Shown here: one piece after another, positions 1-64,000 of the stretch
Layout: each line of letters starts with the position of its first letter
Numbering within the stretch: the first letter of the stretch is position 1
From: an uncultured Thermodesulfobacteriota bacterium
Lineage (GTDB): Bacteria; Desulfobacterota; GWC2-55-46; JADFVP01
NCBI GenBank assembly: GCA_964472295.1
Contig: CAYYJQ010000007.1
Coordinates: 302-64,301, forward strand
DNA length: 64,000 nucleotides
Direction: 5' to 3'
Notes under the pieces: generated by a model
Databases searched by the model: none
Told to the model about the DNA's origin: nothing
What the model saw: the letters and a program-made list of their open reading frames with translations, nothing else
Program-made: the position numbers and the translations under genes

Positions 1-4
1 CCCC

Positions 5-796
5 TCATCCATATCCTCCCCTTAAGTCTATGAGCCTTATCCTGATAATATCGATAAACATCTTTACTGAATCTGTCATGGGATTAACGCTGGACTCCGA
101 GCTCTTTGCCCAGTGTATGGGAAATTCCACTATCTTGAACCCGAGTTTTCTTGCGAGATAAAGCAGTTCCACGTCAAAACTAAAGCCCGTCATGGTGACG
201 CGGCTGAATATACCGCGAGCGGCATCATTGCTGAAGGCCTTGAAGCCGCACTGCGTGTCGTGAATTCCCTTAACTGCAATTACGCGCACAAAGAGGTTGA
301 AGACTTTGCTCATGAGCCTCCTTAGAGGCGGTATCTCGGCCTGTATCATGGCGCCACGGGCCGTACGGGACCCTATGGCAACATCGGCCCTGCCTTCCCT
401 GATGAGACCAAGGGGTTTTTCAACCTCGCTTATAGGGTACGAGAGGTCCGCGTCAGTAAAGGCAACCACTGCCCCGTTTGCCGCGAGACATCCCTTTCGG
501 ACTGAAAAACCCTTGCCCATGTTGCGCTCGTTCTCCATGACCTTTATAACTTCAGGATGCCTTGCGGCCCTCTCATGGGCTATCTGCGCGGTCCTATCCG
601 TTGAGCCGTCAGAGATAACGATTATCTCAGAGGGAAGCCCCCTGCCCTCAAGGTAAGCCCATACCTCGTCAATAGTCTCACCAATGACCCGTTCTTCGTT
701 ATAGGCTGGTATGACTATGGACAGTTCCGGTGTCTTGCCCGTTTTTTTTTCTCCCATATCAGGCCCACCCAAGGAGTCTTGTAAGGAGCATGACAC
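5..796 (-). CDS. Family 2 glycosyltransferase (dolichol/polyprenol-phosphate mannosyltransferase-like)
   Basis: 263-aa ORF. N-terminal LSIVIPAYNEE motif and DxD region (FTDADL) typical of GT2 DPM1-like enzymes. An alternative start (MGEKK, ~757) would abut the upstream transporter gene. Confidence 0.75.
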   Translation of the reverse strand: MSCSLQDSLGGPDMGEKKTGKTPELSIVIPAYNEERVIGETIDEVWAYLEGRGLPSEIIVISDGSTDRTAQIAHERAARHPEVIKVMENERNMGKGFSVRKGCLAANGAVVAFTDADLSYPISEVEKPLGLIREGRADVAIGSRTARGAMIQAEIPPLRRLMSKVFNLFVRVIAVKGIHDTQCGFKAFSNDAARGIFSRVTMTGFSFDVELLYLARKLGFKIVEFPIHWAKSSESSVNPMTDSVKMFIDIIRIRLIDLRGGYG

Positions 797-2279
797 CTGT
801 TATTATGATGAAAAAGCCGCCAATATCAAAGAGAATGCCTCTTCGCACCATCTGTAATATGGGCACAAGGCCCGAGCCGTATACTATGGCGTTAGGCGGA
901 GTGCTCACAGGGAGCATGAACCCGAATGAGGCCCCGAGCGTGGCGCCAAGGGCAGGCGGAAGGGGCGATACCCCGGCGCCCTTTGCAATGGCTATCATGA
1001 CGGGTATTATCATGTTGGCAGAGGCCGTGTTCGAAGTGGTCTCGCTGAGTATGATGGCGAGAAGCGTGCCTATGGCCGTGATGCCAAATAGAGACGAGGC
1101 CCCGGTGAGGCCCGTAAGGGCGTCGCCAAGGAAAGAGGCGAGGCCTGTCTTGAACATGAGGGACCCGAGGCTTAGGCCGCCGCCAAAGAGGAGTATCGTG
1201 CCCCAGTCAATGCGCACGGCGCGCTTCCAGTCCATGGTGAACTCCCCTTCGTCAAGGGACACGGGGAGGATAAATAGCAGGGTGGCGGCTATGAGGGCAA
1301 CAACGCCAACGTTGAGCCTTGTAGAGAGGAGATGGGATAATGGCGCTGTCTTGCCGAGAAATATGCCCACGACGCTTGGCAGGACCCACAAAAACACGGC
1401 TATATAAAAACAGAGGGCTGTGTTCTTCTCGCCCCTTGTCCATGGGCCGAGTTCGCGCCTCGCCGAGTCTATGTACTTCTCAATTCCCTTGATATTTGCG
1501 CCCTTGAGGCCGCAACCGCTCCTCAGGATAAAAAAGAGATAGAGGAACATTACAGAGGTAATGGGCAGGGCGAAGACCATCCACTCGTAGAACGAAATCC
1601 TCACGCCCGCGAGCTGGTCCATCATGCCAAGGCCTATGACGTTGGGCGGCGTGCCTATAGGCGTGGCTATGCCCCCGACAGAGGCCCCGTAGGCCACCAT
1701 GAGCATCATAGCAGTTGAGAATTTCTTGAAGTCATAACCACCTCCTGCCCTGCTGTGAATATCTCGCATGGCGGCGAGGACGCCGAGGGCTATGGGGAGC
1801 ATCATGGCCGTTGACGCGGTGTTGCTGATACCCATGGATACGAGGGCCACCACGAGGCCTATTGTAAAGAGCACGCGCGAGGGCGACCTGTGAAGAAAGG
1901 GAACGGAGAAGATGGCGAAGGCAAAACGCCTGTCAAGTCCGTGCGTGGTGATGGCCTCGGCAAGAATAAAACTCCCGATAAATAGAAAGACAAGGGGATG
2001 GGCAAAGGGCGCGAAAACCACCTTTGCCGGGGCCACGCCAAGGACGACGTTCAGGAGGGCGCCAAGCATGGCAGAGACAGGTATGGGTATGGTCTCAGTG
2101 AGCCAGAGGACGATTACAAGGCCCGTGACAGCCGTGAGTCTGTGCTGAACAGGCGTCATGGCGCCAAGGGGCACAAAGTAGAGGAGGAAAAACACAAGAG
2201 GCGCGAGAAAAAACCCCGATACCTTTCTCAACCTCTCGGCCCGTTCCTCTGCTGGAGAGAGCACTTCCTTGTAAGTCAT
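759..2279 (-). CDS. DASS/SLC13-family sodium-coupled anion (di/tricarboxylate or sulfate) symporter
   Basis: 506-aa polytopic membrane protein with duplicated halves and conserved S-N-T-A-x and PPN motifs of the divalent anion:Na+ symporter family. Confidence 0.85.
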   Translation of the reverse strand: MTYKEVLSPAEERAERLRKVSGFFLAPLVFFLLYFVPLGAMTPVQHRLTAVTGLVIVLWLTETIPIPVSAMLGALLNVVLGVAPAKVVFAPFAHPLVFLFIGSFILAEAITTHGLDRRFAFAIFSVPFLHRSPSRVLFTIGLVVALVSMGISNTASTAMMLPIALGVLAAMRDIHSRAGGGYDFKKFSTAMMLMVAYGASVGGIATPIGTPPNVIGLGMMDQLAGVRISFYEWMVFALPITSVMFLYLFFILRSGCGLKGANIKGIEKYIDSARRELGPWTRGEKNTALCFYIAVFLWVLPSVVGIFLGKTAPLSHLLSTRLNVGVVALIAATLLFILPVSLDEGEFTMDWKRAVRIDWGTILLFGGGLSLGSLMFKTGLASFLGDALTGLTGASSLFGITAIGTLLAIILSETTSNTASANMIIPVMIAIAKGAGVSPLPPALGATLGASFGFMLPVSTPPNAIVYGSGLVPILQMVRRGILFDIGGFFIIITGVMLLTRLLGWA

Positions 2280-2504
2280 GGGTATTCCTTCAGGGTGAGG
2301 CTATGGGGCAGTTGGTTTTACTGAATTTTCAAAGGGGAATTTCATATATAAGGGAGAAGAGACTCTAAAGGTGGATAAGGGCGCATGTGAAGGTAAATAA
2401 ACCACTTTAAAAGAAGAGCGGCCCTGGTAGCATTTTAAGATTACGCAGGGAATCGTCAGGGTCCCTCACCTCACCTCTGAGTGCCTGTCCCCGAGTGGCT
2501 TGTA

Positions 2505-2735
2505 TTACTGGCCAGCCTCTTCGGCCTCGGCGGCCTCGACAAGTTCCCCTACGAACATGTCAAGGTCTGTTGAGTGCATGGAGCAGGCCATTGATATTGG
2601 TTCTGTGCCAAAGGCCGGGCAGGTAAAGCACCCTGAGCCAAAGTGGCGCGTAAAGACCTCTTTTGTGGAGGGCCAGCGCTCGGTGACCTCTCCTGTAGTC
2701 ATCTCTCCGGTGATATTTATCTCAGACATGAACAT
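2505..2735 (-). CDS. DUF1858-type small redox-disulfide protein
   Basis: 76-aa ORF with a GCFTCP (CxxC) motif. Resembles hybrid-cluster-protein-associated DUF1858 proteins. Confidence 0.5.
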   Translation of the reverse strand: MFMSEINITGEMTTGEVTERWPSTKEVFTRHFGSGCFTCPAFGTEPISMACSMHSTDLDMFVGELVEAAEAEEAGQ

Positions 2736-2873
2736 GCTCCTTTATATTCATATTTTTGTATTACAGGTGGTTACGTCATTATATTATATGGTTTTGCCAT
2801 GCGAAAAATCAAATAAAAAAGAAGAGGGCCGACTTTAGTCAGCCCCCCTCATAAGTTTTTTTATCACCCCGTA

Positions 2874-3416
2874 TTATTCAGGCATTATAGAAATTCCAGG
2901 CTTGCCGGCGAGTTTTATGAACTCAGCCTTGCTGTTATCTGACTCGAAGTACCAGACCCGGCCCGAGGCGTCGGCAAAAGGCACGGCCTCGGCCTTGTCC
3001 ACGACCTTGCCGCTGTATGGGTCGCGGGCGAAACGCGCCGAGGGGTTGAGCCTCAAGTTTTCCGCGCATCCATCGCAGGCGCCGTAGTAGGTCTTGCCGT
3101 CAATGAGTATACCCTTTTGCGGTGTGCGCTCATGTGTGTTCGTGACCATGCAGATCTCGGCCGGGTTTACCTTTCTGAGCCATGCGGCTGGCTGGCCCGC
3201 GTCCACGCTGACCTCGGTGAAAGACGAACGAAGGGCCTCCTGACGCCTGGCGGCAAGGTAATTGGCGCGGATGGTCTGGAGTTTCAGCATGGCCGTTGTG
3301 TTATGGGGACTTGAACTCGAAAGGGCCGTGCCGCGTCCGATAAAGAGACTTGCCACGAGAAAGAGAGAGAGCGTGAGGGTTGAGATTAAAGGCCTTTTGA
3401 TTAAGAACTTTTTCAT
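2874..3416 (-). CDS. Secreted hypothetical protein with tandem degenerate YHS-like modules
   Basis: 180 aa with an N-terminal signal peptide (MKKFLIKRPLISTLTLSLFLVASLF). Segment DPYSGKVVDKAEAVPFADASGRVWYFESDNSKAEF matches the YHS consensus but the Cys are replaced. Upstream half KTYYGACDGCAENL retains Cys. Confidence 0.5.
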   Translation of the reverse strand: MKKFLIKRPLISTLTLSLFLVASLFIGRGTALSSSSPHNTTAMLKLQTIRANYLAARRQEALRSSFTEVSVDAGQPAAWLRKVNPAEICMVTNTHERTPQKGILIDGKTYYGACDGCAENLRLNPSARFARDPYSGKVVDKAEAVPFADASGRVWYFESDNSKAEFIKLAGKPGISIMPE

Positions 3417-3759
3417 GGTGAATCTCCCTGTTGTTGAGACTATTCCACGTACCTGGAGACCTCTGAAAATTCACAAACTTCACCTTGCAGAGGCCCCTGC
3501 CCTTGGCGGATACTTTTTAAAGTTGGGGGATAATAGCATTTCCCGGAAAAAAAAACAAGGGCGTCTTTCGGCGGGGAGGAGGCGCGGAGGGCGCAAAAAA
3601 AGCCGAGAAGGAAGGAATGTCCTTTTCAGCCAAGTAATTATTGTATTTGTCCTTGAGTCACTGTAGCGGGGTTTAAGACGGCCCGCGCGTCTGCCCCCCC
3701 TGCAGCGCCAGCCCTGCGCCTGTTGCCCTCACTCACTGTGCGCCGTTTCGGCCAGAGGC

Positions 3760-3885
3760 CATTAACGCACCCGTTGGACCATTGCACCCCCCTTGCCCCG
3801 CTTGCACCCGTTGGCCCCGTTGACCCGTTGTGCCACGAAGTCATTAACGCCATCTACCCCCCCTGCCCCGTTGCCCGGTTGGCCC
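3760..3885. repeat. Degenerate tandem CCCGTTG heptamer array with ATTAACGC-anchored duplication
   Basis: CACCCGTTGG 3768-3777. GCACCCGTTGG 3805-3815. GCCCCGTTGA 3814-3823. ACCCGTTGTG 3823-3832. GCCCCGTTGCC 3866-3876. CCCGGTTGG 3875-3883. ATTAACGC at 3761 and 3843. Confidence 0.6.
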
Positions 3886-3886
3886 C

Positions 3887-4165
3887 TTATTTGAGGAACT
3901 GGAGGCCCATCTTAAACTTATTGTTTACGGCCTTGGTCCAGCGCACCTCGGCGATGCAGGGCACCTGTACTTCCGTGTACTTAAGGTCCAGCCAGAGCGT
4001 TATGACCCTTCCGGGGTCAAGGACCTTCTCGCTCTGAATACAGGCTCCAGCGGAACTTACGTCCACGATGTCGGCGTCAACAGGCTCGGTGTTCTGGTCA
4101 AAACTATTGACCTCGTACCAGCTTGCCTTATGAACTGGGGTCCTTGGAAAACCTCTGTCAAGCAC
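3887..4165 (-). CDS. PilZ-domain protein (putative c-di-GMP receptor)
   Basis: 92-aa ORF with a DVSSAGACI (D-x-S-x-G-G-like) motif and upstream Arg residues characteristic of PilZ. Confidence 0.55.
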   Translation of the reverse strand: MLDRGFPRTPVHKASWYEVNSFDQNTEPVDADIVDVSSAGACIQSEKVLDPGRVITLWLDLKYTEVQVPCIAEVRWTKAVNNKFKMGLQFLK

Positions 4166-4264
4166 TTCTAACCTCCGGTGTTTACCAACTTATATATCAA
4201 GAGGGAGTGAAAGTCAATCCCCCAATGGTGGGATATGGTATTTTTTTTGAAAAAAATGGTTAAT

Positions 4265-5035
4265 CTACCTTCCAAGGCTCGATATTACAAATGTTACGAT
4301 AAAGAAGAAGGAGCAGAGCAGGATAAAGACAGGGCCAGGCGGCTGGTGTGCCAGCCTTGAGATGATTATGCCCATGACCGCGGCGGCCACGCCGAATATC
4401 ATGCTCCACTTCATATATCCCCTGATGCTCCTTGATATGTTCTTTGCCGAGGCCGCGGGCACTATTACAAGGGAGCCCATCATGAGCGCACCCACAAAGC
4501 GTATGCCCTGGGCCACTGAGACGGCGAAGATGAGGAGGTATACAAGGTCCATTAGTTTTGTCCTTATGCCAACGGAGTGGGCTATCTCAGGGGAAATCAT
4601 GTTAAGGGTAATGGTCTTGTATATCATGAGGACAACGGCTATGAGCAAGATAGAGATGATTATGGAAGCCAGCGACTCTGTCCAGCCAAGGTCGAGTATA
4701 TTACCGAAGAGGGCCTCCAGTAGTTCGTGCTCCGGGGTAATAAGGGCTCCAAGGGCGAGGCTTGAGGTAAAGAATACTCCCACAATGGTGTCTATTGGCA
4801 GAGTGGACCTGTTCTGCACGGCCCATATGCCGAGCACCGCCGCGATGAGGAAAACAAGGGCGCCTATAAAGGGGTTGATGTTAAAAAGAAGAGCAATGGC
4901 AAGGCCGGGAAGGGCCACGTGAGAGAGGGCGTCTCCCACGAGGGCCATTCTCTTGAGCACGGCAAAGGAACCGAGAAGGCTCGCCGCGGCGGCCACGAAT
5001 GCGGCCACTATTATGGGCAGGATTATCTCATGCAT
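4265..5035 (-). CDS. znuB: Metal (Zn/Mn) ABC transporter permease, ABC-3 family
   Basis: 256-aa polytopic membrane protein with ZnuB/MntB-like sequence. Directly downstream of the ATPase gene. Confidence 0.8.
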   Translation of the reverse strand: MHEIILPIIVAAFVAAAASLLGSFAVLKRMALVGDALSHVALPGLAIALLFNINPFIGALVFLIAAVLGIWAVQNRSTLPIDTIVGVFFTSSLALGALITPEHELLEALFGNILDLGWTESLASIIISILLIAVVLMIYKTITLNMISPEIAHSVGIRTKLMDLVYLLIFAVSVAQGIRFVGALMMGSLVIVPAASAKNISRSIRGYMKWSMIFGVAAAVMGIIISRLAHQPPGPVFILLCSFFFIVTFVISSLGR

Positions 5036-5062
5036 ATTAGCGTATCTCTCTCCAGTCCATTA

Positions 5063-5752
5063 TCAGCCGTGCCTGTGCTTGAAGAAGGCGTTCTCCCCGC
5101 CATAGAGGCGCTGGAGTTGGGCTGGTGTAAGGACCTCTCTTGGTTTGCCTATGCAGAGGGTCTTCCTGTTTATGCAGAGGACCATTGCCGCGTGCGAGTA
5201 CACAACATTGAGGTCATGTGATACGAGTATCACCGTAAGGCCGAGGTTGTCCTTCAAGTGGGTTATCATGTTATAGATTGATTCCTGCCCGGTAACGTCA
5301 ATATCCGCCGTGGGCTCGTCGAAGAGGAGCACATCGGGCTCGCCAAGAACCGCCCATGCCACGAGCACCCTCTGGCGCTGTCCCACGGAGACCTCTCCAA
5401 AGCCTTCTTTTAGTATGGAGGGGTCGAGCTGGACATAATCAAGGACAACCTTTATGCGCTCCTCGCCGGGCTTATCGCGCCTGAGTCCGAAGAATTCCCT
5501 TACCGTAAGGGGTATGTCTGTCTCAATATCAAGGCGCTGGGGCACATAGCCTTTTTTAGTTCCAGTCTGCCACGTTATTTTGCCAGTTGAGGGAATAAGA
5601 CCGAGAAGGGCCTTCAGAAGCACAGTCTTCCCTGCCCCATTGGGACCGATGACGGCAAGTATGGAGTTTTTCTCAAGGGTAAAACTGAGGTTCTCGAGGA
5701 CATTGACCCCGCCAATCTCCACGCTCATATCCCTGACTTCGAGTAGGCTCAT
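5063..5752 (-). CDS. znuC: Metal ABC transporter ATP-binding protein
   Basis: Walker A GPNGAGKT, signature and Walker B LLFDEP. ZnuC/MntA-like. Confidence 0.85.
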   Translation of the reverse strand: MSLLEVRDMSVEIGGVNVLENLSFTLEKNSILAVIGPNGAGKTVLLKALLGLIPSTGKITWQTGTKKGYVPQRLDIETDIPLTVREFFGLRRDKPGEERIKVVLDYVQLDPSILKEGFGEVSVGQRQRVLVAWAVLGEPDVLLFDEPTADIDVTGQESIYNMITHLKDNLGLTVILVSHDLNVVYSHAAMVLCINRKTLCIGKPREVLTPAQLQRLYGGENAFFKHRHG

Positions 5753-5831
5753 AGCCTTACAATATCATATGTAGAGAACATCTGTGTCAAGGTTTTATTT
5801 GAGTGCCCTGAAAATAGGGCATATTTAGCCC

Positions 5832-5878
5832 TTGACAAAAACCAGGCCTCATGTAATATAGTAAGTGCTTACTTACTA
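5832..5878 (+). promoter_or_regulatory. Candidate sigma70 promoter of tetR with overlapping palindromic operator
   Basis: TTGACA (5832-5837), 16-nt spacer, TAATAT (5854-5859). Perfect 8-4-8 inverted repeat TAGTAAGT-gctt-ACTTACTA at 5859-5878 overlapping -10/+1. 37 nt upstream of the tetR TTG start. Confidence 0.5.
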
Positions 5879-5914
5879 TTATCGATTGAGTTTTGGAATT
5901 TGGAGGTATAATTC

Positions 5915-6535
5915 TTGGGAACAGCGCCAAAAAAGAGGCTCTCCGCTGAGAAGAGAAAAGATCAGATAGTGCGCATAGCCACTGACCTCTTCGTAAAGAA
6001 GGGCTTCAAGGGCGCCACCACAAGGGAGATAGCCCGGAGGGCCGACATCAGCGAGGCCGTCATATACAAGTACTTCGCCAGAAAAGAGGACCTCTACAGG
6101 GCCATCATAGACAACAGGTGCGATGACGACCGCGGGAGATCACGCCTCTTCAGCGAACTTGAGGGCAAGGAGGGTCAAGACCTCTTCCGTGCCGTGGCCC
6201 TCTTTCTCATAAATGAGCATACCAGAGACCAGACCCTCATGAGGCTCCTCATGCGGAGCGCCCTTGAGAGGCAGGACCTCTCGGGTGTATTCATCAGGAC
6301 AAAGGGCCTTGACCTTATCGAGATTCTTGAGAAGAATATAAAGGTACTTCAGGAAGAGGGCTCTTTCAGGGAGATGAACCCAGGGCTCGCGGCAAGGGCC
6401 TTTCTTGGCATGGTCCTTCATTATGTCATGACGCAGGAGATATACGGGCTCAAGAAATACTATAGTTTTTCCGCCGAAGAGGCGGCCCTCACCTTTGTGG
6501 ACATATTCTTTGACGGTATCAGCAGGAGGCGGTAA
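5915..6535 (+). CDS. TetR/AcrR family transcriptional regulator
   Basis: N-terminal TetR HTH (IATDLFVKKGFKGATTREIARRADISEAVIYKYF). TTG start at 5915 with GGAGG RBS at 5902-5906. Divergent from znuC and upstream of efflux genes. Confidence 0.85.
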   Translation: MGTAPKKRLSAEKRKDQIVRIATDLFVKKGFKGATTREIARRADISEAVIYKYFARKEDLYRAIIDNRCDDDRGRSRLFSELEGKEGQDLFRAVALFLINEHTRDQTLMRLLMRSALERQDLSGVFIRTKGLDLIEILEKNIKVLQEEGSFREMNPGLAARAFLGMVLHYVMTQEIYGLKKYYSFSAEEAALTFVDIFFDGISRRR

Positions 6536-7866
6536 TGGATGACGTTCGTTTTACAGGAGGCCCTTCTTTTATCAAGAGACAGGTCTTCTCATTCTCCCTT
6601 GTTATCTTTATGGGCTTTTTCAGCGCCCTCCCGGCCCTTGGCGGTGAGAATAATATCATAACCCTCCATGATGCCTACCGCCTCTCTGTCCTCGGGCACG
6701 AGAACGTGCGCATCGCCGACGAGGAGGTTTTCCTCGCAAGGACTGACATCAGAAAGGCAGACGCCGAGTTCTTGCCGAGCATAACGGCAGAGGGGAGCTT
6801 TGAGAAGTTCACGACCAATAAACGGGCAAGCGGGTTTCTCCTTCAGCCAGACGATAGCAGGCTCTTGAACCTCATCATCAGCGTTCCAGTATTCAAGGGC
6901 GGAGCCGCATGGCACGGCAGAAAGGCCAGCGTTCTCTCCCTTGAAAAGTCGCGAAAGAGCCTGAAGTCTGCCTCGGAAAATATCATGCGCGACACAGCGA
7001 CAGCCTTCTTTGGCCTTCTCAAGGCCTTGAAGGACGTGGAGATAGAGAAGGCCGCGCTGGAACGCTCGGAAAAACGCCGGGAGGTGGCGTCCGCGAGGTT
7101 CGAGGTGGGCGAGGTCACGAAATCCGACCTCCTTCGGGCCGAGTCCGAGGTGGCGGGTTCGCAGGCCGCCCTTATATCCGCCAGGAGCGCGCTCCGTAAC
7201 GCCAGAAACGTCTTCAGGCGCTTTGTCCCTCTTGAGGGAGAGTTCACCCTGAAAGACCCTGGCATTCAGCCCCCCTCTTCCATGGACCCCGAGGAACTCA
7301 TAAGGACAGCCTACAAGAACAGGCTCGACCTCACGGAAACCCGCCTTGACAGGGAAATAGCCGATATGGGCGTCAAGCAGGCATGGTCAGGTTTCTTGCC
7401 CACAGTCAGGGTGGACGGCACTTATATCCGCAGGGACAGAAACCCGTCCACGAGTTTTCTCCTGAAGGAATCCATCTCCGCAACAGCCGTGCTCACCTAT
7501 CCTATCTTCGAGGGCGGCCTGCGTCTTGCCGAACTCAATGAGGCAAAGGCCAATCTCAGGATAGAGGGTCTAAGGCTCCGCTCGTTGAAAAAAGACATTA
7601 TCGTGGAGGTAAGGCAGGCCTTTAACGATGTCCGCGAGAAGGAGGCCATCATAAAATCCCTTGAGCGGCAGTTGAAGTTCGCCCGCGAGAACTACCGCAT
7701 GGTCTTCGAGCAGTTCAAGAGCGGCGTTGCAACCAATGTCGATGTCACAGACGCCAACACAGAACTCCTTACAGCCGACAGGTCTCTCATGAACGCCCGC
7801 TTTGACCTTGAACTCGCGATAGTGGAACTCAAGTACGCCACTGGCACGCTACATAACGAAATATAG
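6535..7866 (+). CDS. TolC-family outer membrane efflux protein
   Basis: 443 aa with a signal-like hydrophobic segment and two repeats of the outer membrane factor coiled-coil/beta-barrel pattern. ATG overlaps the tetR stop. Confidence 0.85.
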   Translation: MDDVRFTGGPSFIKRQVFSFSLVIFMGFFSALPALGGENNIITLHDAYRLSVLGHENVRIADEEVFLARTDIRKADAEFLPSITAEGSFEKFTTNKRASGFLLQPDDSRLLNLIISVPVFKGGAAWHGRKASVLSLEKSRKSLKSASENIMRDTATAFFGLLKALKDVEIEKAALERSEKRREVASARFEVGEVTKSDLLRAESEVAGSQAALISARSALRNARNVFRRFVPLEGEFTLKDPGIQPPSSMDPEELIRTAYKNRLDLTETRLDREIADMGVKQAWSGFLPTVRVDGTYIRRDRNPSTSFLLKESISATAVLTYPIFEGGLRLAELNEAKANLRIEGLRLRSLKKDIIVEVRQAFNDVREKEAIIKSLERQLKFARENYRMVFEQFKSGVATNVDVTDANTELLTADRSLMNARFDLELAIVELKYATGTLHNEI

Positions 7867-7915
7867 GCGCCGTTTCCATCTTTCATAAACACGCTATACA
7901 CGCGGAGTCCTTGAC

Positions 7916-9022
7916 ATGCCCAGACACCTTAAACTAGTAGCCCCCCTCCTGCTTCTCTCTCTTCTCATCTGGTGTTCCCCTGCCCCAGGTGCGGATAAAA
8001 AACCTGGCCGCCAAAAGAGACCAGGCGGCCCTCCCCCATCAAAGGTCCTCGTCGCAACTCTTCAAGAAGGCAGAATATCCCCCCAGGCCCGTTTCACAGG
8101 GACAATATACTTCAAGGAAGTCTCGAATATGGCCGCCGAGACCAACGGCAAGGTGCGCTCCGTGCGCTTTGACGAGGGAAGACATGTGAAAAAAGGCTCA
8201 GTCCTCGTCTCGCTCAACGCGGATATGCTCAAAAAGGAACTTGAGGCAAAGAAGGCCTCGCGAGCCGAGGTCCTATCCGAGATAGAGAAGGCAAGGGGCG
8301 ATTTTGAGAGGGCCTCGGGTCTCTTCAAGAAAAAACTCCTCTCCGCAAAGGACTACGACCAGTACAGGTTCGCCCTTGAAGGACTTAGAAACAGGGCCGA
8401 CTCGCTCAGGGCCGAGATAGACCGCCTTGCCATAGAACTATCGTACAAGAACGTGCGCGCTCCCTTTGACGGAGTCGTGCTGGAGAAAAAAATACAACGC
8501 GGCGAATGGGTAAATCCCGGCACAGTCGTGGCCACGGTAGCCGATGACAGCGAGGTGGACCTCATCGTGAACGTGCCCCAGTCCGCCCTTGACTTCATAA
8601 GGCGCGGCCTCGTCGTAAACGTATCAGCCGGCAAAAAAACCTACAGGGCGCACGTCTTCGCCGTTGTCCCAAAGGGTGACATCAGGACACGGACCTTTCC
8701 CGTGCGTATACGCATAAAGAACCGCGACAGGACCCTTCGCGAGGGCATGGAGGCCGGCGTCATGCTACCTGTGGGAAAAAAGATAAAGGCCCTCCTTGTA
8801 AACCGCGACGCCATCACATCTGTCATGGGCCAGACCGCTGTCTTCGCCGTGCTCAAGGGAAAGGCCGTGATGACGCCCATAAAGGTCACGGGCTTTAAGG
8901 GCCAACTCGCCGGCATCACGGGCCCGGGCCTCAGGCCAGGCATGAATATAGTCATAAAAGGCAACGAACGGCTCCGCCCCGGCCAACCCGTGACAATAAT
9001 AAAGGACAGAAAAAGAAGATAA
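7916..9022 (+). CDS. Efflux RND periplasmic adaptor (membrane fusion protein, HlyD/AcrA family)
   Basis: 368 aa with signal/anchor, coiled-coil hairpin and beta-barrel/lipoyl regions typical of MFPs. RBS GGAG at 7904. Confidence 0.85.
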   Translation: MPRHLKLVAPLLLLSLLIWCSPAPGADKKPGRQKRPGGPPPSKVLVATLQEGRISPQARFTGTIYFKEVSNMAAETNGKVRSVRFDEGRHVKKGSVLVSLNADMLKKELEAKKASRAEVLSEIEKARGDFERASGLFKKKLLSAKDYDQYRFALEGLRNRADSLRAEIDRLAIELSYKNVRAPFDGVVLEKKIQRGEWVNPGTVVATVADDSEVDLIVNVPQSALDFIRRGLVVNVSAGKKTYRAHVFAVVPKGDIRTRTFPVRIRIKNRDRTLREGMEAGVMLPVGKKIKALLVNRDAITSVMGQTAVFAVLKGKAVMTPIKVTGFKGQLAGITGPGLRPGMNIVIKGNERLRPGQPVTIIKDRKRR

Positions 9023-9037
9023 AAAAAGAAAGGGTGC

Positions 9038-9280
9038 AGGGGCGGGCTTCGCCCGCCAAAAGAAAAAAATTTCCTTACTTTCTTTTAGAAAAAAGAAAGT
9101 TTTTCAATCGTAACGTACAGGCCCTTGTTCTTATGAGACCTGCGCCTTTATAGGCGAAATCTTCACATAAGCGGCTACGTCAAAGAAAACCAATAGGACT
9201 TGGCGCTCAATAGCGGTAGGGTGGGCACTGCCCACCAAACAAAAAAGGCAACAAAAGAGTGAGAAGCGGGCCTTGCCCGC
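9038..9280. repeat. Family-1 mosaic palindromic repeat cluster (modules A', D, A, A') between RND adaptor and pump genes
   Basis: GGGCGGGCTTCGCCCGCC 9038-9056. D hairpin CCTTACTTTCTTTTAGAAAAAAGAAAGT 9072-9099. D tail CAAAGAAAACCAA 9181-9193. GGTGGGCACTGCCCACC 9220-9236. GCGGGCCTTGCCCGC 9266-9280. Confidence 0.8.
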
Positions 9281-9308
9281 GTATTAAAAAACATACCAAC
9301 AGGAAACC

Positions 9309-12300
9309 TTGGATACCGTAAAATTTTCCATAACAAAGCCAGTTACCATTATCGTTGGCGTAATCTTCGTGGCGCTCTTCGGCCTCATAGGGCTCTTCTC
9401 CATGCCCTATCAGCTGAGCCCCAATGTCTCCATGCCAGAGATAGCCGTCACAACTGCCTGGCCCGGCGCCACGCCCTTTGAGGTCGAACGCGACATCATC
9501 GAGGAGCAGGAAAAGGTATTAAAGGGAATCCCCGGGCTTGAGACAATGGAGAGCACGTCCTCGGACAACCTCGGCTCCATTACCCTTCGTTTTTCCATAA
9601 AGACCGATGTTGACGACGCACTACTTAGAGTCTCGAACAAACTCAACGAGGTGCGCAGATATCCCCAGAACGTGGAACGCCCAATCATAAACTCCACGGG
9701 CACGGAGACGGCCCCTGTCATCTGGAACATACTAAAACCCCTTCCCGGCAACAAGAGACCTGTCTATACCTACAGGACCTTCTTTGAGAACGAAGTCCGC
9801 CAGCGCCTTGAGCGCGTCGAGGGCGTGGCCGATCTCATGGTGGCAGGCGGACGCGAAAAAGAGATGCACGTCGTCATAAACCCCTCGCGCCTTGCCTCCT
9901 ATGGTATATCCATTACGGAACTCTCGGCAATCCTGTCTGCTGACAACGTGAATATTTCAGCCGGCACAATGGGCGTTGGGCGAAGAGAGTTCCGTATCAG
10001 GACCATTGGAGAGGCGCGCACCCCGGAAGAACTCGGCAGGATAGTCATACGCGACACCGGTCAGGAACGGACCCTCCTTAAGGACATCGCCACCCTTAAG
10101 TATGGATACGAAAAACCCGACGTAGCCATGTTCCAGGATGGCAATCAGGGCATAGCCGTTGGCATAAAGCCCGCGCCAGACGCCAATATCCTTGAACTCA
10201 CGGACCGCGTGGAAAAGGTCGTAAAAGACCTTAACAAGGGGCTCCTCAAGGACAATGGCCTCTCCTTCACATGGGTCTATGACCAGCGCCCCTATATTAA
10301 CGGCGCCATAGGACTAGTGAGAAAGAACATGCTCATAGGGGGCGCGCTGGCCATAATAACCCTCCTTGTCTTTCTCGGGAGTTTTTCCTCCACACTTGTC
10401 GTGGCCGTGGCCATACCCATAAGCGTCATAGGGACATTTCTCTTCATGGCCCTCCTTGGCAGGAACCTGAACGTCGTGAGCCTCGCTGGCATAAGCTTTG
10501 CCGTGGGTATGCTCGTCGATAACTCCATTGTTGTCCTTGAGAATATCGACAGGCACCTTCACATGGGCAAAAGCCCCTTCAAGGCCGCCTATGACGGCAC
10601 TGTGGAGGTCTGGGGCGCTGTCTTCGCATCCACCATGACCACTGCCGCAGTCTTCCTCCCCGTTATCTTCATGAAGGAAGAGGCGGGTCAGCTCTTTCGA
10701 GACATCGCCCTTGCCATTACCTTCAGCGTGGCCATAAGCCTCGTCGTCTCCGTCACTGTCATCCCCATGCTCTCAAAGAGGCTCCTTGCCATCTCTCTCA
10801 AGCGAAGCAAGGGCAAGAAGACTGGTCTGGGCAGATTCTCATCCATTGGAAAGGGACTCACAGGCGCGTACATGGGCCTTGTGGGCTGGGCCATAAAGAC
10901 TCCCCTTACGCGCATTGTAACCATCTTCACCCTCCTCATACTCGCCGGGGCCTCTGTCTTCTTTCTCATGCCCAAGATGGAGTATCTTCCACAGGGCAAC
11001 CGCAACCTCCTCATGAACATACTTATCCCGCCGCCCGGTATCTCCTACACCGAGAGAAGGGACATCTGGAAGGAAAATATCTTCAAGACCATAGAGCCCC
11101 ACCTCCATAAAGAGACAGGAGGCCTGCCCGCCATAAAACATACCTTTTACGTGGGCTCCGGCGAGTTCACCCTCTTTGGCGCCATGTCCGAAGACCCCTC
11201 GCGGGTGCGCGAACTCATACCCCTCTTCAGACGAGCCATATTCAACATTCCGGGCTTTTTCGGCATCAGCACTCAGGCCAGCATCTTCCAGACACGGCTC
11301 GGAAGAGGACGCACCATTGACATTGACTTTAGCGGCCCGGAGATAACGAACCTTGTCAGGGCCGCGGGAGCAACCTACGGAATGCTTAAAAAAGAGATAC
11401 CAGAGGTGCAGATAAGGCCCGTGCCCTCTCTTGAGATTCAGTTCCCGGAGGTGAGGATAGTGCCGGACCGCCCGAGGCTCAGGGCCGCGGGCATGAGCGT
11501 GGCAGACCTTGGGATAATAACGGACGTTCTCATGGACGGGAGAAAGATAGCAGACTTCAAGCCAGAGGGGAGCAAGAAGATAGACCTTGTCTTAAAGACC
11601 CCGGAGGGCCGCATCGCCACGCCAGAGGACCTCTACGAGACTCAGATAACAACCCCCCTTGGCCCTGTCGTGCCCCTCTCGTCCCTCTCCACTCTTGAGC
11701 GCACAAACGGCATAACAAAGATAAGGCATCTTGAACGGCTCCGAACAATAACACTTCAGGTAACGCCTCCCCGGTACATACCCCTTGAGTCTGTAATGGA
11801 CGGCATTCAGGACAAACTCATACCTGGCATAAAAAAGGCCGGCATCCTCCGCGGCGTGAACGTGCGCCTCAGCGGAGCCGCCGACAAACTCACGGAGATG
11901 AGAAAATCGCTTCAATGGAACTTTATCCTCGCCGCAGTCATTACCTATCTCCTCATGTCAGCGCTCTTTGGAAACTTCATCTATCCCATCATAGTCATGT
12001 TCACCGTGCCCCTTGCAGGCGCCGGCGGGTTCATAGGCCTGAGACTCGTAAACCTCTTCATAGCCCCCTCGCCCCTTGATATACTCACCATGCTGGGGTT
12101 CATTATACTCATAGGCGTTGTCGTGAATAACGCCATACTCATAGTGCACCAGTCACTCAACTTCATACGCCTTGAGGGCATGGAACACCGTGAGGCCGTG
12201 CTCAAGGCAACGCGCACAAGGCTGAGGCCCATATACATGAGCGCCTTTACGAGCGTCCTTGGCATGTTGCCCCTTGTGGTGGCCCCGGGGCCGGGCTCCG

Positions 12301-12440
12301 AACTATACAGGGGCCTTGGTAGCGTAGTCCTCGGGGGACTCGCCATATCAACCATCTTTACGGTCCTCGTAATACCCGCGCTCCTCATGTTTGTAATAAG
12401 GCTTGAAAAACCGGGCAGCGCCATGGAAAAACACCTCTAA
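9309..12440 (+). CDS. Efflux RND transporter permease (AcrB/HAE1 family)
   Basis: 1043 aa with 12 TMS and two large periplasmic loops, AcrB-like. TTG start preceded by AGGAAAC. Confidence 0.9.
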   Translation: MDTVKFSITKPVTIIVGVIFVALFGLIGLFSMPYQLSPNVSMPEIAVTTAWPGATPFEVERDIIEEQEKVLKGIPGLETMESTSSDNLGSITLRFSIKTDVDDALLRVSNKLNEVRRYPQNVERPIINSTGTETAPVIWNILKPLPGNKRPVYTYRTFFENEVRQRLERVEGVADLMVAGGREKEMHVVINPSRLASYGISITELSAILSADNVNISAGTMGVGRREFRIRTIGEARTPEELGRIVIRDTGQERTLLKDIATLKYGYEKPDVAMFQDGNQGIAVGIKPAPDANILELTDRVEKVVKDLNKGLLKDNGLSFTWVYDQRPYINGAIGLVRKNMLIGGALAIITLLVFLGSFSSTLVVAVAIPISVIGTFLFMALLGRNLNVVSLAGISFAVGMLVDNSIVVLENIDRHLHMGKSPFKAAYDGTVEVWGAVFASTMTTAAVFLPVIFMKEEAGQLFRDIALAITFSVAISLVVSVTVIPMLSKRLLAISLKRSKGKKTGLGRFSSIGKGLTGAYMGLVGWAIKTPLTRIVTIFTLLILAGASVFFLMPKMEYLPQGNRNLLMNILIPPPGISYTERRDIWKENIFKTIEPHLHKETGGLPAIKHTFYVGSGEFTLFGAMSEDPSRVRELIPLFRRAIFNIPGFFGISTQASIFQTRLGRGRTIDIDFSGPEITNLVRAAGATYGMLKKEIPEVQIRPVPSLEIQFPEVRIVPDRPRLRAAGMSVADLGIITDVLMDGRKIADFKPEGSKKIDLVLKTPEGRIATPEDLYETQITTPLGPVVPLSSLSTLERTNGITKIRHLERLRTITLQVTPPRYIPLESVMDGIQDKLIPGIKKAGILRGVNVRLSGAADKLTEMRKSLQWNFILAAVITYLLMSALFGNFIYPIIVMFTVPLAGAGGFIGLRLVNLFIAPSPLDILTMLGFIILIGVVVNNAILIVHQSLNFIRLEGMEHREAVLKATRTRLRPIYMSAFTSVLGMLPLVVAPGPGSELYRGLGSVVLGGLAISTIFTVLVIPALLMFVIRLEKPGSAMEKHL

Positions 12441-12449
12441 AAAAAAATC

Positions 12450-12600
12450 TCGCGGGCTGGGTTTCGTCCATTATTGGTTTTCTTTGTCTTACTTTCTTTT
12501 TTCAAAAAGAAATTAAGAAAGTCTTTTCATATTCTTCTGTCTGCGAAACCCACCCTCTCCTTCTCTCTTTTTTTGTTTTTTGTGGGCAAAGCCCACGACC
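12450..12600. repeat. Family-1 repeat cluster (A', D, B-fragment, A') between convergent RND pump and apt genes
   Basis: D module TTGGTTTTCTTTGTCTTACTTTCTTTTTTCAAAAAGAAATTAAG 12475-12516. GTGGGCAAAGCCCAC 12582-12596. GCGAAACCCACCC fragment. Confidence 0.75.
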
Positions 12601-12647
12601 ACACCCATCTTTTTTTCTTCTTCCGCGGCACCACCCCAAAAAAAAAC

Positions 12648-13166
12648 TCAGAACTTAAGGAGCGAGAAGACCGGGCTATCGCCGAGTTTTTCCCTGCCCT
12701 TCAGTTCTTCAAGTTCTATTATAAAGGCGCACTCCACTATCTCGCCGCCCATGTCCCGCACAAGGTCGGCCACCGCCCCTGCCGTGCCGCCGGTCGCGAG
12801 GAGGTCGTCGGCAATTACTACCCTCTGCCCCTTTTCTATGGCGTCCTGGTGTATCTCCAGCGTGTCCTCGCCGTACTCAAGGCTGTAAGTGGCGCTGTGC
12901 GTCTTATGGGGGAGTTTGCCAGGTTTTCTCACAAGAACGACTCCGGCGCCGAGTTTATAGGCAAGGGCCGCCCCGATGATAAAACCCCTTGCCTCCACTC
13001 CCACAACAAGGTCAATATCCTTGCCAACATACCTGTGACCAAGCAGATCAACAGTGCGTTGAAAACACTGTGCGTCCTTGCAGAGCGTTGTGATGTCCTT
13101 AAAAAGTATGCCTTTTTTTGGAAAATCAGGTATATTTCTTATTGATTCCTTTAATTTTTCCGTCAT
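12648..13166 (-). CDS. apt: Adenine phosphoribosyltransferase
   Basis: 172 aa with PRPP-binding motif [13 protein letters not shown] and overall Apt similarity. Confidence 0.9.
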
Positions 13167-13214
13167 TCTCGCTCTCCTTTATCTCTTTTTTTTATCTCCC
13201 CCTGCTAACCGCCT

Positions 13215-13898
13215 TCATGGAAGAAAAAAAAGCGGGTTTACAGGGCGTTTGCCCTCTCTTACCTCGAAGTGGATAAACACGTCCTTCTCGTCCCTTACCC
13301 CTGCCCTTGCGATTACCTCGCCCTTCTTTACGCGTTCGCCCCTCTTTACGGCATTGACCTTGTTATTTGCGTACACTGTGTAAATGTCATGCTCGTGTTT
13401 TATTATGATTATCTTGCCGTAAGCCTGAAAGGAATCAGCCACATAGACCACCTCGCCGTCATTGGCGGCCCTTACGGGCGTGTCCCTTCCCGCGCGTATA
13501 TCAATGCCGTCGTTCCGTATGCCGTCCTTCTTGCCAAAGGTGCGAAGGAGCCTTCCGCGAAGAGGCCACTGGAACCCCCCTCTGTAATGAAGGGGCTCGT
13601 TCCGCGTGGAAACTGCCCTTGAAGACTGCGCGGGCCCTGGCCTTGAAGAGGCCTCTGCCGGCGGAACCCTCAAGGTCTTTTTAGCGCCCGGTATATAGAG
13701 CCTTGTGCCTGCGCGTATATCCGTGGGGTCTTTTATGTGGTTGGCCCTTATGACCCTCGACATGCTCACATCATAGGTATGGGCTATCCTCCAGAGGGTC
13801 TCGCCTTTCCTCACCCTGTGATACACCCCCCCGCCAAGGCACGACGTGAGCGCGAAGGCAAGCCCCAGAAGGCCAACGCACCACCTCACGCGCATGGC
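13215..13898 (-). CDS. LysM-domain M23 peptidase lipoprotein (NlpD-like)
   Basis: Lipoprotein signal MRVRWCVGLLGLAFALTSC, LysM (YHRVRKGETLWRIAHTYDV) and C-terminal M23 domain. The track ORF extends to 13976 via GTG, but the lipobox supports ATG at 13898. Confidence 0.75.
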   Translation of the reverse strand, partial: AMRVRWCVGLLGLAFALTSCLGGGVYHRVRKGETLWRIAHTYDVSMSRVIRANHIKDPTDIRAGTRLYIPGAKKTLRVPPAEASSRPGPAQSSRAVSTRNEPLHYRGGFQWPLRGRLLRTFGKKDGIRNDGIDIRAGRDTPVRAANDGEVVYVADSFQAYGKIIIIKHEHDIYTVYANNKVNAVKRGERVKKGEVIARAGVRDEKDVFIHFEVREGKRPVNPLFFLP

Positions 13899-13972
13899 CT
13901 TCCTGCCTTTCCCAACAAGACTGCAAAAGCGCTCCAATATCATAATCCACGCCCCTCCCCATAAGGCGCGGC

Positions 13973-14479
13973 TCACCGCCCTCTCGATTTACTCTCCGCC
14001 CCTCTTATGGCCATCCGAATGGCTTCTTCGGGCGTAGCCGCGACAAGGACCTCTTCCGAGACCTCCCACGTCAATAGCCCTATGACGGCCTTACTCGCCT
14101 TGAGTCCAAGGGCTATCTCCGAGAGCGTGCCAAAACTTCCGCCAATGGCGATAAGTGCCTCTGCCGCGCGCACGATAAGGGCATTTCGCATATCCCCGAG
14201 ACCTGTTGGAATAACCACATCAATATAAGGGTTCGCAGACCCGGCGTCAAGGCCCGGAAGTATGCCAACGGTAAGGCCTCCCCCTGCCCTGCACCCCTCT
14301 GCCGATGCCTCCATGACACCGCCAAGACCACCATTTACGAGGCCAAACCCGGCGCGTCCTATGAGGCGGCCCACCTCGAATGCGAGTCTATTTATCTTAC
14401 CCTCGCACTTTGAGGCGCCGATTACGCCAATTAAGGGCCTCTTTCCTGAATCGCCCTGTAAAATAATGTCTTTTTTCAT
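13973..14479 (-). CDS. LOG/TIGR00725-family Rossmann-fold nucleotide-binding protein
   Basis: 168 aa with GGGxGxMEA and PGGxGTxxE-like motifs of the LOG family. Confidence 0.7.
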   Translation of the reverse strand: MKKDIILQGDSGKRPLIGVIGASKCEGKINRLAFEVGRLIGRAGFGLVNGGLGGVMEASAEGCRAGGGLTVGILPGLDAGSANPYIDVVIPTGLGDMRNALIVRAAEALIAIGGSFGTLSEIALGLKASKAVIGLLTWEVSEEVLVAATPEEAIRMAIRGAESKSRGR

Positions 14480-14480
14480 A

Positions 14481-15062
14481 TCAGAGCGCTAACTTCATGA
14501 CAACAAAGCCGCCTATAATGATGATGACAAGCGCAAGGGTGAGTATATTAAAGTATTTGTCTATGAAAAGACGTATCGGCTCGCCGTACTTCCTGATAAG
14601 GAGGGCGATTATAAAAAACCTCGCGGAACGGCTTACAAAAGAAGCCGCGATGAATACGAAAAAATTAATCCTGAAGGCCCCCGCCGTAATGGTGAAGACC
14701 TTGTAGGGTATGGGAGTAAAACCCGCTATTGCCACTGCCCATGCGTCGTAATGCCTGTAAAGTTCTTGAATATAGGCGTATTTATCCGTAAGTCCGTAAA
14801 GGTCGATTATATGAGTCCCCACGAACTCCATGAAGTAAAGCCCTATGCCATAGCCGAATGCCCCGCCAAGCACGGAGCCCACCGAGGCGATTAGCGCGAA
14901 GTACAGGGAGCGCGCCGGGATGGAAAGGGCAAGGGCAATGAGGAGCACGTCCGGGGGAATGGGAAAAAAAGACGACTCCGCAAAGGCCAGCACAAAAAGG
15001 GCCCATGCCCCGTAAGGAGTGTGCGCCCAGCTAAGAACCCAGTTGTATAAACGCCTCGGCAT
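14481..15062 (-). CDS. YqaA/DedA-type membrane protein (VTT domain)
   Basis: 193-aa polytopic protein with similarity to YqaA family proteins. Confidence 0.65.
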   Translation of the reverse strand: MPRRLYNWVLSWAHTPYGAWALFVLAFAESSFFPIPPDVLLIALALSIPARSLYFALIASVGSVLGGAFGYGIGLYFMEFVGTHIIDLYGLTDKYAYIQELYRHYDAWAVAIAGFTPIPYKVFTITAGAFRINFFVFIAASFVSRSARFFIIALLIRKYGEPIRLFIDKYFNILTLALVIIIIGGFVVMKLAL

Positions 15063-15075
15063 AAAAAAAATCCCC

Positions 15076-15190
15076 CTTATTTTCTTTTAGAAAAAGAAAG
15101 TAAGACAAAGAAAACCAATGCCAGCGGCCCTTGGCCGCTGGATTTTGTAGAGAAGTCTCGCAGGTTGGGTAGAGCAAAGCGAAACCCGAC
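15076..15190. repeat. Family-1 repeat cluster (D-rc, C, B) between yqaA-like and pcm genes
   Basis: CTTATTTTCTTTTAGAAAAAGAAAGTAAGACAAAGAAAACCAA 15076-15118. CCAGCGGCCCTTGGCCGCTGG 15121-15141. GTTGGGTAGAGCAAAGCGAAACCCGAC 15164-15190. Confidence 0.8.
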
Positions 15191-15207
15191 AAAAAAACTC
15201 ACCAGCC

Positions 15208-15888
15208 TTAGGCGGGCCAGCCCTCTCTGCCTACGAGTTTCACGAACCTGCAGGGGCCGAGGACTTCCCTCGTGAAGCCGCGGCCCGTTCTCTGCACAAG
15301 CACGATCTGCTGGTCTTCATACTCTTCACCAACGGGCATGATGAGCCTCCCGCCGGGGGCTAATTGCCTCAAGAGCGATTCCGGTACACAAGGGCCGGCG
15401 GCCCCGACTATTATGGCCCCAAAGGGGGCCTCCTCGGCCCAGCCGAGGGTGCCGTCCCCTACCCTTACCACCACGTTGGCGCAGTGAAAATCATCAAGAA
15501 GCCGCCTTGCCCTTGCCGCTATGCGCGCGAGCCTCTCCACGCAGAAGACCCTTTCCGCGAGGAGCGAGAGCACGGCGCTCTGATACCCGGAACCAGAGCC
15601 AATGTCAAGGACCTTTTCCGTGCCCTTGAGCCCGAGCCTCTCTATCATGAAGGCCACCATATAGGGCTGTGTTATGGTCTGCTTCTCCCCGATGGGAAGG
15701 GCGTGGTCGCCATAAGCGCGTGCCGTGAAACCCTCTTCCACAAAGAGATGGCGCGGCACCATGGTCATGGCCTTCAGGAGGCGCTCGTCCTTTATGCCGC
15801 GGGCCTTTATCTGTTCCTCCACCATGCGGGCACGGGATATGGCAAAGGTATCGCGCTTCTTTACGCGTATGCCGCGGGGGTTTACCAT
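15208..15888 (-). CDS. pcm: Protein-L-isoaspartate O-methyltransferase
   Basis: SAM motif LDIGSGSGY and Pcm-like N-terminus ARMVEEQIKARGI. Start trimmed to M45 of the track ORF based on typical Pcm length. Follows surE. Confidence 0.85.
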   Translation of the reverse strand: MVNPRGIRVKKRDTFAISRARMVEEQIKARGIKDERLLKAMTMVPRHLFVEEGFTARAYGDHALPIGEKQTITQPYMVAFMIERLGLKGTEKVLDIGSGSGYQSAVLSLLAERVFCVERLARIAARARRLLDDFHCANVVVRVGDGTLGWAEEAPFGAIIVGAAGPCVPESLLRQLAPGGRLIMPVGEEYEDQQIVLVQRTGRGFTREVLGPCRFVKLVGREGWPA

Positions 15889-15925
15889 GAAGGCCCCTTG
15901 GCGCTCGGGGGCCGCGTTCCTGAGA

Positions 15926-16672
15926 TTAAAAAACCCAATCTTTAAGTCTCTCCATGGAGGTATAATTGGTAAGGTCAAAATGAAGGGGCGTAATGGATAT
16001 ATAACCCTCATCAAGGGCATGGAAGTCCGAGTCTTCTCCGCCTTCCCAGCGTGCCATCTCTCCGCCTATCCAGAAGTACTTCCTGCCCCTGGGGTCTTTT
16101 TTCTCTATTACCACGTCTGTGAAAAAACGCTTTCCAAGCCGTGTTATCCTCTGGCCCTTGATCTCCAGCCCTCCGGGCACGTTCACATTCAGAAGCGTAT
16201 CGGGCGGAAGGCCCTCTCTTAGCACACGCTCTGATATGCGCGCCGCAAAACCCGCGGCCTCGTCAAGCGATGCCTGGCCCTGTGGAGGCCCAAGGGATAT
16301 GGCGAGAGAGGGAATACCGAGCATGGTTCCCTCCATGGCCGCAGAGACCGTGCCGGAATACAGGACATCCTCGCCAAGGTTTGTGCCCATATTTATGCCC
16401 GAGAGCACCATGTCGGGCATACGCGGAAGAATGGAGTTAACGGCAAGGGTAACGCAGTCCGTGGGCGTGCCGTCAATGGCGTACTCATCAGGGCCTGTCT
16501 TCGTAACCCTCAGGGGCCGGTGCAGGGTCAGGGAATGGCTCGCCGCGCTCCTCTCCCTGTCAGGGGCAACGACATATACATGGGCTATCTCCCTCATGGC
16601 GGCTACGAGGGTCTTTAGTCCAGGCGAGTGTATGCCGTCGTCATTGGAAATGAGTATGACTTTTCTCTCCAT
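15926..16672 (-). CDS. surE: 5'/3'-nucleotidase SurE
   Basis: N-terminal ILISNDDGIHSPG motif and 248 aa length. Classic surE-pcm pair. Confidence 0.9.
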   Translation of the reverse strand: MERKVILISNDDGIHSPGLKTLVAAMREIAHVYVVAPDRERSAASHSLTLHRPLRVTKTGPDEYAIDGTPTDCVTLAVNSILPRMPDMVLSGINMGTNLGEDVLYSGTVSAAMEGTMLGIPSLAISLGPPQGQASLDEAAGFAARISERVLREGLPPDTLLNVNVPGGLEIKGQRITRLGKRFFTDVVIEKKDPRGRKYFWIGGEMARWEGGEDSDFHALDEGYISITPLHFDLTNYTSMERLKDWVF

Positions 16673-16820
16673 GTCAATCCTGTGAGACGAATTTTAGTCA
16701 GTCTCTAAATATAAAGTAAAGGCCTCCTTAATTCAATCATTATTCCAATGGAATTTTTTCCGCGTCCCTCTGCTCCACTCTGTTGACTTTAATGAGTTAT
16801 TGCATTATTCTATTGCCACA

Positions 16821-17885
16821 ATGAATAAAAAAGGTCTTACCTACAAGGGTTCGGGCGTTGATATACGCGAGGGGCAGAGGCTCGTAAGCCTCATAACCCC
16901 GGCCATAAAAAAAACCATGAGAAGAGAGGTGCAGGGAGGGCCCGGAGGTTTCGGGGCCCTCTTCAACGCCTCTTTCAGGTCAATTAAAAACCCGGTGCTC
17001 GTCTCCTCCACGGACGGCGTTGGGACAAAACTAATCGTGGCCTTCATGGCGGGAAAAGACTCCACTGTGGGTATTGACCTTGTCGCGATGAACGTAAACG
17101 ATATTCTTACATCTGGGGCGGAACCTCTCTTTTTTCTTGATTATTTCGCCACAGGAAGCCTTGACGCAAAGAGGGCCGCGAAGGTCATAAAGGGCATTGC
17201 CGCAGGGTGCGAAGACGCTGGTTGCGCCCTTGTGGGGGGTGAGACGGCGGAGATGCCCGGGCTGTATAAAAGAGGCGAGTACGACCTTGCGGGCTTTGCC
17301 GTTGGAGTTGTGGATAAGAAAAAGGTCGTGAACGGCTCCAACATCAGGAAGGGCGACGTTATAATAGGTCTCTCATCGAGCGGGCTTCACAGCAACGGCT
17401 TTTCCCTCGCCAGAAAGGTCCTCTTTGATACCCTGGGCCTTGAGTTAAATAAAAGTGTAAAGGGCCTTGGCAGGAGGAGCCTCGCAAAGGTCCTCCTTGA
17501 ACCTACGAGGATATACGTAAGGCCTGTCCTAAGTGCCCTTAAAGGGCATAGGATCAAGGGCATGGCCCATATCACGGGCGGGGGTTTTCAGGAGAACATC
17601 CCGAGGACTCTGCCCGAGGGTGTAAAGGCGGTTATTGAGAGGGGTTCGTGGCCAGTGCCGCCTGTTTTCAAACTTATCCGGGAAGGCGGCGCCGTTGCGG
17701 AAGAAGAGATGCTCCGCACCTTTAACTGCGGCGTTGGTTTTATTATTATCACAGGGAAAAAAGACGCAGGTCATCTTCTAAAGTCTCTTGAAAAGAACGG
17801 TGAAAAAGCCTTTATAATCGGTGAGATAGCAAAAAAGGGCCTCAGGGAAGAGGCCGTGGAGTTCAGGGGGCCCGAGATTTTTTAA
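16821..17885 (+). CDS. purM: Phosphoribosylformylglycinamidine cyclo-ligase
   Basis: AIR synthase N- and C-domains (LTYKGSGVDIREGQ). Start chosen at MNKKG. The track ORF begins 21 nt upstream. Confidence 0.9.
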   Translation: MNKKGLTYKGSGVDIREGQRLVSLITPAIKKTMRREVQGGPGGFGALFNASFRSIKNPVLVSSTDGVGTKLIVAFMAGKDSTVGIDLVAMNVNDILTSGAEPLFFLDYFATGSLDAKRAAKVIKGIAAGCEDAGCALVGGETAEMPGLYKRGEYDLAGFAVGVVDKKKVVNGSNIRKGDVIIGLSSSGLHSNGFSLARKVLFDTLGLELNKSVKGLGRRSLAKVLLEPTRIYVRPVLSALKGHRIKGMAHITGGGFQENIPRTLPEGVKAVIERGSWPVPPVFKLIREGGAVAEEEMLRTFNCGVGFIIITGKKDAGHLLKSLEKNGEKAFIIGEIAKKGLREEAVEFRGPEIF

Positions 17886-18086
17886 TCAGTAGATGGGAGC
17901 CTTTCCCATTGGTTTTCCTTGATGTGGTTTCTTAAGCGGTGAGATGCTACTATCATGCGTCCGAGTCTCCATGTAGAGAGGAGCAAGGCCATTCGATTGA
18001 AAGACTATCTTTTTTCCAAAAGAAAGTGGAAAAAAAAGTGGTAAGGGACGTGAAGATATTTTCTCTCTTTTTTATTCGGGGGTATT

Positions 18087-18761
18087 ATGCTCAAGATAGG
18101 CGTGCTTGCCTCGGGGCGCGGCACTAATCTTCAGTGCATAATAGACGCCGTGGAGAACGGTCTCTTGAGGGGCGTAGCCGTTGAGGTGGTCATTAGCGAT
18201 TGTCCCGGCGCCATGGCCCTTGAGCGCGCCAGGAGGCACGGCATTGACGGCGTTCTCATTGACAAGAGGGGTTTTAGCGATAGGACGGACTTTGACGCGG
18301 CCCTGATAGAGGAACTAAAGAGGCGCAGGGTGGGTCTCGTGGTCCTTGCGGGTTTCATGCGCGTGCTCGGTCCGGCCTTTGTAGATGCTTTCCCTGAAAA
18401 AATCATTAACATACACCCCGCCCTTCTGCCCTCTTTTACTGGTCTTCACGTGCATGAGAGGGCCATTGAGGCAGGTGTGCGCTTTTCGGGCTGTACAGTT
18501 CACTTCGTGGACAAGGGTCTTGACACCGGGCCCATTATCATACAGGCTGTTGTTCCCGTGCTTGACGACGACACCGCTGAGAGCCTTGCAGAGAGGATCC
18601 TTCGGGAGGAGCACCGCATACTTCCACAGGCAATTGACCTCTTTAACAGGGGTATCCTATCGATTAGCGGCAGGAGGGTTCTCGTAGCGGACCATGTCCT
18701 GGCAGATGGCTCGGCGGCCCTTGAGAACCCGGTTATAGACCTCCCTGAGTGCGACCGATGA
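18087..18761 (+). CDS. purN: Phosphoribosylglycinamide formyltransferase
   Basis: Formyl-transferase motifs (INIHPALLP, GCTVHFVDKGLDTGPII). Follows purM. Confidence 0.9.
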   Translation: MLKIGVLASGRGTNLQCIIDAVENGLLRGVAVEVVISDCPGAMALERARRHGIDGVLIDKRGFSDRTDFDAALIEELKRRRVGLVVLAGFMRVLGPAFVDAFPEKIINIHPALLPSFTGLHVHERAIEAGVRFSGCTVHFVDKGLDTGPIIIQAVVPVLDDDTAESLAERILREEHRILPQAIDLFNRGILSISGRRVLVADHVLADGSAALENPVIDLPECDR

Positions 18762-19192
18762 GCGATAAACCCGTATTAATAAGCGCATGCCTCATGGGAA
18801 TTGCCACGCGTTATGACGGGACCTGTTCATTCAGTGAAGAGGCCGTGGCCGAGGCGGGCTCCCTGCCCCTGCCCATCTGTCCCGAGCAGTTGGGCGGTCT
18901 TCCAACTCCACGCAAGGCGGCCTTGATAGAGGGCGGCTCTGAAGAAGACGTAATCGAGGGCAGGGCAAGGGTAATTAATGCAGACGGCGAGGATGTAACG
19001 AGTTTTTTTATCCGCGGCGCAGAGGCCGTACTTGAGATAGCGCGCAGGAGCGGGGCTGAAACAGCCCTTCTGAAAGAGCGCAGTCCCTCCTGCGGGGTGA
19101 ATTTTTTGTGCAGAGGCGCCCGCCAGTGTCCTGGCACGGGTGTTACCACGGCGCTGCTCAGGAAAAACGGTATAAAGGTAAAGGGTTTTTAA
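18749..19192 (+). CDS. DUF523-domain protein
   Basis: 147 aa with Cys-rich DUF523-like pattern (ISACLMG, SPSCG). Overlaps purN end by 13 nt. Confidence 0.6.
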   Translation: MRPMSDKPVLISACLMGIATRYDGTCSFSEEAVAEAGSLPLPICPEQLGGLPTPRKAALIEGGSEEDVIEGRARVINADGEDVTSFFIRGAEAVLEIARRSGAETALLKERSPSCGVNFLCRGARQCPGTGVTTALLRKNGIKVKGF

Positions 19193-19236
19193 AATCATTA
19201 TTGACTCAAGATGTTCCCTTAAATGCGAGGTGTGTG

Positions 19237-20022
19237 ATGAAAAAGTTTTTTCTAATTACTGCGCTTATCTTTCCGCTCCTGACGCCCCTTACAACAAGGG
19301 CGGGCTCCATTGAAGACTTCTGCCAGAAGAACGCAAAGGCAATGCACAGGAGCATCTCGAGGTGTGTCAAGGCAGAGAAAAAAGCCCAGGCCTGGCTTGC
19401 CTCCAATCCCGTTGCGGATGATATTTATGCCACATGCAAGAGCGGTTCCGGCCAGAGCCTGAGCCTTCTCAAGGACTGCGTGCTCAGCGAGACATACACG
19501 CGGCACGCCCGCGCCGTAAGCCCCCTGAACCTCTCAAACTCCAATGTCTGGTACACGCCCATGCTCCGCGGTCTCTTCCCGTCTCTCATACGCGTCTGCG
19601 GCTACGAGAGGCCCCTTGATGACTTTGCCGTGCTCCCAAAAGACATTACGCGCTTTCATTTTTCCACGGACATTGGCACAAGGGACATGCTCCCCTTTCT
19701 AAAAGTCGACGGAAGCGTTGAGATTGGCAGACTTCCCCGGCTAAGTGGCAAGAAAAAAACCAGTGGCAAGTATGACCTCTATATCGACGCATTTCTCGTA
19801 TCAAACGATGGAAGGGTTGTGGACATCAGTACAACGGAGGGGACGAGTTCTCTATCGAGGAACGGCGGGACCGCCCATTTTTCCTTTGAGATAGGCCACG
19901 GGTATTACTTCAACGAAGGCGGGAAACTCCTTATAGTGGCCTCGGGCACGCCCATCAAGACGAGTTATCCCGATTCCTCATGCCTTGTGCTCGGCGCAAA
20001 GAAACTGACATTCAAAAAATAG
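19237..20022 (+). CDS. Secreted hypothetical protein
   Basis: Signal peptide MKKFFLITALIFPLLTPLTTRAGS and RBS GAGG 7 nt upstream. No recognisable domain. Confidence 0.5.
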   Translation: MKKFFLITALIFPLLTPLTTRAGSIEDFCQKNAKAMHRSISRCVKAEKKAQAWLASNPVADDIYATCKSGSGQSLSLLKDCVLSETYTRHARAVSPLNLSNSNVWYTPMLRGLFPSLIRVCGYERPLDDFAVLPKDITRFHFSTDIGTRDMLPFLKVDGSVEIGRLPRLSGKKKTSGKYDLYIDAFLVSNDGRVVDISTTEGTSSLSRNGGTAHFSFEIGHGYYFNEGGKLLIVASGTPIKTSYPDSSCLVLGAKKLTFKK

Positions 20023-20059
20023 GCCTGGACCTTTTATAAAGCCCGTAGGAGGATGCCGT

Positions 20060-20731
20060 ATGAAGATAACCTACCATGGACACTCCTGTTTTTCTCTCTC
20101 TGCAGGCGGGGCCTCAATAATAATAGACCCCTTTCTGAGTGGCAACCCACTTGCCGAGATAGGCCCAGGGGACGTGACCACCAATGCGGTGCTTGTGACC
20201 CACGGCCATGCCGACCACCTTGGCGACGCCGTGGAGATAGCGAAAAACAACAACGCCCCCATAATCGCCCCCTTTGAACTTGTGAACTACTGCATATCAA
20301 AGGGCGCCATGGGTCATGCCATGCACATTGGAGGCGGGGCTAATTTTCCCTTTGGCAGGGTGAAACTCACCATAGCGCACCATGGCTCCACCACAGACGA
20401 AGGCCCTGTTGGCAACCCCTGCGGCTTCATCGTAACCATGGGGGGCAAGACCGTGTACCACGCCGGCGACACGGGGCTCTTTTATGACATGAACCTCATT
20501 GGAGAGACCAACAGCATTGACTGCGCCCTTCTACCCATTGGAGATAACTTTACCATGGGCCCCGAGGACGCGGCCAGGGCCGTAAAGATGCTCCACCCGG
20601 CAGTGGTAATCCCCATGCATTACAACACCTTTGACGTAATAAAACAGGACCCCCAGGCCTTCAAGGCCGCCATTGGGGGAGAAGGACCGGATGTGAGGAT
20701 ACTCAAGCCAGGAGAGAGCACCGAGGTATGA
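20060..20731 (+). CDS. UPF0173-family metal-dependent hydrolase (MBL fold)
   Basis: MKITYHGHSCF and VLVTHGHADH motifs. AGGAGG RBS 8 nt upstream. Confidence 0.8.
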   Translation: MKITYHGHSCFSLSAGGASIIIDPFLSGNPLAEIGPGDVTTNAVLVTHGHADHLGDAVEIAKNNNAPIIAPFELVNYCISKGAMGHAMHIGGGANFPFGRVKLTIAHHGSTTDEGPVGNPCGFIVTMGGKTVYHAGDTGLFYDMNLIGETNSIDCALLPIGDNFTMGPEDAARAVKMLHPAVVIPMHYNTFDVIKQDPQAFKAAIGGEGPDVRILKPGESTEV

Positions 20732-20998
20732 AGAGACCCTTGCATTGGTTTTCATTGTCCTGCTTTTTCCCTGATGTCTAAAGTGGCGTTATTATGGTCC
20801 CCTGTTGGTTTTTTCTTTGACACAGTTTCTTTCTGGTAAGATCTGCCTACCATGCGTCATGACCAAAAAATCCATAAAGACATTGCCACTCGGGAAAAAA
20901 AACTTTCTTTTTTCAAGAGAAAGCAGGAAAATTTCTTGCACTCTTTCCTTAAAGATGTTATTTTTTTATGATTACTAAATCCTGGAGGAAGATGCGCC

Positions 20999-21190
20999 AT
21001 GTCAGCCATATGCAAAATATGCAAGAAGGGGCCGGTCTTCGGCAACAACGTAAGCCACGCCCATAACAAGACAAAGAGAAGATGGAACCCCAACCTTCAG
21101 AGCGTGCGCGCCGTGCACGAGGGTAAGGTTCAGAAAATAAAGGTCTGCTCGCGGTGCATTCGTTCCGGGGCTGTTCAGCGGGCTGTCTGA
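20999..21190 (+). CDS. rpmB: 50S ribosomal protein L28
   Basis: 63 aa. C(K)[27 protein letters not shown] matches the L28 consensus. GGAGG RBS. Followed by a strong terminator. Confidence 0.9.
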
Positions 21191-21216
21191 TAATATTTGG
21201 AAAAGAAGATGATTAA

Positions 21217-21251
21217 GACCGCCTGCCCGAAGGGGCAGGCGGTCTTTTTTG
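21217..21251 (+). terminator. Rho-independent terminator downstream of rpmB
   Basis: GACCGCCTGCCC-gaag-GGGCAGGCGGTC perfect 12-bp stem followed by TTTTTTG. Confidence 0.8.
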
Positions 21252-21299
21252 TCCAGAATGCATGGGGCGCGTTACAGGATTGACGGCAATCGTCAATTA

Positions 21300-21385
21300 A
21301 GAAAAGTCTGATTAATTCAGACTTTCCAGCAACGCATGGACGCGCCGCCATCTTCGACAACTGTAAGTTATTGAAAATGTGAGGG
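21300..21385 (+). repeat. Family-2 ~90-bp structured repeat, copy 1 (downstream of rpmB terminator)
   Basis: GAAAAGTCTGATTAATTCAGACTTTCC perfect 10-bp-stem hairpin (21301-21327), then CAGCAACGCATGGACGCGCCGCCATCTTCGACAACTGTAAGTTATTGAAAATGTGAGG. ~80 % identical to copy 2. Confidence 0.75.
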
Positions 21386-21461
21386 AAAGGGAACCCGCGT
21401 TTTTCCTTTCCCGTCTCTCCTTAATTCAGGGACGAATCATTCAGAGGTTTCTTAAAATACA

Positions 21462-21566
21462 TTGGGTTTCGCGGACGCTCCACTTATCCTACAATGCCTG
21501 TTAAAACCATTCACCCTGAGCCCTGAGCTTGCCGAAGGGTCGAAGGGTGCCGGGCAGTGACCACCC
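21462..21566. repeat. Family-1 modules (B-rc plus degenerate A) between rpmB and ridA
   Basis: TTGGGTTTCGCGGACGCTCCACTTATCCTACAA 21462-21494 matches the B module at 48112-48146. GGTGCCGGGCAGTGACCACCC 21546-21566 is a degenerate A. Confidence 0.6.
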
Positions 21567-21603
21567 TGCCTGTCCGAATCTATGTGGAAAGATCCTTCTT
21601 GCC

Positions 21604-21996
21604 TTACTCCACTTCCCTGTTCACGGCTATGGCGTCGATTTCCACGCCCACGCCCTTTGGGAGCCTTGCCACCTCTACAGTGGCACGCGCCGGATAGGGG
21701 GGGCTGAAAAACTCTCCGTAGACCTTGTTCATTCCCTCGAAGAGCGAGATGTCGGCAAGGTATACCGTTGTCTTCACCACGTTGGCGAGCCCGAACCCGG
21801 CCTCATGGAGCACGGCCTCAAGGTTCTTTAGCACGCGTTCTGTCTGGGCCTCGATGCCGCCTGTGATTACCTCTTTTGAGTCCGGGTCAAGGGGTATTGC
21901 GCCCGAGACAAATACAAGGTCCCCTGCCCTCAGGGCCTGCGAGTAGGGTCCTATGGCGGGCGGGGCCTTTTCTGTCGCTATCTCCTCTATCTTCAT
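21604..21996 (-). CDS. ridA: RidA/YjgF-family reactive intermediate deaminase
   Basis: 130 aa, APPAIGPYSQA and PARATVEVARLP motifs. Confidence 0.85.
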   Translation of the reverse strand: MKIEEIATEKAPPAIGPYSQALRAGDLVFVSGAIPLDPDSKEVITGGIEAQTERVLKNLEAVLHEAGFGLANVVKTTVYLADISLFEGMNKVYGEFFSPPYPARATVEVARLPKGVGVEIDAIAVNREVE

Positions 21997-22060
21997 GACA
22001 GTCCTCTCTCCATAAAGCAGGAGTTAATAAAAAAAAAGCGGCTCAGATCCAACTCACCAT

Positions 22061-24259
22061 TCAGGCCGCCCCTTCATCATCGGGGGATGCCTTGCCCTTC
22101 ACCCTCTTTACCTTGATGACCTTCTTTATCTTCGAGAGGGCGTCTATGATTGTCTTGAGATGCTTTATGTCGCGCACCTCAACGTCAAAGGTGCAGAGCG
22201 ATTTATTATCGGGTATGGTCTTTATCTGGGCGCCGGAAATATTGGCGTCCGAGGCCAGAATGGCCCCTGTCATATCGGCGAGCATGCCCTTTTCGTTTCT
22301 GCAGAGGACCATGATGCGCACTGAGCGTGTCACCTCTTTACCCTCGTCCCATGCCACGTCTATCATGCGCTCCTTGTCCACGTTCAGGAGGCTCGGACAA
22401 CGGGCAAGGTGCACGGAGATGCCCTGCCCCTGTGTTATGTAACCCACTATCCTGTCGCCCGGAAGGGGACTGCAACACTCGGCAAAGGTGATAAGGAGGT
22501 CCTGGTTACCGCTTACTATTAGCGGGCCACCCTGTAGTTTCCGTCCGCCCCTTATTCTGCCTATGACGCCCTTTATAGAGAACTTCTGGAGCTGGGCCAT
22601 AACGGTCTTCTTCTCAGGCGCTACCTTTTTTATAATATCCGTAACCTGTATCTTTCCATAACCCACGCAGGCAAAGAGGCTCTCAAGTCCGGGAAGCGAG
22701 TATACCTCCTGGGCGAGTTTTGTCAGTTCCCCTGAGTCCACGAGGGCGTTAAGGTCCAGCGAGCGGCGTGAGAACTCGCGCCTGCAGATGTCCCTGCCCA
22801 TGGATATGCTCCTTGCCCGTTCCTCGGTCTTTATCCAGTGGCGTATCTTGGTGCGGGCCTTGGAGGTCACAACATAGTTGAGCCAATCAGAACTTGGATG
22901 GCGATTCTGAGAGGTAATGATATTCACCACGTCACCGTTATGGAGTTTGGTCTTGAGGGCCACCATCTGGCCGTTCACCTTGGCGCCGCTACAGTGGTTT
23001 CCAATGTCCGTATGAATGGCATAGGCAAAATCCACGGGCGTGGCCCCGGTGGGAAGTTGCTTGACCTCTCCCCTTGGAGTGAAGACAAAGACCTCATCAG
23101 GGTAGAGTCCCACCTTGAGGGTGTCCATGAACTCGTCAGAGTCCTTGAGTTCGCGTTGCCACTCAAGGAGCTGGCGGAGCCAGGCAAAACGCTTATAGTC
23201 CCTGCCACCCTCCTCTTCCTCTCCGATGCCCTCTTTATACTGCCAGTGCGAGGCTATGCCGTACTCGGCTACGCGGTGCATCTCCTTTGTTCTTATCTGT
23301 ATCTCCATGCGGACCCCGTAGGGGCCCACGACAACGGTATGCAGGGACTGATAGAGGTTGAGTTTGGGAAGGGCTATGTAGTCCTTGAACTTTCCGGGCA
23401 CGGGTTTCCAGATAGAGTGAATGATGCCGAGGCTCATGTAGCACTCTTTCACATCGTCAACAATGACGCGGAGTGCTATGATGTCGTGTACATCATCAAA
23501 GTCGAGGTTCTGCTCACGCATCTTCTTGCTGAGGCTGTAAAGGTGCTTGAACCTTCCTGTGACCTCGGCGTGGATGTTCTGCTCCCTGAGTTTTTCCTCT
23601 ATAATGGCGCGGGCGTTGCCTGTGTACTTGTTCCAGGCCTCCCGTTCCTTTGTTATCTGCTCGTCGAGCCATTGATACCTCTCCGGGTCCATGAACTTGA
23701 AGGCCAGGTCCTCGAGTTCGGTCTTAATCCAGCCAATGCCAAGGCGGTTGGCAAGGGGGGCGTAGATATTGAGCGTCTCCTCTGCTATGCGTTTCTGTTT
23801 TACGCTGAGGTGGTGCGAGAGGGTCCGCATGTTGTGGAGCCTGTCTGCGAGTTTTATGAGGATTACACGTATATCGCGGCTCATGGCGAGGATCATCTTT
23901 CTGTAGTTCTCAGCCTCGCGGTCCTCGCGGTTCTCAAAGGAAATACGGCTTATCTTCGTAACCCCGTCCACGAGGGCGGCTATCTCGGGGCCGAACTTCT
24001 CCTCTATCTTCTCAATGGTGGTATATGTGTCCTCCACTGTGTCATGGAGAAGCCCTGTGGCAATGGACTGCGTATCCATCTTGAGACGGGCGAGTATGCA
24101 GGAGACCTCCAGCGGGTGGACAAGATAAGGCTCTCCAGAGAGCCGCGTCTGCCCCTTGTGAACCATGGCGGAGTAGAGATAGGCCTTCTTCAGGAGTTCA
24201 ATGTCTGCCTTTGGATTATAGGAGGTTACCATCTCCACTATGTCTTCAAAACGTACCAT
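22061..24259 (-). CDS. Bifunctional (p)ppGpp synthetase/hydrolase Rel/SpoT
   Basis: 732 aa with HD hydrolase (HPLEV, HDTVEDT), synthetase, TGS and ACT domains. Confidence 0.9.
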   Translation of the reverse strand: MVRFEDIVEMVTSYNPKADIELLKKAYLYSAMVHKGQTRLSGEPYLVHPLEVSCILARLKMDTQSIATGLLHDTVEDTYTTIEKIEEKFGPEIAALVDGVTKISRISFENREDREAENYRKMILAMSRDIRVILIKLADRLHNMRTLSHHLSVKQKRIAEETLNIYAPLANRLGIGWIKTELEDLAFKFMDPERYQWLDEQITKEREAWNKYTGNARAIIEEKLREQNIHAEVTGRFKHLYSLSKKMREQNLDFDDVHDIIALRVIVDDVKECYMSLGIIHSIWKPVPGKFKDYIALPKLNLYQSLHTVVVGPYGVRMEIQIRTKEMHRVAEYGIASHWQYKEGIGEEEEGGRDYKRFAWLRQLLEWQRELKDSDEFMDTLKVGLYPDEVFVFTPRGEVKQLPTGATPVDFAYAIHTDIGNHCSGAKVNGQMVALKTKLHNGDVVNIITSQNRHPSSDWLNYVVTSKARTKIRHWIKTEERARSISMGRDICRREFSRRSLDLNALVDSGELTKLAQEVYSLPGLESLFACVGYGKIQVTDIIKKVAPEKKTVMAQLQKFSIKGVIGRIRGGRKLQGGPLIVSGNQDLLITFAECCSPLPGDRIVGYITQGQGISVHLARCPSLLNVDKERMIDVAWDEGKEVTRSVRIMVLCRNEKGMLADMTGAILASDANISGAQIKTIPDNKSLCTFDVEVRDIKHLKTIIDALSKIKKVIKVKRVKGKASPDDEGAA

Positions 24260-24596
24260 CTTCCCTGTCTCTTCCTTAAAAGTCTCTCAAACCGGCAAGA
24301 AAACCGAAGATTCTCAAACTCTGGATTCTGGAATGAATACCCGACTGAAGCGAAGCCAGCTTCTGCTGGTGCGGCAGAGGAGCTCATGAGGCGCCGGTCC
24401 ACGCACAGCGTCTCAAGGCATGGCATGGTTCATTACAGAAGGCCCTGCTCTTATAACTTACCGTAAAAAAGGATTTTTTTCAACTGTCCCCAATAACGCG
24501 CCGCTCCTCCCTGCCCTCCATCCTTCCCATTATGGCCGGAAGGCCAGACCCCATCTATACCTTGCTTTAACGCCCCTAACTTGATATATTTTTCTG

Positions 24597-27029
24597 ATGG
24601 CAAGAAGCATTTTTAGTCTCAGGCGTATACTCCTGTACGTACTCATATGCGTTGGTCTCTTCATTCTCTCCCTTGGCGGGTTTTATCTCTACCTTACATG
24701 GGGCCTTCCCGACCTTGACGCCCTCCAGAACTACCAGCCAAACCTCGTCACTCGCGTATACTCCGACGACGGCTCACTCATTGGCGAGTTCTACATCGAG
24801 CGCAGGGTCATAGTGCCCATAGAGAAGATACCCGAGCACCTGAAGGAGGCCTTTCTCGCCGCCGAGGACGCCGAGTTCTACCAGCACGAGGGCATAAGTT
24901 ACGTGGGCATCATGCGGGCCTTTTACAAGAATCTCTCCGCCGGAAAGTTCGTGCAGGGCGCGTCCACCATCACTCAGCAGGTGGCCCGCGGCTTCTTTCT
25001 TACCCCCGAGCGCACCATTACGAGAAAACTCAAGGAGATGATACTTGCCAGAAGGATAGAAAAACGCCTTACAAAGGCCGAGATACTCTCGCTGTACCTC
25101 AACCAGATATACCTTGGAAACGGGGCCTATGGTGTTCAGGCCGCGGCCCAGACCTACTTTGACAAGGACGTGAAAGACCTGGACCTTGCCGAGTCTGCCC
25201 TTATAGCCGGCCTTCCAAAGGCCCCGAGCAGGTATTCACCCTATGTGAACTTCCTCCTCTCGAAGAAACGACAGGAATTTATCCTTCAGCGCATGGTGGA
25301 GGAACGCTTCATTACCTCGAACCAGGCCGACTTCGCCAAGGCCGAAAATATCGTCCTCAAGCCCTATGTCACCGGGGCCCTCTGGGTGGGTCCCTACTTC
25401 ACCGAGCACGTACGGCGCTATATAGAAGATAAATACGGCGACGACATCCTCTACAAAGGCGGCCTTAACATCTTCACCACCCTTAACGTGGACCTCCAGA
25501 AGGCGGCCAATGAGGCGGTAAAAAAGGGCCTTCACGACTTTGACCGCAGGAGGGGGTACAGGGGGCCGCTTCGCTCCATTATTGACCCTGCCGAGGTCCA
25601 GGCCTTTACAGAAGATCTTGCGCGAAAGCACAAGGGCTCGCCCCTCAAGGAAGGCTCAGTTACAGAGGGCATCATAACATCCGTTGACCGGGATACCAAA
25701 CGCATATACCTCGACCTTGGCGACAGGTCCGGGTACATGAACCGCTGGGGCTTTCGCTGGGCAAGGCTCTATAACCCCGACGGCTCGCCTGAGGGTAAGA
25801 TTATACCCGACCCCATGCTCCTATTTCACCGGGGCGATGTAATCCTTGTGAGGGTAAGAAAGCCCGTGCCCAAGAACGGCCCCCTGCGCCTTGTGCTTGA
25901 GCAGAGGCCCCTTGCCCAGGCCTCGCTTCTGGCCATTGACCACGAGACAGGCTATATAAAGGCCATGGTAGGGGGCTCGGACTTCTCGAAGACTCAGTAC
26001 AACAGGGCTGTTCAGGCCAAGCGCCAGCCCGGCTCGGCCTTCAAGCCCATAATATACTCTGCCGCCTTTGACAAGGGGCTTACCCCTGCCACCATCATCA
26101 TGGACACGCCCATTGTCTTTGAGGACAAGGAAAACGCCCTTCAGTGGAGGCCCAGAAACTATGATGAACGCTTCGGCGGGCCCACCACGGTGCGAAAGGC
26201 CCTTGCAAAATCGCGAAATGTCGTTACAATTAAGATATTGAAGAAAATCGGCCTTGGATACTGCATTGACTACGCAAGGAAACTTGGCATAACCACACCA
26301 CTTGCGCACGACCTCTCCCTGGCCCTTGGCTCAAGCGCCGTAACCCTCTATGACCTCACGTCCGTTTACTCCGTATTCGCCAATGGGGGCAGGAAGAGCG
26401 AGCCCATCTTCATTACAAAGATTATAGACAAGGACGGCAATGTCTTAGAGGACAACACCCCGCGGTCCACTGAGGTGATAAGCCCGCAGACAGCCTATCT
26501 CATGACAAAGATGCTCGAGGGCGTCATCGAGAACGGCACGGGCTGGCGGGCGCGGGCCCTTGAGAGGCCGGCCGCCGGAAAGACTGGCACGACTAACGGC
26601 CTTAACGACGCGTGGTTCCTCGGATACCTACCGAACCTTACGGCAGGCGTCTGGGTGGGCTATGACAACGAGAAAAAACTTGGCAGGCACGAGACAGGGT
26701 CGCGCGCGGCCCTTCCAATATGGCTCTCCTTCATGAAGGCGGCCAGCAAGGGAAAACCCGTCGAGGACTTCAAGGTCCCAGAGGGTATAGAGTTCGCAAG
26801 AGTTGACGCTGATACGGGCCAGCCTGCAACACCCTATACAAAACACGCGATATTCGAGGTCTTCAAGACAGGCACGGCGCCAACAGCCCCGGAGACTCCC
26901 TCCGCTGACACGGCACTCCCCGAGGAAGAGACGCTGCCCATGCGCGAGGACCTTGACACACAATCAACGCCGCCCCTGATACATGGGCCAAAACCAGTAA
27001 GTGAAGGCACTGATGAGACAACTCATTGA
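24597..27029 (+). CDS. mrcA: Penicillin-binding protein 1A (class A PBP, transglycosylase/transpeptidase)
   Basis: N-terminal TM anchor, GT51 motifs (EDAEFYQHEGIS, RKxxE) and transpeptidase SxxK/KTG motifs. Confidence 0.9.
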   Translation: MARSIFSLRRILLYVLICVGLFILSLGGFYLYLTWGLPDLDALQNYQPNLVTRVYSDDGSLIGEFYIERRVIVPIEKIPEHLKEAFLAAEDAEFYQHEGISYVGIMRAFYKNLSAGKFVQGASTITQQVARGFFLTPERTITRKLKEMILARRIEKRLTKAEILSLYLNQIYLGNGAYGVQAAAQTYFDKDVKDLDLAESALIAGLPKAPSRYSPYVNFLLSKKRQEFILQRMVEERFITSNQADFAKAENIVLKPYVTGALWVGPYFTEHVRRYIEDKYGDDILYKGGLNIFTTLNVDLQKAANEAVKKGLHDFDRRRGYRGPLRSIIDPAEVQAFTEDLARKHKGSPLKEGSVTEGIITSVDRDTKRIYLDLGDRSGYMNRWGFRWARLYNPDGSPEGKIIPDPMLLFHRGDVILVRVRKPVPKNGPLRLVLEQRPLAQASLLAIDHETGYIKAMVGGSDFSKTQYNRAVQAKRQPGSAFKPIIYSAAFDKGLTPATIIMDTPIVFEDKENALQWRPRNYDERFGGPTTVRKALAKSRNVVTIKILKKIGLGYCIDYARKLGITTPLAHDLSLALGSSAVTLYDLTSVYSVFANGGRKSEPIFITKIIDKDGNVLEDNTPRSTEVISPQTAYLMTKMLEGVIENGTGWRARALERPAAGKTGTTNGLNDAWFLGYLPNLTAGVWVGYDNEKKLGRHETGSRAALPIWLSFMKAASKGKPVEDFKVPEGIEFARVDADTGQPATPYTKHAIFEVFKTGTAPTAPETPSADTALPEEETLPMREDLDTQSTPPLIHGPKPVSEGTDETTH

Positions 27030-28008
27030 CAGCCATAGTAGAAAGATAAACTACCTCCGCATCTCCATTACCGACAGGTGCAACCTCCGGTGCCTCTACT
27101 GCATGCCCGAGGAGGGCGTTACCCTGGCCCCTCCGGCGAGCATACTCCGCTATGAGGAGATACTGCGCGTGGCCCGCATAGCCGTAAGTCACGGCGTATC
27201 GAGTATCCGCGTCACAGGAGGTGAGCCCCTCGTAAGAAAGGGCATAGTAGAGTTCATAAGAGACCTTGCCGCCATCAAGGGCCTCAAGGACATCAGCCTC
27301 ACAACAAACGGCGTCTCCCTTGCCGAGTTCGCCGAGCCCCTCAAAAAGGCCGGCCTCAGCCGCGTAAACGTAAGCCTTGATTCCCTTAAAAAAGACCGCT
27401 TCGCAGGCATCACACGGGCAGACCAACTTGAACGCGTGCTCCTTGGCCTTGAAGAGGCAGAGCGCGCGGGACTAACCCCTGTAAAGATTAACATGGTCGT
27501 CATAAAGGGCTTTAATGACGACGAAATCCTCGACTTTGCCCGCCTCACACGAAAAAAGCCCTATCACGTCCGCTTTATCGAGTACATGCCCTTTAATACA
27601 GAAGAAGGCTGGGACCGCGATAAATGCCTCGGCGCCGATGAGATAAAAAAAATTATCGAAAAGACAGAAGGCCCCCTTGATGAGGCAGGCCTCAGGGGCC
27701 ACGGGGCAGGCCCGGCAAGACGCTTCAAGTTCAGAGGAGCCCCTGGAGAACTCGGGTTCATAAGCCCCGTAACACGCCACTTCTGCGGCGAATGCAACCG
27801 CCTGCGCCTTACGGCAGACGGAAAGATAAGACCATGCCTCTTCTCGGACGCGGAAATAGACCTCAAGACCGCCCTCAGGGACGGCTCGCCTGATAAGACA
27901 ATCGAAGACCTCCTCTTCAGGGCAGTGGCCGAAAAACCAGAGGGACACCAAATAAACGAGAATATCTTCAAACGCTGCGCCCGCACCATGAGCCTCATCG
28001 GCGGGTAA
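27001..28008 (+). CDS. moaA: GTP 3',8-cyclase (molybdenum cofactor biosynthesis A)
   Basis: Radical SAM CNLRCLYC motif and C-terminal second cluster Cys (CGECNRLRLT). Overlaps the mrcA end. Confidence 0.9.
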   Translation: MKALMRQLIDSHSRKINYLRISITDRCNLRCLYCMPEEGVTLAPPASILRYEEILRVARIAVSHGVSSIRVTGGEPLVRKGIVEFIRDLAAIKGLKDISLTTNGVSLAEFAEPLKKAGLSRVNVSLDSLKKDRFAGITRADQLERVLLGLEEAERAGLTPVKINMVVIKGFNDDEILDFARLTRKKPYHVRFIEYMPFNTEEGWDRDKCLGADEIKKIIEKTEGPLDEAGLRGHGAGPARRFKFRGAPGELGFISPVTRHFCGECNRLRLTADGKIRPCLFSDAEIDLKTALRDGSPDKTIEDLLFRAVAEKPEGHQINENIFKRCARTMSLIGG

Positions 28009-28040
28009 GAGAAGAAGAGGGGAAAAAGAAGGCTGAGTTA

Positions 28041-28389
28041 GCGGGCTTTGCCCGCAAAGGATAAGAAAAAAAGAGAGAAAGGGTGTTGCTGGCTGGCTTC
28101 GCCTACAAAAGCCTTGTAGGGTGGGTGGAGCGTCAGCGAGACCCATCACGACAAAAATGGTGGGCAGTCCACCCTACCCGGCTACCCGGCTACGCCTTCA
28201 CGAGTTCACCACCGGCCTCTACCCAGGCGTTGAACCCGCCAAGGAGGGCAGTAAGTAGGGTGGGCACTGCCCACCAAAAAACGGGGGCAACTGGCAGGTT
28301 GGGTCGAACGCGTAGCTAAACCCAACAAATAGGGGGATAAGAGCAAAGCCTGGCCCATACCCCACCAAAAAACGGACTCTGGCCGCTGG
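28041..28389. repeat. Family-1 repeat cluster (A', B, A-degenerate, A, B-like, C-fragment) downstream of moaA
   Basis: GCGGGCTTTGCCCGC 28041-28055. CTTGTAGGGTGGGTGGAGCGTCAGCGAGACCCATC 28113-28147. GGTGGGCAGTCCACCC 28159-28174. GGGTGGGCACTGCCCACC 28258-28276. GGTTGGGTCGAACGCGTAGCTAAACCCAAC 28298-28326. CTCTGGCCGCTGG 28377-28389. Confidence 0.8.
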
Positions 28390-28410
28390 GAAAAAACACG
28401 TAAGATAAGC

Positions 28411-29145
28411 CTACCACCCCAGTTTCAAGCGCTCTGCAAGCCTCGGCGAGAGCCCTGCCTCAAGTATCTTCTCTACCGTAGCATCTATGTCGTACTCCAC
28501 CCTGTGAAAGGTAACCTCCGAGGTCACGGTGTCAAAGACGGCATAGGAGCCCCGGGGGTCTTTGTCACGGCTCTGGCCAAGGCTACCGGGGTTTATAAGA
28601 TAACTTGCGCCCTTCTTGAGCTTTATCGAGTTATCAAGGTTCATCCTCACGGAATCGTTGAGTCCAAGGTATGAAATTGGCACATGAGTATGTCCGAAAA
28701 AACAAATACTTAGCCCCTTTACCTTCTCAAGGAGCCTGAAGTTTCTCTGGGCATCGGCGGCACCGTATATGTAGCGGTCCGTATCGTTTATGGAGCCGTG
28801 TATGGCAAAAAATGTCCTGGCTACACGCCGCGAACGGGGTAATTTTGCCAGAAAGTCCCTGTTCTCTTTCGTGAGCACGCCGCGCGTCCACTCAATAGCG
28901 TCAGCGGCAAGGAGGTTGAAATCAGAGAGACCTTCTACACCCGCGGCGCCTGCGTCATGGTTGCCCATTACGCAGGGTATCTTCTTCTTCCTTATAATAT
29001 CAACGCACTCGTTGGGACTCGCGTTGTAGCCAACGAGGTCACCGAGGCATATAATCCTCTCAACGGGATCTTTCTCTATTGACTCGAAAAATGCCGTAAG
29101 TGCCTCTAAATTGGCGTGAATGTCTGAAATTATGGCAAAACGCAT
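28411..29145 (-). CDS. Metallophosphoesterase (PPP/ApaH-like calcineurin-fold phosphatase)
   Basis: DIHAN, GDLVGYN, GNHD and GHTH metal-binding motifs. 244 aa. Confidence 0.75.
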   Translation of the reverse strand: MRFAIISDIHANLEALTAFFESIEKDPVERIICLGDLVGYNASPNECVDIIRKKKIPCVMGNHDAGAAGVEGLSDFNLLAADAIEWTRGVLTKENRDFLAKLPRSRRVARTFFAIHGSINDTDRYIYGAADAQRNFRLLEKVKGLSICFFGHTHVPISYLGLNDSVRMNLDNSIKLKKGASYLINPGSLGQSRDKDPRGSYAVFDTVTSEVTFHRVEYDIDATVEKILEAGLSPRLAERLKLGW

Positions 29146-29234
29146 AACTTATTATAAAACCTCTTTTTTTGATATTAGGAAAAGGTAGGAGTTAAACTTC
29201 TCCGCCTCAAAAACGCAAGACAACTGAAGGGAAT

Positions 29235-29543
29235 TTAATGGAGTATTGGCTTGAAGTCATCGCCAAGGGTGGTCTGAATTCCTGTCTGCAGGGGATCTGA
29301 CATGAAGTTGTCACGGCACTTCTTGCAGAGTATGAGCACGAGATCAGTGGTAAGATCCTCCACCTTTGTAAGATCCATGCTATCCATGGCGTCAAGAAAG
29401 GTATTTATCCCCTCCTCAAGGCCCTCGTCAGGATCGTCGCCTATATAGCCGTCGAAATCCGCGAAACTCCTTATCTCGACAACATATTTTAATGACTCGG
29501 GGTTGATGCTGACCCCGCAGTTCTGACAATTCAACTTTTCCAT
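29235..29543 (-). CDS. Small zinc-ribbon protein (hypothetical)
   Basis: CQNC...CKKC pairs flank an acidic core. Start placed at MEKLNCQNCG with GAGGA RBS. The track ORF extends to 29624 through a G-rich tract (W/G-rich translation) that is probably leader. Confidence 0.4.
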   Translation of the reverse strand: MEKLNCQNCGVSINPESLKYVVEIRSFADFDGYIGDDPDEGLEEGINTFLDAMDSMDLTKVEDLTTDLVLILCKKCRDNFMSDPLQTGIQTTLGDDFKPILH

Positions 29544-29569
29544 CTTATCTCGTTCCTCTAAAGATTGCC

Positions 29570-29760
29570 GATTACTCCACCCCTGCCACATCCTCCCCAT
29601 CTGCCACCTGTGGCCATATGCCACTGCCCCCCCTTACTGCCCGTTACTATCCATCCCTCGTTCACTTACTCCCCATTTGCCCTCTTACTCCCCCCCTACT
29701 CACATGCCCATTTGCACCCACTCCTTGCCGTCGCTTAATCTTCAGCGCAGGAGAAAAACA
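29570..29760. repeat. C-rich (G-rich on transcribed strand) low-complexity leader with short direct repeats upstream of zinc-ribbon gene
   Basis: Runs CCCCCCC and CCCCCCC on the top strand. Repeated CTTACTCCCC / CATTTGC motifs. On the minus (coding) strand these are G4-G7 runs. Confidence 0.5.
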
Positions 29761-29982
29761 CACTCATTGTTTTGTTTAATCTTACCCGTAAAAAGGGGGA
29801 ATGTCAATGCAATTGCAGATGCAAAGAACTATTAACCTGCGCTCACCTTCCAAAATTATCTCAACAGTGTTTTTGAAGAAAAAAAGGTCGTTGCTGAGAT
29901 GTTTAAGGTTTAGGGGTTATCGCTCTCCAAGTGAAAAGATTCTTTATTCATGATATATTTCCAACAAAGGTAATCATCAAAC

Positions 29983-32265
29983 ATGGACATAAAAAACCTC
30001 ATTGAAGATATAAAGGGCAGTCGCGAGTTCAGGGACGTGGTGCACCACGAGGTAATCCCCGCGAGGCACGCACGGCACGCCCCCTGGCCGGAGGGGATTT
30101 CGCCGGTTATAAGGGAGAAACTCTCCAAAAATGGCATAAAAGAGCCCTATCTCCACCAGTCAATGGGCATGGAGGCCCTCCTTGACGGCGCGAATGTAGT
30201 CATAATGACGCCCACTGCAAGCGGCAAGTCTCTCATATACCAGGCCCCTATTCTGCAGGCCATCCTTGACGACTCCTCTGCAACGGCACTCTACATCTCG
30301 CCCCTTAAGGGTCTGCTCCACGACCAGAAGCGCTCCTTCGATGAACTTAGGGAGGGCGTTATCGCCAATGAAGTTGAGACACGGCCCCTTAAGCGGGTCC
30401 GTCCCCTTGGCCTTGCTGAAATCTATGACGGAGACACCACGGCGTACCGCAAGAAGAAGATACGCGAGGCCCCCCCTGCCCTCATCCTTACAAACCCGGA
30501 CATGGTCCATCTTTCCATAAATGCCTATCACGAGCAGTGGGCCGCGTTTCTCTCACGCCTTCGCTACGTGATAATAGACGAGATTCACACATACAGGGGC
30601 GTCTTTGGCTCTCACGTGGCAAATGTAATGAGGCGGTTCCGGCGGGTTCTTGAACGCCACAACTCTGCCCCCAGGTTCATGGCCTGCACGGCCACCATAG
30701 CAAACCCCCTTGAGCACGCCTCCATGCTCACGGGCCTTGACTTTGAACTCATCCGTGAGAACGGCGCCCCTTCCGGGCGGCGTAACTTCATCTTCATAAA
30801 TCCCGCTCCCGGGCAAAGCCCCTATACCCTTGCCACAAGGCTATTTACGCGCTCCATCGCCTCTGGCCACCGCACCATAGCCTTTACGCGCGCCCGCAAG
30901 ATTACGGAACTACTCTACTCATGGGTATCTCAGGGCGCGCCTGAACTCGGCGGCAAAATATCGGCCTACCGCGCGGGTTTTCTCCCTGAAGAACGGCGTG
31001 ACATAGAAAAAAAACTCTTCTCAGGTGACCTTCAGGGCGTTATCTCCACAAGCGCCCTTGAACTTGGCGTGGACATTGGAGGGCTCGATGTATGCGTTCT
31101 CGTAGGCTACCCCGGGAGCGTGAACTCCACCTGGCAGATGGGCGGGAGGGCCGGAAGATCTAATCGCGATTCTCTCATCGTGCTGATTGCCCTTGAGGAC
31201 GCCCTTGACCAGTACTTCATGCGAAGCCCTGGTGATTTTTTCCGAAGCCCTGTAGAGGCCGCTGTCATTGACATGGAGAACCCCGTAATACTAAAGCCCC
31301 ACCTTCTCTGCTCGGCCTCGGAGACCTATCTCAAATCAACTGACAGGGTCTATGACGTGCCCGCCTACAAGGGCCTCCTTCAGGAACTTCAGTCCGAGGG
31401 AAAGGTCCGGTACTGGCAGAAGGGAGACATCTGGTACCCGAGAAAACGGTTTCCACAACGCGAGATCTCCATCAGGGCCACTGGCGCGGTATACCGCATC
31501 ATAAAAAAGGGCGGCGCCCTCATAGGGGAGTCGAGTTCCAGGAAGGTCTTCCGCGACCTCCACCCCGGGGCCGTGTACCTTCACAGAGGCGCTGCCTACA
31601 GGGTTGTAAGACTGGACCTTGGGGAGAGGACGGTAACGGTTCTTCCGGCAGATGATGTAAATTACCATACAGTTGCCATAACCAATGAAGAAACCGAGAT
31701 AATTTCAGTTGAAGAAAAGAAGAGGCTCAAGGCCCTCCAACTCCTGCATGGCTCCATACGGGTCACCGAAGAGGTGACGGGCTACAGGCGCAAAGAAGTC
31801 TATACCGAGAGAAACCTTGGAGAGTTTCCACTGGACCTGCCACCCACGGTCTTTACCACAAAGGCCATCTGGATGGAAGTTGACGAGGATATTCTTGAAG
31901 AGGTCCAGAAGAAAGGTTTCAACGCGGGAGGCGCCCTGCACGCCCTTGAGCACGCGGCCATCGCAACGCTTCCACTATATGCCCTCTGCGACCGCATGGA
32001 CCTTGGCGGCGTAAGTTACCCCTTTAACGCGGAACTCGGCGCGCCGGCAATATTTATTTATGACGGCCATGAGGGAGGAGTTGGCCTTACAAAGAGGGGC
32101 TTTTACTCTGTCCGCGAGTGGTTCGCGTCCACCCTTAAACTCATGGACGAGTGCGCCTGCGATGTATCCTGCCCGGCCTGCACACAGGATCCCTGGTGCG
32201 GTAACGGCAACGAACCACTGGATAAACGCGGGGCCATAATGATACTTAAAAGATGGCTTGAGTAA
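29983..32265 (+). CDS. DEAD/DEAH-box helicase with C-terminal DUF1998 zinc domain (SftH/MrfA/YprA-like)
   Basis: Walker A TPTASGKS, DEIH box, helicase C domain. C-terminal four-Cys cluster CACDVSCPAC...C typical of DUF1998. Confidence 0.85.
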   Translation: MDIKNLIEDIKGSREFRDVVHHEVIPARHARHAPWPEGISPVIREKLSKNGIKEPYLHQSMGMEALLDGANVVIMTPTASGKSLIYQAPILQAILDDSSATALYISPLKGLLHDQKRSFDELREGVIANEVETRPLKRVRPLGLAEIYDGDTTAYRKKKIREAPPALILTNPDMVHLSINAYHEQWAAFLSRLRYVIIDEIHTYRGVFGSHVANVMRRFRRVLERHNSAPRFMACTATIANPLEHASMLTGLDFELIRENGAPSGRRNFIFINPAPGQSPYTLATRLFTRSIASGHRTIAFTRARKITELLYSWVSQGAPELGGKISAYRAGFLPEERRDIEKKLFSGDLQGVISTSALELGVDIGGLDVCVLVGYPGSVNSTWQMGGRAGRSNRDSLIVLIALEDALDQYFMRSPGDFFRSPVEAAVIDMENPVILKPHLLCSASETYLKSTDRVYDVPAYKGLLQELQSEGKVRYWQKGDIWYPRKRFPQREISIRATGAVYRIIKKGGALIGESSSRKVFRDLHPGAVYLHRGAAYRVVRLDLGERTVTVLPADDVNYHTVAITNEETEIISVEEKKRLKALQLLHGSIRVTEEVTGYRRKEVYTERNLGEFPLDLPPTVFTTKAIWMEVDEDILEEVQKKGFNAGGALHALEHAAIATLPLYALCDRMDLGGVSYPFNAELGAPAIFIYDGHEGGVGLTKRGFYSVREWFASTLKLMDECACDVSCPACTQDPWCGNGNEPLDKRGAIMILKRWLE

Positions 32266-32290
32266 AGAAGAAGAAGAAGAAGAAGAAGAA
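32264..32290. repeat. (GAA/AAG)n trinucleotide microsatellite immediately after helicase stop codon
   Basis: taa-AGAAGAAGAAGAAGAAGAAGAA-aggg, about 7-8 uninterrupted triplet units. Confidence 0.8.
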
Positions 32291-32297
32291 AGGGTTA

Positions 32298-32449
32298 GCG
32301 GGCTTGGCCCGCGAAAGGACAAGAAAGAACGGAAAAAGAGTTGACTTTGTGGACTTGGCCCGCAAAAAGACAGAAAGATTTCCTTACTTTCTTTTAGAAA
32401 AAAGAAAGTAAGACAAAGCAAACCAGTACCAGCGGCCTCTGGCCGCTGG
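32298..32449. repeat. Family-1 repeat cluster (A', A', D-rc, C) between convergent helicase and GGDEF genes
   Basis: GCGGGCTTGGCCCGC 32298-32312. GTGGACTTGGCCCGC 32350-32364. CCTTACTTTCTTTTAGAAAAAAGAAAGTAAGACAAAGCAAACCA 32382-32424. CCAGCGGCCTCTGGCCGCTGG 32429-32449. Confidence 0.8.
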
Positions 32450-32467
32450 GGGTGTAATCAAAAAAAA

Positions 32468-33388
32468 TCAGTCTTCTTGCGTGAGTACTACCCTGTTTCT
32501 CCCCTCTTCCTTTGCCCTGTAGAGGGCCTTATCGGCCCTGTCGATAAAGACATCTACCTTCTCCCCATCTTTACGCAGTGCCCCTCCTATACTTACTGTG
32601 ATCTCGATGCTTGTGCCCTCGAAAATAAAAGGCTCACCTGCAATGGTCTCCCTCACCCTCTCGAATACCAATTTGGCAGTATCAAGGGAGGTTTTTACGA
32701 GAATAAGGAGAAATTCTTCTCCGCCGTAACGGCCAAGCACATCATAGGGACGCACGCTTGCGAGGACGCGCCTCACGAACTCCTTTAAGACCTCATCACC
32801 AGCGTTATGTCCATGAGTGTCGTTTACTTTTTTAAAAAAATCAATATCAAGCATGGCGATGGAGAGAGGATTACCCTCACGTTCAGCCCGGGACATCTCG
32901 GCATGTAGTCTCTCAAGAACAGCCCTTCTGTTGAATATCCCCGTAAGCGCGTCGTGCATCGAGAGTTCACGCAACTTGTTCTTGGCCTCAAGAAGCGCCT
33001 GTTGTAGCTCCACTATCCTTCGCCCTGCCTTGAGACGGACATTGAGTTCCTGCATATTATATGGTTTTGTCACATAGTCGTCGGCACCGGCGGTCATGCC
33101 CTCTACTACGTCCTCTGCTTCGGAACAACCCGTAAGGAGAATTATGTAGGTATAAAAGTCCTCGCCCTTGGTCTCCTCGGCCTCCCTCACCTTTTTACAT
33201 ATCTCAAGCCCATCCATACCAGGCATGAGCCAGTCAAGAATAACGAGATGAGGGGGGTCGGCCCCTGAGAGGGCCTCCATTGCCTCATGCCCGTCAGCCA
33301 CGGCCTGGACCTCTAAACCCCACTTCTTGAGATTGGCCTTAAGTATCATGCGGGAGGTCATGTCATCTTCTGCTACAAGTACTTTCAC
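32468..33388 (-). CDS. Response regulator with GGDEF diguanylate cyclase output (PleD/WspR-like)
   Basis: REC domain (phospho-acceptor Asp in LVILDW). GGDEF domain with RYGGEEF motif and RxxD-like I-site context. Confidence 0.85.
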   Translation of the reverse strand: MKVLVAEDDMTSRMILKANLKKWGLEVQAVADGHEAMEALSGADPPHLVILDWLMPGMDGLEICKKVREAEETKGEDFYTYIILLTGCSEAEDVVEGMTAGADDYVTKPYNMQELNVRLKAGRRIVELQQALLEAKNKLRELSMHDALTGIFNRRAVLERLHAEMSRAEREGNPLSIAMLDIDFFKKVNDTHGHNAGDEVLKEFVRRVLASVRPYDVLGRYGGEEFLLILVKTSLDTAKLVFERVRETIAGEPFIFEGTSIEITVSIGGALRKDGEKVDVFIDRADKALYRAKEEGRNRVVLTQED

Positions 33389-33462
33389 GGCAGTGTCCTC
33401 TTCTTGAAGATTCGGATTTGCACCGCGGTCCTGATTCTAATGATTCAGGCTTAATAGCAAAT

Positions 33463-36400
33463 TCAATCTCCCCCAAATTCAGGACCTATAAAGTTCCTGA
33501 AATCATCGAGGGCCCTCTCGAGTTTTTTTATCTCTTCCGCGGCCAGACCGAGGTCTTCGGCTTTGCCCGACTTCTCGACCTTAAAGGCAATATCTCGCAT
33601 CTTGACGGCCCCAACATTGGCTGAGGCTCCCTTTATAGTATGACCTATTCTCCGCACATCTTCGGTATCTTCATTCTCAAGAGCGGTCTTTAGAGAGAAT
33701 AACTGCCTGGGCATATCCTCAATAAAGCCCCTTAGAATATCTCTTGCAAGGTCCTCATCACCCATGAGGCGCTCGAGGAAACCAGACTTATCAAAGACAT
33801 CACCAGCCTTAGGCTGAAACAGCGTCTTTGTATCAAACACTGCCCCTGACTCCCTCTTGATGAACTTCTTTATTGCCGCGTCCAGTTCATCGGGGTTAAC
33901 GGGCTTGGAGATATAATCATCCATGCCCGCCTCAAGGCATTTCTCGCGGTCGCCCTTCAGGGCGTTGGCGGTCATGGCGACAACGGGAATATCCACGTTC
34001 TTTACCTTGGAGGCAGGGTTACGTATGGCGCGCGTGGCCTCATAGCCGTCCATCTCGGGCATCTGACAGTCCATGAGAACAAGGTCATAGGGCACTTTCT
34101 CGAGGGCACTAAGGACCTCAAGGCCATTTGCCACGGAATCGGCCCTATAGCCCAGCTTCTCAAGGATCTTAAGAGCCACTTTCTGGTTCACGTCATTATC
34201 GTCGGCAACGAGTATCCTGACTCTGCGTTTCTTAATCTCCTTGATGGTGTGTCTGGTGATTATGGGCCGTTTAAGAGACTTATCCATGGACACGCCAAGG
34301 GTGGTAACGAGGCAATCATAGAGCCTGGACTGTTTCACAGGCTTGGTAAGGTAGGCGGAAAAGCCAACTGACTCAAGGAGCCTGGCGTCTCCCTTTTTCC
34401 CCACAGAAGTCATCATCACAAGGAGTGTGTCTTTTATAAGCGCGTCTGACTTCACCTTTCTGCCAAGGGTCTCGCCGTCCATCTCGGGCATCTGCATATC
34501 CAAGATGGCAACGTCATAAGGCTCATTCCTTGTTGCCGCATCGCGGAGCATGGAGAGGGCCGTAGGACCGTCAGGCGCCTCACCGGCGCGGCATGACCAT
34601 GAACTGAGGATTACATGGAGGAGTTTCCTGTTAGTCGCGTTATCATCCACTATGAGGAATCTTTTACCTCTAACATCAGAGGTAGGAAGCTCCTGAGTGA
34701 TGCTTCCCGATGGTTGTTTCTCGAACTCAGCCGTAAACCAGAAGGTCGAGCCCTCACCCTCGGAACTCCTTGCATTAATTTTTCCGCCCATTAACGCTAC
34801 AAGTTGTTTCGAGATGGCAAGGCCAAGGCCCGTGCCTCCAAACTTCCGTGTAGTCGAGGCGTCGGCCTGGGTAAAGGGCTCGAATAGTTTGTCTATCTTG
34901 TCCGGTGGTATTCCTGTTCCCGTGTCTTTTACCTCAAATAGTATCTCGGCTGTCTTCTCGTCTTCTCTACCAAGGGTTACGTTTATGACGACTTCGCCTT
35001 CACCCGTAAACTTAATGGCATTACCGGCAAGGTTTATAAGTATCTGGCGTATCCTTCCCGGGTCTCCACGAAGAAGCGAGGGAACATCAGGGGCTATCAT
35101 GGAGACAAACTCAAGGCCCTTGGCATGCGCGCGTATGGCAAGAAGGTCGGCCACGTCCTCAATAGTAGTGCGAAGATCAAAATCCAGTATCTCAAGCTCC
35201 AGTTTGCCGGCCTCTATCTTGGAAAAATCAAGTATGGAGTTTATTATGGTAAGGAGGGCGTCGCCGCTCATCCTCACGGTCTCGGCGAATTCGCGTTGCT
35301 CGGCCGTAAGGTCTGTGTCAAGGAGAAGCCCTGTCATGCCTATGACACCGTTCATGGGTGTGCGAATCTCGTGGCTCATATTGGCAAGGAACTCGCTCTT
35401 CGCGCGATTGGCCTCCTCGGCGGCCTGCTCAGCCTTCTTAATCTCTGTAATGTCAGACATAATCAGGCCGACGCCCTCGCCGGCCTTGAAGGCGTTAATA
35501 ATAAAATGAGTCTCCTCCTCAAGTGTACTCCGGATAAAGTCTCCCTGATGGTAGGGCTCACCGGTCTTTATTGTCGTCAAAAGACCTGTGGTTATGCCGT
35601 AGTTCTCAAACCCCGGGAAGAGCTTGCCGATATAAACGCCCATGGCCTCGTCCCTGGAGACACCGGCCATCGTCAGCCCGCGTTCATTAATGAGTATGAC
35701 ATTAAGTCCAGGGTCGAGGATGGCGAACATGTCTGTAGCACTGTTCATGAACCCCTTTAGACGCTCTTCACTCTTGCGGATGATGACCGAGGTCTTTCTC
35801 CTTATCTTCATGTCCTTGATTAAGATAAAAAGGATGTACGCGGTTACGGCAAGTACGACAAGGAGAACCACAAGAGTCAGTATGAAATCACGAGAGGCCT
35901 TACCAGAGAGGCCTTTAGTCATAATAAAAAGTTTTTTGTTAAGATGTATGCTGATTTTATTCAGAAGCTCAATCTTTCTGGAGATGGTATCAAACCATTC
36001 GATTCCAGTTATTCCCTTGAGGTCTCCGCCAGGACCGCCTGTGAGGACAACCTCACGCATACTGGCCAACTTCTGTATGACCGGTCCCTTCACAGTATTA
36101 TTAAACAAATCTACCGTATCCTTGTCGGCGTCATGAAGGAAGAACTCATAGAGGACTTCCTCACGGGCGATTAAACCGGTGAACCGGTCATAAGTCTTGG
36201 CATCGAACCTTCTGGCCGAGAATCCAGCGGCGCCGACGGCGCGCTCTTGTCCAACGTTTTCTTTATAATGAAGGAAGCTCACATAGGTGTTTATTTGCCG
36301 GGCTACTGATGTATTAGAAGTGTTTTGACCTGCCGTGACAACGACATCGAATATCTCGTTTATGGCATCCGTATAGTAGGCGAACATCTTGTCAAGAGGA

Positions 36401-36813
36401 ATGGCTCTCGCGTCCACGCGGCTTCTAATCCTATCGATGGAGCGAATCTGAGATGCGGCATTTCTTATGGATTGCATAATCGCATCATTAATGTGCATTG
36501 ATTCAATCGGCTTTATGGCAAGACGTATATTACTTATCGTATTGTCTGTCTTCCGGCGCTGGGAGATTAGCCTTGTCCTGAACTCGTCCTCGCCGCGTGC
36601 CATAAAAGAAGTGGTAAGGCCCCGCTCAACCTGAAGAGAATCTACGACCTTGCTGAATTCATCTATCAATCCCATAAGGACATGGTTTTTTTCCATCTCA
36701 TGGGAAATGTGCCACTGTTGAACGGCGCTATTGATAGAAAACCAGAAGAGTCCGGCAAGGGGCAATATAACGGCTATGATTATCCGTCTGTATATTAGTT
36801 TGCTCTCAGGCAT
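33463..36813 (-). CDS. Hybrid sensor histidine kinase with periplasmic NIT (nitrate/nitrite-sensing) domain, PAS, HisKA/HATPase, two REC and C-terminal Hpt
   Basis: 1116 aa. N-terminal sensor flanked by TM segments resembles NIT. HisKA H-box [10 protein letters not shown]. Two receiver domains, Hpt [12 protein letters not shown]. Confidence 0.85.
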
Positions 36814-37020
36814 GATAACATCTCAATAGACAAAATGTGTGGAAGCGGGTTTTTTTAACGAATATAGGGAACAGTTTTTTAATAGAGAACGGCTTTTTTT
36901 TTGGAGAGACTCATTCTCCCAAAAGGGGGTTTTCAGACGTCAATGGACACACTATAATACATTCACCTATTATTGTTGTCAATTTAGTTTTTCGTGATTA
37001 TTGTTACACATACCTTGAGA

Positions 37021-37063
37021 ATGGGCAAAAATTAAGAGCCCCCTTTTAATAAAGGGGGCTCTT
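37021..37063 (-). terminator. Rho-independent terminator downstream of leuB
   Basis: AAGAGCCCCCTTT-ATTA-AAAGGGGGCTCTT hairpin (minus-strand reading) followed by AATTTTT. 23 nt after the leuB stop. Confidence 0.7.
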
Positions 37064-37085
37064 AGGCACAAAATATGAAAAAAAA

Positions 37086-38267
37086 TTAATCGAGCGTTTT
37101 CTTCTTGAGCCTTACGGGCTCATCTTCACCGCTGTACTCGGCCTGAGTCTCTGGCTCTGGCTCTTCGCCGCCTATCTTCCGGAGTTCATCGGCAACAGCG
37201 TCTCCCATCTCAGAGCATGAGACGAGTCTTGTGTCTTTCTTGGTCTCATCATATATGTCGGCAGTACGGAGCCCGGCCTCCAGGACGGCCTCAACGGCCT
37301 CTTCAATGGCCGTTGCAGGTTCTTCCATGTTGAATGAATAGCGCATCATCATGGCCGCGCTGAGTATGGTGGCAAGGGGGTTTGCCTTGTTCTGTCCCGC
37401 GATGTCAGGGGCCGAACCGTGTATGGGCTCGAACATGGAGCGGTTTCTTATGGGGCCCAGCGAGGCAGATGGTATAAGCCCTATGGAGCCAGTGAGCATG
37501 GAGGCCTCGTCGGAGAGTATATCCCCAAAGGTGTTTTCCGTAACAATTACGTCGAACTGCGAGGGGTTACGTACAAGTTGCATGGCGCAGTTATCCACAT
37601 ACATGTGTGAGAGTTCCACGTCAGGGTATTCCTTGCCCACTTCCGTGACAACGTCTCTCCAGAGTTCCGTAGACTCAAGGACATTGGCCTTGTCCACGCT
37701 CACGACCCTCTTGTCTCTAAGGCGCGCTACCTCAAAGGCCACAACGGCTATCCTCTCTATCTCGGTGGAGGTGTAGGTAAGGGTATTGGTGCCCTTTCGG
37801 ACGCCGTCGCCAAGGTCCTCCACGCCTCGCGGCTCGCCGAAGTAGAGCCCTCCCGTGAGTTCGCGCACAACGAGGATGTCCACGCCGCGCACGACCTCTG
37901 GCTTCAGCGTTGAGGCATCAATGAGAGAGTCGTAAATCTTGGCGGGCCTGAGGTTAGCGAATAGGGCCAGTTCCTTTCTGAGTTTAAGGAGCGCCCTCTC
38001 GGGCCTTATGGAGTAATCAAGGCCCTCCCACCTGGGGCCCCCAACGGCGCCGAGGAATATGGCATCGCTCCTGAAGGCTATGTCCAGCGTGTCGTCGGTA
38101 AGTGGCACGCCAAACTCGTCAATGGAGGCGCCGCCCACGAGGGCCTCCTCCATGGTCCAGACTATATTGAACTTTTTTCCCAGAACTCTCAGTGACTTCA
38201 GCGCCTCGTCCACGATTTCGGGACCAATGCCGTCGCCCTTGAGCACAGCTATCTTGAACCTCTTCAC
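37086..38267 (-). CDS. leuB: 3-isopropylmalate dehydrogenase
   Basis: [14 protein letters not shown]-terminus and isocitrate/isopropylmalate dehydrogenase motifs. ~30-aa acidic C-terminal extension. Confidence 0.9.
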
Positions 38268-38327
38268 AATGAGTTCTCCTGAATTACGTTATTTTATTTT
38301 CGTGAGTGCCTCCGAGGTCTCTCTTCC

Positions 38328-38549
38328 TCAGAAGTCATCTCCATCACCTGCTGAGATCTTCTTCAGCGACTCGATAAACATATCAAGTCCGCTAAGCGGG
38401 ACCACCACGGTGCTCTTCCTGTCATTGGAGAGTTCGGCTATCTGCATGAACCTTCCCCTGCTGTTCTCGCGAAGGTCCACAAAAAGGGTCTTATTCTCTA
38501 TGTGAAGTTTATCGCTTGCTATTATTCTGCTTCTCGTTCCCTCTCTCAT
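38328..38549 (-). CDS. Small Pur-alpha-like (PUR repeat) nucleic-acid-binding protein, tentative
   Basis: 73-aa ORF. ATG overlaps the leuD stop (ATGA), suggesting translational coupling. [20 protein letters not shown]...[10 protein letters not shown] resembles a single PUR repeat. Confidence 0.4.
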
Positions 38550-39043
38550 TTCATTCCCCTCTTCTTTTTAATTGATTGTAGAAGCCCACCGGAGCCGAGC
38601 AGTTCCTGCATAAAAGGCGGAATTGGCCGGGCCTTAAAGGTCTTCTTCTGCGTGATATTGCGGATTACACCCCTGTCCATATCCACTTCAAGTATATCGC
38701 CGTCTTTCGAGGCGTCGTGGGCTTCAGCGGACTCGAGTATGGGGAGCCCCATGTTAAAGGAATTTCTGAAAAAAATCCTCGCGAAACTCTCGGCTATTAC
38801 GCAGGCCACGCCAGAGGCCTTGATGGCAATGGGGGCGTGCTCGCGCGAAGAACCACAACCAAAGTTTTTTCCCGCAAGGATTATATCGCCTTTTTTTACC
38901 TTTGAGGCAAAGGCCGGGTCTTCGTCCTCCATGCAGTGTTTGGCGAGTTCCGCAGGGTCGGATGTGTTAAGATACCTTGCCGGAATTATCCTGTCCGTGT
39001 CTATGTCAGAGCCGTACTTCCAGACCCTTCCCCTGAACTTCAT
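38546..39043 (-). CDS. leuD: 3-isopropylmalate dehydratase small subunit
   Basis: 165-aa short archaeal-type LeuD ([19 protein letters not shown]). Confidence 0.85.
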
Positions 39044-39093
39044 CTTTTGTTCCCCTTTTTTTTAATTTGACAGATTGAGTATATTTTTTTCAA

Positions 39094-39290
39094 TGGGCAG
39101 TGCCCACCGATTGGTTTTCTTTGTCTTACTTTCTTTTTTCCAAAAGAAAGTAAGAATATCTTTTTTCTTCTGGCGGGCAGTGGCCGCCCTATCCTACCCT
39201 TCTTTCATCTTCCTGTCTTCTGGCGGGCAGTGCCCACCCTTCCTCCCTCCCCCTTCTTTCATCTTCTTTAGTATCAGGCCTTTTCCGCTG
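39094..39290. repeat. Family-1 repeat cluster (A, D, A, A) with ~50-bp tandem duplication between leuD and methyltransferase genes
   Basis: TGGGCAGTGCCCACC 39094-39108. D module 39111-39154. GGCGGGCAGTGGCCGCC 39172-39188. GGCGGGCAGTGCCCACC 39222-39238. Two copies of the unit TCTGGCGGGCAGTG...CTTCTTTCATCTTC. Confidence 0.8.
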
Positions 39291-39930
39291 TTACGAGTTG
39301 GAGGGTTCCCTTGAGGAGGAACCTTCTGTTGAAGTTCTTGAATCCCTCGTGCCTGAGGAGGGACTGAATATCTCCTCTGAGCCAGTACTCCACCTCGCTA
39401 CCCTCGGTAAAGAGGTGTATGAGGTGTTGAATTGTCCCGGCGAGCCCCCTGCCCCTATAATAATCCTCTATTACGAGCCGCCCGCCGCGCTCAAGTACCC
39501 TTGCGGCTTCTCTTACGGCCGATTTTGTTACTTCAGGGGGCACCTCATGGAGGCCCAGGCAGACAAGGACCCGTTCAAAGGAGGCGTCTTTAAATGGGAG
39601 CGATGCCGAGTCGCTCCTGACGATGCCCATGCTCGCGCCTTTCTTTTTAGCCTTTTCAGCGGCTACCCTCAGCATGGGGCCGCTCAGGTCTGTGGCAAAG
39701 GCCCTTGCCCCGCGGCTTTCAGCAAGGAGAGCGAGCGTTGCCGTTCCGGCGAAGATTTCAAGGGTCTTTTTGCCCTCAAGGGGCATGGCCTCATTTATGA
39801 AGGCCTCTCGAAGGCGTCCCTCGCCGCCTATGAAGAGGCCCGCGAACCAGAGACCAAGGTCGTAAAAGGGGGCCGCAATATCAAAGTCAATGGAGCGTGA
39901 CGGGAGTCTTTTCCTGCCCTCTTTTCCCAT
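39274..39930 (-). CDS. Class I SAM-dependent methyltransferase
   Basis: SAM motif LEIFAGTA and UbiE/Type-11-like methyltransferase body. Track ORF extends to 40014 through a Gly-rich low-complexity segment. Start placed at the internal Met. Confidence 0.65.
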   Translation of the reverse strand: MGKEGRKRLPSRSIDFDIAAPFYDLGLWFAGLFIGGEGRLREAFINEAMPLEGKKTLEIFAGTATLALLAESRGARAFATDLSGPMLRVAAEKAKKKGASMGIVRSDSASLPFKDASFERVLVCLGLHEVPPEVTKSAVREAARVLERGGRLVIEDYYRGRGLAGTIQHLIHLFTEGSEVEYWLRGDIQSLLRHEGFKNFNRRFLLKGTLQLVTAEKA

Positions 39931-40064
39931 TTTTTTTATGGAGGCGCTTTTTATCGTTGGCGGCGCGCCCTGCCCACCTTGCCCCTGGCCAAGCCCTCGG
40001 GCCAATCCCCCCAAGACGCTTTAAGTTGGCCTCCAAGGGGCAGAAGCCCCCTCCCCCCCTCCCC

Positions 40065-41345
40065 TCAGGCGGCCTTCTTGCCGAGGACCTCGTCGGGGTG
40101 GGCTATATAGCCCTTAATGGCCGAGGCCGCGGCAACAGCGGGGTTGGAGAGATAGACCTCGCTCTTCGGGTGACCCATGCGGCCTACAAAGTTCCGGTTC
40201 GTAGTGGCAATGGCGCGCTCGCCCTCGGCTAGTATTCCCATGTGACCGCCAAGGCATGGCCCGCAGGTGGGCGGGCTGATGACTGCGCCTGCGTCGGTAA
40301 AGATACGGAAGTAACCGCGCCTCAGGGCCTCGCTGTAAATCATGGGAGTCGCCGGGATTATTATAAGCCTTACATAGGGAGCGACTTTTCTGCCCTTCAG
40401 GATGCGCGCGGCAACGGCAAGGTCCTCTATCCTGCCGTTGGTGCAGGACCCGATGATGCTCTGGTCTATCTTTACGCGCCCTATCTCGCTGATATTCTTC
40501 GTGTTTTCAGGTAGAGACGGCAGGGCCACCTGGGGCTCTATTTTAGAGGCGTCTATCTCGATTACATCAGTATACTCTGCATCGGGGTCTGAAGCGAAGA
40601 AGGTATACTTTCTCTCCGCCCGGTCCCTTACATACTCCTCAGTCACTTTATCGGGCGGGATTATGCCGTTCTTGGCGCCAGCCTCAATGGCCATGTTGCA
40701 CATGGAGAGCCTCGACTCCATGGTAAGGGCGCTGATGGTTTCCCCTGTGAACTCCATGGCCCGGTACAGGGCTCCGTCAACGCCTATCCTGCCAATGACG
40801 TTAAGGATAAGGTCCTTTCCCGATACCCACCTCTGGAGTTTGCCGTTAAAGACGAACTTCATGGATTCAGGGACCTTGAACCAGAGTTCCCCTGTTATCA
40901 TGGCCGCGGCAAGGTCAGTGGAGCCAACGCCAGTGGCAAAGGCGCCGAGGGCCCCGTAGGTGCAGGTATGAGAGTCCGCGCCTATGACCACGTCGCCAGG
41001 CACTACAACGCCCCGCTCGGGCAATAGGGCGTGCTCAACGCCCACGTCGCCGCCCTCGTAATAGTGCGAAAGATGGTGCTTTTTCGCGAACTCGCGGAGC
41101 ACCTTCACCTGCTCGGCGGACTTTATGTCCTTATTCGGTGTAAAGTGGTCAGGCACAAGGACAACCCTGTTCCTGTTGAAGACCTTCTTGGCCCCTGTCT
41201 CGTTAAAACCCCTTATGGCGATTGGGGCCGTGATGTCGTTCCCAAGGGCAATGTCCACGCGGGCGTTTATGAGGTCACCGGGCTGGACACGCTTCAGCCC
41301 GGCGTGACGGGCAAGTATCTTCTCGGTTATGGTCATGGCTGACAT
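40065..41345 (-). CDS. leuC: 3-isopropylmalate dehydratase large subunit
   Basis: Aconitase-family Cys ligands (CTNGR, SCTNG region) and 426 aa length. Confidence 0.9.
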
Positions 41346-41431
41346 TGAAATTCCCCTTTAAAGAAAATTGATAACATTTTGATATTAAGGATGAAAAATG
41401 TTGGCGCAAGGCTTACATCCCTTTAGCCGTA

Positions 41432-41485
41432 GGGTGGGCTGTGCCCACCAAAATGTAGGATGGGTAAAGCAAAGCGAAACCCATC
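41432..41485. repeat. Family-1 modules (A, B) between leuC and leuA
   Basis: GGGTGGGCTGTGCCCACC 41432-41449. GTAGGATGGGTAAAGCAAAGCGAAACCCATC 41455-41485. Confidence 0.75.
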
Positions 41486-41503
41486 AAATCAGGTAACGCG
41501 GCC

Positions 41504-43039
41504 CTACACCCCGCCCGTGGTCTTCTGGTGTTTTCTGTACTCGAGCCTGTTAAGGGCGTTCACATAGGCCTTGGCGCTTGCTATGATAATGTCTGTGTGC
41601 GCCCCCTGACCAAGGGCCACAAGGCCGCCCTCTTCTATGCGCACCGTCACCTCGCCCTGCGCGTCCGTTCCGCCCGTGATGGCGTTCACAACATATTTAA
41701 GGAGTTTGCTCTCAGTGCCAGTTATCTTCTTTATGGCCCTGTATGCCGCGTCCACAGGGCCGTCGCCCTCCACGCTCTCCTTAATCACCTTGCCGTTAAC
41801 CTTCATCTCCACCGTGGCCACGGCCTGCGTGGCCGTGCCGCTATGAACATCAAGGGATAAGAGGCTGTAGGCCTCCCTGTGGTCCATCCTTAGGACCTCG
41901 TCCTGCACTATGGCCTCGATATCCTCGTCAAAGACCTCCTTTTTCTTGTCCGCAAGGACCTTGAACCTCAAGAAGGCCTTCTGCAGGTCATCGCCGCTTA
42001 TATCATACCCAAGTTCCCTTATGCGCTCAGCAAAGGCGTGCCTTCCAGAGTGCTTGCCCATTACAAGGGTGGAGCGCGCGAGGCCCACGGATTCAGGACT
42101 CATTATCTCATAGGTGGTCTTTTCCTTCAAAAGGCCGTCCTGGTGTATACCCGATTCATGGGAAAAGGCGTTCTCGCCCACTATGGCCTTGTTTGGCTGA
42201 ACAGATATGCCCGTAATGCCGCTTACAAGGCGCGAACTCGGATAAATCTGCTCGGAGTTGATATTTGTCTCAAGCCCGAGAGCTTTCCCATGGGTCCTGA
42301 GTATCATTACGACCTCTTCAAGGGAGGCGTTTCCTGCGCGCTCGCCAATGCCGTTTATGGTGCACTCCACCTGTCGGGCCCCGTTTATCACGGCCTCAAG
42401 GGAGTTGGCCGTGGCAAGGCCAAGGTCGTTATGGCAGTGCACGGAGATTACGGCCTTCTCGATGCCCGCGACATGGCGCTTGATTCCGGCAATAAGCGCG
42501 CCAAAGGTGTCGGGAAGCGCGTAGCCCACTGTGTCGGGTATGTTGAGCGTGGTGGCCCCGGCCTCGATTACGGCCTCGAGGACCTCGTAAAGGTACTCGG
42601 GCTCGCTCCTTGAGGCGTCCATGGGAGAAAACTCCACGTCTTCAACGTACCCACGGGCGCGTTCCACCATCTCAACGGCCCGTTTCCTTGCCTCAGCGCG
42701 GCTCATCCTGAACTGATACTTGAGGTGAATATCCGACGTTGAAATAAAGGTGTGAATACGCACCCTTGGCGCGCCCTTCAGGGCCTCTGCCGCACAATCC
42801 ACGTCCTCGGGCTTTGCGCGGGCAAGGCTCGATATGACAGGCCCCTCTACCTCATGGGCTATCTTTCTTATGGCCTCAAAGTCCCCCGGGGAACTATAGG
42901 CAAAACCCGCTTCTATTACATCCACGCCGAGACGGGCAAGTTGAGCGGCCACGACAAGTTTCTCGTCAACCGTCATGGAGGCCCCTGGCGACTGCTCGCC
43001 GTCCCGAAGCGTTGTATCCAGTATCGTGACTCTTTCCAT
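41504..43039 (-). CDS. leuA: 2-isopropylmalate synthase
   Basis: DTTLRDGEQ N-terminus, HCHND motif and LeuA dimerisation C-domain. 511 aa. Confidence 0.9.
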   Translation of the reverse strand: MERVTILDTTLRDGEQSPGASMTVDEKLVVAAQLARLGVDVIEAGFAYSSPGDFEAIRKIAHEVEGPVISSLARAKPEDVDCAAEALKGAPRVRIHTFISTSDIHLKYQFRMSRAEARKRAVEMVERARGYVEDVEFSPMDASRSEPEYLYEVLEAVIEAGATTLNIPDTVGYALPDTFGALIAGIKRHVAGIEKAVISVHCHNDLGLATANSLEAVINGARQVECTINGIGERAGNASLEEVVMILRTHGKALGLETNINSEQIYPSSRLVSGITGISVQPNKAIVGENAFSHESGIHQDGLLKEKTTYEIMSPESVGLARSTLVMGKHSGRHAFAERIRELGYDISGDDLQKAFLRFKVLADKKKEVFDEDIEAIVQDEVLRMDHREAYSLLSLDVHSGTATQAVATVEMKVNGKVIKESVEGDGPVDAAYRAIKKITGTESKLLKYVVNAITGGTDAQGEVTVRIEEGGLVALGQGAHTDIIIASAKAYVNALNRLEYRKHQKTTGGV

Positions 43040-43044
43040 GCTAA

Positions 43045-43132
43045 TTACTTACCTCTTTAAGGACTTAAAAGTCTCGAAAATAGCGCCGCGTCCCTGCGCC
43101 GCTGGAAAGTCTGAGTTTATCAAACTTTCCTC
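43045..43132 (-). repeat. Family-2 repeat, diverged copy 3 in inverted orientation (pssA-leuA intergenic)
   Basis: GCGCCGCGTCCCTGCGCCGCTGGAAAGTCTGAGTTTATCAAACTTTCC aligns with the reverse complement of copy 1 (GGCGGCGCGTCCATGCGTTGCTGGAAAGTCTGAATTAATCAGACTTT). AATTACTTAC matches AATAACTTAC. Confidence 0.55.
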
Positions 43133-43949
43133 ATGTATGGTTTGTAATTTCCTTTTTGTCTTTTTCCCTGTCCCTGGTCCCTGCGCGTGCCTTTTTCTTT
43201 CTCCTCTCAATGAGCCATGTGATTGGCCCCGAGGCCGCGTACCCGAAAAACAGGAGAAAGAGCGTAACCGGAGGCTCGGCGGTTATGACCACCATGAGGA
43301 ATATTAGCCCAACAAGGAGCCTGAAGGGCATCCTGCGCTTGAGATTGAGTTCTTTAAAACTGTAGAACTTTATATTGCTTATCATGAGGAAGGCGAGCAT
43401 GTAGACGAGTATGAGAACCGTCACGTGCTTGGCCATCTCCTGCCCCCTGCCAAGGGAATAAAAAAGAAGCACCGTGGAGGCCACAAGCGAGGCCGCCGCT
43501 GGTATGGGCAGGCCATTAAAGCGCCTGGACTCAACAGTGGATATCTGCACATTAAAACGCGCGAGCCTCAGGGCCCCGCAGACAACGTAGAGAAAGGCCG
43601 CGAGCCAGCCGTATCTGCCAAAGGGTCTGAGCGCCCAGGTGAAAATAAGGATACCCGGCGCGAGCCCAAAGGCAACGAGGTCGGCAAGTGAGTCGTACTC
43701 CGCGCCGAACTTGCTCGTCGTGCCCGTAAGGCGTGCCGTCCTGCCGTCAAGACCGTCTATTACGGCTGAGATGAGTATGGCGATGGCCGCGTGGTCAAAC
43801 CTTCCGTCAATACAGGCCACTATGGCGTAAAAGCCACCGAGGAGGCTCATGCTCGTGAGGAGGTTCGGGAGAAGGAATATACCCTTCCTGAGGTTCCTCT
43901 TCTTCTTGCCACCGCCCTTTACCGGGCGTCTCAGTTCCCTGTCTCTCAT
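43131..43949 (-). CDS. pssA: CDP-diacylglycerol--serine O-phosphatidyltransferase
   Basis: CDP-alcohol phosphatidyltransferase motif DGxxARxxxxxSxxGxxxDxxxD (DGLDGRTARLTG...GAEYDSLAD). Confidence 0.85.
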   Translation of the reverse strand: MRDRELRRPVKGGGKKKRNLRKGIFLLPNLLTSMSLLGGFYAIVACIDGRFDHAAIAILISAVIDGLDGRTARLTGTTSKFGAEYDSLADLVAFGLAPGILIFTWALRPFGRYGWLAAFLYVVCGALRLARFNVQISTVESRRFNGLPIPAAASLVASTVLLFYSLGRGQEMAKHVTVLILVYMLAFLMISNIKFYSFKELNLKRRMPFRLLVGLIFLMVVITAEPPVTLFLLFFGYAASGPITWLIERRKKKARAGTRDREKDKKEITNHT

Positions 43950-44686
43950 GTCCAGTACCCCAGAATTGAAGTTCCGGCGCTTACCCTGTCGCCTATCCTG
44001 ACGGCAACGCGCGACCCCGGCGGCAGGTAAACGTCAAGCCTTGAACCAAACCTTATAAGCCCGAAACGCCTGCCCCGTGTAATCACCATTCCTTCTTTAA
44101 GCCTGCAGACGATGCGTCGTGCCACAAGACCGGCTATCTGGTTGAATACAAAGACCTCGCCGCCCTCTCCCCTTGCTATTACGGCGTTCTGCTCGTTTTC
44201 GAGGCTGGCCTTGTCGAGGTTCGCGGAGAAGAACTTGCCGGGGTTGTATTGTATCTTCTCCACCCTGCCCGAGGCCGGCACCCTGTTCACATGAACATTG
44301 AAGAGGCTCATGAAGATGCTTATCTTCATGGCCTCACCATTGGTAAAGCGGTTTTCCCTGACTCTCTCCACGATGATTACACGCCCGTCGGCAGGACTCA
44401 CTATGGCAGAGGGGTCTTCGGGGACTTTCCTCTCCGGGTCCCTGAAAAAGGCAACCACAAAGATGAAGAGACCGAAAAAGACGATGCCAATGGGCCATGA
44501 ACGAGTAGCCCAGAAGAGGATAACGTCAATGACAAGGGCAATAGCCATGAAGGGATAACCCTCCCTGGCAAGGGGTATCCTGAAGCCCGTTGGCCGTCCC
44601 TGCCCACCACATCCCCCTTGGCCCCCTTCGCCCCTTGGCCCCTTCCGACCACCCTGCTCCCTCTTCTCTCCTTCGGCAACATTCAT
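43946..44686 (-). CDS. psd: Phosphatidylserine decarboxylase (short archaeal-type proenzyme)
   Basis: Conserved AREGYPF N-region and C-terminal GxS-containing cleavage region. The N-terminal Gly-rich ~45 aa of the track ORF are probably not translated. Confidence 0.7.
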   Translation of the reverse strand: MNVAEGEKREQGGRKGPRGEGGQGGCGGQGRPTGFRIPLAREGYPFMAIALVIDVILFWATRSWPIGIVFFGLFIFVVAFFRDPERKVPEDPSAIVSPADGRVIIVERVRENRFTNGEAMKISIFMSLFNVHVNRVPASGRVEKIQYNPGKFFSANLDKASLENEQNAVIARGEGGEVFVFNQIAGLVARRIVCRLKEGMVITRGRRFGLIRFGSRLDVYLPPGSRVAVRIGDRVSAGTSILGYWT

Positions 44687-44701
44687 GGCCGGAAAGAGGG
44701 A

Positions 44702-45718
<1,017 letters not shown>

Positions 45719-45806
45719 TCAAAAAACCTCCTCTTATTATATGAAAGCCGCTAACGCGCGGCTCATGTCCCCTGTAACAAGGACACTTAAGACCATAAAA
45801 AAGACG

Positions 45807-46292
45807 TTATCTCTGCTTGGGGCTCCGGGCCACCACGAGGCTCCCTGTGCGCGCTATCTCCTTTATGCCAAAGGGCCGGAGTAGATCGGTAATGGCCTGT
45901 ATCTTATCACAGTCGCCTGTAATCTCTATGGTGTAACTCCGGGGACTGATGTCCACTATCCTGCCCCTGAAGATTTCCACGATGCTAAGTATCTCGGCCC
46001 TGTTCTCGGCCTTGGAAGAGACCTTTATCATGGCGAGTTCGCGCTCAATGTGCTCTTCCTTGGTAAAGTCATGGACCTTGATTACGCTGATGAGTTTATT
46101 TAACTGTTTGTTGACCTGCTCAATTACCTTGTCGTTACCGCGCGTAATGATGGTCATGCGCGAGACGGAGGGGTCCAGCGTCTCGGCCACGGTAAGGGAC
46201 TCGATGTTAAAGCCCCGGCCCGAGAAGAGGCCAGAAATCCTGGAGAGAACCCCGAACTCATTGGTAACAAGCACTGAGATGGTATGGCGCAA
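45807..46292 (-). CDS. ilvN: Acetolactate synthase small (regulatory) subunit
   Basis: ACT domain N-terminus HTISVLVTNEFGVLSRI. 161 aa. Confidence 0.9.
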   Translation of the reverse strand: MRHTISVLVTNEFGVLSRISGLFSGRGFNIESLTVAETLDPSVSRMTIITRGNDKVIEQVNKQLNKLISVIKVHDFTKEEHIERELAMIKVSSKAENRAEILSIVEIFRGRIVDISPRSYTIEITGDCDKIQAITDLLRPFGIKEIARTGSLVVARSPKQR

Positions 46293-46330
46293 TCTTATCC
46301 TCCTGAGAAAATATTCATGACAGGACGAAG

Positions 46331-48040
46331 TTACACAAGGAGCATCTTGTTAATGGGCTGCCCTGCCGGGACCATGGGATAGACGCCCTCAAAGGGCTCG
46401 ACGCGAAAGTCCATTATAACGGGGCGGTCCTTTATCTTGAGGGCCTTTTTAATTGTCTTTTCCACATCGTCGACTTCTGTAATGAGGAACCCCGCGGCCC
46501 CATAGGACTCGGCGAGTTTGACGTAATCCGGCGCAACGGACATGCAGGTATGGGAGTATCTCTTATCATAGAAGAGTTCCTGCCACTGGCGCACCATGCC
46601 AAGGACCATGTTGTTAAGTATGGCCACCTTCACGGGAAGGCGGTACTGCACCGCGGTGGCGAGTTCCTGTATGTTCATCTGTATGGAGCCGTCGCCGGCT
46701 ATGTCTATGACCGTCTTCCTGGGGAAGGCTATCTGCGCTCCTATGGCCGCCGGGAAGCCATACCCCATGGTTCCGAGCCCGCCCGAGGTGAGGAAGGTGC
46801 GGGGTTTCGCGAACTTGAAGAACTGGGCGGCCCACATCTGGTTCTGCCCCACCTCTGTGGTGATGATGGCGTCTCCCTTTGTGACCTCATAGAGTTTTTC
46901 TATGACGTACTGTGGCTTTATCCGGCCCTCTTTGCTCATCTCATAGGTAAGGCCGTGCTCGCTGGCCCACTTGTCTATCCCGGCCCTCCACTCGCTTATG
47001 CCTTCCCTGTACTTTTTAAGTTCCGCAGGCTTTGGCAGGGCCTTGAGCATGTCCTTTAAGACCTTCTTCACGTCTCCCACAATTGGAATATCCACCCTTA
47101 CGTTCTTGCTGATAGACGTTGGGTCAATGTCTATATGCACCACGCCTGCGTATGGCGCGAACTCGGCTATCTTCCCGGTTACGCGGTCGTCAAAGCGAGA
47201 CCCTATGGCGATGAGGCAGTCCGTGTCCGTAACGGCCATGTTGGCGGCGTATGTTCCGTGCATTCCGAGCATTCCAAGAAAGAGCGGGTGCGTCCCCGGA
47301 AAACCACCAAGGCCCATGAGCGTGGTGGTCGTGGGGATGCCGAGTTTTTCGGCAAAGGCACGGAGTTCCTTCGAGGCATTTGAGAGAAGGACGCCACCGC
47401 CTGCGTAGACAACAGGGCGCTTTGACTTCAGGATAAAGTCAAGTGCCTTCCTGACCTGCCCCGGGTGGCCCTTGTACGTTGGCTGGTAACTGGGAATGAC
47501 GACCTTTTCCGGGTAGTTGAAATCAGCGCTCGTGGTAAAGACGTCTTTTGGTATATCCACGAGCACAGGGCCGGGCCTGCCTGTTGTGGCTATATAAAAG
47601 GCCTCTTTTATTATCCTTGCAAGGTCTCTAACGTCCTTTACGAGGTAGTTGTGCTTTGTGCATGGCCTTGTAATGCCGACGATGTCGGCCTCCTGAAAGG
47701 CGTCGTTGCCTATGAGGGCAGTTGGGACCTGTCCGCTGAAGACCACCATGGGTATGGAGTCCATGTATGCCGTGGCGATTCCCGTGACCGTGTTCGTGGC
47801 CCCTGGCCCCGAGGTGACAAGGACAACGCCGGGCTTACCTGTGACGCGCGCGTAACCGTCAGCCATGTGCACGGCGCCCTGCTCGTGGCGGACGAGTACA
47901 TGCTCGAGAGGCGCGTCATAGAGTTCGTCATAGACAGGGAGCACGGCCCCTCCGGGAAAACCGAAGATGGTCTTTACGCCCTCTTTTTTAAGGCACTCGA
48001 TGAATATCCTGGCGCCTGTCATTTTTTTGTTTTTTGTCAT
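46331..48040 (-). CDS. ilvB: Acetolactate synthase large subunit
   Basis: ThDP-binding [12 protein letters not shown] motif and FAD region. 569 aa. Confidence 0.9.
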
Positions 48041-48079
48041 GATAAGGGCCTGTTTAAGTACTTATCGGGCAGTTTTTTT

Positions 48080-48251
48080 GGTGGGCAGTGCCCACCATAC
48101 GAGCCTTTTTTGTTGGGTTTCGCTTACGCTCCACCCATCCTACAAGTTTTTCCAGCGGGCGTAGCCAGCTGGCATTAATTTTCTTTGTCTTACTTTCTTT
48201 TTTAAAAGAAAGTAAGGAAATCTTTTTTCTTTTTGGCGGGCGAAGCCCGCC
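48080..48251. repeat. Family-1 most complete composite copy (A, B-rc, C, D, A') between ilvB and ilvD
   Basis: GGTGGGCAGTGCCCACC 48080-48096. GTTGGGTTTCGCTTACGCTCCACCCATCCTACAAG 48112-48146. CCAGCGGGCGTAGCCAGCTGG 48152-48172. TTTTCTTTGTCTTACTTTCTTTTTTAAAAGAAAGTAAG 48178-48215. GGCGGGCGAAGCCCGCC 48235-48251. Confidence 0.85.
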
Positions 48252-48277
48252 ACTTAACCTTCTTCTTTTTTTTCTTT

Positions 48278-49936
48278 CTACTTCTGCACGGCTCCTGTAT
48301 AGGCCGAGGTGACGTTACGGGCGTACCTACTGAGCCAGCCCTTTTTTATCTTCGGCGCCGGGGGACGCCACGTCTTTTTACGTCTTTCAAGTTCTCCCTC
48401 GGCCACCCGGAGTTCAAGGGTGCGTTTATGGATGTCCATCTCTATGAGGTCTCCATCTTTTACAAGGGCTATGGGGCCTCCCTCCATGGCCTCTGGCGAG
48501 ATATGGCCTATGCAGGGTCCCCGCGTGCCGCCGGAGAATCGTCCGTCTGTAAGGAGGGCCACTGTATCACCGAGGCCCATGCCCATGAGTGTTGCCGTCG
48601 GGGCGAGCATCTCGCGCATTCCGGGGCCGCCTTTTGGCCCTTCATAGCGGATTACTATGCAGTCGCCCTTTTTTATTTTCTTGCCGAGTATGGCCTTCAT
48701 GGCCTTTTCTTCTGAGTCGAATACACGTGCCCGACCCGAAAAACGCATCATGGCACTGCTGACGCCCGATTGTTTCACAACGGCCCCAAGCGGCGCGATA
48801 TTGCCCTTGAGGACGGCTATTCCCCCTTCCTTGTGATAGGGTTTTTTAAGGGGACGGAGAACGTTTTCATCTATGTAGTCCACTGCCGCGGTAATGGCCT
48901 TTATGCGTTTACCCGATACCGTGGGGTTGTCTTTTATAGAGTCCTTGAGTCTTGAGAGCACGGCCCCTATGCCCCCTGCCCAGTGCAGGTCCTCGAGGTA
49001 ATAATCGCCAACAGGCTCAAGGGAGGCGATGTGGGGCGTGGTCTTGCTGATGGTATCAAATAGTTCAAGGGGAAGTTCCACCCCTGCCTCGTGGGCGATG
49101 GCAAGGAGGTGGAGCACCGTGTTCGTGGAGCCCCCGAGGGCCAGGTCAACGCGTATGGCGTTCTCAAAGGCCGCCTTTGTGAGTATCTTTCGCGGGGTGA
49201 CCTGTTTTTTCACGAGTTCCACTATTCTGACACCGCTCTCAAAGGCGATACGGCGTTTTTCCGCCGAGTTCGCCATTGCGGTTCCGCACCAGGGCAGGCT
49301 CATGCCCATTGCCTCTGTAAGGCAGTTCATGGTGTTTGCAGTGTAGAGGCCCTGGCAGGACCCTGCCCCTGGGCAGGCCCCCATCTCGCAGGCATTGAGT
49401 TCCTTGGCGTCAATCTCACCGGCCTTGAAGCGGCCCATGGCCTCGAAGGTATTTCGTATGAGCGAGAGTTTCTTGCCCCTGTACCTGCCTGTCATCATGG
49501 GCCCAGCCGAGACCACGATGGAGGGTATGTTGAGCCTTGCCGCGGCCATGAGCATACCCGGGCTTATCTTGTCGCAGTTGGTCAGAAAGACGAGACCATC
49601 GAGGGCATGGCCCTCGGCAACGCTCTCGACGAGGTCGGCGATGAGGTCGCGAAGGGGCAGTGAGTAGTGCATACCCTTGTGCCCCATGGCAATGCCGTCG
49701 CAGACACCGGGTAGGCCGAAGATAAAGGGGTAGCCCCCGCCCGTGTGTATGCCCTTCTCGATGAAGCGTTCGAGGTCACGCATGCCTATGTGGCCGGGTA
49801 TGAGGTCCGTAAAACTCGACGCAAGACCGATAAAGGGCTTTTTCATCTCGCCCTTTGGAAGTCCGGTGGCGTACATGAGGGCCCTGTGTGGGACCCTCTC
49901 AACGCCTTTTTTAATTCTGTCGCTTCTCTGTGTCAT
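48278..49936 (-). CDS. ilvD: Dihydroxy-acid dehydratase
   Basis: ILVD/EDD family motifs (CDKISPG, SGGT). Start set at [11 protein letters not shown]. The track ORF is 11 codons longer. Confidence 0.9.
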
Positions 49937-50030
49937 TATATGAGTTTGTCCTTCGTGCCTATATCTCAAGACCTGGCAGGCCTGGCCTCTACCTGCCGCT
50001 ATATTTGGCGCGCATTTATGTAAAAAGGCG

Positions 50031-50078
50031 CAAAAGCGAAGAAGGGCGCTTTATGCGAGCCCTCTTCACTCATATCAC
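50031..50078 (-). terminator. Candidate terminator downstream of the DUF465 gene / upstream of ilvD
   Basis: Imperfect hairpin GAAGAGGGC-tcgcataaagc-GCCCTTCTTC on the minus strand followed by GCTTTTGCGCCTTTTT. Confidence 0.4.
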
Positions 50079-50135
50079 CAGTCAGGGGCCGTTAAAATAA
50101 GGCCCACTCTGTTCCATGATTATCTCATCTCACTC

Positions 50136-50357
50136 TCAGCCTTCAACGGCGGCAGAGAGCAACTTCTCCATCTTGTCCTTGAGCGCGAGTTTCAATTTCT
50201 TGAGTTTTTTCTCCTCAAGCCTCTCCTCTTCGTTCAAGATACCCTTTTTCTCAAGTTCAGCGACGCGCTGTTTGTAGCCCTTGTGTTCGTCGAAGGCCTT
50301 CTTGAACTCTTCGTTCTCTTCCAAGAGCCTTTCCACAAGTTCCGTCTGCTCCAGCAT
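50136..50357 (-). CDS. DUF465 (YdcH-like) coiled-coil protein
   Basis: 73 aa, EEFKKAFDEHKGYKQRVAELEKKGILNEEERLEEKKLKK pattern of YdcH family. Confidence 0.6.
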   Translation of the reverse strand: MLEQTELVERLLEENEEFKKAFDEHKGYKQRVAELEKKGILNEEERLEEKKLKKLKLALKDKMEKLLSAAVEG

Positions 50358-50497
50358 AACTCCTCCTTACGCTCAAGTAATAATAAACATGAGGACTTCC
50401 ATGATCATAAGGAAATCAATAGACGCTCATGAGTTATAAACGTAATTAGATTATAATAACTTACAAGAAAAGCGTTGTCAACAGAGGAGATGTCCTC

Positions 50498-51202
50498 TTA
50501 AGAACCCCCTGAGGCGCGTCTCTTTAGTTCTGCCTCGGACATTCTGAGATAAAGAGGCGCAACGGCAAGGGGCGTTGTAATGAGGGCGCCTTCTTCAGAG
50601 GCAAGGGCCGCGATATTAGAGGCCCTTATGTGCCAGAGCGGCTCTGGCGCCAGAATGGCCCCTGGCAGGGCCTTCTTCAGAAACCCCCCGTAGACTGAGA
50701 GCCCGCTTCCAAGAAAGACAACTTCCCTGTCCCTCTGTACAAGTTCTTCAAGACGCCTGACGAGTGCCTCCGGCCTAATGGCCGAGGGCCCCATGAGTTC
50801 GCGCATGCGGCCAGATTCAGAGGCATAGATGGCAGTATAGACCTCGGACTTTCTGGCGTCAAGGACTGGACAGATGGCCGGTCCGCAGAAGGGCGCGTTC
50901 ATGGCAAGGGCCTTTAGCGTGGAGACTGCGTACACAGGACGGCCAAGGGGCCAGGCAAGGCCCTTTATGGTGGTTATGCCGATGCGGAGCCCTGTAAATG
51001 AGCCCGGCCCAACTGCCACGGCGTACTGGTCTATATCGGAATGGCAGATGCCGCAGTCCTCAAGGAGGGCGGAGATGCTCCGAAGGAGCCACCTTGCGTG
51101 AGGGCCGGCGTTGCCCACTGTGCGCTCGGCCACAAGGGAGCCATCTTCGGTATCGACGATAGATACGCTCCCGGACCTGGCTGAGGTGTCAATAGCGAGC
51201 AT
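50498..51202 (-). CDS. tsaB: tRNA threonylcarbamoyladenosine biosynthesis protein TsaB
   Basis: MLAIDTSARSGSVSIVD N-terminus of YeaZ/TsaB. Start ATG at 51202. The upstream in-frame extension lies in an 85-bp tandem duplication. Confidence 0.8.
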   Translation of the reverse strand: MLAIDTSARSGSVSIVDTEDGSLVAERTVGNAGPHARWLLRSISALLEDCGICHSDIDQYAVAVGPGSFTGLRIGITTIKGLAWPLGRPVYAVSTLKALAMNAPFCGPAICPVLDARKSEVYTAIYASESGRMRELMGPSAIRPEALVRRLEELVQRDREVVFLGSGLSVYGGFLKKALPGAILAPEPLWHIRASNIAALASEEGALITTPLAVAPLYLRMSEAELKRRASGGS

Positions 51203-51305
51203 AAAGTCTGTTTTTTCACTCTCCACAGCGGTTTTTTTCCGCCCCCCAATGTCCCTTACATGGTTAATGGTCCTCAATGGCGAGCATAAAGTCTGTTTTT
51301 TCACT
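51190..51305. repeat. 85-bp tandem duplication spanning the tsaB ribosome-binding site and start codon
   Basis: CAATAGCGAGCATAAAGTCTGTTTTTTCACT (51190-51220) and CAATGGCGAGCATAAAGTCTGTTTTTTCACT (51275-51305), 30/31 identical. Upstream copy makes a 7-codon mini-ORF (MLAIEDH*). Confidence 0.75.
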
Positions 51306-51430
51306 TTCCGGCCCCTGGTATCTCAGCCCCCGGCCGCACCCGCGCCCCCGGCCTCTACCGCTCCCCCCCACCATTCGCTCCCTTTGCCCCTGACTTGGCC
51401 CCCTTTGGCAACCCTCGACTCCCCCTGCCA
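51300..51430. repeat. C-rich (G-rich on transcribed strand) tract between rseP and tsaB
   Basis: GCCCCCGGCCGCACCCGCGCCCCCGGCC...CTCCCCCCCACC...CCCCCTTTGG. Minus strand carries more than 6 runs of G3-G7. Confidence 0.5.
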
Positions 51431-52732
51431 TCAGCTGAATATGCGGAAGATGTCATTGTATGTGACAAGGACCATGAGGCTTATTATAAGGGCTATGCCA
51501 ATCTGTTGCGCTATGCCCATGAAACGCTCGCTCAGCGGTTTACCCTTTATGGACTCAACGGCAATAAACATGATATGGCCGCCATCGAGCACGGGTATTG
51601 GAAAGAGGTTTATGATACCTAACTGAAGACTCAGGAAGGCCACGAGCGATAGTATGTCCGAGAGCCCCTCGTGTGCGGCGCGCCCGGCGACCTGCGCAAT
51701 CATGATGGGTCCGCCGAGGGTCTTAAGGGAATACTGACCGACTATCAGGCCCTTTATCACGACAAAGAGTTTCTCCGTCATCTGCACCGATGCCGAGAGC
51801 CCCTTTGTGATGGATTCACCAACGCCGTACTTCTTGAGGGCCCGCTCCTCCTCGCGTGATACGCCTATCAAGAAGCGCTTGCCGTCATCAGCGGGTTTGG
51901 GCGTTATATCCACTGAAAAGGTCTTTTCTCCCCTCTTGATGGTAAAGCGCTTACTCGCGGCGTCCTTGCTCACAAGAGATTCGAGCTCTAACCAGTGCGT
52001 TATCTTCGTCCCGTTCACGGCCAGAATCTCGTCACCTGGCCTGAGCCCGGCCTTGAAGGCAGGAAAGTCCTTGTTTATGAAACTTATTACAGGCGGCATG
52101 GGCGGAAGGACGCCGATGGTTCCAGCGCCTGTCTTTTTTGATGTTTTTGGGTTGAGTGTGGCCGATACCACGGCTCCGTCCCTCTTTATGGAGAGCCTCA
52201 AGGAGCTCGATGGGTTCATGGCCGTGATTGCCATAAAGTCCTCCCATGTGGGGATCTCGTTGCCGTCAACAGAGCGTATTATATCGCCTTTTTTCAGACC
52301 GGCTTCTGCGGCGGGGCTATCGTTAAAGACATAGCCCACCTCGGCGGGCCTCTCAAGATAGGCAGGTATCTCGATGCCTATTATGTAGATGAGGGGCAGG
52401 AGGATAAAGGCAAGAACCAGGTTCATAATGGGCCCGGCGCTCACTATGGCGGCGCGAACAAGGGGAGGTTTTCCTGTAAAGGACCTTTTCCTGTCTTCTT
52501 CTGATATTTCCTCGCCAGGGACCTCGCCCACCATCTTCACATAACCGCCCAGGGGCAGGAGGCTCAGCATGTACTCGGTCTCGCCCTTTTTCACCCCTAT
52601 GAGTTTTGGGCCAAAACCGAGAGAAAACTTTTCAACCTTGATATTGCTGAGTTTGGCTACTACGAAGTGTCCGAATTCATGAATAAAGACGAGTACGCCA
52701 AGTACTATTACAAAGGATACGACTGTAACCAT
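51431..52732 (-). CDS. rseP: RIP zinc metalloprotease RseP (site-2 protease)
   Basis: HEFGH motif, PDZ domains and LDG motif. 433 aa. Confidence 0.9.
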   Translation of the reverse strand: MVTVVSFVIVLGVLVFIHEFGHFVVAKLSNIKVEKFSLGFGPKLIGVKKGETEYMLSLLPLGGYVKMVGEVPGEEISEEDRKRSFTGKPPLVRAAIVSAGPIMNLVLAFILLPLIYIIGIEIPAYLERPAEVGYVFNDSPAAEAGLKKGDIIRSVDGNEIPTWEDFMAITAMNPSSSLRLSIKRDGAVVSATLNPKTSKKTGAGTIGVLPPMPPVISFINKDFPAFKAGLRPGDEILAVNGTKITHWLELESLVSKDAASKRFTIKRGEKTFSVDITPKPADDGKRFLIGVSREEERALKKYGVGESITKGLSASVQMTEKLFVVIKGLIVGQYSLKTLGGPIMIAQVAGRAAHEGLSDILSLVAFLSLQLGIINLFPIPVLDGGHIMFIAVESIKGKPLSERFMGIAQQIGIALIISLMVLVTYNDIFRIFS

Positions 52733-52743
52733 AAAAGTCTTAC

Positions 52744-53904
52744 CTACCTCAGATTCTTTATAAAATCACTGGCCCTTTCGCGCGCCTCCCTGTCAGCGGC
52801 AAGGACATCTTCTATGGACGTTATCCTTCGCGACGTGCATGCCGAGAGGACTTCGTCTATTACCCTGTATATATCAGTAAACCTTATATTGCCCTTTAGG
52901 AAACTCTCTACAGCCACCTCATCGGCGGCGTTCAGGACCGCAGGGGCAGTCCCACCGAGACGCAGTGCGCCGTAGGCAAGGCCGAGACATGGAAATTCCC
53001 TGGAGTCGGGCTCAAAGAACTCAAGTGAGAGGCCGTCAAGAGAGAGGGGTTCGATTACGCCATCGAGCCTCTCGGGGTATCCAAGGGCATATGCTATGGG
53101 CCCCTTCATGTCCGCGGTACCCATCTGCGAGATTATGGAGCCGTCCCTGTACTCCACCATTGAGTGGATAATGGACTGCGGGTGTATGACAACGGAGATC
53201 CTCTCAGGGGGGAGGCCGAATAGCCAGCTCGCCTCTATAACCTCAAGCCCCTTGTTCATGAGAGTAGCCGAGTCAATAGTGACCTTTTGGCCCATGGACC
53301 ACCTCGGGTGTTTAAGGGCCTCCTCAGGGGTGACGGCCTCAAGGTCAATGGATTTTTTCCCAAAAAAAGGCCCGCCCGAGGCGGTAAGGATAATGCGCCG
53401 CACATCAGCGGCCCGGTGACCCGAGAGCGACTGGAAGAGGGCGCTGTGCTCGCTGTCAACGGGCAGGATGCGCGAACCCGTACTCCGGGCCGTCTCCATT
53501 ACAAGGGAGCCGGCGGCAACCATTGTCTCCTTATTGGCAAGGGCTATGTCCACCCCAGCCTTTACGGCGGCCATTGTGGGGACAAGGCCCGCGGCGCCGG
53601 AGATGGCGGCAACGACCATGTCAACGCCTTCGAGGGTGGCGGCTGTGGAGGCTCCTTCAAGTCCATAGCCTACCCGGACCCTGCCGGGAAAGCGCCCTTC
53701 AATGAGTTTTGCGTCAGACTCGTTTCGGACCGATACATAAGAGGGGTTAAACTCTTCTATCTGCCCGATAAGGAGATCGATGTTTCTCCCTGCCGCAAGG
53801 GCCCTGACGCTGAAGCGCCCGGGGAACGCGCGCGCTACGTCAAGGGTGCTCCTGCCGATGGAGCCCGTTGACCCGAGTATGGATAGACTTTTTTTGTCGC
53901 TCAT
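52744..53904 (-). CDS. dxr: 1-deoxy-D-xylulose 5-phosphate reductoisomerase
   Basis: GSTGSIG NADPH motif. 386 aa. Conserved position upstream of rseP. Confidence 0.9.
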   Translation of the reverse strand: MSDKKSLSILGSTGSIGRSTLDVARAFPGRFSVRALAAGRNIDLLIGQIEEFNPSYVSVRNESDAKLIEGRFPGRVRVGYGLEGASTAATLEGVDMVVAAISGAAGLVPTMAAVKAGVDIALANKETMVAAGSLVMETARSTGSRILPVDSEHSALFQSLSGHRAADVRRIILTASGGPFFGKKSIDLEAVTPEEALKHPRWSMGQKVTIDSATLMNKGLEVIEASWLFGLPPERISVVIHPQSIIHSMVEYRDGSIISQMGTADMKGPIAYALGYPERLDGVIEPLSLDGLSLEFFEPDSREFPCLGLAYGALRLGGTAPAVLNAADEVAVESFLKGNIRFTDIYRVIDEVLSACTSRRITSIEDVLAADREARERASDFIKNLR

Positions 53905-53961
53905 ATGTTTGTTTTAGATGAATTTCGCAGGCTATGTGAGGCGATATAATTTCTTATTATC

Positions 53962-54714
53962 CTATATTTTAAGATGAATTACCAGAAGATAAATAGCAGG
54001 AAGAGAAAAGAGCATGCTGTCTATCCTGTCAAGAAGCCCACCATGACCGGGCACTATGGTCCCTGAGTCCTTTACGCCCGCGCCCCGCTTTATGATAGAC
54101 TCGAAGAGGTCTCCCGCTATGCCGAGGACGCCTATCACAAGGGCCGCGATTGTGGCAAGACCAGCGCCACCGAGACAGGCAAAGGCATTAAAGACAAGGG
54201 CCGCGATTATACCGGAGGTAATGCCCCCCACGGCACCCTCGATGGTCTTGCCCGGGCTGATGGAGGGAGAGAGCTTGTGTCTGCCAAGGAGTTTTCCCGT
54301 AAGATAGGCAAAGGAATCATTACACCATATGATGATAAGGAAGAAGAGAATCCAGAGCCTGCCGCGGGGTATCTCGCCAAGGAGGATAAACGTTGAGAGG
54401 GGCAGGCTTATGTAAAGAAGCCCCATAGTCTTAACCGCCGCCTCAGGGAGGGCATGACGGAGTTTCGGCGCCCTGTGGGCCGAGGCGAAGATAAAGACAA
54501 GGAGCGCGCCAGGAAGAAGAAGCGAGGGAAAGACCCTGCCCGTGAGATACACAGAGAGTGGGATGAGGAGCCCGAGAAAAGGGGCCAGCGCGCCCGCGCC
54601 ACTGCCGCGGTATATGGGGGCCGAGAGCCTGCCATACTCAAGGAGAGAGACAAGCGTAAGGGCCTCGACCACAAGGAAGACAAGAAGGGGCGGTCCATAG
54701 AGGACAAGGGCCAC
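53962..54714 (-). CDS. cdsA: Phosphatidate cytidylyltransferase
   Basis: CTP-transferase-1 C-terminal signature (PGHGGLLDRIDS). Polytopic. 250 aa. Confidence 0.85.
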   Translation of the reverse strand: MALVLYGPPLLVFLVVEALTLVSLLEYGRLSAPIYRGSGAGALAPFLGLLIPLSVYLTGRVFPSLLLPGALLVFIFASAHRAPKLRHALPEAAVKTMGLLYISLPLSTFILLGEIPRGRLWILFFLIIIWCNDSFAYLTGKLLGRHKLSPSISPGKTIEGAVGGITSGIIAALVFNAFACLGGAGLATIAALVIGVLGIAGDLFESIIKRGAGVKDSGTIVPGHGGLLDRIDSMLFSLPAIYLLVIHLKI

Positions 54715-54809
54715 TACAACGGGAATGAGTAAAAAGGCTGTGGCTACTCTTTTCAGAATACCCCCCCTGCCCTGGTTCTTGAATCGGCATTATTCACTCG
54801 GCAAAGATA

Positions 54810-55562
54810 TTAAAGGAGGGCGCCTACCTTTTCCTTCTCTTTTACAAGGCCAAAACGCCTCTCACGGCGGTGATAATCCAAGATGGCCTCGTCAAAATCA
54901 TCCCTTGTGAAGTCGGGCCAGAGAACATCGGTGATATGGATTTCAGTATAGGCCAGCTGCCAGAGGAGAAAATTGCTTATCCTGCACTCGCCGCTCGTCC
55001 TTATGAGGAGGTCAGGGTCAGGGATACCCGCCGTATAGAGGCCCTGGCTGAAAAGTTCCTCGGTTATATCCGAGGCCTTTATCTCGCCGCTCTCGACCCT
55101 CTCGGCAAGGACCCTTGCGGCCCGCGCTATCTCTTCCCTTCCGCTGTAACTTAGCGCCAGTTGAAGGTGCATCTTCTCAAAAGAGGCGGTCTTCTCCTCA
55201 AGTTCAACTATGGCCCTGGCCACCCCGCCGGGCAGGTCTTCAATATTACCAATGGCGCGAAAACGGATACTATTCTTAAGGAAGAGGTCCTCGTCTTTTC
55301 TGATATGCTTCTCAAGGAGCCTCATGAGAAAGGATACCTCCTCGACAGGGCGTTGCCAGTTCTCTCTTGAGAAGGTATAGAGCGTAAGGTATTTAACGCC
55401 CAGTTCACTGCAATAGGTAACAATGTCGCGGACAACCTCAATGCCCTTTTTGTGGCCATTAATCCTGTTAAGGAGCCTTTTACGGGCCCAGCGTCCATTG
55501 CCGTCCATTATGATGGCAATATGGCGGGGCGGGTCCAGTTGAGAGAGGTCTGCCATATTCAT
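54810..55562 (-). CDS. uppS: Isoprenyl transferase (undecaprenyl diphosphate synthase)
   Basis: HIAIIMDGNGRWA and cis-prenyltransferase motifs. Confidence 0.9.
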   Translation of the reverse strand: MNMADLSQLDPPRHIAIIMDGNGRWARKRLLNRINGHKKGIEVVRDIVTYCSELGVKYLTLYTFSRENWQRPVEEVSFLMRLLEKHIRKDEDLFLKNSIRFRAIGNIEDLPGGVARAIVELEEKTASFEKMHLQLALSYSGREEIARAARVLAERVESGEIKASDITEELFSQGLYTAGIPDPDLLIRTSGECRISNFLLWQLAYTEIHITDVLWPDFTRDDFDEAILDYHRRERRFGLVKEKEKVGALL

Positions 55563-55725
55563 AGGCCTTTAAGGATAAGGATAAAGGGCAACGAGTGAGG
55601 CGGGCAAGATAAATGTGCATTCCCTTAAGTATCGGTTCCAGACCCCCTGAACGTTCGGCCCTGCGTCACTGAGTGGCCGGGTTGCTCAGAGGCTTATATT
55701 ATACCGCAAGTCAGGCTCCAACGGG

Positions 55726-56283
55726 CTAAATTTCCATAATCTCACTCTCTTTTCTTGAGAGCGCCTCGTCGGTCTTCTTGATATAAGAGTCTGTGATGGA
55801 CTGTATCTCATCGCAGGCCCTCTTGTGCTCGTCCTGGGAGATCTCCTTATCCTTCTCGAGTTTTTTGAACCTGTCGTTAAACTCCCTGCGGATGTTTCTT
55901 ATGGATATTCTGCACTCCTCGGCAAACTTGTGGGCCACCTTTACAAGATCTTTTCTCCTCTCTTCCGTAAGCTGGGGTATATTTATGCGGATTATCTTCC
56001 CATCATTGGAAGGCGTGAGCCCAAGGGCCGAGGACTGTATGGCCTTTTCAATGGCGTTTATCTGCGATACGTCCCAGGGCTGAACCGTTATGAGCCTGGG
56101 CTCCGGGGCGTTAAGCGTGGCCACCTGGTTAAGGGGCGTAGGCGTTCCGTAGTAATCGACCATAACGGTATCAAAGATGGATACAGATGCACGCCCGGTG
56201 CGAAGCGAGGCAAACTCATGCCCCAGGGCCGAGATAGCCTTGTCCATCTTTTCTTTCATCTCTTTCATGCTCTGCCTTTCCAC
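55726..56283 (-). CDS. frr: Ribosome recycling factor
   Basis: RRF motifs (SLRTGRA, ITVQPWD). Start may be a few codons downstream of the track start. Confidence 0.9.
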   Translation of the reverse strand: MERQSMKEMKEKMDKAISALGHEFASLRTGRASVSIFDTVMVDYYGTPTPLNQVATLNAPEPRLITVQPWDVSQINAIEKAIQSSALGLTPSNDGKIIRINIPQLTEERRKDLVKVAHKFAEECRISIRNIRREFNDRFKKLEKDKEISQDEHKRACDEIQSITDSYIKKTDEALSRKESEIMEI

Positions 56284-56389
56284 AGTTCCTCCGCGGGCGG
56301 TCTCTTTTTACCCCTGGTCCAACCTTTTCTCTAACCTTTCTATCCCCCACTGCCTCTGCGCTAACCCTCAGCCATCGGGTTCTTCTTGC

Positions 56390-57109
56390 TCAGGGAGTTA
56401 CCATTGTGCCAACTTTTTCGCCGTGAGCTATGCGGATGAGGTTTCCGGGACAGCGTATATCAAAGACCATTATTGGCATCTTGTTATCCATGCAGAGAGA
56501 CACGGCAGTTGAGTCCATAACCCTGAGCCCGAGTTTAAGGACATCGATATAGCGGAGCGACTCGTATTTTACGGCCCCGGAGTCGCCCTCAGGGTCGCGG
56601 TCGTAAACGCCGTCAACCTTTGTGCCCTTGAGGAGCACGTCAGCATGCATCTCCATGGCGCGGAGCGCCGCCGCGGTATCAGTGGTAAAATAGGGGTTGC
56701 CCGTGCCCGCGCCGAAGATTACGACACGTTTTTTCTCAAGGTGCCTTATGGCGCGCCTTCTTATGTAGGGCTCTGCCAGTTCCTTCATCTCAATGGCCGA
56801 GATGACGCGTGTGATAACGCCCTCTCTCTCAAGGGCGTCCTGGAGCATGAGGGCGTTTATGACAGTTGCGAGCATTCCCACATAATCGGCAGTGGCCCTC
56901 TCCATGCCCCGCGCGCTCGATGAGACGCCCCTGAAGATATTCCCTCCGCCTATGACAACGGATACGTCTACGCCAAGGCCGTGCAGGCCGGCTATCTCGC
57001 GGGCAACGGTGGTGACAGTATTGTTGTCAACGCCGTACTCGAGCCCTCCCATGAGGACCTCGCCAGAGAGCTTTAAGAGTATTCTCTTGTATTTGAGCGG
57101 CTCGGGCAT
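56390..57109 (-). CDS. pyrH: UMP kinase
   Basis: [11 protein letters not shown]-terminus and amino-acid kinase fold motifs. Confidence 0.92.
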
Positions 57110-57339
57110 GGTCTCCTTTGGAAGAGGCGTATAGAGTATTTTTTTCTACTTAACGAAGGAACGCAAGGTAATGAGATTAGAGCAATCTACTTGGAGATTA
57201 AAAGAGCATATATATTTAAACCTGTATTTCAGGAGGTTAGAGTGCAAACTTGAAGCAATATATCAGGATTTGGGCCTTTCCCCTGCCATGCCCCTCCCCC
57301 TCGCCGTGCCGCCTGCCCCTTGCCGCAAAGGCAGGCAGG

Positions 57340-57987
57340 TCAGGCCTGAAGCGCCTCCACCTCCTTAAGGAGGTCCTCTTCCTTCTTCTCAAGTCCCTCG
57401 CCAACCTTGAACCTCACGAAACGCCTTACCGAGATATTCTCGCCTATCTTGGCGATGTTCTCGACAACGAGTTTCTCTATGGTCTTGTCCGGGTCCTTTA
57501 CAAAGGGCTGGTCAAGGAGGCATATGCCCTTCAGGAACTTATCGAGTTTGCCCTCCACAATCTTTTCCACTACATGGTCGGGCTTGCCCGTCTCCTTTGC
57601 CTGGTTCACGTATATGGCCTTCTCCGCCTCGATTACATCGGAGGGGACCTCGGAGCGCCTAATGTACTGGGGTCCCATGGCGGCTATGTGCATTGCGATG
57701 TCCTTGACAAGGGCGAGAAAATCGTCATTACGGGCGACAAAGTCTGTCTCGCAGTTGACCTCAAGGAGCACGCCGAGTTTTCCGCCGGGGTGTATATAGG
57801 AGTAAACAACACCCTCGGATGTAATCCTGCCGGCCTTTTTCTGTGCCGCCGAGAGGCCCTTTTCCCTGAGGTATGTGACGGCCTTGTCCATGTCGCCGTC
57901 AGTCTCGGAGAGGGCCTTCTTGCAGTCCATGAAGCCCGCGCCCGTCTTTTCCCTTAGTGCCTTGACATCCTTTGCCGAAATTCCCAT
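57340..57987 (-). CDS. tsf: Elongation factor Ts
   Basis: ISAKDVKALREKTGAGFMDCKKAL UBA-like N-terminus. 215 aa. Confidence 0.9.
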   Translation of the reverse strand: MGISAKDVKALREKTGAGFMDCKKALSETDGDMDKAVTYLREKGLSAAQKKAGRITSEGVVYSYIHPGGKLGVLLEVNCETDFVARNDDFLALVKDIAMHIAAMGPQYIRRSEVPSDVIEAEKAIYVNQAKETGKPDHVVEKIVEGKLDKFLKGICLLDQPFVKDPDKTIEKLVVENIAKIGENISVRRFVRFKVGEGLEKKEEDLLKEVEALQA

Positions 57988-58021
57988 CTTGATATTATTC
58001 TCCCTCTTCTGAATTCTTTTT

Positions 58022-58105
58022 GGAAAGTCTGATTAATTCAGACTTTCCCGCAACACAGGGATGTGTTGCCATTTTCGGCAACTGTAAGTTGCCTGAAATG
58101 TAAGG
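58022..58105 (+). repeat. Family-2 ~90-bp structured repeat, copy 2 (rpsB-tsf intergenic)
   Basis: GGAAAGTCTGATTAATTCAGACTTTCC hairpin. Second perfect hairpin GCAACACA-ggga-TGTGTTGC. Third hairpin GGCAAC-tgtaa-GTTGCC. Confidence 0.75.
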
Positions 58106-58162
58106 TTCCTTTATAAAGATACCGGATTACTGACCCGGCCTCTATAACAGATGAAGTCTTCT

Positions 58163-59110
58163 TTATGAGGCAGGCTCCCCTGCCTTTTCCGCGGGCTCTG
58201 AAGGCTCCGCAACCGGGGCCGCGGCCTCTTCTACCGGCGCTGTGGTCTCTTGTGCCTTATCCTTGTCTGCGGCCTTGCCGGCAGGCTCGGAGGCAGGCTC
58301 TTCTTTATCCACTGGAGACGCCTCGGACGAAGGCGCGGCCTCGGGAGTCTCTACTACCGTTGGACTTGCCTCGGCCACGGCCTCTTCGGCCTCTTTCTCT
58401 TCAGCCGCGCTCTGAAGGCTTGCCTCGTACATGGCCCTGCCCTCCAAGCAGGCATCCGCTATGGATGAAGAAAAGAGTTTTATGGCGCGTATGGCGTCGT
58501 CATTACCGGGTATTATAAGGTCCACCTCGTCAGGGTCGCAGTTTGAGTCAACAATGGCCACAACGGTTATACCAAGTTTGCGGGCCTCTCTTATGGCGAT
58601 GGCCTCTTTCTTCGAGTCCACGACGAACATCACGGAGGGCGGCTCTTTCATGTCGCGCACCCCGCCAAGGTACTTCTCAAGCCTGAGTTTTTCTCTCTCA
58701 AGCATGAGGCGTTCCTTCTTGGTGGTCCCGGTAAACTCCTCGCTCTCTTCGAGTTTATCGAGTTTGTTAAGGCGCGCTATGCTCTTTTTTACAGTGGCGA
58801 AGTTGGTAAGGAATCCGCCTATCCAGCGGTTGTTCACGTAGAACATTCCGCAGCGCCGGGCCTCCTCCTCAATGGATTTATGGGCCTGCTTCTTTGTGCC
58901 CACAAAGAGGACCTTTCCGCCCTTTGCTGTTATGTCCCGTATAAAGTTGTAGGAAGTCTTGAAGAGACGTACGGTCTGCTGAAGGTCAATGATGTAGATG
59001 CCGTTTCTGGCCCCGAAGATATAGGACTTCATCTTGGGGTTCCATCTCCTCGTCTGGTGCCCGAAGTGGACACCGCTCTCGAGGAGCTGTTTCATCGTAA
59101 GGTAAGCCAT
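58163..59110 (-). CDS. rpsB: 30S ribosomal protein S2 with Ala/Glu/Pro-rich C-terminal extension
   Basis: [28 protein letters not shown]-terminus. AGGAGG RBS 5 nt upstream of ATG 59110. ~70-aa low-complexity tail. Confidence 0.9.
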
Positions 59111-59293
59111 GGTATTCCTCCTTTTGCGGTTAAGATCCTCCGCGCCGGTGATGACATGAGCCCGCACATGCGGACACCGCAAAGAAAACGCGGCGCGTGT
59201 GTATTTAATCGTGTATTATTATCACATTATGGAAGGGGCATGCAAGAAGTTTTTTACAAAAAAGGAGGGAGCGCCGCTGAGTCATTGCCTGCC

Positions 59294-59905
59294 CTAATCA
59301 GCGGAAGTCCCGAGCGGCCAGGTCATCTCCACGCTTCCGAGGACGCTCTTTATGGTGAGATTGAGAGTAGTTGCCCCTAGGGCCGGAAGAGGGACGTTGC
59401 CGGGGACGGAAAGGCGGGGAAAACGTACTACATAGGCAGCGCTCCAGAGGTCCAGATAGGGGAAGAACTCGCCCCTCAGTGGGTCGGCCCTCACAAGGCG
59501 CGTAATGGAGAGAGGCTCGGTCTTTGTGCCCCTGTCATCCGAGAGGAATATCCTCCATGCTGAATCCTCTGCGTCAAGGTTATTAAGGGCGGCCTCCGAG
59601 GTATGGACGGAGAGAAAGAACTCGGAGTACTCCTTCGCGGCCCTCTTGTCCGTGGCAAGCATACGGGCCCTGTCCTTATCGGAGAGGCCGAAACTCCTGG
59701 CATAATAATCCCTGTAGGCAGACTTGAAAGAAGGCCCCCTGTAGGTGGCAACCACGCTGAGCCGTTCCTCAAGGCCATTAAATAACTTCGCCTCGCGCGT
59801 CCATCTCTTGAGCTCAACATTATAGCGCCTTCTTGCGCCAGTCATGGGACCGGCGCAGGAAGCGAGAAGGAGGGCCAGAAGGAAAAGCGTCAGGGCTCGC
59901 TTCAC
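59294..59905 (-). CDS. Hypothetical lipoprotein
   Basis: GTG start at 59905 gives VKRALTLFLLALLLASC lipoprotein signal. The longer track ORF would overlap the upstream gene by ~90 nt. Confidence 0.45.
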   Translation of the reverse strand: MKRALTLFLLALLLASCAGPMTGARRRYNVELKRWTREAKLFNGLEERLSVVATYRGPSFKSAYRDYYARSFGLSDKDRARMLATDKRAAKEYSEFFLSVHTSEAALNNLDAEDSAWRIFLSDDRGTKTEPLSITRLVRADPLRGEFFPYLDLWSAAYVVRFPRLSVPGNVPLPALGATTLNLTIKSVLGSVEMTWPLGTSAD

Positions 59906-59963
59906 GAGTATCCCCTGCCCTGTTTTCTTTATCCCATATTCCGCGGCCTTGCGCGCCACCTGC

Positions 59964-60812
59964 CTACTCAGCAAGCCGGAACCCCACGGTCGGCGTGAAG
60001 AGGTTGGACTCCTTGGCATGACGGTAGGTAGTGCGAAGTTTACCTGGCGGGTCAATTACAGAGCCGCCCCTTATGGTCCGCCACTCAGAGAAATCTGGAC
60101 CAAAGGGGTCTTCCTCGGGGCTGTTCTTGTAGTAATCAAAGTCAAAGTTGTCCTCAACCCACTCCCATACATTGCCGCTCATATCGTAAATCCCAAGGGC
60201 ATTGGGTTTTTTCTCTTTTCCGTAATGGACCTTGCCCTCGGAGTTGTAGGCAAACCAGCCATAGTCCTCAAGGTCATCTATGTTGTTCGTGCCGGCCCAC
60301 CTGATGTTCTTTCCCCTCTCCCTGGCGGCATACTCCCACTCCGCCTCTGTGGGCAGGCGGTAAAAACCGTCGACAAGTTTATTCAGTTCTTCTATGAAAC
60401 GGTTTGCCCAGGTCCAGTTGATATTGGTTAGCGGCATCTTTGGGTCAAGGTCAGGCTTGAAGGGAAAACCCATGACCGCCTCCCATAGGCCGTTTGTTAC
60501 CTCTGCCTCGCCGATGTAATAATCCGAGAGGCATACCTTGTGTTGAGGACGCTCATCTTCGTCGCCCTGACCAGTGAAGTCTCCCATCTCAAAACAACCT
60601 CCCTCCACATAGACCATCTTTATGGGGGGCATGTTCTTTCTTCTCTCCTCGCGTTCCTTTTTTTTCTTCTCTTCCGCCAGTTTTTTCCTCTCTGCCCTGG
60701 TAAGGGGCTTGTCGCTCAAGGGCTTGTGCTCGACCGCGAGGCCCCTGATAGGCATGAAGAGAAGTGATGACAGGATAACAACGGCAAAGATAAGGAAAGA
60801 CAACCTCTTCAT
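59964..60812 (-). CDS. Formylglycine-generating-enzyme (SUMF1/FGE-sulfatase) family protein
   Basis: Signal peptide MKRLSFLIFAVVIL. FGE-family hallmarks (RLPTEAEWEYAAR, GNVWEWVED, RGGS). Lys/Glu/Arg-rich linker. Confidence 0.75.
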   Translation of the reverse strand: MKRLSFLIFAVVILSSLLFMPIRGLAVEHKPLSDKPLTRAERKKLAEEKKKKEREERRKNMPPIKMVYVEGGCFEMGDFTGQGDEDERPQHKVCLSDYYIGEAEVTNGLWEAVMGFPFKPDLDPKMPLTNINWTWANRFIEELNKLVDGFYRLPTEAEWEYAARERGKNIRWAGTNNIDDLEDYGWFAYNSEGKVHYGKEKKPNALGIYDMSGNVWEWVEDNFDFDYYKNSPEEDPFGPDFSEWRTIRGGSVIDPPGKLRTTYRHAKESNLFTPTVGFRLAE

Positions 60813-60870
60813 AACAACATACCTCCATGAAAGAGAATTAATCTGTAAAGCCATTAGTGACTCCCATAAT

Positions 60871-62283
60871 CTACTTGAAGAGCACAAGCTGAGGGGCCTT
60901 TATCTCGTCCTCAACCTTTACGGGGTATCTCCCCGTGAAGCAGGCGTCGCAAAAGCCCACGTCCTGGCCCACGGCCCTGTAGAGGCCCTCGAGGCTCAGA
61001 TAGCGAAGCGTATCCGAGGTGATGTAGTTGTTTATCTCCTCGATCTTGTGGCTCGAGGCGATGAGTTCTTCTTTGGTTGGCGTGTCTATGCCGTAAAAAC
61101 AGGGCGAGAGGCTTGGCGGCGAGCTTATCCTCATGTGTATTTCTCTTGCCCTGGCATCGCGTATCATCTTTACTATCTTACGGCTCGTGGTTCCCCGCAC
61201 AATGGAGTCGTCTACAACAACCACCCTCTTGCCCTTGATGACCTCCTTCACGGCATTGAGCTTGAGTTTTACTCCAAAGTGGCGTATGGAGTCCTGGGGC
61301 TCGATAAATGTCCGGCCCATGTAATGGCTCCTTACAAGGCCCTTGTCAAAGGGTATGCCAGACTCCTCGGCATAACCAATGGCCGCGGGCACGCCAGAGT
61401 CTGGCACGGGGATGACTATATCGGCGTCCACGGGGTTTTCCTTCGCGAGCATGCGTCCAAAGTTCTTTCTTACGGCATGTACGCTCTTGCCGAAGATAAA
61501 GGAATCAGGCCTGGCAAAGTAGATAAGTTCGAAGATACAGTGCCTGGGGTCCTGTTTCTTGAAGGGCTTGTAGGAGGTAAGCCCCTTTTTATCCATGACG
61601 ATTATCTCGCCCGGCTCCACGTCCCTTATGTATGTGGCCTCGATTAGGTCAAGGGCGCAGGTCTCAGAGGCGACTACAATTGAGTCACGGAGCCTTCCAA
61701 GACAGAGTGGCCTGAAGCCGGAGGGGTCGCGGGCGGCCACCATTGTGCCCCTGTCCGTGAGAAATACGAGCGAAAAAGCGCCCTTCAGTTTGCCAAGGGC
61801 AAAGGTTATGCGGTCTATGAGGTTCCGTTCCCTGCACGAGGCCATGAGGTGCACAATGGTCTCGGTGTCCATGCTGGACTGGAATATGGAGCCATGTGCC
61901 TCGAACTCGGCGCGTATGAGGAATGAATTTACGATGTTTCCGTTATGGGCTACTGCGATGCCGCCGCGGGCGTACTCTACGATAAAGGGCTGTGCGTTCT
62001 TTATGTGGCTCTCCCCGGCAGTGGAGTAGCGCACGTGACCAATGGCCGAGGAGCCGGAGAGCCCGGCGATGCTCTCATTATCAAAGACATCGGCCACAAG
62101 GCCCATGCCCTTGTGAGAGTACATGCGCGTGCCGTCGCTTGAGGCAATGCCAGCGCTCTCCTGCCCCCGGTGCTGAAGACCGTAGAGGCCAAGATAGGTG
62201 AGGTTGGCGGCCTCGGCGTGACCGTAGACGCCAAAGACCCCACACTCGTCGTGAAAACGGTCGTCGCTTTCGTGAATATCCAT
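60871..62283 (-). CDS. purF: Amidophosphoribosyltransferase
   Basis: N-terminal Cys (ECGVFGV) glutamine amidotransferase class II, PRT domain and C-terminal Cys cluster. Confidence 0.92.
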
Positions 62284-62351
62284 AAGGTTACTTATAAACT
62301 ATTTTACGCAATTAACTGCTTTTTAAACCTTATTAAATCTTAATCTGTTTT

Positions 62352-62368
62352 GGTGGGCAGTGCCCACC
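62352..62368. repeat. Solitary family-1 A module between purF and purL
   Basis: Perfect GGTGGGCAGTGCCCACC palindrome identical to 48080-48096. Confidence 0.6.
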
Positions 62369-62394
62369 TGCCCTTCTTTATCTTTTTTTCCTGC

Positions 62395-64000
62395 CTACAG
62401 CGCCGCGGCCACGGTGCCCTGTTCGAGAGCTTTTTGTAGCGAAGTGCTGTAGGCCTCTTCCATGGTTTCGAGGTCCATATCGATAAGTCCCTTTATCATG
62501 AAGCCGTGCCTTACGGTCTTGCCAAGCGTCTCAAGGGGTACGCCATGGGCCTCGCAAATCTTTTGAAGGTCAGGGAGGTCTTTTTCCTCGAGCGAGACGA
62601 TTATCCTTGACTGCGTCTCTCCAAAGAGGAACTCGTCTGGCCGGAGTCCGTTCCCGGCGCCATTGTCCAGCTCCACGCCAACGGTACCCGCGGGGTTCAG
62701 GGCCGCCTCGGCAAGGGCCACCACAAGGCCGCCCTCGGAGCAATCGTGCGCAGATTGTATTATACCAGCCTTTATCGCAGTGAGACAAGCCCTGTGAAGG
62801 GATTTTTCAGTCTCAAGGTCCATGGACGGGCCTGGCCCCTGTTCTTTCCTCTGAATGAGTCTCAGGTACTCGGTGCCGCCGAGGCCGGGTTCTGTTCTGC
62901 CAAGGAGGGCTATGAGATGGCCCGGGGCCCTGAACCACTGCCTTGTAATATGCGAATGGTCTTCTATGAGGCCGAGCATTCCTATTGTGGGCGTGGGGTA
63001 TATGGCCTTTTCGCTGGTCTCATTATAAAAACTTACGTTTCCGCCGATAACGGGCACGTTGAGGGCAAGGCAGGCCTCTTTAATGCCGGCAACGGCCTCG
63101 CTGAACTGCCACATCACCTCCGGGCGTTCGGGACTGCCGAAGTTGAGGCAATCGGTAAGGGCAAGGGGCCTTGCGCCCGAAACAATGAGATTACGGGCGG
63201 CCTCGGCAACAGCGGCGCTGGCACCTTTTCTGGGGTCTATGTAGCAGTAGAGGGGATTACAGTCCACTGTGAGGGCAATGGCGCGGTTGGTGCCCTTTAT
63301 ACGGAGCACCGCGGCGTCGGAGCCTGGCTGAACAACGGTGTCTGTACGGACCATGTAATCGAACTGGTGGTATATGGAGGCCCGGCTTGAGATATTACTT
63401 GAAGAGAGGATTTTCAGGAATACATCGTTGTAATCATCTGGCAGGGGTATGTCCGAAAGGGCCTCTTTGTCCTGAAGACTGTCCTGCCAGGCGGGCCTCT
63501 CCACGGGCCGGTCATAACAAGGCGCGCTGTCCGTAAGAATGGTTACGGGAATATCTGCCGCTACACTGCCGTGCTCGATGATGCGGACGTTTTTTTCTTC
63601 TATGACACTACCCACGACCTCGCAGTCAAGGTCCCAGCGCGAAAATATCTCCTTGACCTTATCTTCCATGCCCTTTTTGGCCACAATGAGCATACGCTCC
63701 TGCGATTCAGAGAGCAGGGTCTCATAGGCGGTCATACCCTCCTCGCGGCGCGGCACGCGGTCTATGTCTATCTCTATGCCCGCTCCCCCGCGAGAGGCCA
63801 TCTCCACGCTCGATGACGTAAGCCCGGCGGCCCCCATGTCCTGAATGCCCACGATATAGTCCTTTTTGAATAGGTCGAGACAGGCCTCGAGGAGGAGTTT
63901 TTCGCGGAAGGGGTCACCAACCTGCACAGTGGGACGCCGCTCCTCGCCACCCTCGCCGAATACGTCAGAGGCCATGGTGGCCCCGTGTATGCCGTCGCGC
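62395..64000 (-). CDS. purL: Phosphoribosylformylglycinamidine synthase subunit PurL (5' end beyond window)
   Basis: PurL/AIRS-related domains. Reading frame continues in-frame to the window edge (…RDGIHGATMASDVF). Confidence 0.85.
   Translation of the reverse strand, partial: RDGIHGATMASDVFGEGGEERRPTVQVGDPFREKLLLEACLDLFKKDYIVGIQDMGAAGLTSSSVEMASRGGAGIEIDIDRVPRREEGMTAYETLLSESQERMLIVAKKGMEDKVKEIFSRWDLDCEVVGSVIEEKNVRIIEHGSVAADIPVTILTDSAPCYDRPVERPAWQDSLQDKEALSDIPLPDDYNDVFLKILSSSNISSRASIYHQFDYMVRTDTVVQPGSDAAVLRIKGTNRAIALTVDCNPLYCYIDPRKGASAAVAEAARNLIVSGARPLALTDCLNFGSPERPEVMWQFSEAVAGIKEACLALNVPVIGGNVSFYNETSEKAIYPTPTIGMLGLIEDHSHITRQWFRAPGHLIALLGRTEPGLGGTEYLRLIQRKEQGPGPSMDLETEKSLHRACLTAIKAGIIQSAHDCSEGGLVVALAEAALNPAGTVGVELDNGAGNGLRPDEFLFGETQSRIIVSLEEKDLPDLQKICEAHGVPLETLGKTVRHGFMIKGLIDMDLETMEEAYSTSLQKALEQGTVAAAL

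What the first reader, a model, noticed from the sequence alone, without database searches (positions are those of the whole stretch)
9038..62368. REP/BIME-like mosaic of palindromic modules in about 10 intergenic regions (family 1)
At least four distinct short palindromic modules recur across the window.
- Module A: GGTGGGCAGTGCCCACC and its variants GCGGGCTTNGCCCGC.
- Module B: GTAGGATGGGTRRAGCRWAGCGAAACCCAWC, an imperfect hairpin.
- Module C: CCAGCGGCC-NNN-GGCCGCTGG.
- Module D: TTGGTTTTCTTTGTCTTACTTTCTTTT-N4-6-AAAAGAAAGTAAG, an AT-rich 13-bp-stem hairpin with a conserved ACAAAGAAAACCAA tail.

The modules occur in both orientations and in shuffled combinations at 9038-9280, 12450-12600, 15076-15190, 21462-21566, 28041-28389, 32298-32449, 39094-39290, 41432-41485, 48080-48251 and 62352-62368.

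This modular shuffled architecture is what defines bacterial interspersed mosaic elements, but the module sequences do not resemble the E. coli REP/BIME consensus that I remember.

Many copies sit inside operons: between the RND adaptor and pump genes, leuD and the methyltransferase gene, leuC and leuA, and ilvB and ilvD. Others sit between convergent genes. There they could act as mRNA stabilisers, attenuators or terminators, as protein-binding sites (IHF, gyrase or a REP-associated tyrosine transposase), or as recombination hotspots.

The density is about 1 cluster per 6 kb, high for a housekeeping region.
Basis: seen in the sequence. Interest (0 to 1): 0.75.

Follow-up and report, generated by a model that had tools for sequence, protein, structure and literature searches.

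The report
REP-like hairpin repeat clusters between genes
The intergenic DNA of this uncultured Thermodesulfobacteriota genome carries clusters of short hairpin repeats: two are classic GTAG-headed REP elements whose sequences also occur in several other phyla (one of them there beside its transposase gene), and they have been added onto an older, undescribed AT-rich hairpin unit, so this is a new member of a well-known kind of element.

Summary
All four modules sit at the stated coordinates, far above chance (A: 7 matches against 0.01 expected), and every copy lies in the 13% of the window that is non-coding. Three further D copies were missed (17909-18027, 20745-20925, and a split copy at 9074-9195).

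The modules are not freely shuffled. They keep one order and one polarity: A2 - D - C - B - A.

A and B are GTAG-headed REPs. The A 17-mer occurs in cyanobacteria, Planctomycetota, Poribacteria, Thermodesulfobacteriota and gamma-proteobacteria. It is preceded by GTAG in 110 of 150 copies. [quoted passage not shown]

D is an AT-rich 13-14 bp hairpin with a constant 5' flank. Its stem is kept by compensatory changes. It is present at orthologous sites in a sister genus of about 76% nucleotide identity, and IS110-family elements have inserted into its loop in two metagenomic lineages.

A and B are absent from about 41 kb of that sister genus, so they look like later additions to an older A2-D-C unit.

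Whether this genome encodes a RAYT could not be tested. Any RNA-level function is inference. Verdict: a new member of a known kind, of moderate interest.

The parts
9041..9057 (+). A2 hairpin GGCGGGCTTCGCCCGCC between the RND adaptor and pump genes
   Evidence: folds at -9.5 kcal/mol as DNA
9074..9195 (-). Long, split D. Hairpin at 9074-9100, about 82 nt of insert, then the conserved flank CAAAGAAAACCAAT at 9181-9195. The strand given is that of the T-rich GGTTTTCTTTG reading.
9216..9236 (+). A-type REP GTAGGGTGGGCACTGCCCACC followed by an A-run
9266..9280 (+). A2 variant GCGGGCCTTGCCCGC
12474..12517 (+). D: flank TTGGTTTTCTTTG plus a 13-bp AT-rich hairpin, downstream of the phosphoribosyltransferase gene in a convergent gap
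   Evidence: orthologous D in the sister genus
12582..12596 (.). A2-like hairpin GTGGGCAAAGCCCAC
15076..15118 (-). D. Its 3' arm runs into the Shine-Dalgarno region of the gene at 14481-15062.
15121..15141 (.). C hairpin CCAGCGGCCCTTGGCCGCTGG
15160..15190 (+). B-type REP, GCAG-headed variant GCAGGTTGGGT..ACCCGAC
17909..18027 (+).
20745..20925 (+).
21461..21492 (-). B-type REP, with a degenerate A-like hairpin at 21546-21566
28041..28055 (+). A2 hairpin GCGGGCTTTGCCCGC after the moaA stop codon
28116..28147 (+). B-type REP GTAGGGTGGGTGGAGCGTCAGCGAGACCCATC
28159..28179 (-). A-type REP with a 1-nt deletion (GGTGGGCAGT-CCACCCTAC), inverted relative to the B at 28116
28255..28275 (+). A-type REP GTAGGGTGGGCACTGCCCACC
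28294..28326 (+). B-type variant GCAGGTTGGGT..ACCCAAC. A half C sits at 28377-28390.
32298..32363 (+). Two A2 hairpins (32298-32312 and partial 32351-32363), after a (GAA)n tract
32383..32426 (-). D
32429..32449 (.). C hairpin CCAGCGGCCTCTGGCCGCTGG
39092..39108 (-). Degenerate A, occupying the position that C holds elsewhere
39111..39155 (+). D between the methyltransferase gene and leuD
   Evidence: orthologous D in L176
39172..39238 (-). Two A variants (39172-39188 GGCGGGCAGTGGCCGCC and 39222-39238 GGCGGGCAGTGCCCACC) in pyrimidine-rich spacers
41429..41449 (+). A-type REP GTAGGGTGGGCTGTGCCCACC between leuA and leuC
41455..41485 (+). B-type REP GTAGGATGGGTAAAGCAAAGCGAAACCCATC, head-to-tail with the A at 41429
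48080..48100 (-). A-type REP (GTAT head) between ilvD and ilvB
48112..48143 (-). B-type REP
48152..48172 (.). C variant CCAGCGGGCGTAGCCAGCTGG
48175..48216 (+). D
   Evidence: orthologous in L176
48235..48251 (-). A2 hairpin GGCGGGCTTCGCCCGCC
   Evidence: orthologous in L176
62352..62371 (-). Solitary A-type REP (GCAG head) between the purL-like gene and purF

Best explanation
The clusters are two layers of intergenic hairpin repeats of the REP kind.

**Layer 1, the older unit (A2-D-C).** This is a unit of about 110 nt. It consists of a GC hairpin A2, a purine-rich spacer, the AT-rich 13-14 bp hairpin D with its constant flank (GGTTTTCTTTG on the T-rich strand), and a second GC hairpin C. It is shared with a sister genus at the same intergenic sites. 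Its sequence and hairpin are under constraint. It is a repeated target in its own right, because IS110-family elements insert into its loop.

**Layer 2, the younger elements (A and B).** These are GTAG-headed REPs: short non-autonomous elements that a REP-associated tyrosine transposase (a HUH/Y1 enzyme) recognises as single-stranded DNA hairpins with a 5' GTAG and cuts and rejoins. In this lineage they have been added next to the existing hairpins, usually as head-to-tail A/B pairs. The resulting clusters look like BIMEs.

**Effect on transcripts.** The clusters lie inside operons and are transcribed. They fold into up to five consecutive independent stem-loops. A, B and A2 are each followed by an A-run on the GTAG strand, so these three do not form a hairpin-plus-U-tract terminator in either direction, and the cluster as a whole presents none on the sense strand of its operon. 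That is probably why they are tolerated there. Their most likely effect on the host is as barriers to 3'-exonucleases or as processing points that uncouple the stability of neighbouring cistrons.

**Shown:**
- the repeat families, their intergenic restriction, and the fixed order;
- the GTAG head;
- the RAYT linkage of A in other genomes;
- hairpin covariation in D;
- orthologous conservation of A2-D-C against absence of A/B in the sister genus;
- IS110 insertion into D.

**Inferred:**
- that a RAYT in this genome moved A and B;
- that insertion is directed next to existing hairpins;
- any RNA-level role.
For: **Repeat families and location.**
- Copy numbers far exceed chance, and all copies are intergenic.
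- Order and polarity are largely fixed.

**A as a RAYT-served REP.**
- GTAG precedes 110 of 150 oriented copies.
- RAYT ORFs lie directly beside the motif in L021, L118, L077, L035 and L087.
- Two of these match NCBIfam NF047646 at E = 1.5e-54 and 5.4e-52 and Pfam Y1_Tnp.
- The L021 RAYT is flanked by inverted GTAG-REPs.
- Reciprocal test: starting from a named Anabaena RAYT found by protein search, its gene is flanked by GTAGGGTGGGCATTGCCCACC and GGTGGGCAATGCCCACCCTAC.

**B.**
- It folds as GTAG plus a 5-7 bp outer stem, a 3x3 internal loop and a 2-bp inner stem (7 bp only in the 41455 and 15160 copies), and shows an A-T to T-A swap between copies.
- B-like copies occur in 9 of the 119 A-loci, against 0 for a control regex.

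**D.**
- In 22 copies, 95.7% of cells are paired. Four pairs have changes on both sides. 0 of 500 shuffles reach the covariation score.
- Homologues occur in other lineages with GC 0.40-0.61.
- IS110-family transposases are inserted exactly in the loop, with both junctions read in L169.

**Comparison with relatives.**
- Sister genus at about 75-78% nucleotide identity: D or A2-D-C is present at PRT-3', PCMT|VTT, purM|purN, lactB|rpmB, adaptor|pump, ilvD|ilvB and MT|leuD.
- The ilvD|ilvB composite is 88% identical, while repeat-free spacers are at shuffled level.
- No A or B copy occurs in about 41 kb of the sister.
- The cluster at GGDEF|helicase is absent in the sister, where the gap is 10 nt.
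- A third relative, L178, has none of the modules.

**Transcript structure.**
- The ilvD|ilvB spacer RNA folds into five separate hairpins, z = -5.5.
- Canonical terminators of a different look exist at 21215-21246 and 37033-37064.
Against: - No RAYT gene was found in the window or in any locus from this lineage (hmmsearch). The rest of the genome could not be searched.
- Only 4 of about 9 A copies carry an exact GTAG. The others have GTAT or GCAG, or none.
- Inverted REP doublets (REPINs), common for this motif in other phyla, are rare here.
- The high conservation of A2-D-C between genera fits a host-selected function at least as well as a selfish-repeat reading.
- D, A2 and C have no GTAG or CGTC tag and no known mobilising enzyme.
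- The sister-genus sample is only about 41 kb, so 'A/B absent' is a sample, not a whole-genome statement.
- There is no expression data.
Confidence: 0.62

Rival explanations
1. The A2-D-C unit is a host-selected intercistronic element rather than selfish DNA. One version is an mRNA-processing and stabilising cassette: a long perfect AT-rich stem as a double-strand RNase site, flanked by GC hairpins that protect the new 3' and 5' ends. Another version is a sequence-specific protein-binding site. The A/B REPs merely accumulate beside it.
For: - The unit is conserved at orthologous sites across genera of about 76% identity. At ilvD|ilvB it is 88% identical, more than the flanking coding DNA, while other spacers are unalignable.
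- The hairpin is kept by compensatory changes.
- The D core stays AT-rich and nearly invariant in genomes with GC from 0.40 to 0.61.
- The unit sits inside operons.
- It forms five independent hairpins in the transcript.
Against: - The unit occurs in both orientations relative to transcription and also between convergent genes.
- It is absent from a third relative with the same operon (L178) and from the GGDEF|helicase gap of the sister genus.
- Copies decay and duplicate partially, giving the long forms.
- Within-genome homogenisation, or constraint from a mobilising enzyme, would also keep the sequence conserved.
- There are no RNA data.
Confidence: 0.2
2. Each cluster is a copy of one composite miniature transposon (MITE) that is moved as a unit by a classical DDE transposase. 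The partial clusters are decayed copies.
For: - Order and polarity of the modules are largely fixed, and the size is 110-240 nt.
- Pairs of clusters align over 50-68 nt at 90-95% identity.
Against: - There are no terminal inverted repeats, because the two ends (A2 against C, B or A) are different hairpins.
- No target-site duplication is visible.
- Modules occur alone (A at 62352, A+B at 41429).
- A/B are absent while A2-D-C is present at the same sites in the sister genus, so the parts have separate histories.
- A is shared with other phyla that lack C and D.
Confidence: 0.08
3. The hairpins are ordinary locally evolved regulatory structures (intrinsic terminators, attenuators, operators) that only look like a repeat family because of shared constraints.
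For: - Several sit at gene ends or between convergent genes.
- The scanner flags D in its T-rich orientation, and C, as weakly terminator-like.
- One D abuts a ribosome-binding site.
Against: - Near-identical 17-55 nt sequences occur at unrelated loci, against 0-0.01 expected by chance.
- None of A, B or A2 has a T-run after the stem on the sense strand.
- The genome's canonical terminators look different.
- A is identical to RAYT-flanking repeats in other phyla.
- Presence/absence differs between relatives.
Confidence: 0.05

Closest known systems
GTAG-tagged REPs served by RAYT / TnpA-REP (E. coli REP, Pseudomonas and Stenotrophomonas REPs; the GTAG superfamily of Di Nocera et al. 2013, PMC3733652; Nunvar 2010, PMC2817692; Messing 2012, PMC3479197)
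   Same: - Modules A and B are 21-33 nt imperfect palindromes with a 5' GTAG (or GTAT / GCAG).
- They are strictly extragenic and present in many copies.
- They occur as singletons, head-to-tail pairs and hybrid pairs.
- The A sequence flanks RAYT genes in inverted orientation in other genomes.
- Hybrid dimers and REPs placed beside other palindromes are described in PMC3733652.
   Different: - The host is an uncultured Thermodesulfobacteriota lineage for which no REP family is described.
- The exact A and B strings are not in the text or held supplements of PMC3733652, nor in any paper of the library.
- A cognate RAYT in this genome has not been shown.
- Copies here carry a 3' A-run and are embedded in purine-rich spacers.
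Bacterial interspersed mosaic elements (BIMEs) of E. coli
   Same: - Clusters combine more than one REP type with other conserved motifs in a reproducible order.
- They are located between genes of an operon or at gene ends.
   Different: - REPs here do not alternate regularly in orientation.
- The non-REP motifs are themselves hairpins (A2, C, D) rather than short linkers.
- There is no sequence similarity to BIME motifs.
- Binding by IHF, gyrase or Pol I is untested.
REPINs (inverted REP doublets; Bertels & Rainey 2011, PMC3116915)
   Same: - The same class of RAYT-dependent elements.
- In other phyla the A motif forms inverted doublets 13-30 nt apart.
   Different: In this window A is mostly a singleton or paired head-to-tail with B. 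Only 28116/28159 and 28159/28255 are inverted pairs.
Untagged stem-loop repeats and small MITEs transcribed within operons (for example Neisseria Correia/NEMIS, ERIC, RUP; recalled from the literature, listed in PMC3733652)
   Same: - D with its flanking hairpins is a tag-less, AT-rich, perfectly paired stem-loop repeat.
- It lies in transcribed spacers and is conserved within a group of related genomes.
   Different: - No terminal inverted repeats or target duplications.
- The unit is much shorter.
- No sequence similarity.
- RNase processing has not been tested.
REP-targeting insertion sequences of the IS110 family (for example IS621 in E. coli, ISPpu9 / ISPpu10 in Pseudomonas putida; my own knowledge, not checked here)
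   Same: An IS110-family element is inserted precisely in the loop of the D hairpin in two metagenomic lineages. IS110 members insert into REPs in the same way.
   Different: The target is the untagged D hairpin, not a GTAG REP. It was seen only in related metagenome contigs, not in the window.

Membership tests
REP (GTAG superfamily) | Short (20-40 nt) imperfect palindrome able to form a stem-loop | tested here: met
   - A: 7-bp stem with a 3-nt loop, -8 kcal/mol.
- B: an outer stem of 5-7 bp plus a 3x3 internal loop and a 2-bp inner stem.
- Source.
REP (GTAG superfamily) | Conserved GTAG tetranucleotide at one end of the palindrome | tested here: met
   - Window, A: exact GTAG at 9216, 28255, 41429 and 28159(-); GTAT at 48080(-); GCAG at 62352(-).
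- Window, B: GTAG in 4 of 6 copies and GCAG in 2 of 6.
- Other genomes: GTAG in 110 of 150 copies.
- A2, C and D have no such tag.
REP (GTAG superfamily) | Many dispersed copies restricted to extragenic DNA | tested here: met
   About 9 A and 6 B copies in 64 kb, all in non-coding DNA. Genome-wide counts were not obtainable.
REP (GTAG superfamily) | A RAYT gene flanked by the same REPs in the same genome | not testable with these tools
   - Met for the A sequence in other genomes: L021, L118, L077, L035, L087 and Anabaena L184.
- No RAYT in the window or in any same-lineage locus.
BIME (E. coli sense) | REPs in regularly alternating orientation | tested here: not met
   - A/B pairs at 41429/41455, 48112/48080 and 28255/28294 are head-to-tail.
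- Only 28116/28159 and 28159/28255 are inverted.
BIME (E. coli sense) | Conserved non-REP motifs between REPs in a reproducible order | tested here: met
   The order A2-D-C-B-A, with conserved spacers, recurs in the D-containing clusters and in the sister genus.
BIME (E. coli sense) | Binding by IHF, DNA gyrase or Pol I | not testable with these tools
   Needs biochemistry. By eye I saw no clear IHF-like consensus in the spacers, but I ran no scan for it.
REPIN | Two REPs in inverted orientation with a short spacer, forming one long hairpin | tested here: not met
   Rare in the window (see the BIME orientation row). Common for the same motif in other phyla, for example L040, L041, L051, L064, L074 and L089.
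MITE | Terminal inverted repeats and target-site duplication | tested here: not met
   The ends of the clusters are different hairpins, and no flanking direct repeats are seen.
Intrinsic terminator | GC-rich hairpin followed directly by a U-tract in the transcript | tested here: not met
   - A, B and A2 are followed by A-runs on the GTAG strand and preceded by T-runs on the other strand.
- Only D in its T-rich orientation, and C, get weak terminator-like calls.
- True terminators lie at 21215-21246 and 37033-37064.
Known structured RNA (Rfam) | Match to a curated covariance model | tested here: not met
   - No gathering-level hit in the whole window.
- Only chance-level hits around the long D forms in the window and in L180.

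The most novel reading that the evidence does not exclude
The A2-D-C unit may not be junk. It could be a conserved, previously undescribed intercistronic cassette of a group of Thermodesulfobacteriota, consisting of a sequence-constrained AT-rich perfect hairpin bracketed by GC hairpins. It would act on polycistronic mRNAs as a processing and stabilising point, or on DNA as the site of a dedicated binding protein or recombinase.

In addition, the GTAG REPs beside it may belong to a RAYT-REP system whose 17-21 nt recognition sequence is shared almost unchanged across at least five phyla. That implies either horizontal spread or extreme conservation of specificity. Either would sit uneasily with the prevailing picture of strictly vertical, lineage-specific RAYT-REPIN co-evolution (bioRxiv 10.1101/2021.07.10.451892).
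Probability: 0.2. Interest if true: 0.6.

Novelty: new member of a known kind. Interest (0 to 1): 0.4.

Why it matters
1. It extends RAYT-type REPs to an uncultured Thermodesulfobacteriota lineage. It also gives a concrete case where younger REPs pile up on an older hairpin unit, which is one way BIME-like mosaics could arise.

2. The same REP core with RAYTs of 55-68% identity occurs in cyanobacteria, Planctomycetota and Poribacteria, and the core alone in Thermodesulfobacteriota and gamma-proteobacteria. This is a usable test case for whether RAYT-REP systems move horizontally or keep their DNA specificity over very long times.

3. The D hairpin is a compact, sequence-constrained repeat that IS110-family (bridge-RNA-guided) recombinases have chosen as a landing site. 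That makes it a natural target set for studying the specificity of those enzymes.

4. For annotation, these repeats produce spurious small ORFs (for example the string WWAVPTLR read through a REP) and mark rearrangement-prone spacers.

Tried and rejected
**Searches that found nothing.**
- Rfam: no hit at gathering level in the whole window. At E <= 1 around the long D forms, only chance hits.
- Structured-RNA reading of the long D form: the fold z-score is -0.33, so it was rejected.
- Literature search for the exact A, B and D strings: nothing relevant. The strings are also absent from the Di Nocera supplements.

**Looking for a RAYT in this organism.**
- A regex and a profile search of all ORFs in the window and in every fetched locus found RAYTs only in other phyla.
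- The protein-database search gave at least 1269 RAYT clusters, but none of the named top 120 is from Thermodesulfobacteriota.
- Attempts to extend the source contig beyond the window gave no new sequence.

**Uninformative comparisons.**
- Same-strain contigs L001 and L002 are 99.96-99.98% identical to the window. They differ only in (GAA)n length, so they say nothing about presence or absence of the repeats.
- The metagenome scan with the D core returned 54 stretches, about two thirds of which are low-complexity chance matches.

**Tests with no clear result.**
- Orientation bias of A/B relative to the strand with negative GC skew: about 7 against 6, no bias.
- Repeats at both breakpoints of the inversion relative to the sister genus: D lies at the PRT-side junction only. 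No module was found at 3417-4264, so repeat-mediated inversion is not supported.

Full report

Yes. An unbiased repeat search recovers them as families (D2 = A, D3/D7 = D, D13 = D+C, D15 = GTAG+A).

Against dinucleotide-preserving shuffles:
- The A core GGTGGGCASTGCCCACC (up to 2 mismatches) has 7 sites against 0.01 expected.
- The D hairpin has 4 sites against 0 expected.
- A B pattern has 3 sites against 0.01 expected.

With a gene map built from the long ORFs, 87% of the window is coding, and every module copy lies in the remaining 13%.

- RND adaptor | pump.
- ilvD | ilvB, leuA | leuC, and methyltransferase | leuD.

Other flanking genes are moaA, a metallophosphoesterase, RidA, RelA/SpoT and purF.

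**2. Corrections to the description**

*(a) The modules are not freely shuffled.* On the purine-rich strand the fullest cluster (ilvD|ilvB, 48080-48251) reads:

A2 (GGCGGGCTTCGCCCGCC) - AAAAAGAAAAAAGATTTC - D hairpin - ACAAAGAAAAYYAAT - C - B - A

The other D-containing clusters are sub-stretches of this:
- The clusters at 15076-15190 (D-C-B) and 32298-32449 (A2-A2-D-C) follow the same order and relative polarity.
- 39092-39238 has A-type hairpins in the A2 and C positions.
- 9041-9280 reads A2-D-(degenerate)-A-A2.
- The cluster at 28041-28389 (A2, B, inverted A, A, B') and the A-then-B order at 41429/41455 depart from it.

*(b) D also exists in a long form.* About 70-85 nt separate the constant flank TTGGTTTTCTTTG from the hairpin. 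This form occurs at 9074-9195, 17909-18027 and 20806-20925. In the sister genus the long form is visibly a partial tandem duplication of a D-containing unit. It has no Rfam match and no unusual fold.

*(c) A2 is not a variant of A.* It has no GTAG head, and it travels with D rather than with A (section 5).

**3. What A and B are**

Both begin with GTAG or a near variant, followed by a hairpin. As single-stranded DNA:
- A folds as GTAG plus a 7-bp stem and a 3-nt loop.
- B folds as GTAG plus an outer stem of 5-7 bp, a 3x3 internal loop, a 2-bp inner stem and a loop.
- Copies of B differ by an A-T to T-A swap.

The GTAG-REP/RAYT papers found by search include PMC3479197 and PMC8266576.

The hosts were cyanobacteria, Planctomycetota, Poribacteria, Desulfobaccales and other Thermodesulfobacteriota, gamma-proteobacteria, Chloroflexia and Verrucomicrobia.
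- When copies are oriented as GGTGGGCACTGCCCACC, 110 of 150 are preceded by GTAG.
- Many form inverted doublets 13-30 nt apart.

*RAYT genes beside the motif.* Five of these loci carry a RAYT ORF directly beside the motif: L021, L118, L077, L035 and L087.
- Two full-length ones match NCBIfam NF047646 'REP-associated tyrosine transposase' at E = 1.5e-54 and 5.4e-52, and Pfam Y1_Tnp.
- The L021 gene is bracketed by GTAGGGTGGGCATCGCCCACC on one side and GGTGGGCAGTGCCCACCCTAC on the other.

*Reciprocal test.* The RAYT clade has at least 1269 clusters, typically 191 aa. Named members come from Paludisphaera, Anabaena, Moorena, Stigonema and Crocosphaera. Fetching the Anabaena subtropica gene shows GTAGGGTGGGCATTGCCCACC upstream and GGTGGGCAATGCCCACCCTAC downstream.

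*B in other genomes.* B-like elements (GTAGGTTGGGT...ACCCAAC) occur in 9 of the 119 A-loci, mostly cyanobacterial. A control pattern gave 0.

So A is the cognate REP of a widespread RAYT clade, and B belongs to the same GTAG class.

Di Nocera et al. (PMC3733652) already describe a GTAG superfamily of 24 families in 8 phyla. It includes cyanobacteria, Planctomycetes and a deltaproteobacterium, with hybrid dimers and REPs lodged beside other palindromes. The exact strings found here are not in that paper or its held supplements, nor in any paper of the library.

**4. What D is**

D is a 13-14 bp perfect AT-rich hairpin (CTTACTTTCTTTT - loop - AAAAGAAAGTAAG) with a constant flank.

A metagenome scan with its 19-nt core returned 54 stretches. 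About 17 of these are true homologues, because the other hairpin arm, which was not part of the query, is also conserved. They come from lineages with GC 0.40-0.61 and lie next to housekeeping genes.

Additional copies in those loci and in the sister genus carry different outer stems that remain complementary:
- TCTTAC / GTAAGA
- CTCCAC / GTGGAG
- TCCTGC / GCAGG
- TTTTGC / GCAAA

On 22 copies:
- 95.7% of cells pair.
- Four pairs change on both sides.
- No shuffle out of 500 reaches the covariation score.
- Sliding the partner collapses pairing to 53-72%.

In two metagenomic contigs an IS110-family element (Pfam DEDD_Tnp_IS110 plus Transposase_20) sits exactly in the D loop. In L169 both junctions can be read...TTTTTTCCAAA | IS | AAAAGAAAGTAAG. 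From my own knowledge, IS110 members target REPs in the same way. This marks D as an abundant, sequence-defined repeat.

**5. History from relatives**

*The source organism.* The window's proteins sit on a 69,714-bp NCBI contig. A relative with at least 90% identical ketol-acid reductoisomerase is labelled Thermodesulfobacteriota bacterium.

*The relatives.*
- Same-strain metagenome contigs are uninformative.
- A sister genus (GCA_964407495.1 and JGI contigs: L176, L177, L180, L181, L183) is 75-78% identical in coding DNA.
- A third relative, L178, is about 74% identical.

*What the sister genus carries.* D or the A2-D-C unit is present at seven of the window's D sites:
- after the PRT stop codon
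- PCMT|VTT
- purM|purN
- lactB|rpmB
- adaptor|pump (degenerate)
- ilvD|ilvB
- MT|leuD

It lacks the cluster at GGDEF|helicase, where only 10 nt separate the genes. At leuA|leuC it carries a different, D-like insert.

*Degree of conservation.* The ilvD|ilvB composite is 88% identical between the genera. Repeat-free spacers are no better than shuffled sequence.

*A and B.* No A or B copy occurs in about 41 kb of the sister genus. L178 has none of the modules.

So A2-D-C is older, shared and constrained. A and B are later additions in the window's lineage, placed beside the existing hairpins. Another Thermodesulfobacteriota MAG (L107) also shows an A REP with an A-run next to a D-like hairpin.

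**6. How it probably works**

*A and B (inferred).* They are non-autonomous elements moved as single-stranded hairpins by a RAYT. The enzyme is shown next to the same sequence in six other genomes but not in this one.

*The clusters (shown).* They lie inside operons. As RNA, the ilvD|ilvB spacer forms five independent stem-loops (z = -5.5).

*Terminator reading.* A, B and A2 are each followed by an A-run on the GTAG strand. In neither transcription direction, therefore, do these three present a hairpin followed by a U-tract, and no module does so on the sense strand of its operon. The weak scanner calls for C and for D in its T-rich orientation fall on other strands. The genome's real terminators look different: 21215-21246 after rpmB and 37033-37064 after leuB. 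That explains why the clusters are tolerated within operons.

*Host effect (inferred).* The most likely effect is a barrier to 3'-exonucleases, or a processing point that decouples the stabilities of neighbouring cistrons.

*An alternative.* The strong conservation of A2-D-C leaves room for a real host function, which is the main rival.

*Rejected readings.* A unit-MITE reading and an 'ordinary local terminators' reading fit poorly:
- there are no terminal repeats or target duplications;
- the modules have separate histories;
- A is identical across phyla.

**7. Comparison with known systems, and verdict**

*Membership in the GTAG-REP class.*
- Met: palindrome, GTAG head, extragenic multi-copy distribution.
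- Not testable here: a cognate RAYT in the same genome.

*Other families.*
- The E. coli BIME definition fails on alternating orientation, though the reproducible mosaic order is BIME-like.
- The REPIN doublet form is rare here.
- D, A2 and C are untagged stem-loop repeats with no known enzyme.

*Verdict.* This is a real, well-defined repeat system. It is best filed as a new member of a known kind, with two less ordinary aspects:
- a REP core shared nearly unchanged across phyla together with its RAYT clade, against the usual picture of vertical, lineage-specific co-evolution;
- a constrained AT-rich hairpin unit that serves both as the scaffold for REP clusters and as an IS110 landing site.

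Noticed in passing
window 21300-21384 (+), 43048-43131 (inverted), 58021-58105 (+): A second, unrelated repeat family of about 82 nt at 76-87% identity. It begins with an 11-bp inverted repeat, GGAAAGTCTGA..TCAGACTTTCC. The 43048 copy lies directly upstream of leuA and is absent from the same spacer in the sister genus (L176) and in L178.
   Followed up: partly
window 32264-32290: A (GAA)n trinucleotide tract lies right after the helicase stop codon. One extra unit (3 nt) is the only indel between the window and the same-strain metagenome contigs L001 and L002, which are 99.96-99.98% identical.
   Followed up: yes
window about 3400-12650, against L180 10517-20109: The block from PilZ through the ABC transporter, TetR and OEP genes to the RND adaptor and pump is inverted relative to the sister genus. 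D lies at the PRT-side junction in both genomes. No module was found at the other junction (3417-4264).
   Followed up: partly
window about 3700-3890; L180 10700-10960: A C-rich, degenerate short-repeat region (motifs such as CCCCGTTGCCC and CCCCTCTATCCCCTGTC) lies next to the PilZ gene in both genera, at the inversion junction. Its nature is unknown.
   Followed up: no
L169 (reverse strand 335-2010); L167 162-1292: IS110-family insertion sequences are inserted exactly in the loop of the D hairpin in two metagenomic lineages. Both junctions are readable in L169.
   Followed up: yes
L003-L121, L184: The REP core GGTGGGCA[C/G/T]TGCCCACC with a GTAG head is shared almost unchanged by cyanobacteria, Planctomycetota, Poribacteria, Thermodesulfobacteriota and gamma-proteobacteria; 191-aa RAYTs of 55-68% identity were found beside it in the first three. 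This is unexpected if RAYT-REPIN pairs are strictly vertical and lineage-specific.
   Followed up: partly
L077 3-446; L035 679-1029: Stop-to-stop ORFs read through REPs and give recurrent pseudo-peptides (WWAVPTLR from A, VGWVSFVNPTY from a B-like element). These are a source of spurious small 'hypothetical proteins'.
   Followed up: no
L138 about 2050-2200, L168 1-330, L141, L173 (PJEL01 metagenome contigs): In another lineage, D is the 3' part of a longer unit of about 130 nt: a GC hairpin, then ...GTTTTAGAGCGAYACAACAAACTGGTGTTA..., then D. The unit is repeated in tandem and dispersed. Its nature is unknown.
   Followed up: no
L107 3320-3410: Another Thermodesulfobacteriota MAG has an A-type REP with an A-run about 45 nt from a D-like hairpin (GCTTTCTTTTCGAGAAGAAAGC). 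This suggests the A-beside-D arrangement recurs in the phylum.
   Followed up: no
window 21215-21246 (+) and 37033-37064 (-): Two canonical intrinsic terminators, each with a 14-bp stem and a T-run, lie after rpmB and leuB. They show that the organism uses ordinary terminators that look unlike the repeat modules.
   Followed up: yes

Follow-up and report, generated by a model that had tools for sequence, protein, structure and literature searches.

A repeat family of an uncultured Thermodesulfobacteriota bacterium is very probably an IS5-group MITE with five covarying hairpins

The duplication that accompanies Correia elements (CREE/NEMIS, of Neisseria) is TA. For these elements both RNase III cleavage at the terminal repeats and promoters are documented (PMC10969869). 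BrickBuilt, MITEPgRS and MITE464 of Porphyromonas, and ATR of Neisseria, are non-autonomous elements whose terminal inverted repeats (TIRs) match those of the IS5 family and whose cores are unrelated (PMC4596501). Chunjie, a MITE of Geobacter uraniireducens, measures 178-235 bp, with terminal repeats of 21 bp and duplications of 9 bp (PMC3184786). In the IS5-like insertion sequence (IS) ISKpn26 the ends read GGAAGGTGCGAACAAG and GGAAAGTGCGAATAAG, and the duplication is TTAA (PMC10569121).

The repeat described here – found three times in the window (the whole 64-kb stretch of DNA analysed) – is very probably an IS5-group MITE, that is, non-coding mobile DNA with IS5-type ends and an insertion footprint. 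It is an ordinary kind of element, and the five-hairpin family itself appears to be unnamed; no printed match to its terminal sequence was found in the literature searched. Every test that defines a MITE and that could be run gave a positive result. The copies are short (88-153 bp, plus variants of ~200 bp) and have no coding capacity, containing hairpins only and no ORF. They occur in multiple copies, without exception between genes and in either orientation: three in 64 kb, at least ten in three related genomes and at least ~25 more among the metagenome loci listed. The element comes in two sizes, ~151 bp when complete and ~88 bp after an internal deletion, and the family is widely spread among environmental bacteria.

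Like Correia elements, the MITE measures ~100-155 bp, exists both complete and in a shorter version with an internal deletion, is intergenic, often appears to be co-transcribed within operons, and has hairpins that are candidates for RNA-level effects. It differs from them in its terminal repeats, its five local hairpins, its 4-bp YTAR duplication and its IS5-type ends; moreover, whereas Correia elements have documented promoters, promoter-like sites were not found in the copies studied here. With the Porphyromonas and Neisseria elements it shares TIRs that match IS5-family ISs and a core unrelated to the IS, but those elements have GAGAC-type 12-bp repeats (ISPg1/ISNme1-like) and irregular duplications, whereas here the repeats are 18 bp long and of GGAA type, and the 4-bp YTAR duplications are regular. 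Chunjie is likewise a delta-proteobacterial MITE that is intergenic or sits in an unbroken operon and has a stable fold; identity with Chunjie was nevertheless rejected (9-bp duplications and 178-235 bp, vs 4 bp and ~151 bp). Since both duplication and TIR lengths differ, the transposase families are different and the two MITEs unrelated.

A first-pass annotation had described three related copies of a ~90-bp unit, and the copies are readily recovered: nhmmer with an HMM of the three returns 21301-21387 (+), 58022-58108 (+) and 43043-43130 (-), each with E ~1e-26, and no fourth match above noise in the 64-kb window. A covariance model run over the 64 kb with filters off also finds exactly three copies, and for the 25-nt palindrome pattern the expected number of chance matches is 0. 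Copies 1 and 2, estimated earlier to be about 80% identical, share 82% identity over 82 nt. The unit itself, however, is longer than had been described. In a palindrome scan of one genome per species, full matches occurred only in three uncultured Thermodesulfobacteriota genome bins, and the homology of copy 1 to those bins runs past 85 bp to a sharp right boundary at 21451, which gives a copy of 151 bp. Palindrome matches in Endozoicomonas and Bacteroidia are lone hairpins with no further similarity and were discarded as probably unrelated.

Copy 1 (21301-21451, + strand) is a full-length but decayed MITE that can be aligned over its whole length with the copies of 150-153 bp at loci L008, L009, L006, L002 and L014; as a full-length element it scores 2.2e-48 with nhmmer and 141 bits with the covariance model (positions 1-151). 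It lies between rpmB and ridA, and the contigs recovered for this locus are all from the same organism. The left TIR, GAAAAGTCTGATTAATTC (21301-21318), departs from the family consensus GGAAAGTCTGATTAATTC at one of 18 positions and forms, together with 21310-21327, the 27-bp palindrome of hairpin 1; the right TIR (21434-21451, - strand; reverse complement GAAACCTCTGAATGATTC) has two mismatches to the family right repeat GGAACCTCTGAATAATTC. Immediately outside these 18-bp repeats stands TTAA on both sides (21297-21300 and 21452-21455), so the earlier statement that the repeat lacks obvious TIRs or target-site duplications does not hold. Decay is evident in four A-C mismatches and in hairpins 2 and 5, both partly broken: the broken second hairpin had been seen correctly, but the 10-bp stem reported as perfect consists in copy 1 of nine perfect pairs and an A.C mismatch. 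Folding of this copy gives a z of -2.4 for the top strand and -5.5 for the bottom.

Across the family the full MITE is 150-153 bp long with 18-bp TIRs that start GGAA, the left consensus (GGAAAGTCTGATTAATTC) and the reverse complement of the right (GGAACCTCTGAATAATTC) agreeing at 15 of 18 positions. Each TIR is backed directly by an inverted internal copy of itself, making both ends local palindromes (hairpins 1 and 5). Perfect 4-bp direct duplications flank six of seven full-length copies (TTAA, TTAA, TTAG, TTAG, TCAA and ATAG); because TTAG, TCAA and ATAG are non-palindromic, these are target duplications and not extensions of the inverted repeats. A larger comparison drew on related genomes as well as metagenomes and, among the matches listed, comprised 23 independent copies. 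Perfect duplications were present in 14, and a further five copies match at three of four positions, whereas 20,000 permutations of the flank pairing gave 3.7 perfect duplications on average and never more than 10. The perfect duplications comprise TTAA (seven), TTAG (three), CTAA (two), ATAG and TCAA (one each), and 12 of the 14 fit YTAR.

The two remaining window copies belong to the short form, in which a deletion between two GAGG/AAGG repeats has removed hairpin 4 together with the inner arm of hairpin 5. Copy 2 (58022-58109, + strand; 83 bits with the covariance model) is 88 bp long and lies in the rpsB-tsf spacer, antisense to both genes. Hairpins 1-3 are intact and are followed at once by the final bases of the right end (...GTAAGGTTCC); the further hairpins noted earlier in this copy are borne out, there being three perfect hairpins in all (dG -43.0 kcal/mol, z = -7.4). 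Its flanks, TTTT and TTTA, match at three of four positions, and it shares 92% identity with the short copy on contig L010, at an unrelated locus. Copy 3 (43049-43130, - strand; 52.5 bits) is the diverged, inverted copy that had been placed between pssA and leuA. It fills the 91-bp spacer there, in the orientation of the two genes, and resembles the short form; its right end is degraded and its boundary not definable. The short form retains only ~6-8 nt of the right repeat and yet is found at two unrelated loci, a spread that a simple requirement for two repeats does not explain.

Copies of the window's lineage share pairwise identities of 75-88%; activity of the MITE is therefore ancient, and current activity is not demonstrable. 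The three window copies, all of them fixed in the sampled population, are old and probably immobile: copy 1 is decayed, the right repeat of copy 2 is largely gone, and copy 3 no longer has a right end. In a related genome two further copies (L012, 4167-4260 and 4498-4583) bracket a small ORF that by eye is hypC-like: a truncated copy stops just short of its start codon and a diverged copy follows directly after its stop (TAA, then GGAAGGGTTTATTTATTCAGGCCTTCC).

Terminal sequence points to an IS5-group insertion sequence with near-identical ends as the likely partner in trans. Contig L010, from one related metagenome-assembled genome, carries in addition to its short MITE copy an IS end – TTAG followed by GGAAACTCTGATTTATTC – then 52 nt, and then the N-terminus of a transposase (Pfam DUF772, 1.6e-21; NCBIfam transpos_IS5_4, 1.8e-31). 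This end is identical to the MITE left repeat at 16 of 18 positions. The partner IS is a fragment at the end of the contig, and because mobile elements are clustered on this contig, its bin assignment is less secure. (The same 3.4-kb contig – L010, 1-434 and 2871-3430 – also has a downstream ORF that by eye is IS3-family OrfA-like, MKKSRYKETQIVGILREVEAGRQVKDVCREYGISDGTYYNCKSKY....) A homologue search with the 121-aa transposase fragment returned only truncated proteins, ~80% identical and from other samples, and not the full partner. A metagenome scan found the 18-mer IS end at no fewer than 120 loci. Among the loci listed, four complete ISs with that end, checked for ORFs, are 1163-1189 bp long, and three of the four have intact transposases of 318-322 aa; the two transposases scanned score 363-373 bits on transpos_IS5_4 (cut-off 140), and that of L061 is 80% identical to the L010 fragment. 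CTAG or CTAA duplications flank most of ten complete IS pairs (among the matches listed), and a plasmid IS5-family element with 65% protein identity has TTAA on both flanks. Two further candidates, L049 and L046, were rejected as insertion sequences: neither has a long ORF, the MITE ends being paired by chance. Within the 64-kb window no IS5-type transposase or matching IS end was found.

The ends also resemble those of a known IS5-like element: the TIRs start GGAA and match the right end of ISKpn26 (GGAAAGTGCGAATAAG) at 12 of 16 positions, and both have a 4-bp target duplication at YTAR or TTAA (PMC10569121). The MITE differs from the IS5 group, including the environmental elements that end in GGAAACTCTGATTTATTC, in its size (88-153 bp) and in encoding nothing, and its TIRs are duplicated inverted as local palindromes, an arrangement absent from the ISs. 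Because only the terminal 18-20 bp are common to MITE and ISs, the element is of 'type II'. By analogy with what is established for DDE transposases of the IS5 family, an IS5-group IS would supply in trans the enzyme that binds the MITE TIRs, excises the element and reinserts it at YTAR (chiefly TTAA or TTAG), in many cases within an AT-rich loop or spacer; 4 bp of the target would then be duplicated as the staggered cut is repaired.

Further evidence for insertion comes from empty sites. The copy of locus L011 interrupts, exactly at its TTAG loop, a member of the other abundant repeat family of the window: removal of the MITE and one TTAG leaves CTTTCTTTTAGAAAAAGAAAG...GACAAAGAAGACC, which matches window positions 15079-15119 and constitutes an empty site precise to the base. 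At the two window loci with short copies, related lineages lack the element. The rpsB-tsf spacer is 175 bp in the window and identical in contigs from two JGI samples with identical Tsf, but 55, 65, 109 and 216 bp, with the MITE absent, in four related lineages (Tsf 79-86% identical). Likewise, the pssA-leuA spacers of four related lineages (LeuA 84-89% identical) are 0, 13, 63 and 76 bp long and devoid of the MITE. With TIRs, 4-bp duplications, empty sites and an IS5-family partner with near-identical ends, the first-pass suggestion of a MITE stands.

The repeat family that received the L011 insertion is the commoner of the two in the window and presumably the 'first family' of the first-pass annotation. 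It consists of a palindrome, CTTACTTTCTTTTAGAAAAAAGAAAGTAAG, followed by GACAAAGAAAACCA and often by a GC-rich hairpin, and occurs between genes at 9058-9100, 12472-12527, 15060-15141, 20902-20937, 32367-32449, 39109-39164 and 48174-48228; its TTAG or TCAA loop is the MITE target in related genomes (L011, and probably L001). Often adjoining it are two short GC-rich intergenic repeat types, GTAGGGTGGGCACTGCCCACC... and AGGTTGGGTAGAGCAAAGCGAAACCC... (9216-9252, 28255-28291 and 39212-39251; 15162-15193, 41457-41488, 28108-28148 and 48111-48151). Two 36-nt direct repeats, 94% identical and 85 bp apart (TCAATAGCGAGCATAAAGTCTGTTTTTTCACTCTCC), lie at 51189-51309. Intergenic space in the genome from which the window derives is unusually rich in repeats. 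The MITE palindrome, over ~21 nt (AAGTCTGATTAATTCAGACTT), is also present singly in Endozoicomonas and Bacteroidia genomes (L005 2681-2707, L007 3248-3274, L004, L013 and L015), in one case with a T-run after it; these are the lone, probably unrelated hairpins mentioned above.

Comparison of the pssA-leuA junctions suggests a consequence of insertion. In the relative that is closest in sequence the junction reads ...CATACATGA, then GGAATAATAAAAG, then the ATG of leuA; the end of pssA is the same as in the window and the leuA ribosome-binding site overlaps the pssA stop codon. The equivalent position in the window is 91 bp from leuA, and copy 3 has an AGAGG (43052-43056) 12 nt upstream of the leuA ATG: to judge from this arrangement, the GAGG of copy 3 probably replaces the ribosome-binding site displaced by the insertion. 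The copies at rpsB-tsf and pssA-leuA would be co-transcribed with these genes, adding stable hairpins to the mRNAs. That two of the three copies lie next to ribosomal-protein genes had also been pointed out; the proximity is real, but nothing supports a meaning for it; other copies are beside unrelated genes. As to rpsB, its longest ORF (58163-59182, - strand) encodes 339 aa from a TTG start and includes an Ala/Glu/Pro-rich C-terminal tail of ~80 aa; S2 gene calls in relatives are 286-327 aa, so the length of this tail varies by lineage.

The family offers a broad base for analysis of structure. The further metagenome copies, among the loci listed, are 146-201 bp long, have the left palindrome GGAAACTCTGATTTATTCAGAGTTTCC and are flanked by TTAA, TTAG or CTAA duplications. 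An alignment (MAFFT) of 20 distinct copies, with pairwise identities down to ~57-60%, yields a consensus of five consecutive local hairpins: hairpin 1 is the left TIR with its inverted internal copy, hairpins 2-4 form the core, and hairpin 5 – checked by folding the right end of each copy – is the inverted copy with the right TIR. Compensatory double changes are found in 24 of 43 predicted pairs, and the covariation score is 0.363, as against 0.08-0.12 when partners are slid; none of 500 shuffles reaches 0.363. In hairpin 2, for example, GCAACACA/TGTGTTGC is replaced by GCGGCCCA/TGGGCCGC, and in hairpin 3 ATTTT...AAAAT alternates with AAAAT...ATTTT. An intact copy folds with -67.8 kcal/mol (z = -8.8). 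The ~200-bp variants (L104 5025-5225, L087 173-373 and L137 564-760) hold ~50 bp of extra sequence in the loop of hairpin 2 and keep their stems, and the loop of hairpin 1 is in itself a TTAA target. The stems covary strongly when copies are aligned, and the first-pass annotation was right to suspect conserved structure. In a family of DNA palindromes, however, covariation does not by itself point to a function as RNA: when quasipalindromes are corrected by template switching in the course of replication, apparent compensatory changes can result without selection. Three of the five covarying hairpins have no similarity to the TIRs, and a selfish-element model alone does not explain the covariation of all five at ~60% identity.

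If the copies were small structured RNA genes or cis-regulatory RNA modules, transcribed from their own signals and needed at several loci, then strong covariation over five hairpins, with compensation in more than half of the pairs and a score well above the slid controls, would be readily understood, as would the superior folding of intact copies relative to shuffles and the excess of G-T over A-C wobbles on the strand as written (39 to 17, although 10 of the 39 G-T come from a single alignment column). We consider this very unlikely. TIRs, 4-bp duplications and empty sites show that the copies arrived by transposition; a scan found no sigma-70-like promoter and no intrinsic-terminator-like site inside them; and relative to neighboring genes they may be sense, antisense, convergent or divergent, without obvious bias (on crude ORF-based gene calls, the tsf locus being among those miscalled). 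Rfam gave no gathering-level match in the window, nothing relevant on copy 1 at E <= 10 and nothing relevant at E <= 0.5 for five loci with intact copies. The window copies are, furthermore, partly decayed, copy 1 with its mismatches and two broken hairpins in particular. An autonomous small RNA gene, the other option of the first-pass annotation, is disfavored on the same grounds, and a match to an IS terminus – which that annotation had named as telling against its element – was found, the ends matching IS sequence. Two narrower proposals for the palindrome were also rejected. As a promoter, GGCAAC...TTGCC fails for sigma-54, the GG-to-GC spacing being 14 by eye vs 12 in the -24/-12 consensus, and for sigma-70, the scan finding none inside copies. 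As an operator for a dimeric regulator it fails because its arms covary (G-C to C-G between subfamilies) and the sequence is not conserved; the palindrome is, moreover, a terminal repeat plus its inverted copy. A repeat of the IS200/IS605 type, or of the REP/BIME type, moved as a single strand by a tyrosine (Y1) transposase would account for hairpins at or beside both termini and for the failure to see TIRs or duplications in the 85-bp core; but those families have neither target duplications nor TIRs, the MITE has both, and its ends match IS5-family DDE elements. This reading is extremely improbable.

A different question is whether an element that is a MITE by origin has been kept because its hairpin array serves the host or the element as single-stranded nucleic acid. 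The array may act as an mRNA stabilizer or RNase target (both with precedent in Correia and ERIC elements), or as a DNA cruciform or hairpin that aids transposase loading or is a target for insertion. Covariation of all five stems in copies down to ~60% identity is consistent with this, as are the ~200-bp variants that accommodate extra DNA in a loop with stems intact, the TTAA target in the loop of hairpin 1 and the insertion of copies into loops of other palindromes. Against it stand the lack of orientation bias, the decay of individual window copies and the correction of quasipalindromes, which could mimic compensation in the absence of selection. Effects of MITEs via RNase III and RNase E do have precedent (PMC10969869). 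On balance retention for such a function seems rather unlikely, and the specific claim that selection acts on the array as a single-stranded module of RNA or DNA, and that it is no passive by-product, is unlikely too; a selected single-strand function is a minority possibility and not the explanation that we adopt. If true, it would mean that the hairpins are kept across environmental lineages for transcript stabilization, processing or insulation in operons like rpsB-tsf, or alternatively that folded ends are recognized by the transposase, something unusual among DDE elements.

Taken as an IS5-group MITE, the repeat is only partly unusual – in the clean covariation of its five hairpins and in the breadth of the family – and in nothing else. 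For annotation, such copies, in Thermodesulfobacteriota and in other environmental genomes, should be masked as IS5-group MITE and not be called sRNAs, riboswitch-like leaders or regulator binding sites; they are also useful as insertion markers for the tracking of strains and lineages in metagenomes. Two of the copies lie inside essential operons, rpsB-tsf and pssA-leuA, and the apparent replacement of the leuA ribosome-binding site by copy 3 is a small example of MITE-driven rewiring of expression signals. Covariation of five hairpins at ~60% identity, finally, provides a compact test case for telling apart, in mobile DNA, mutation that corrects palindromes and selection that acts on structure.
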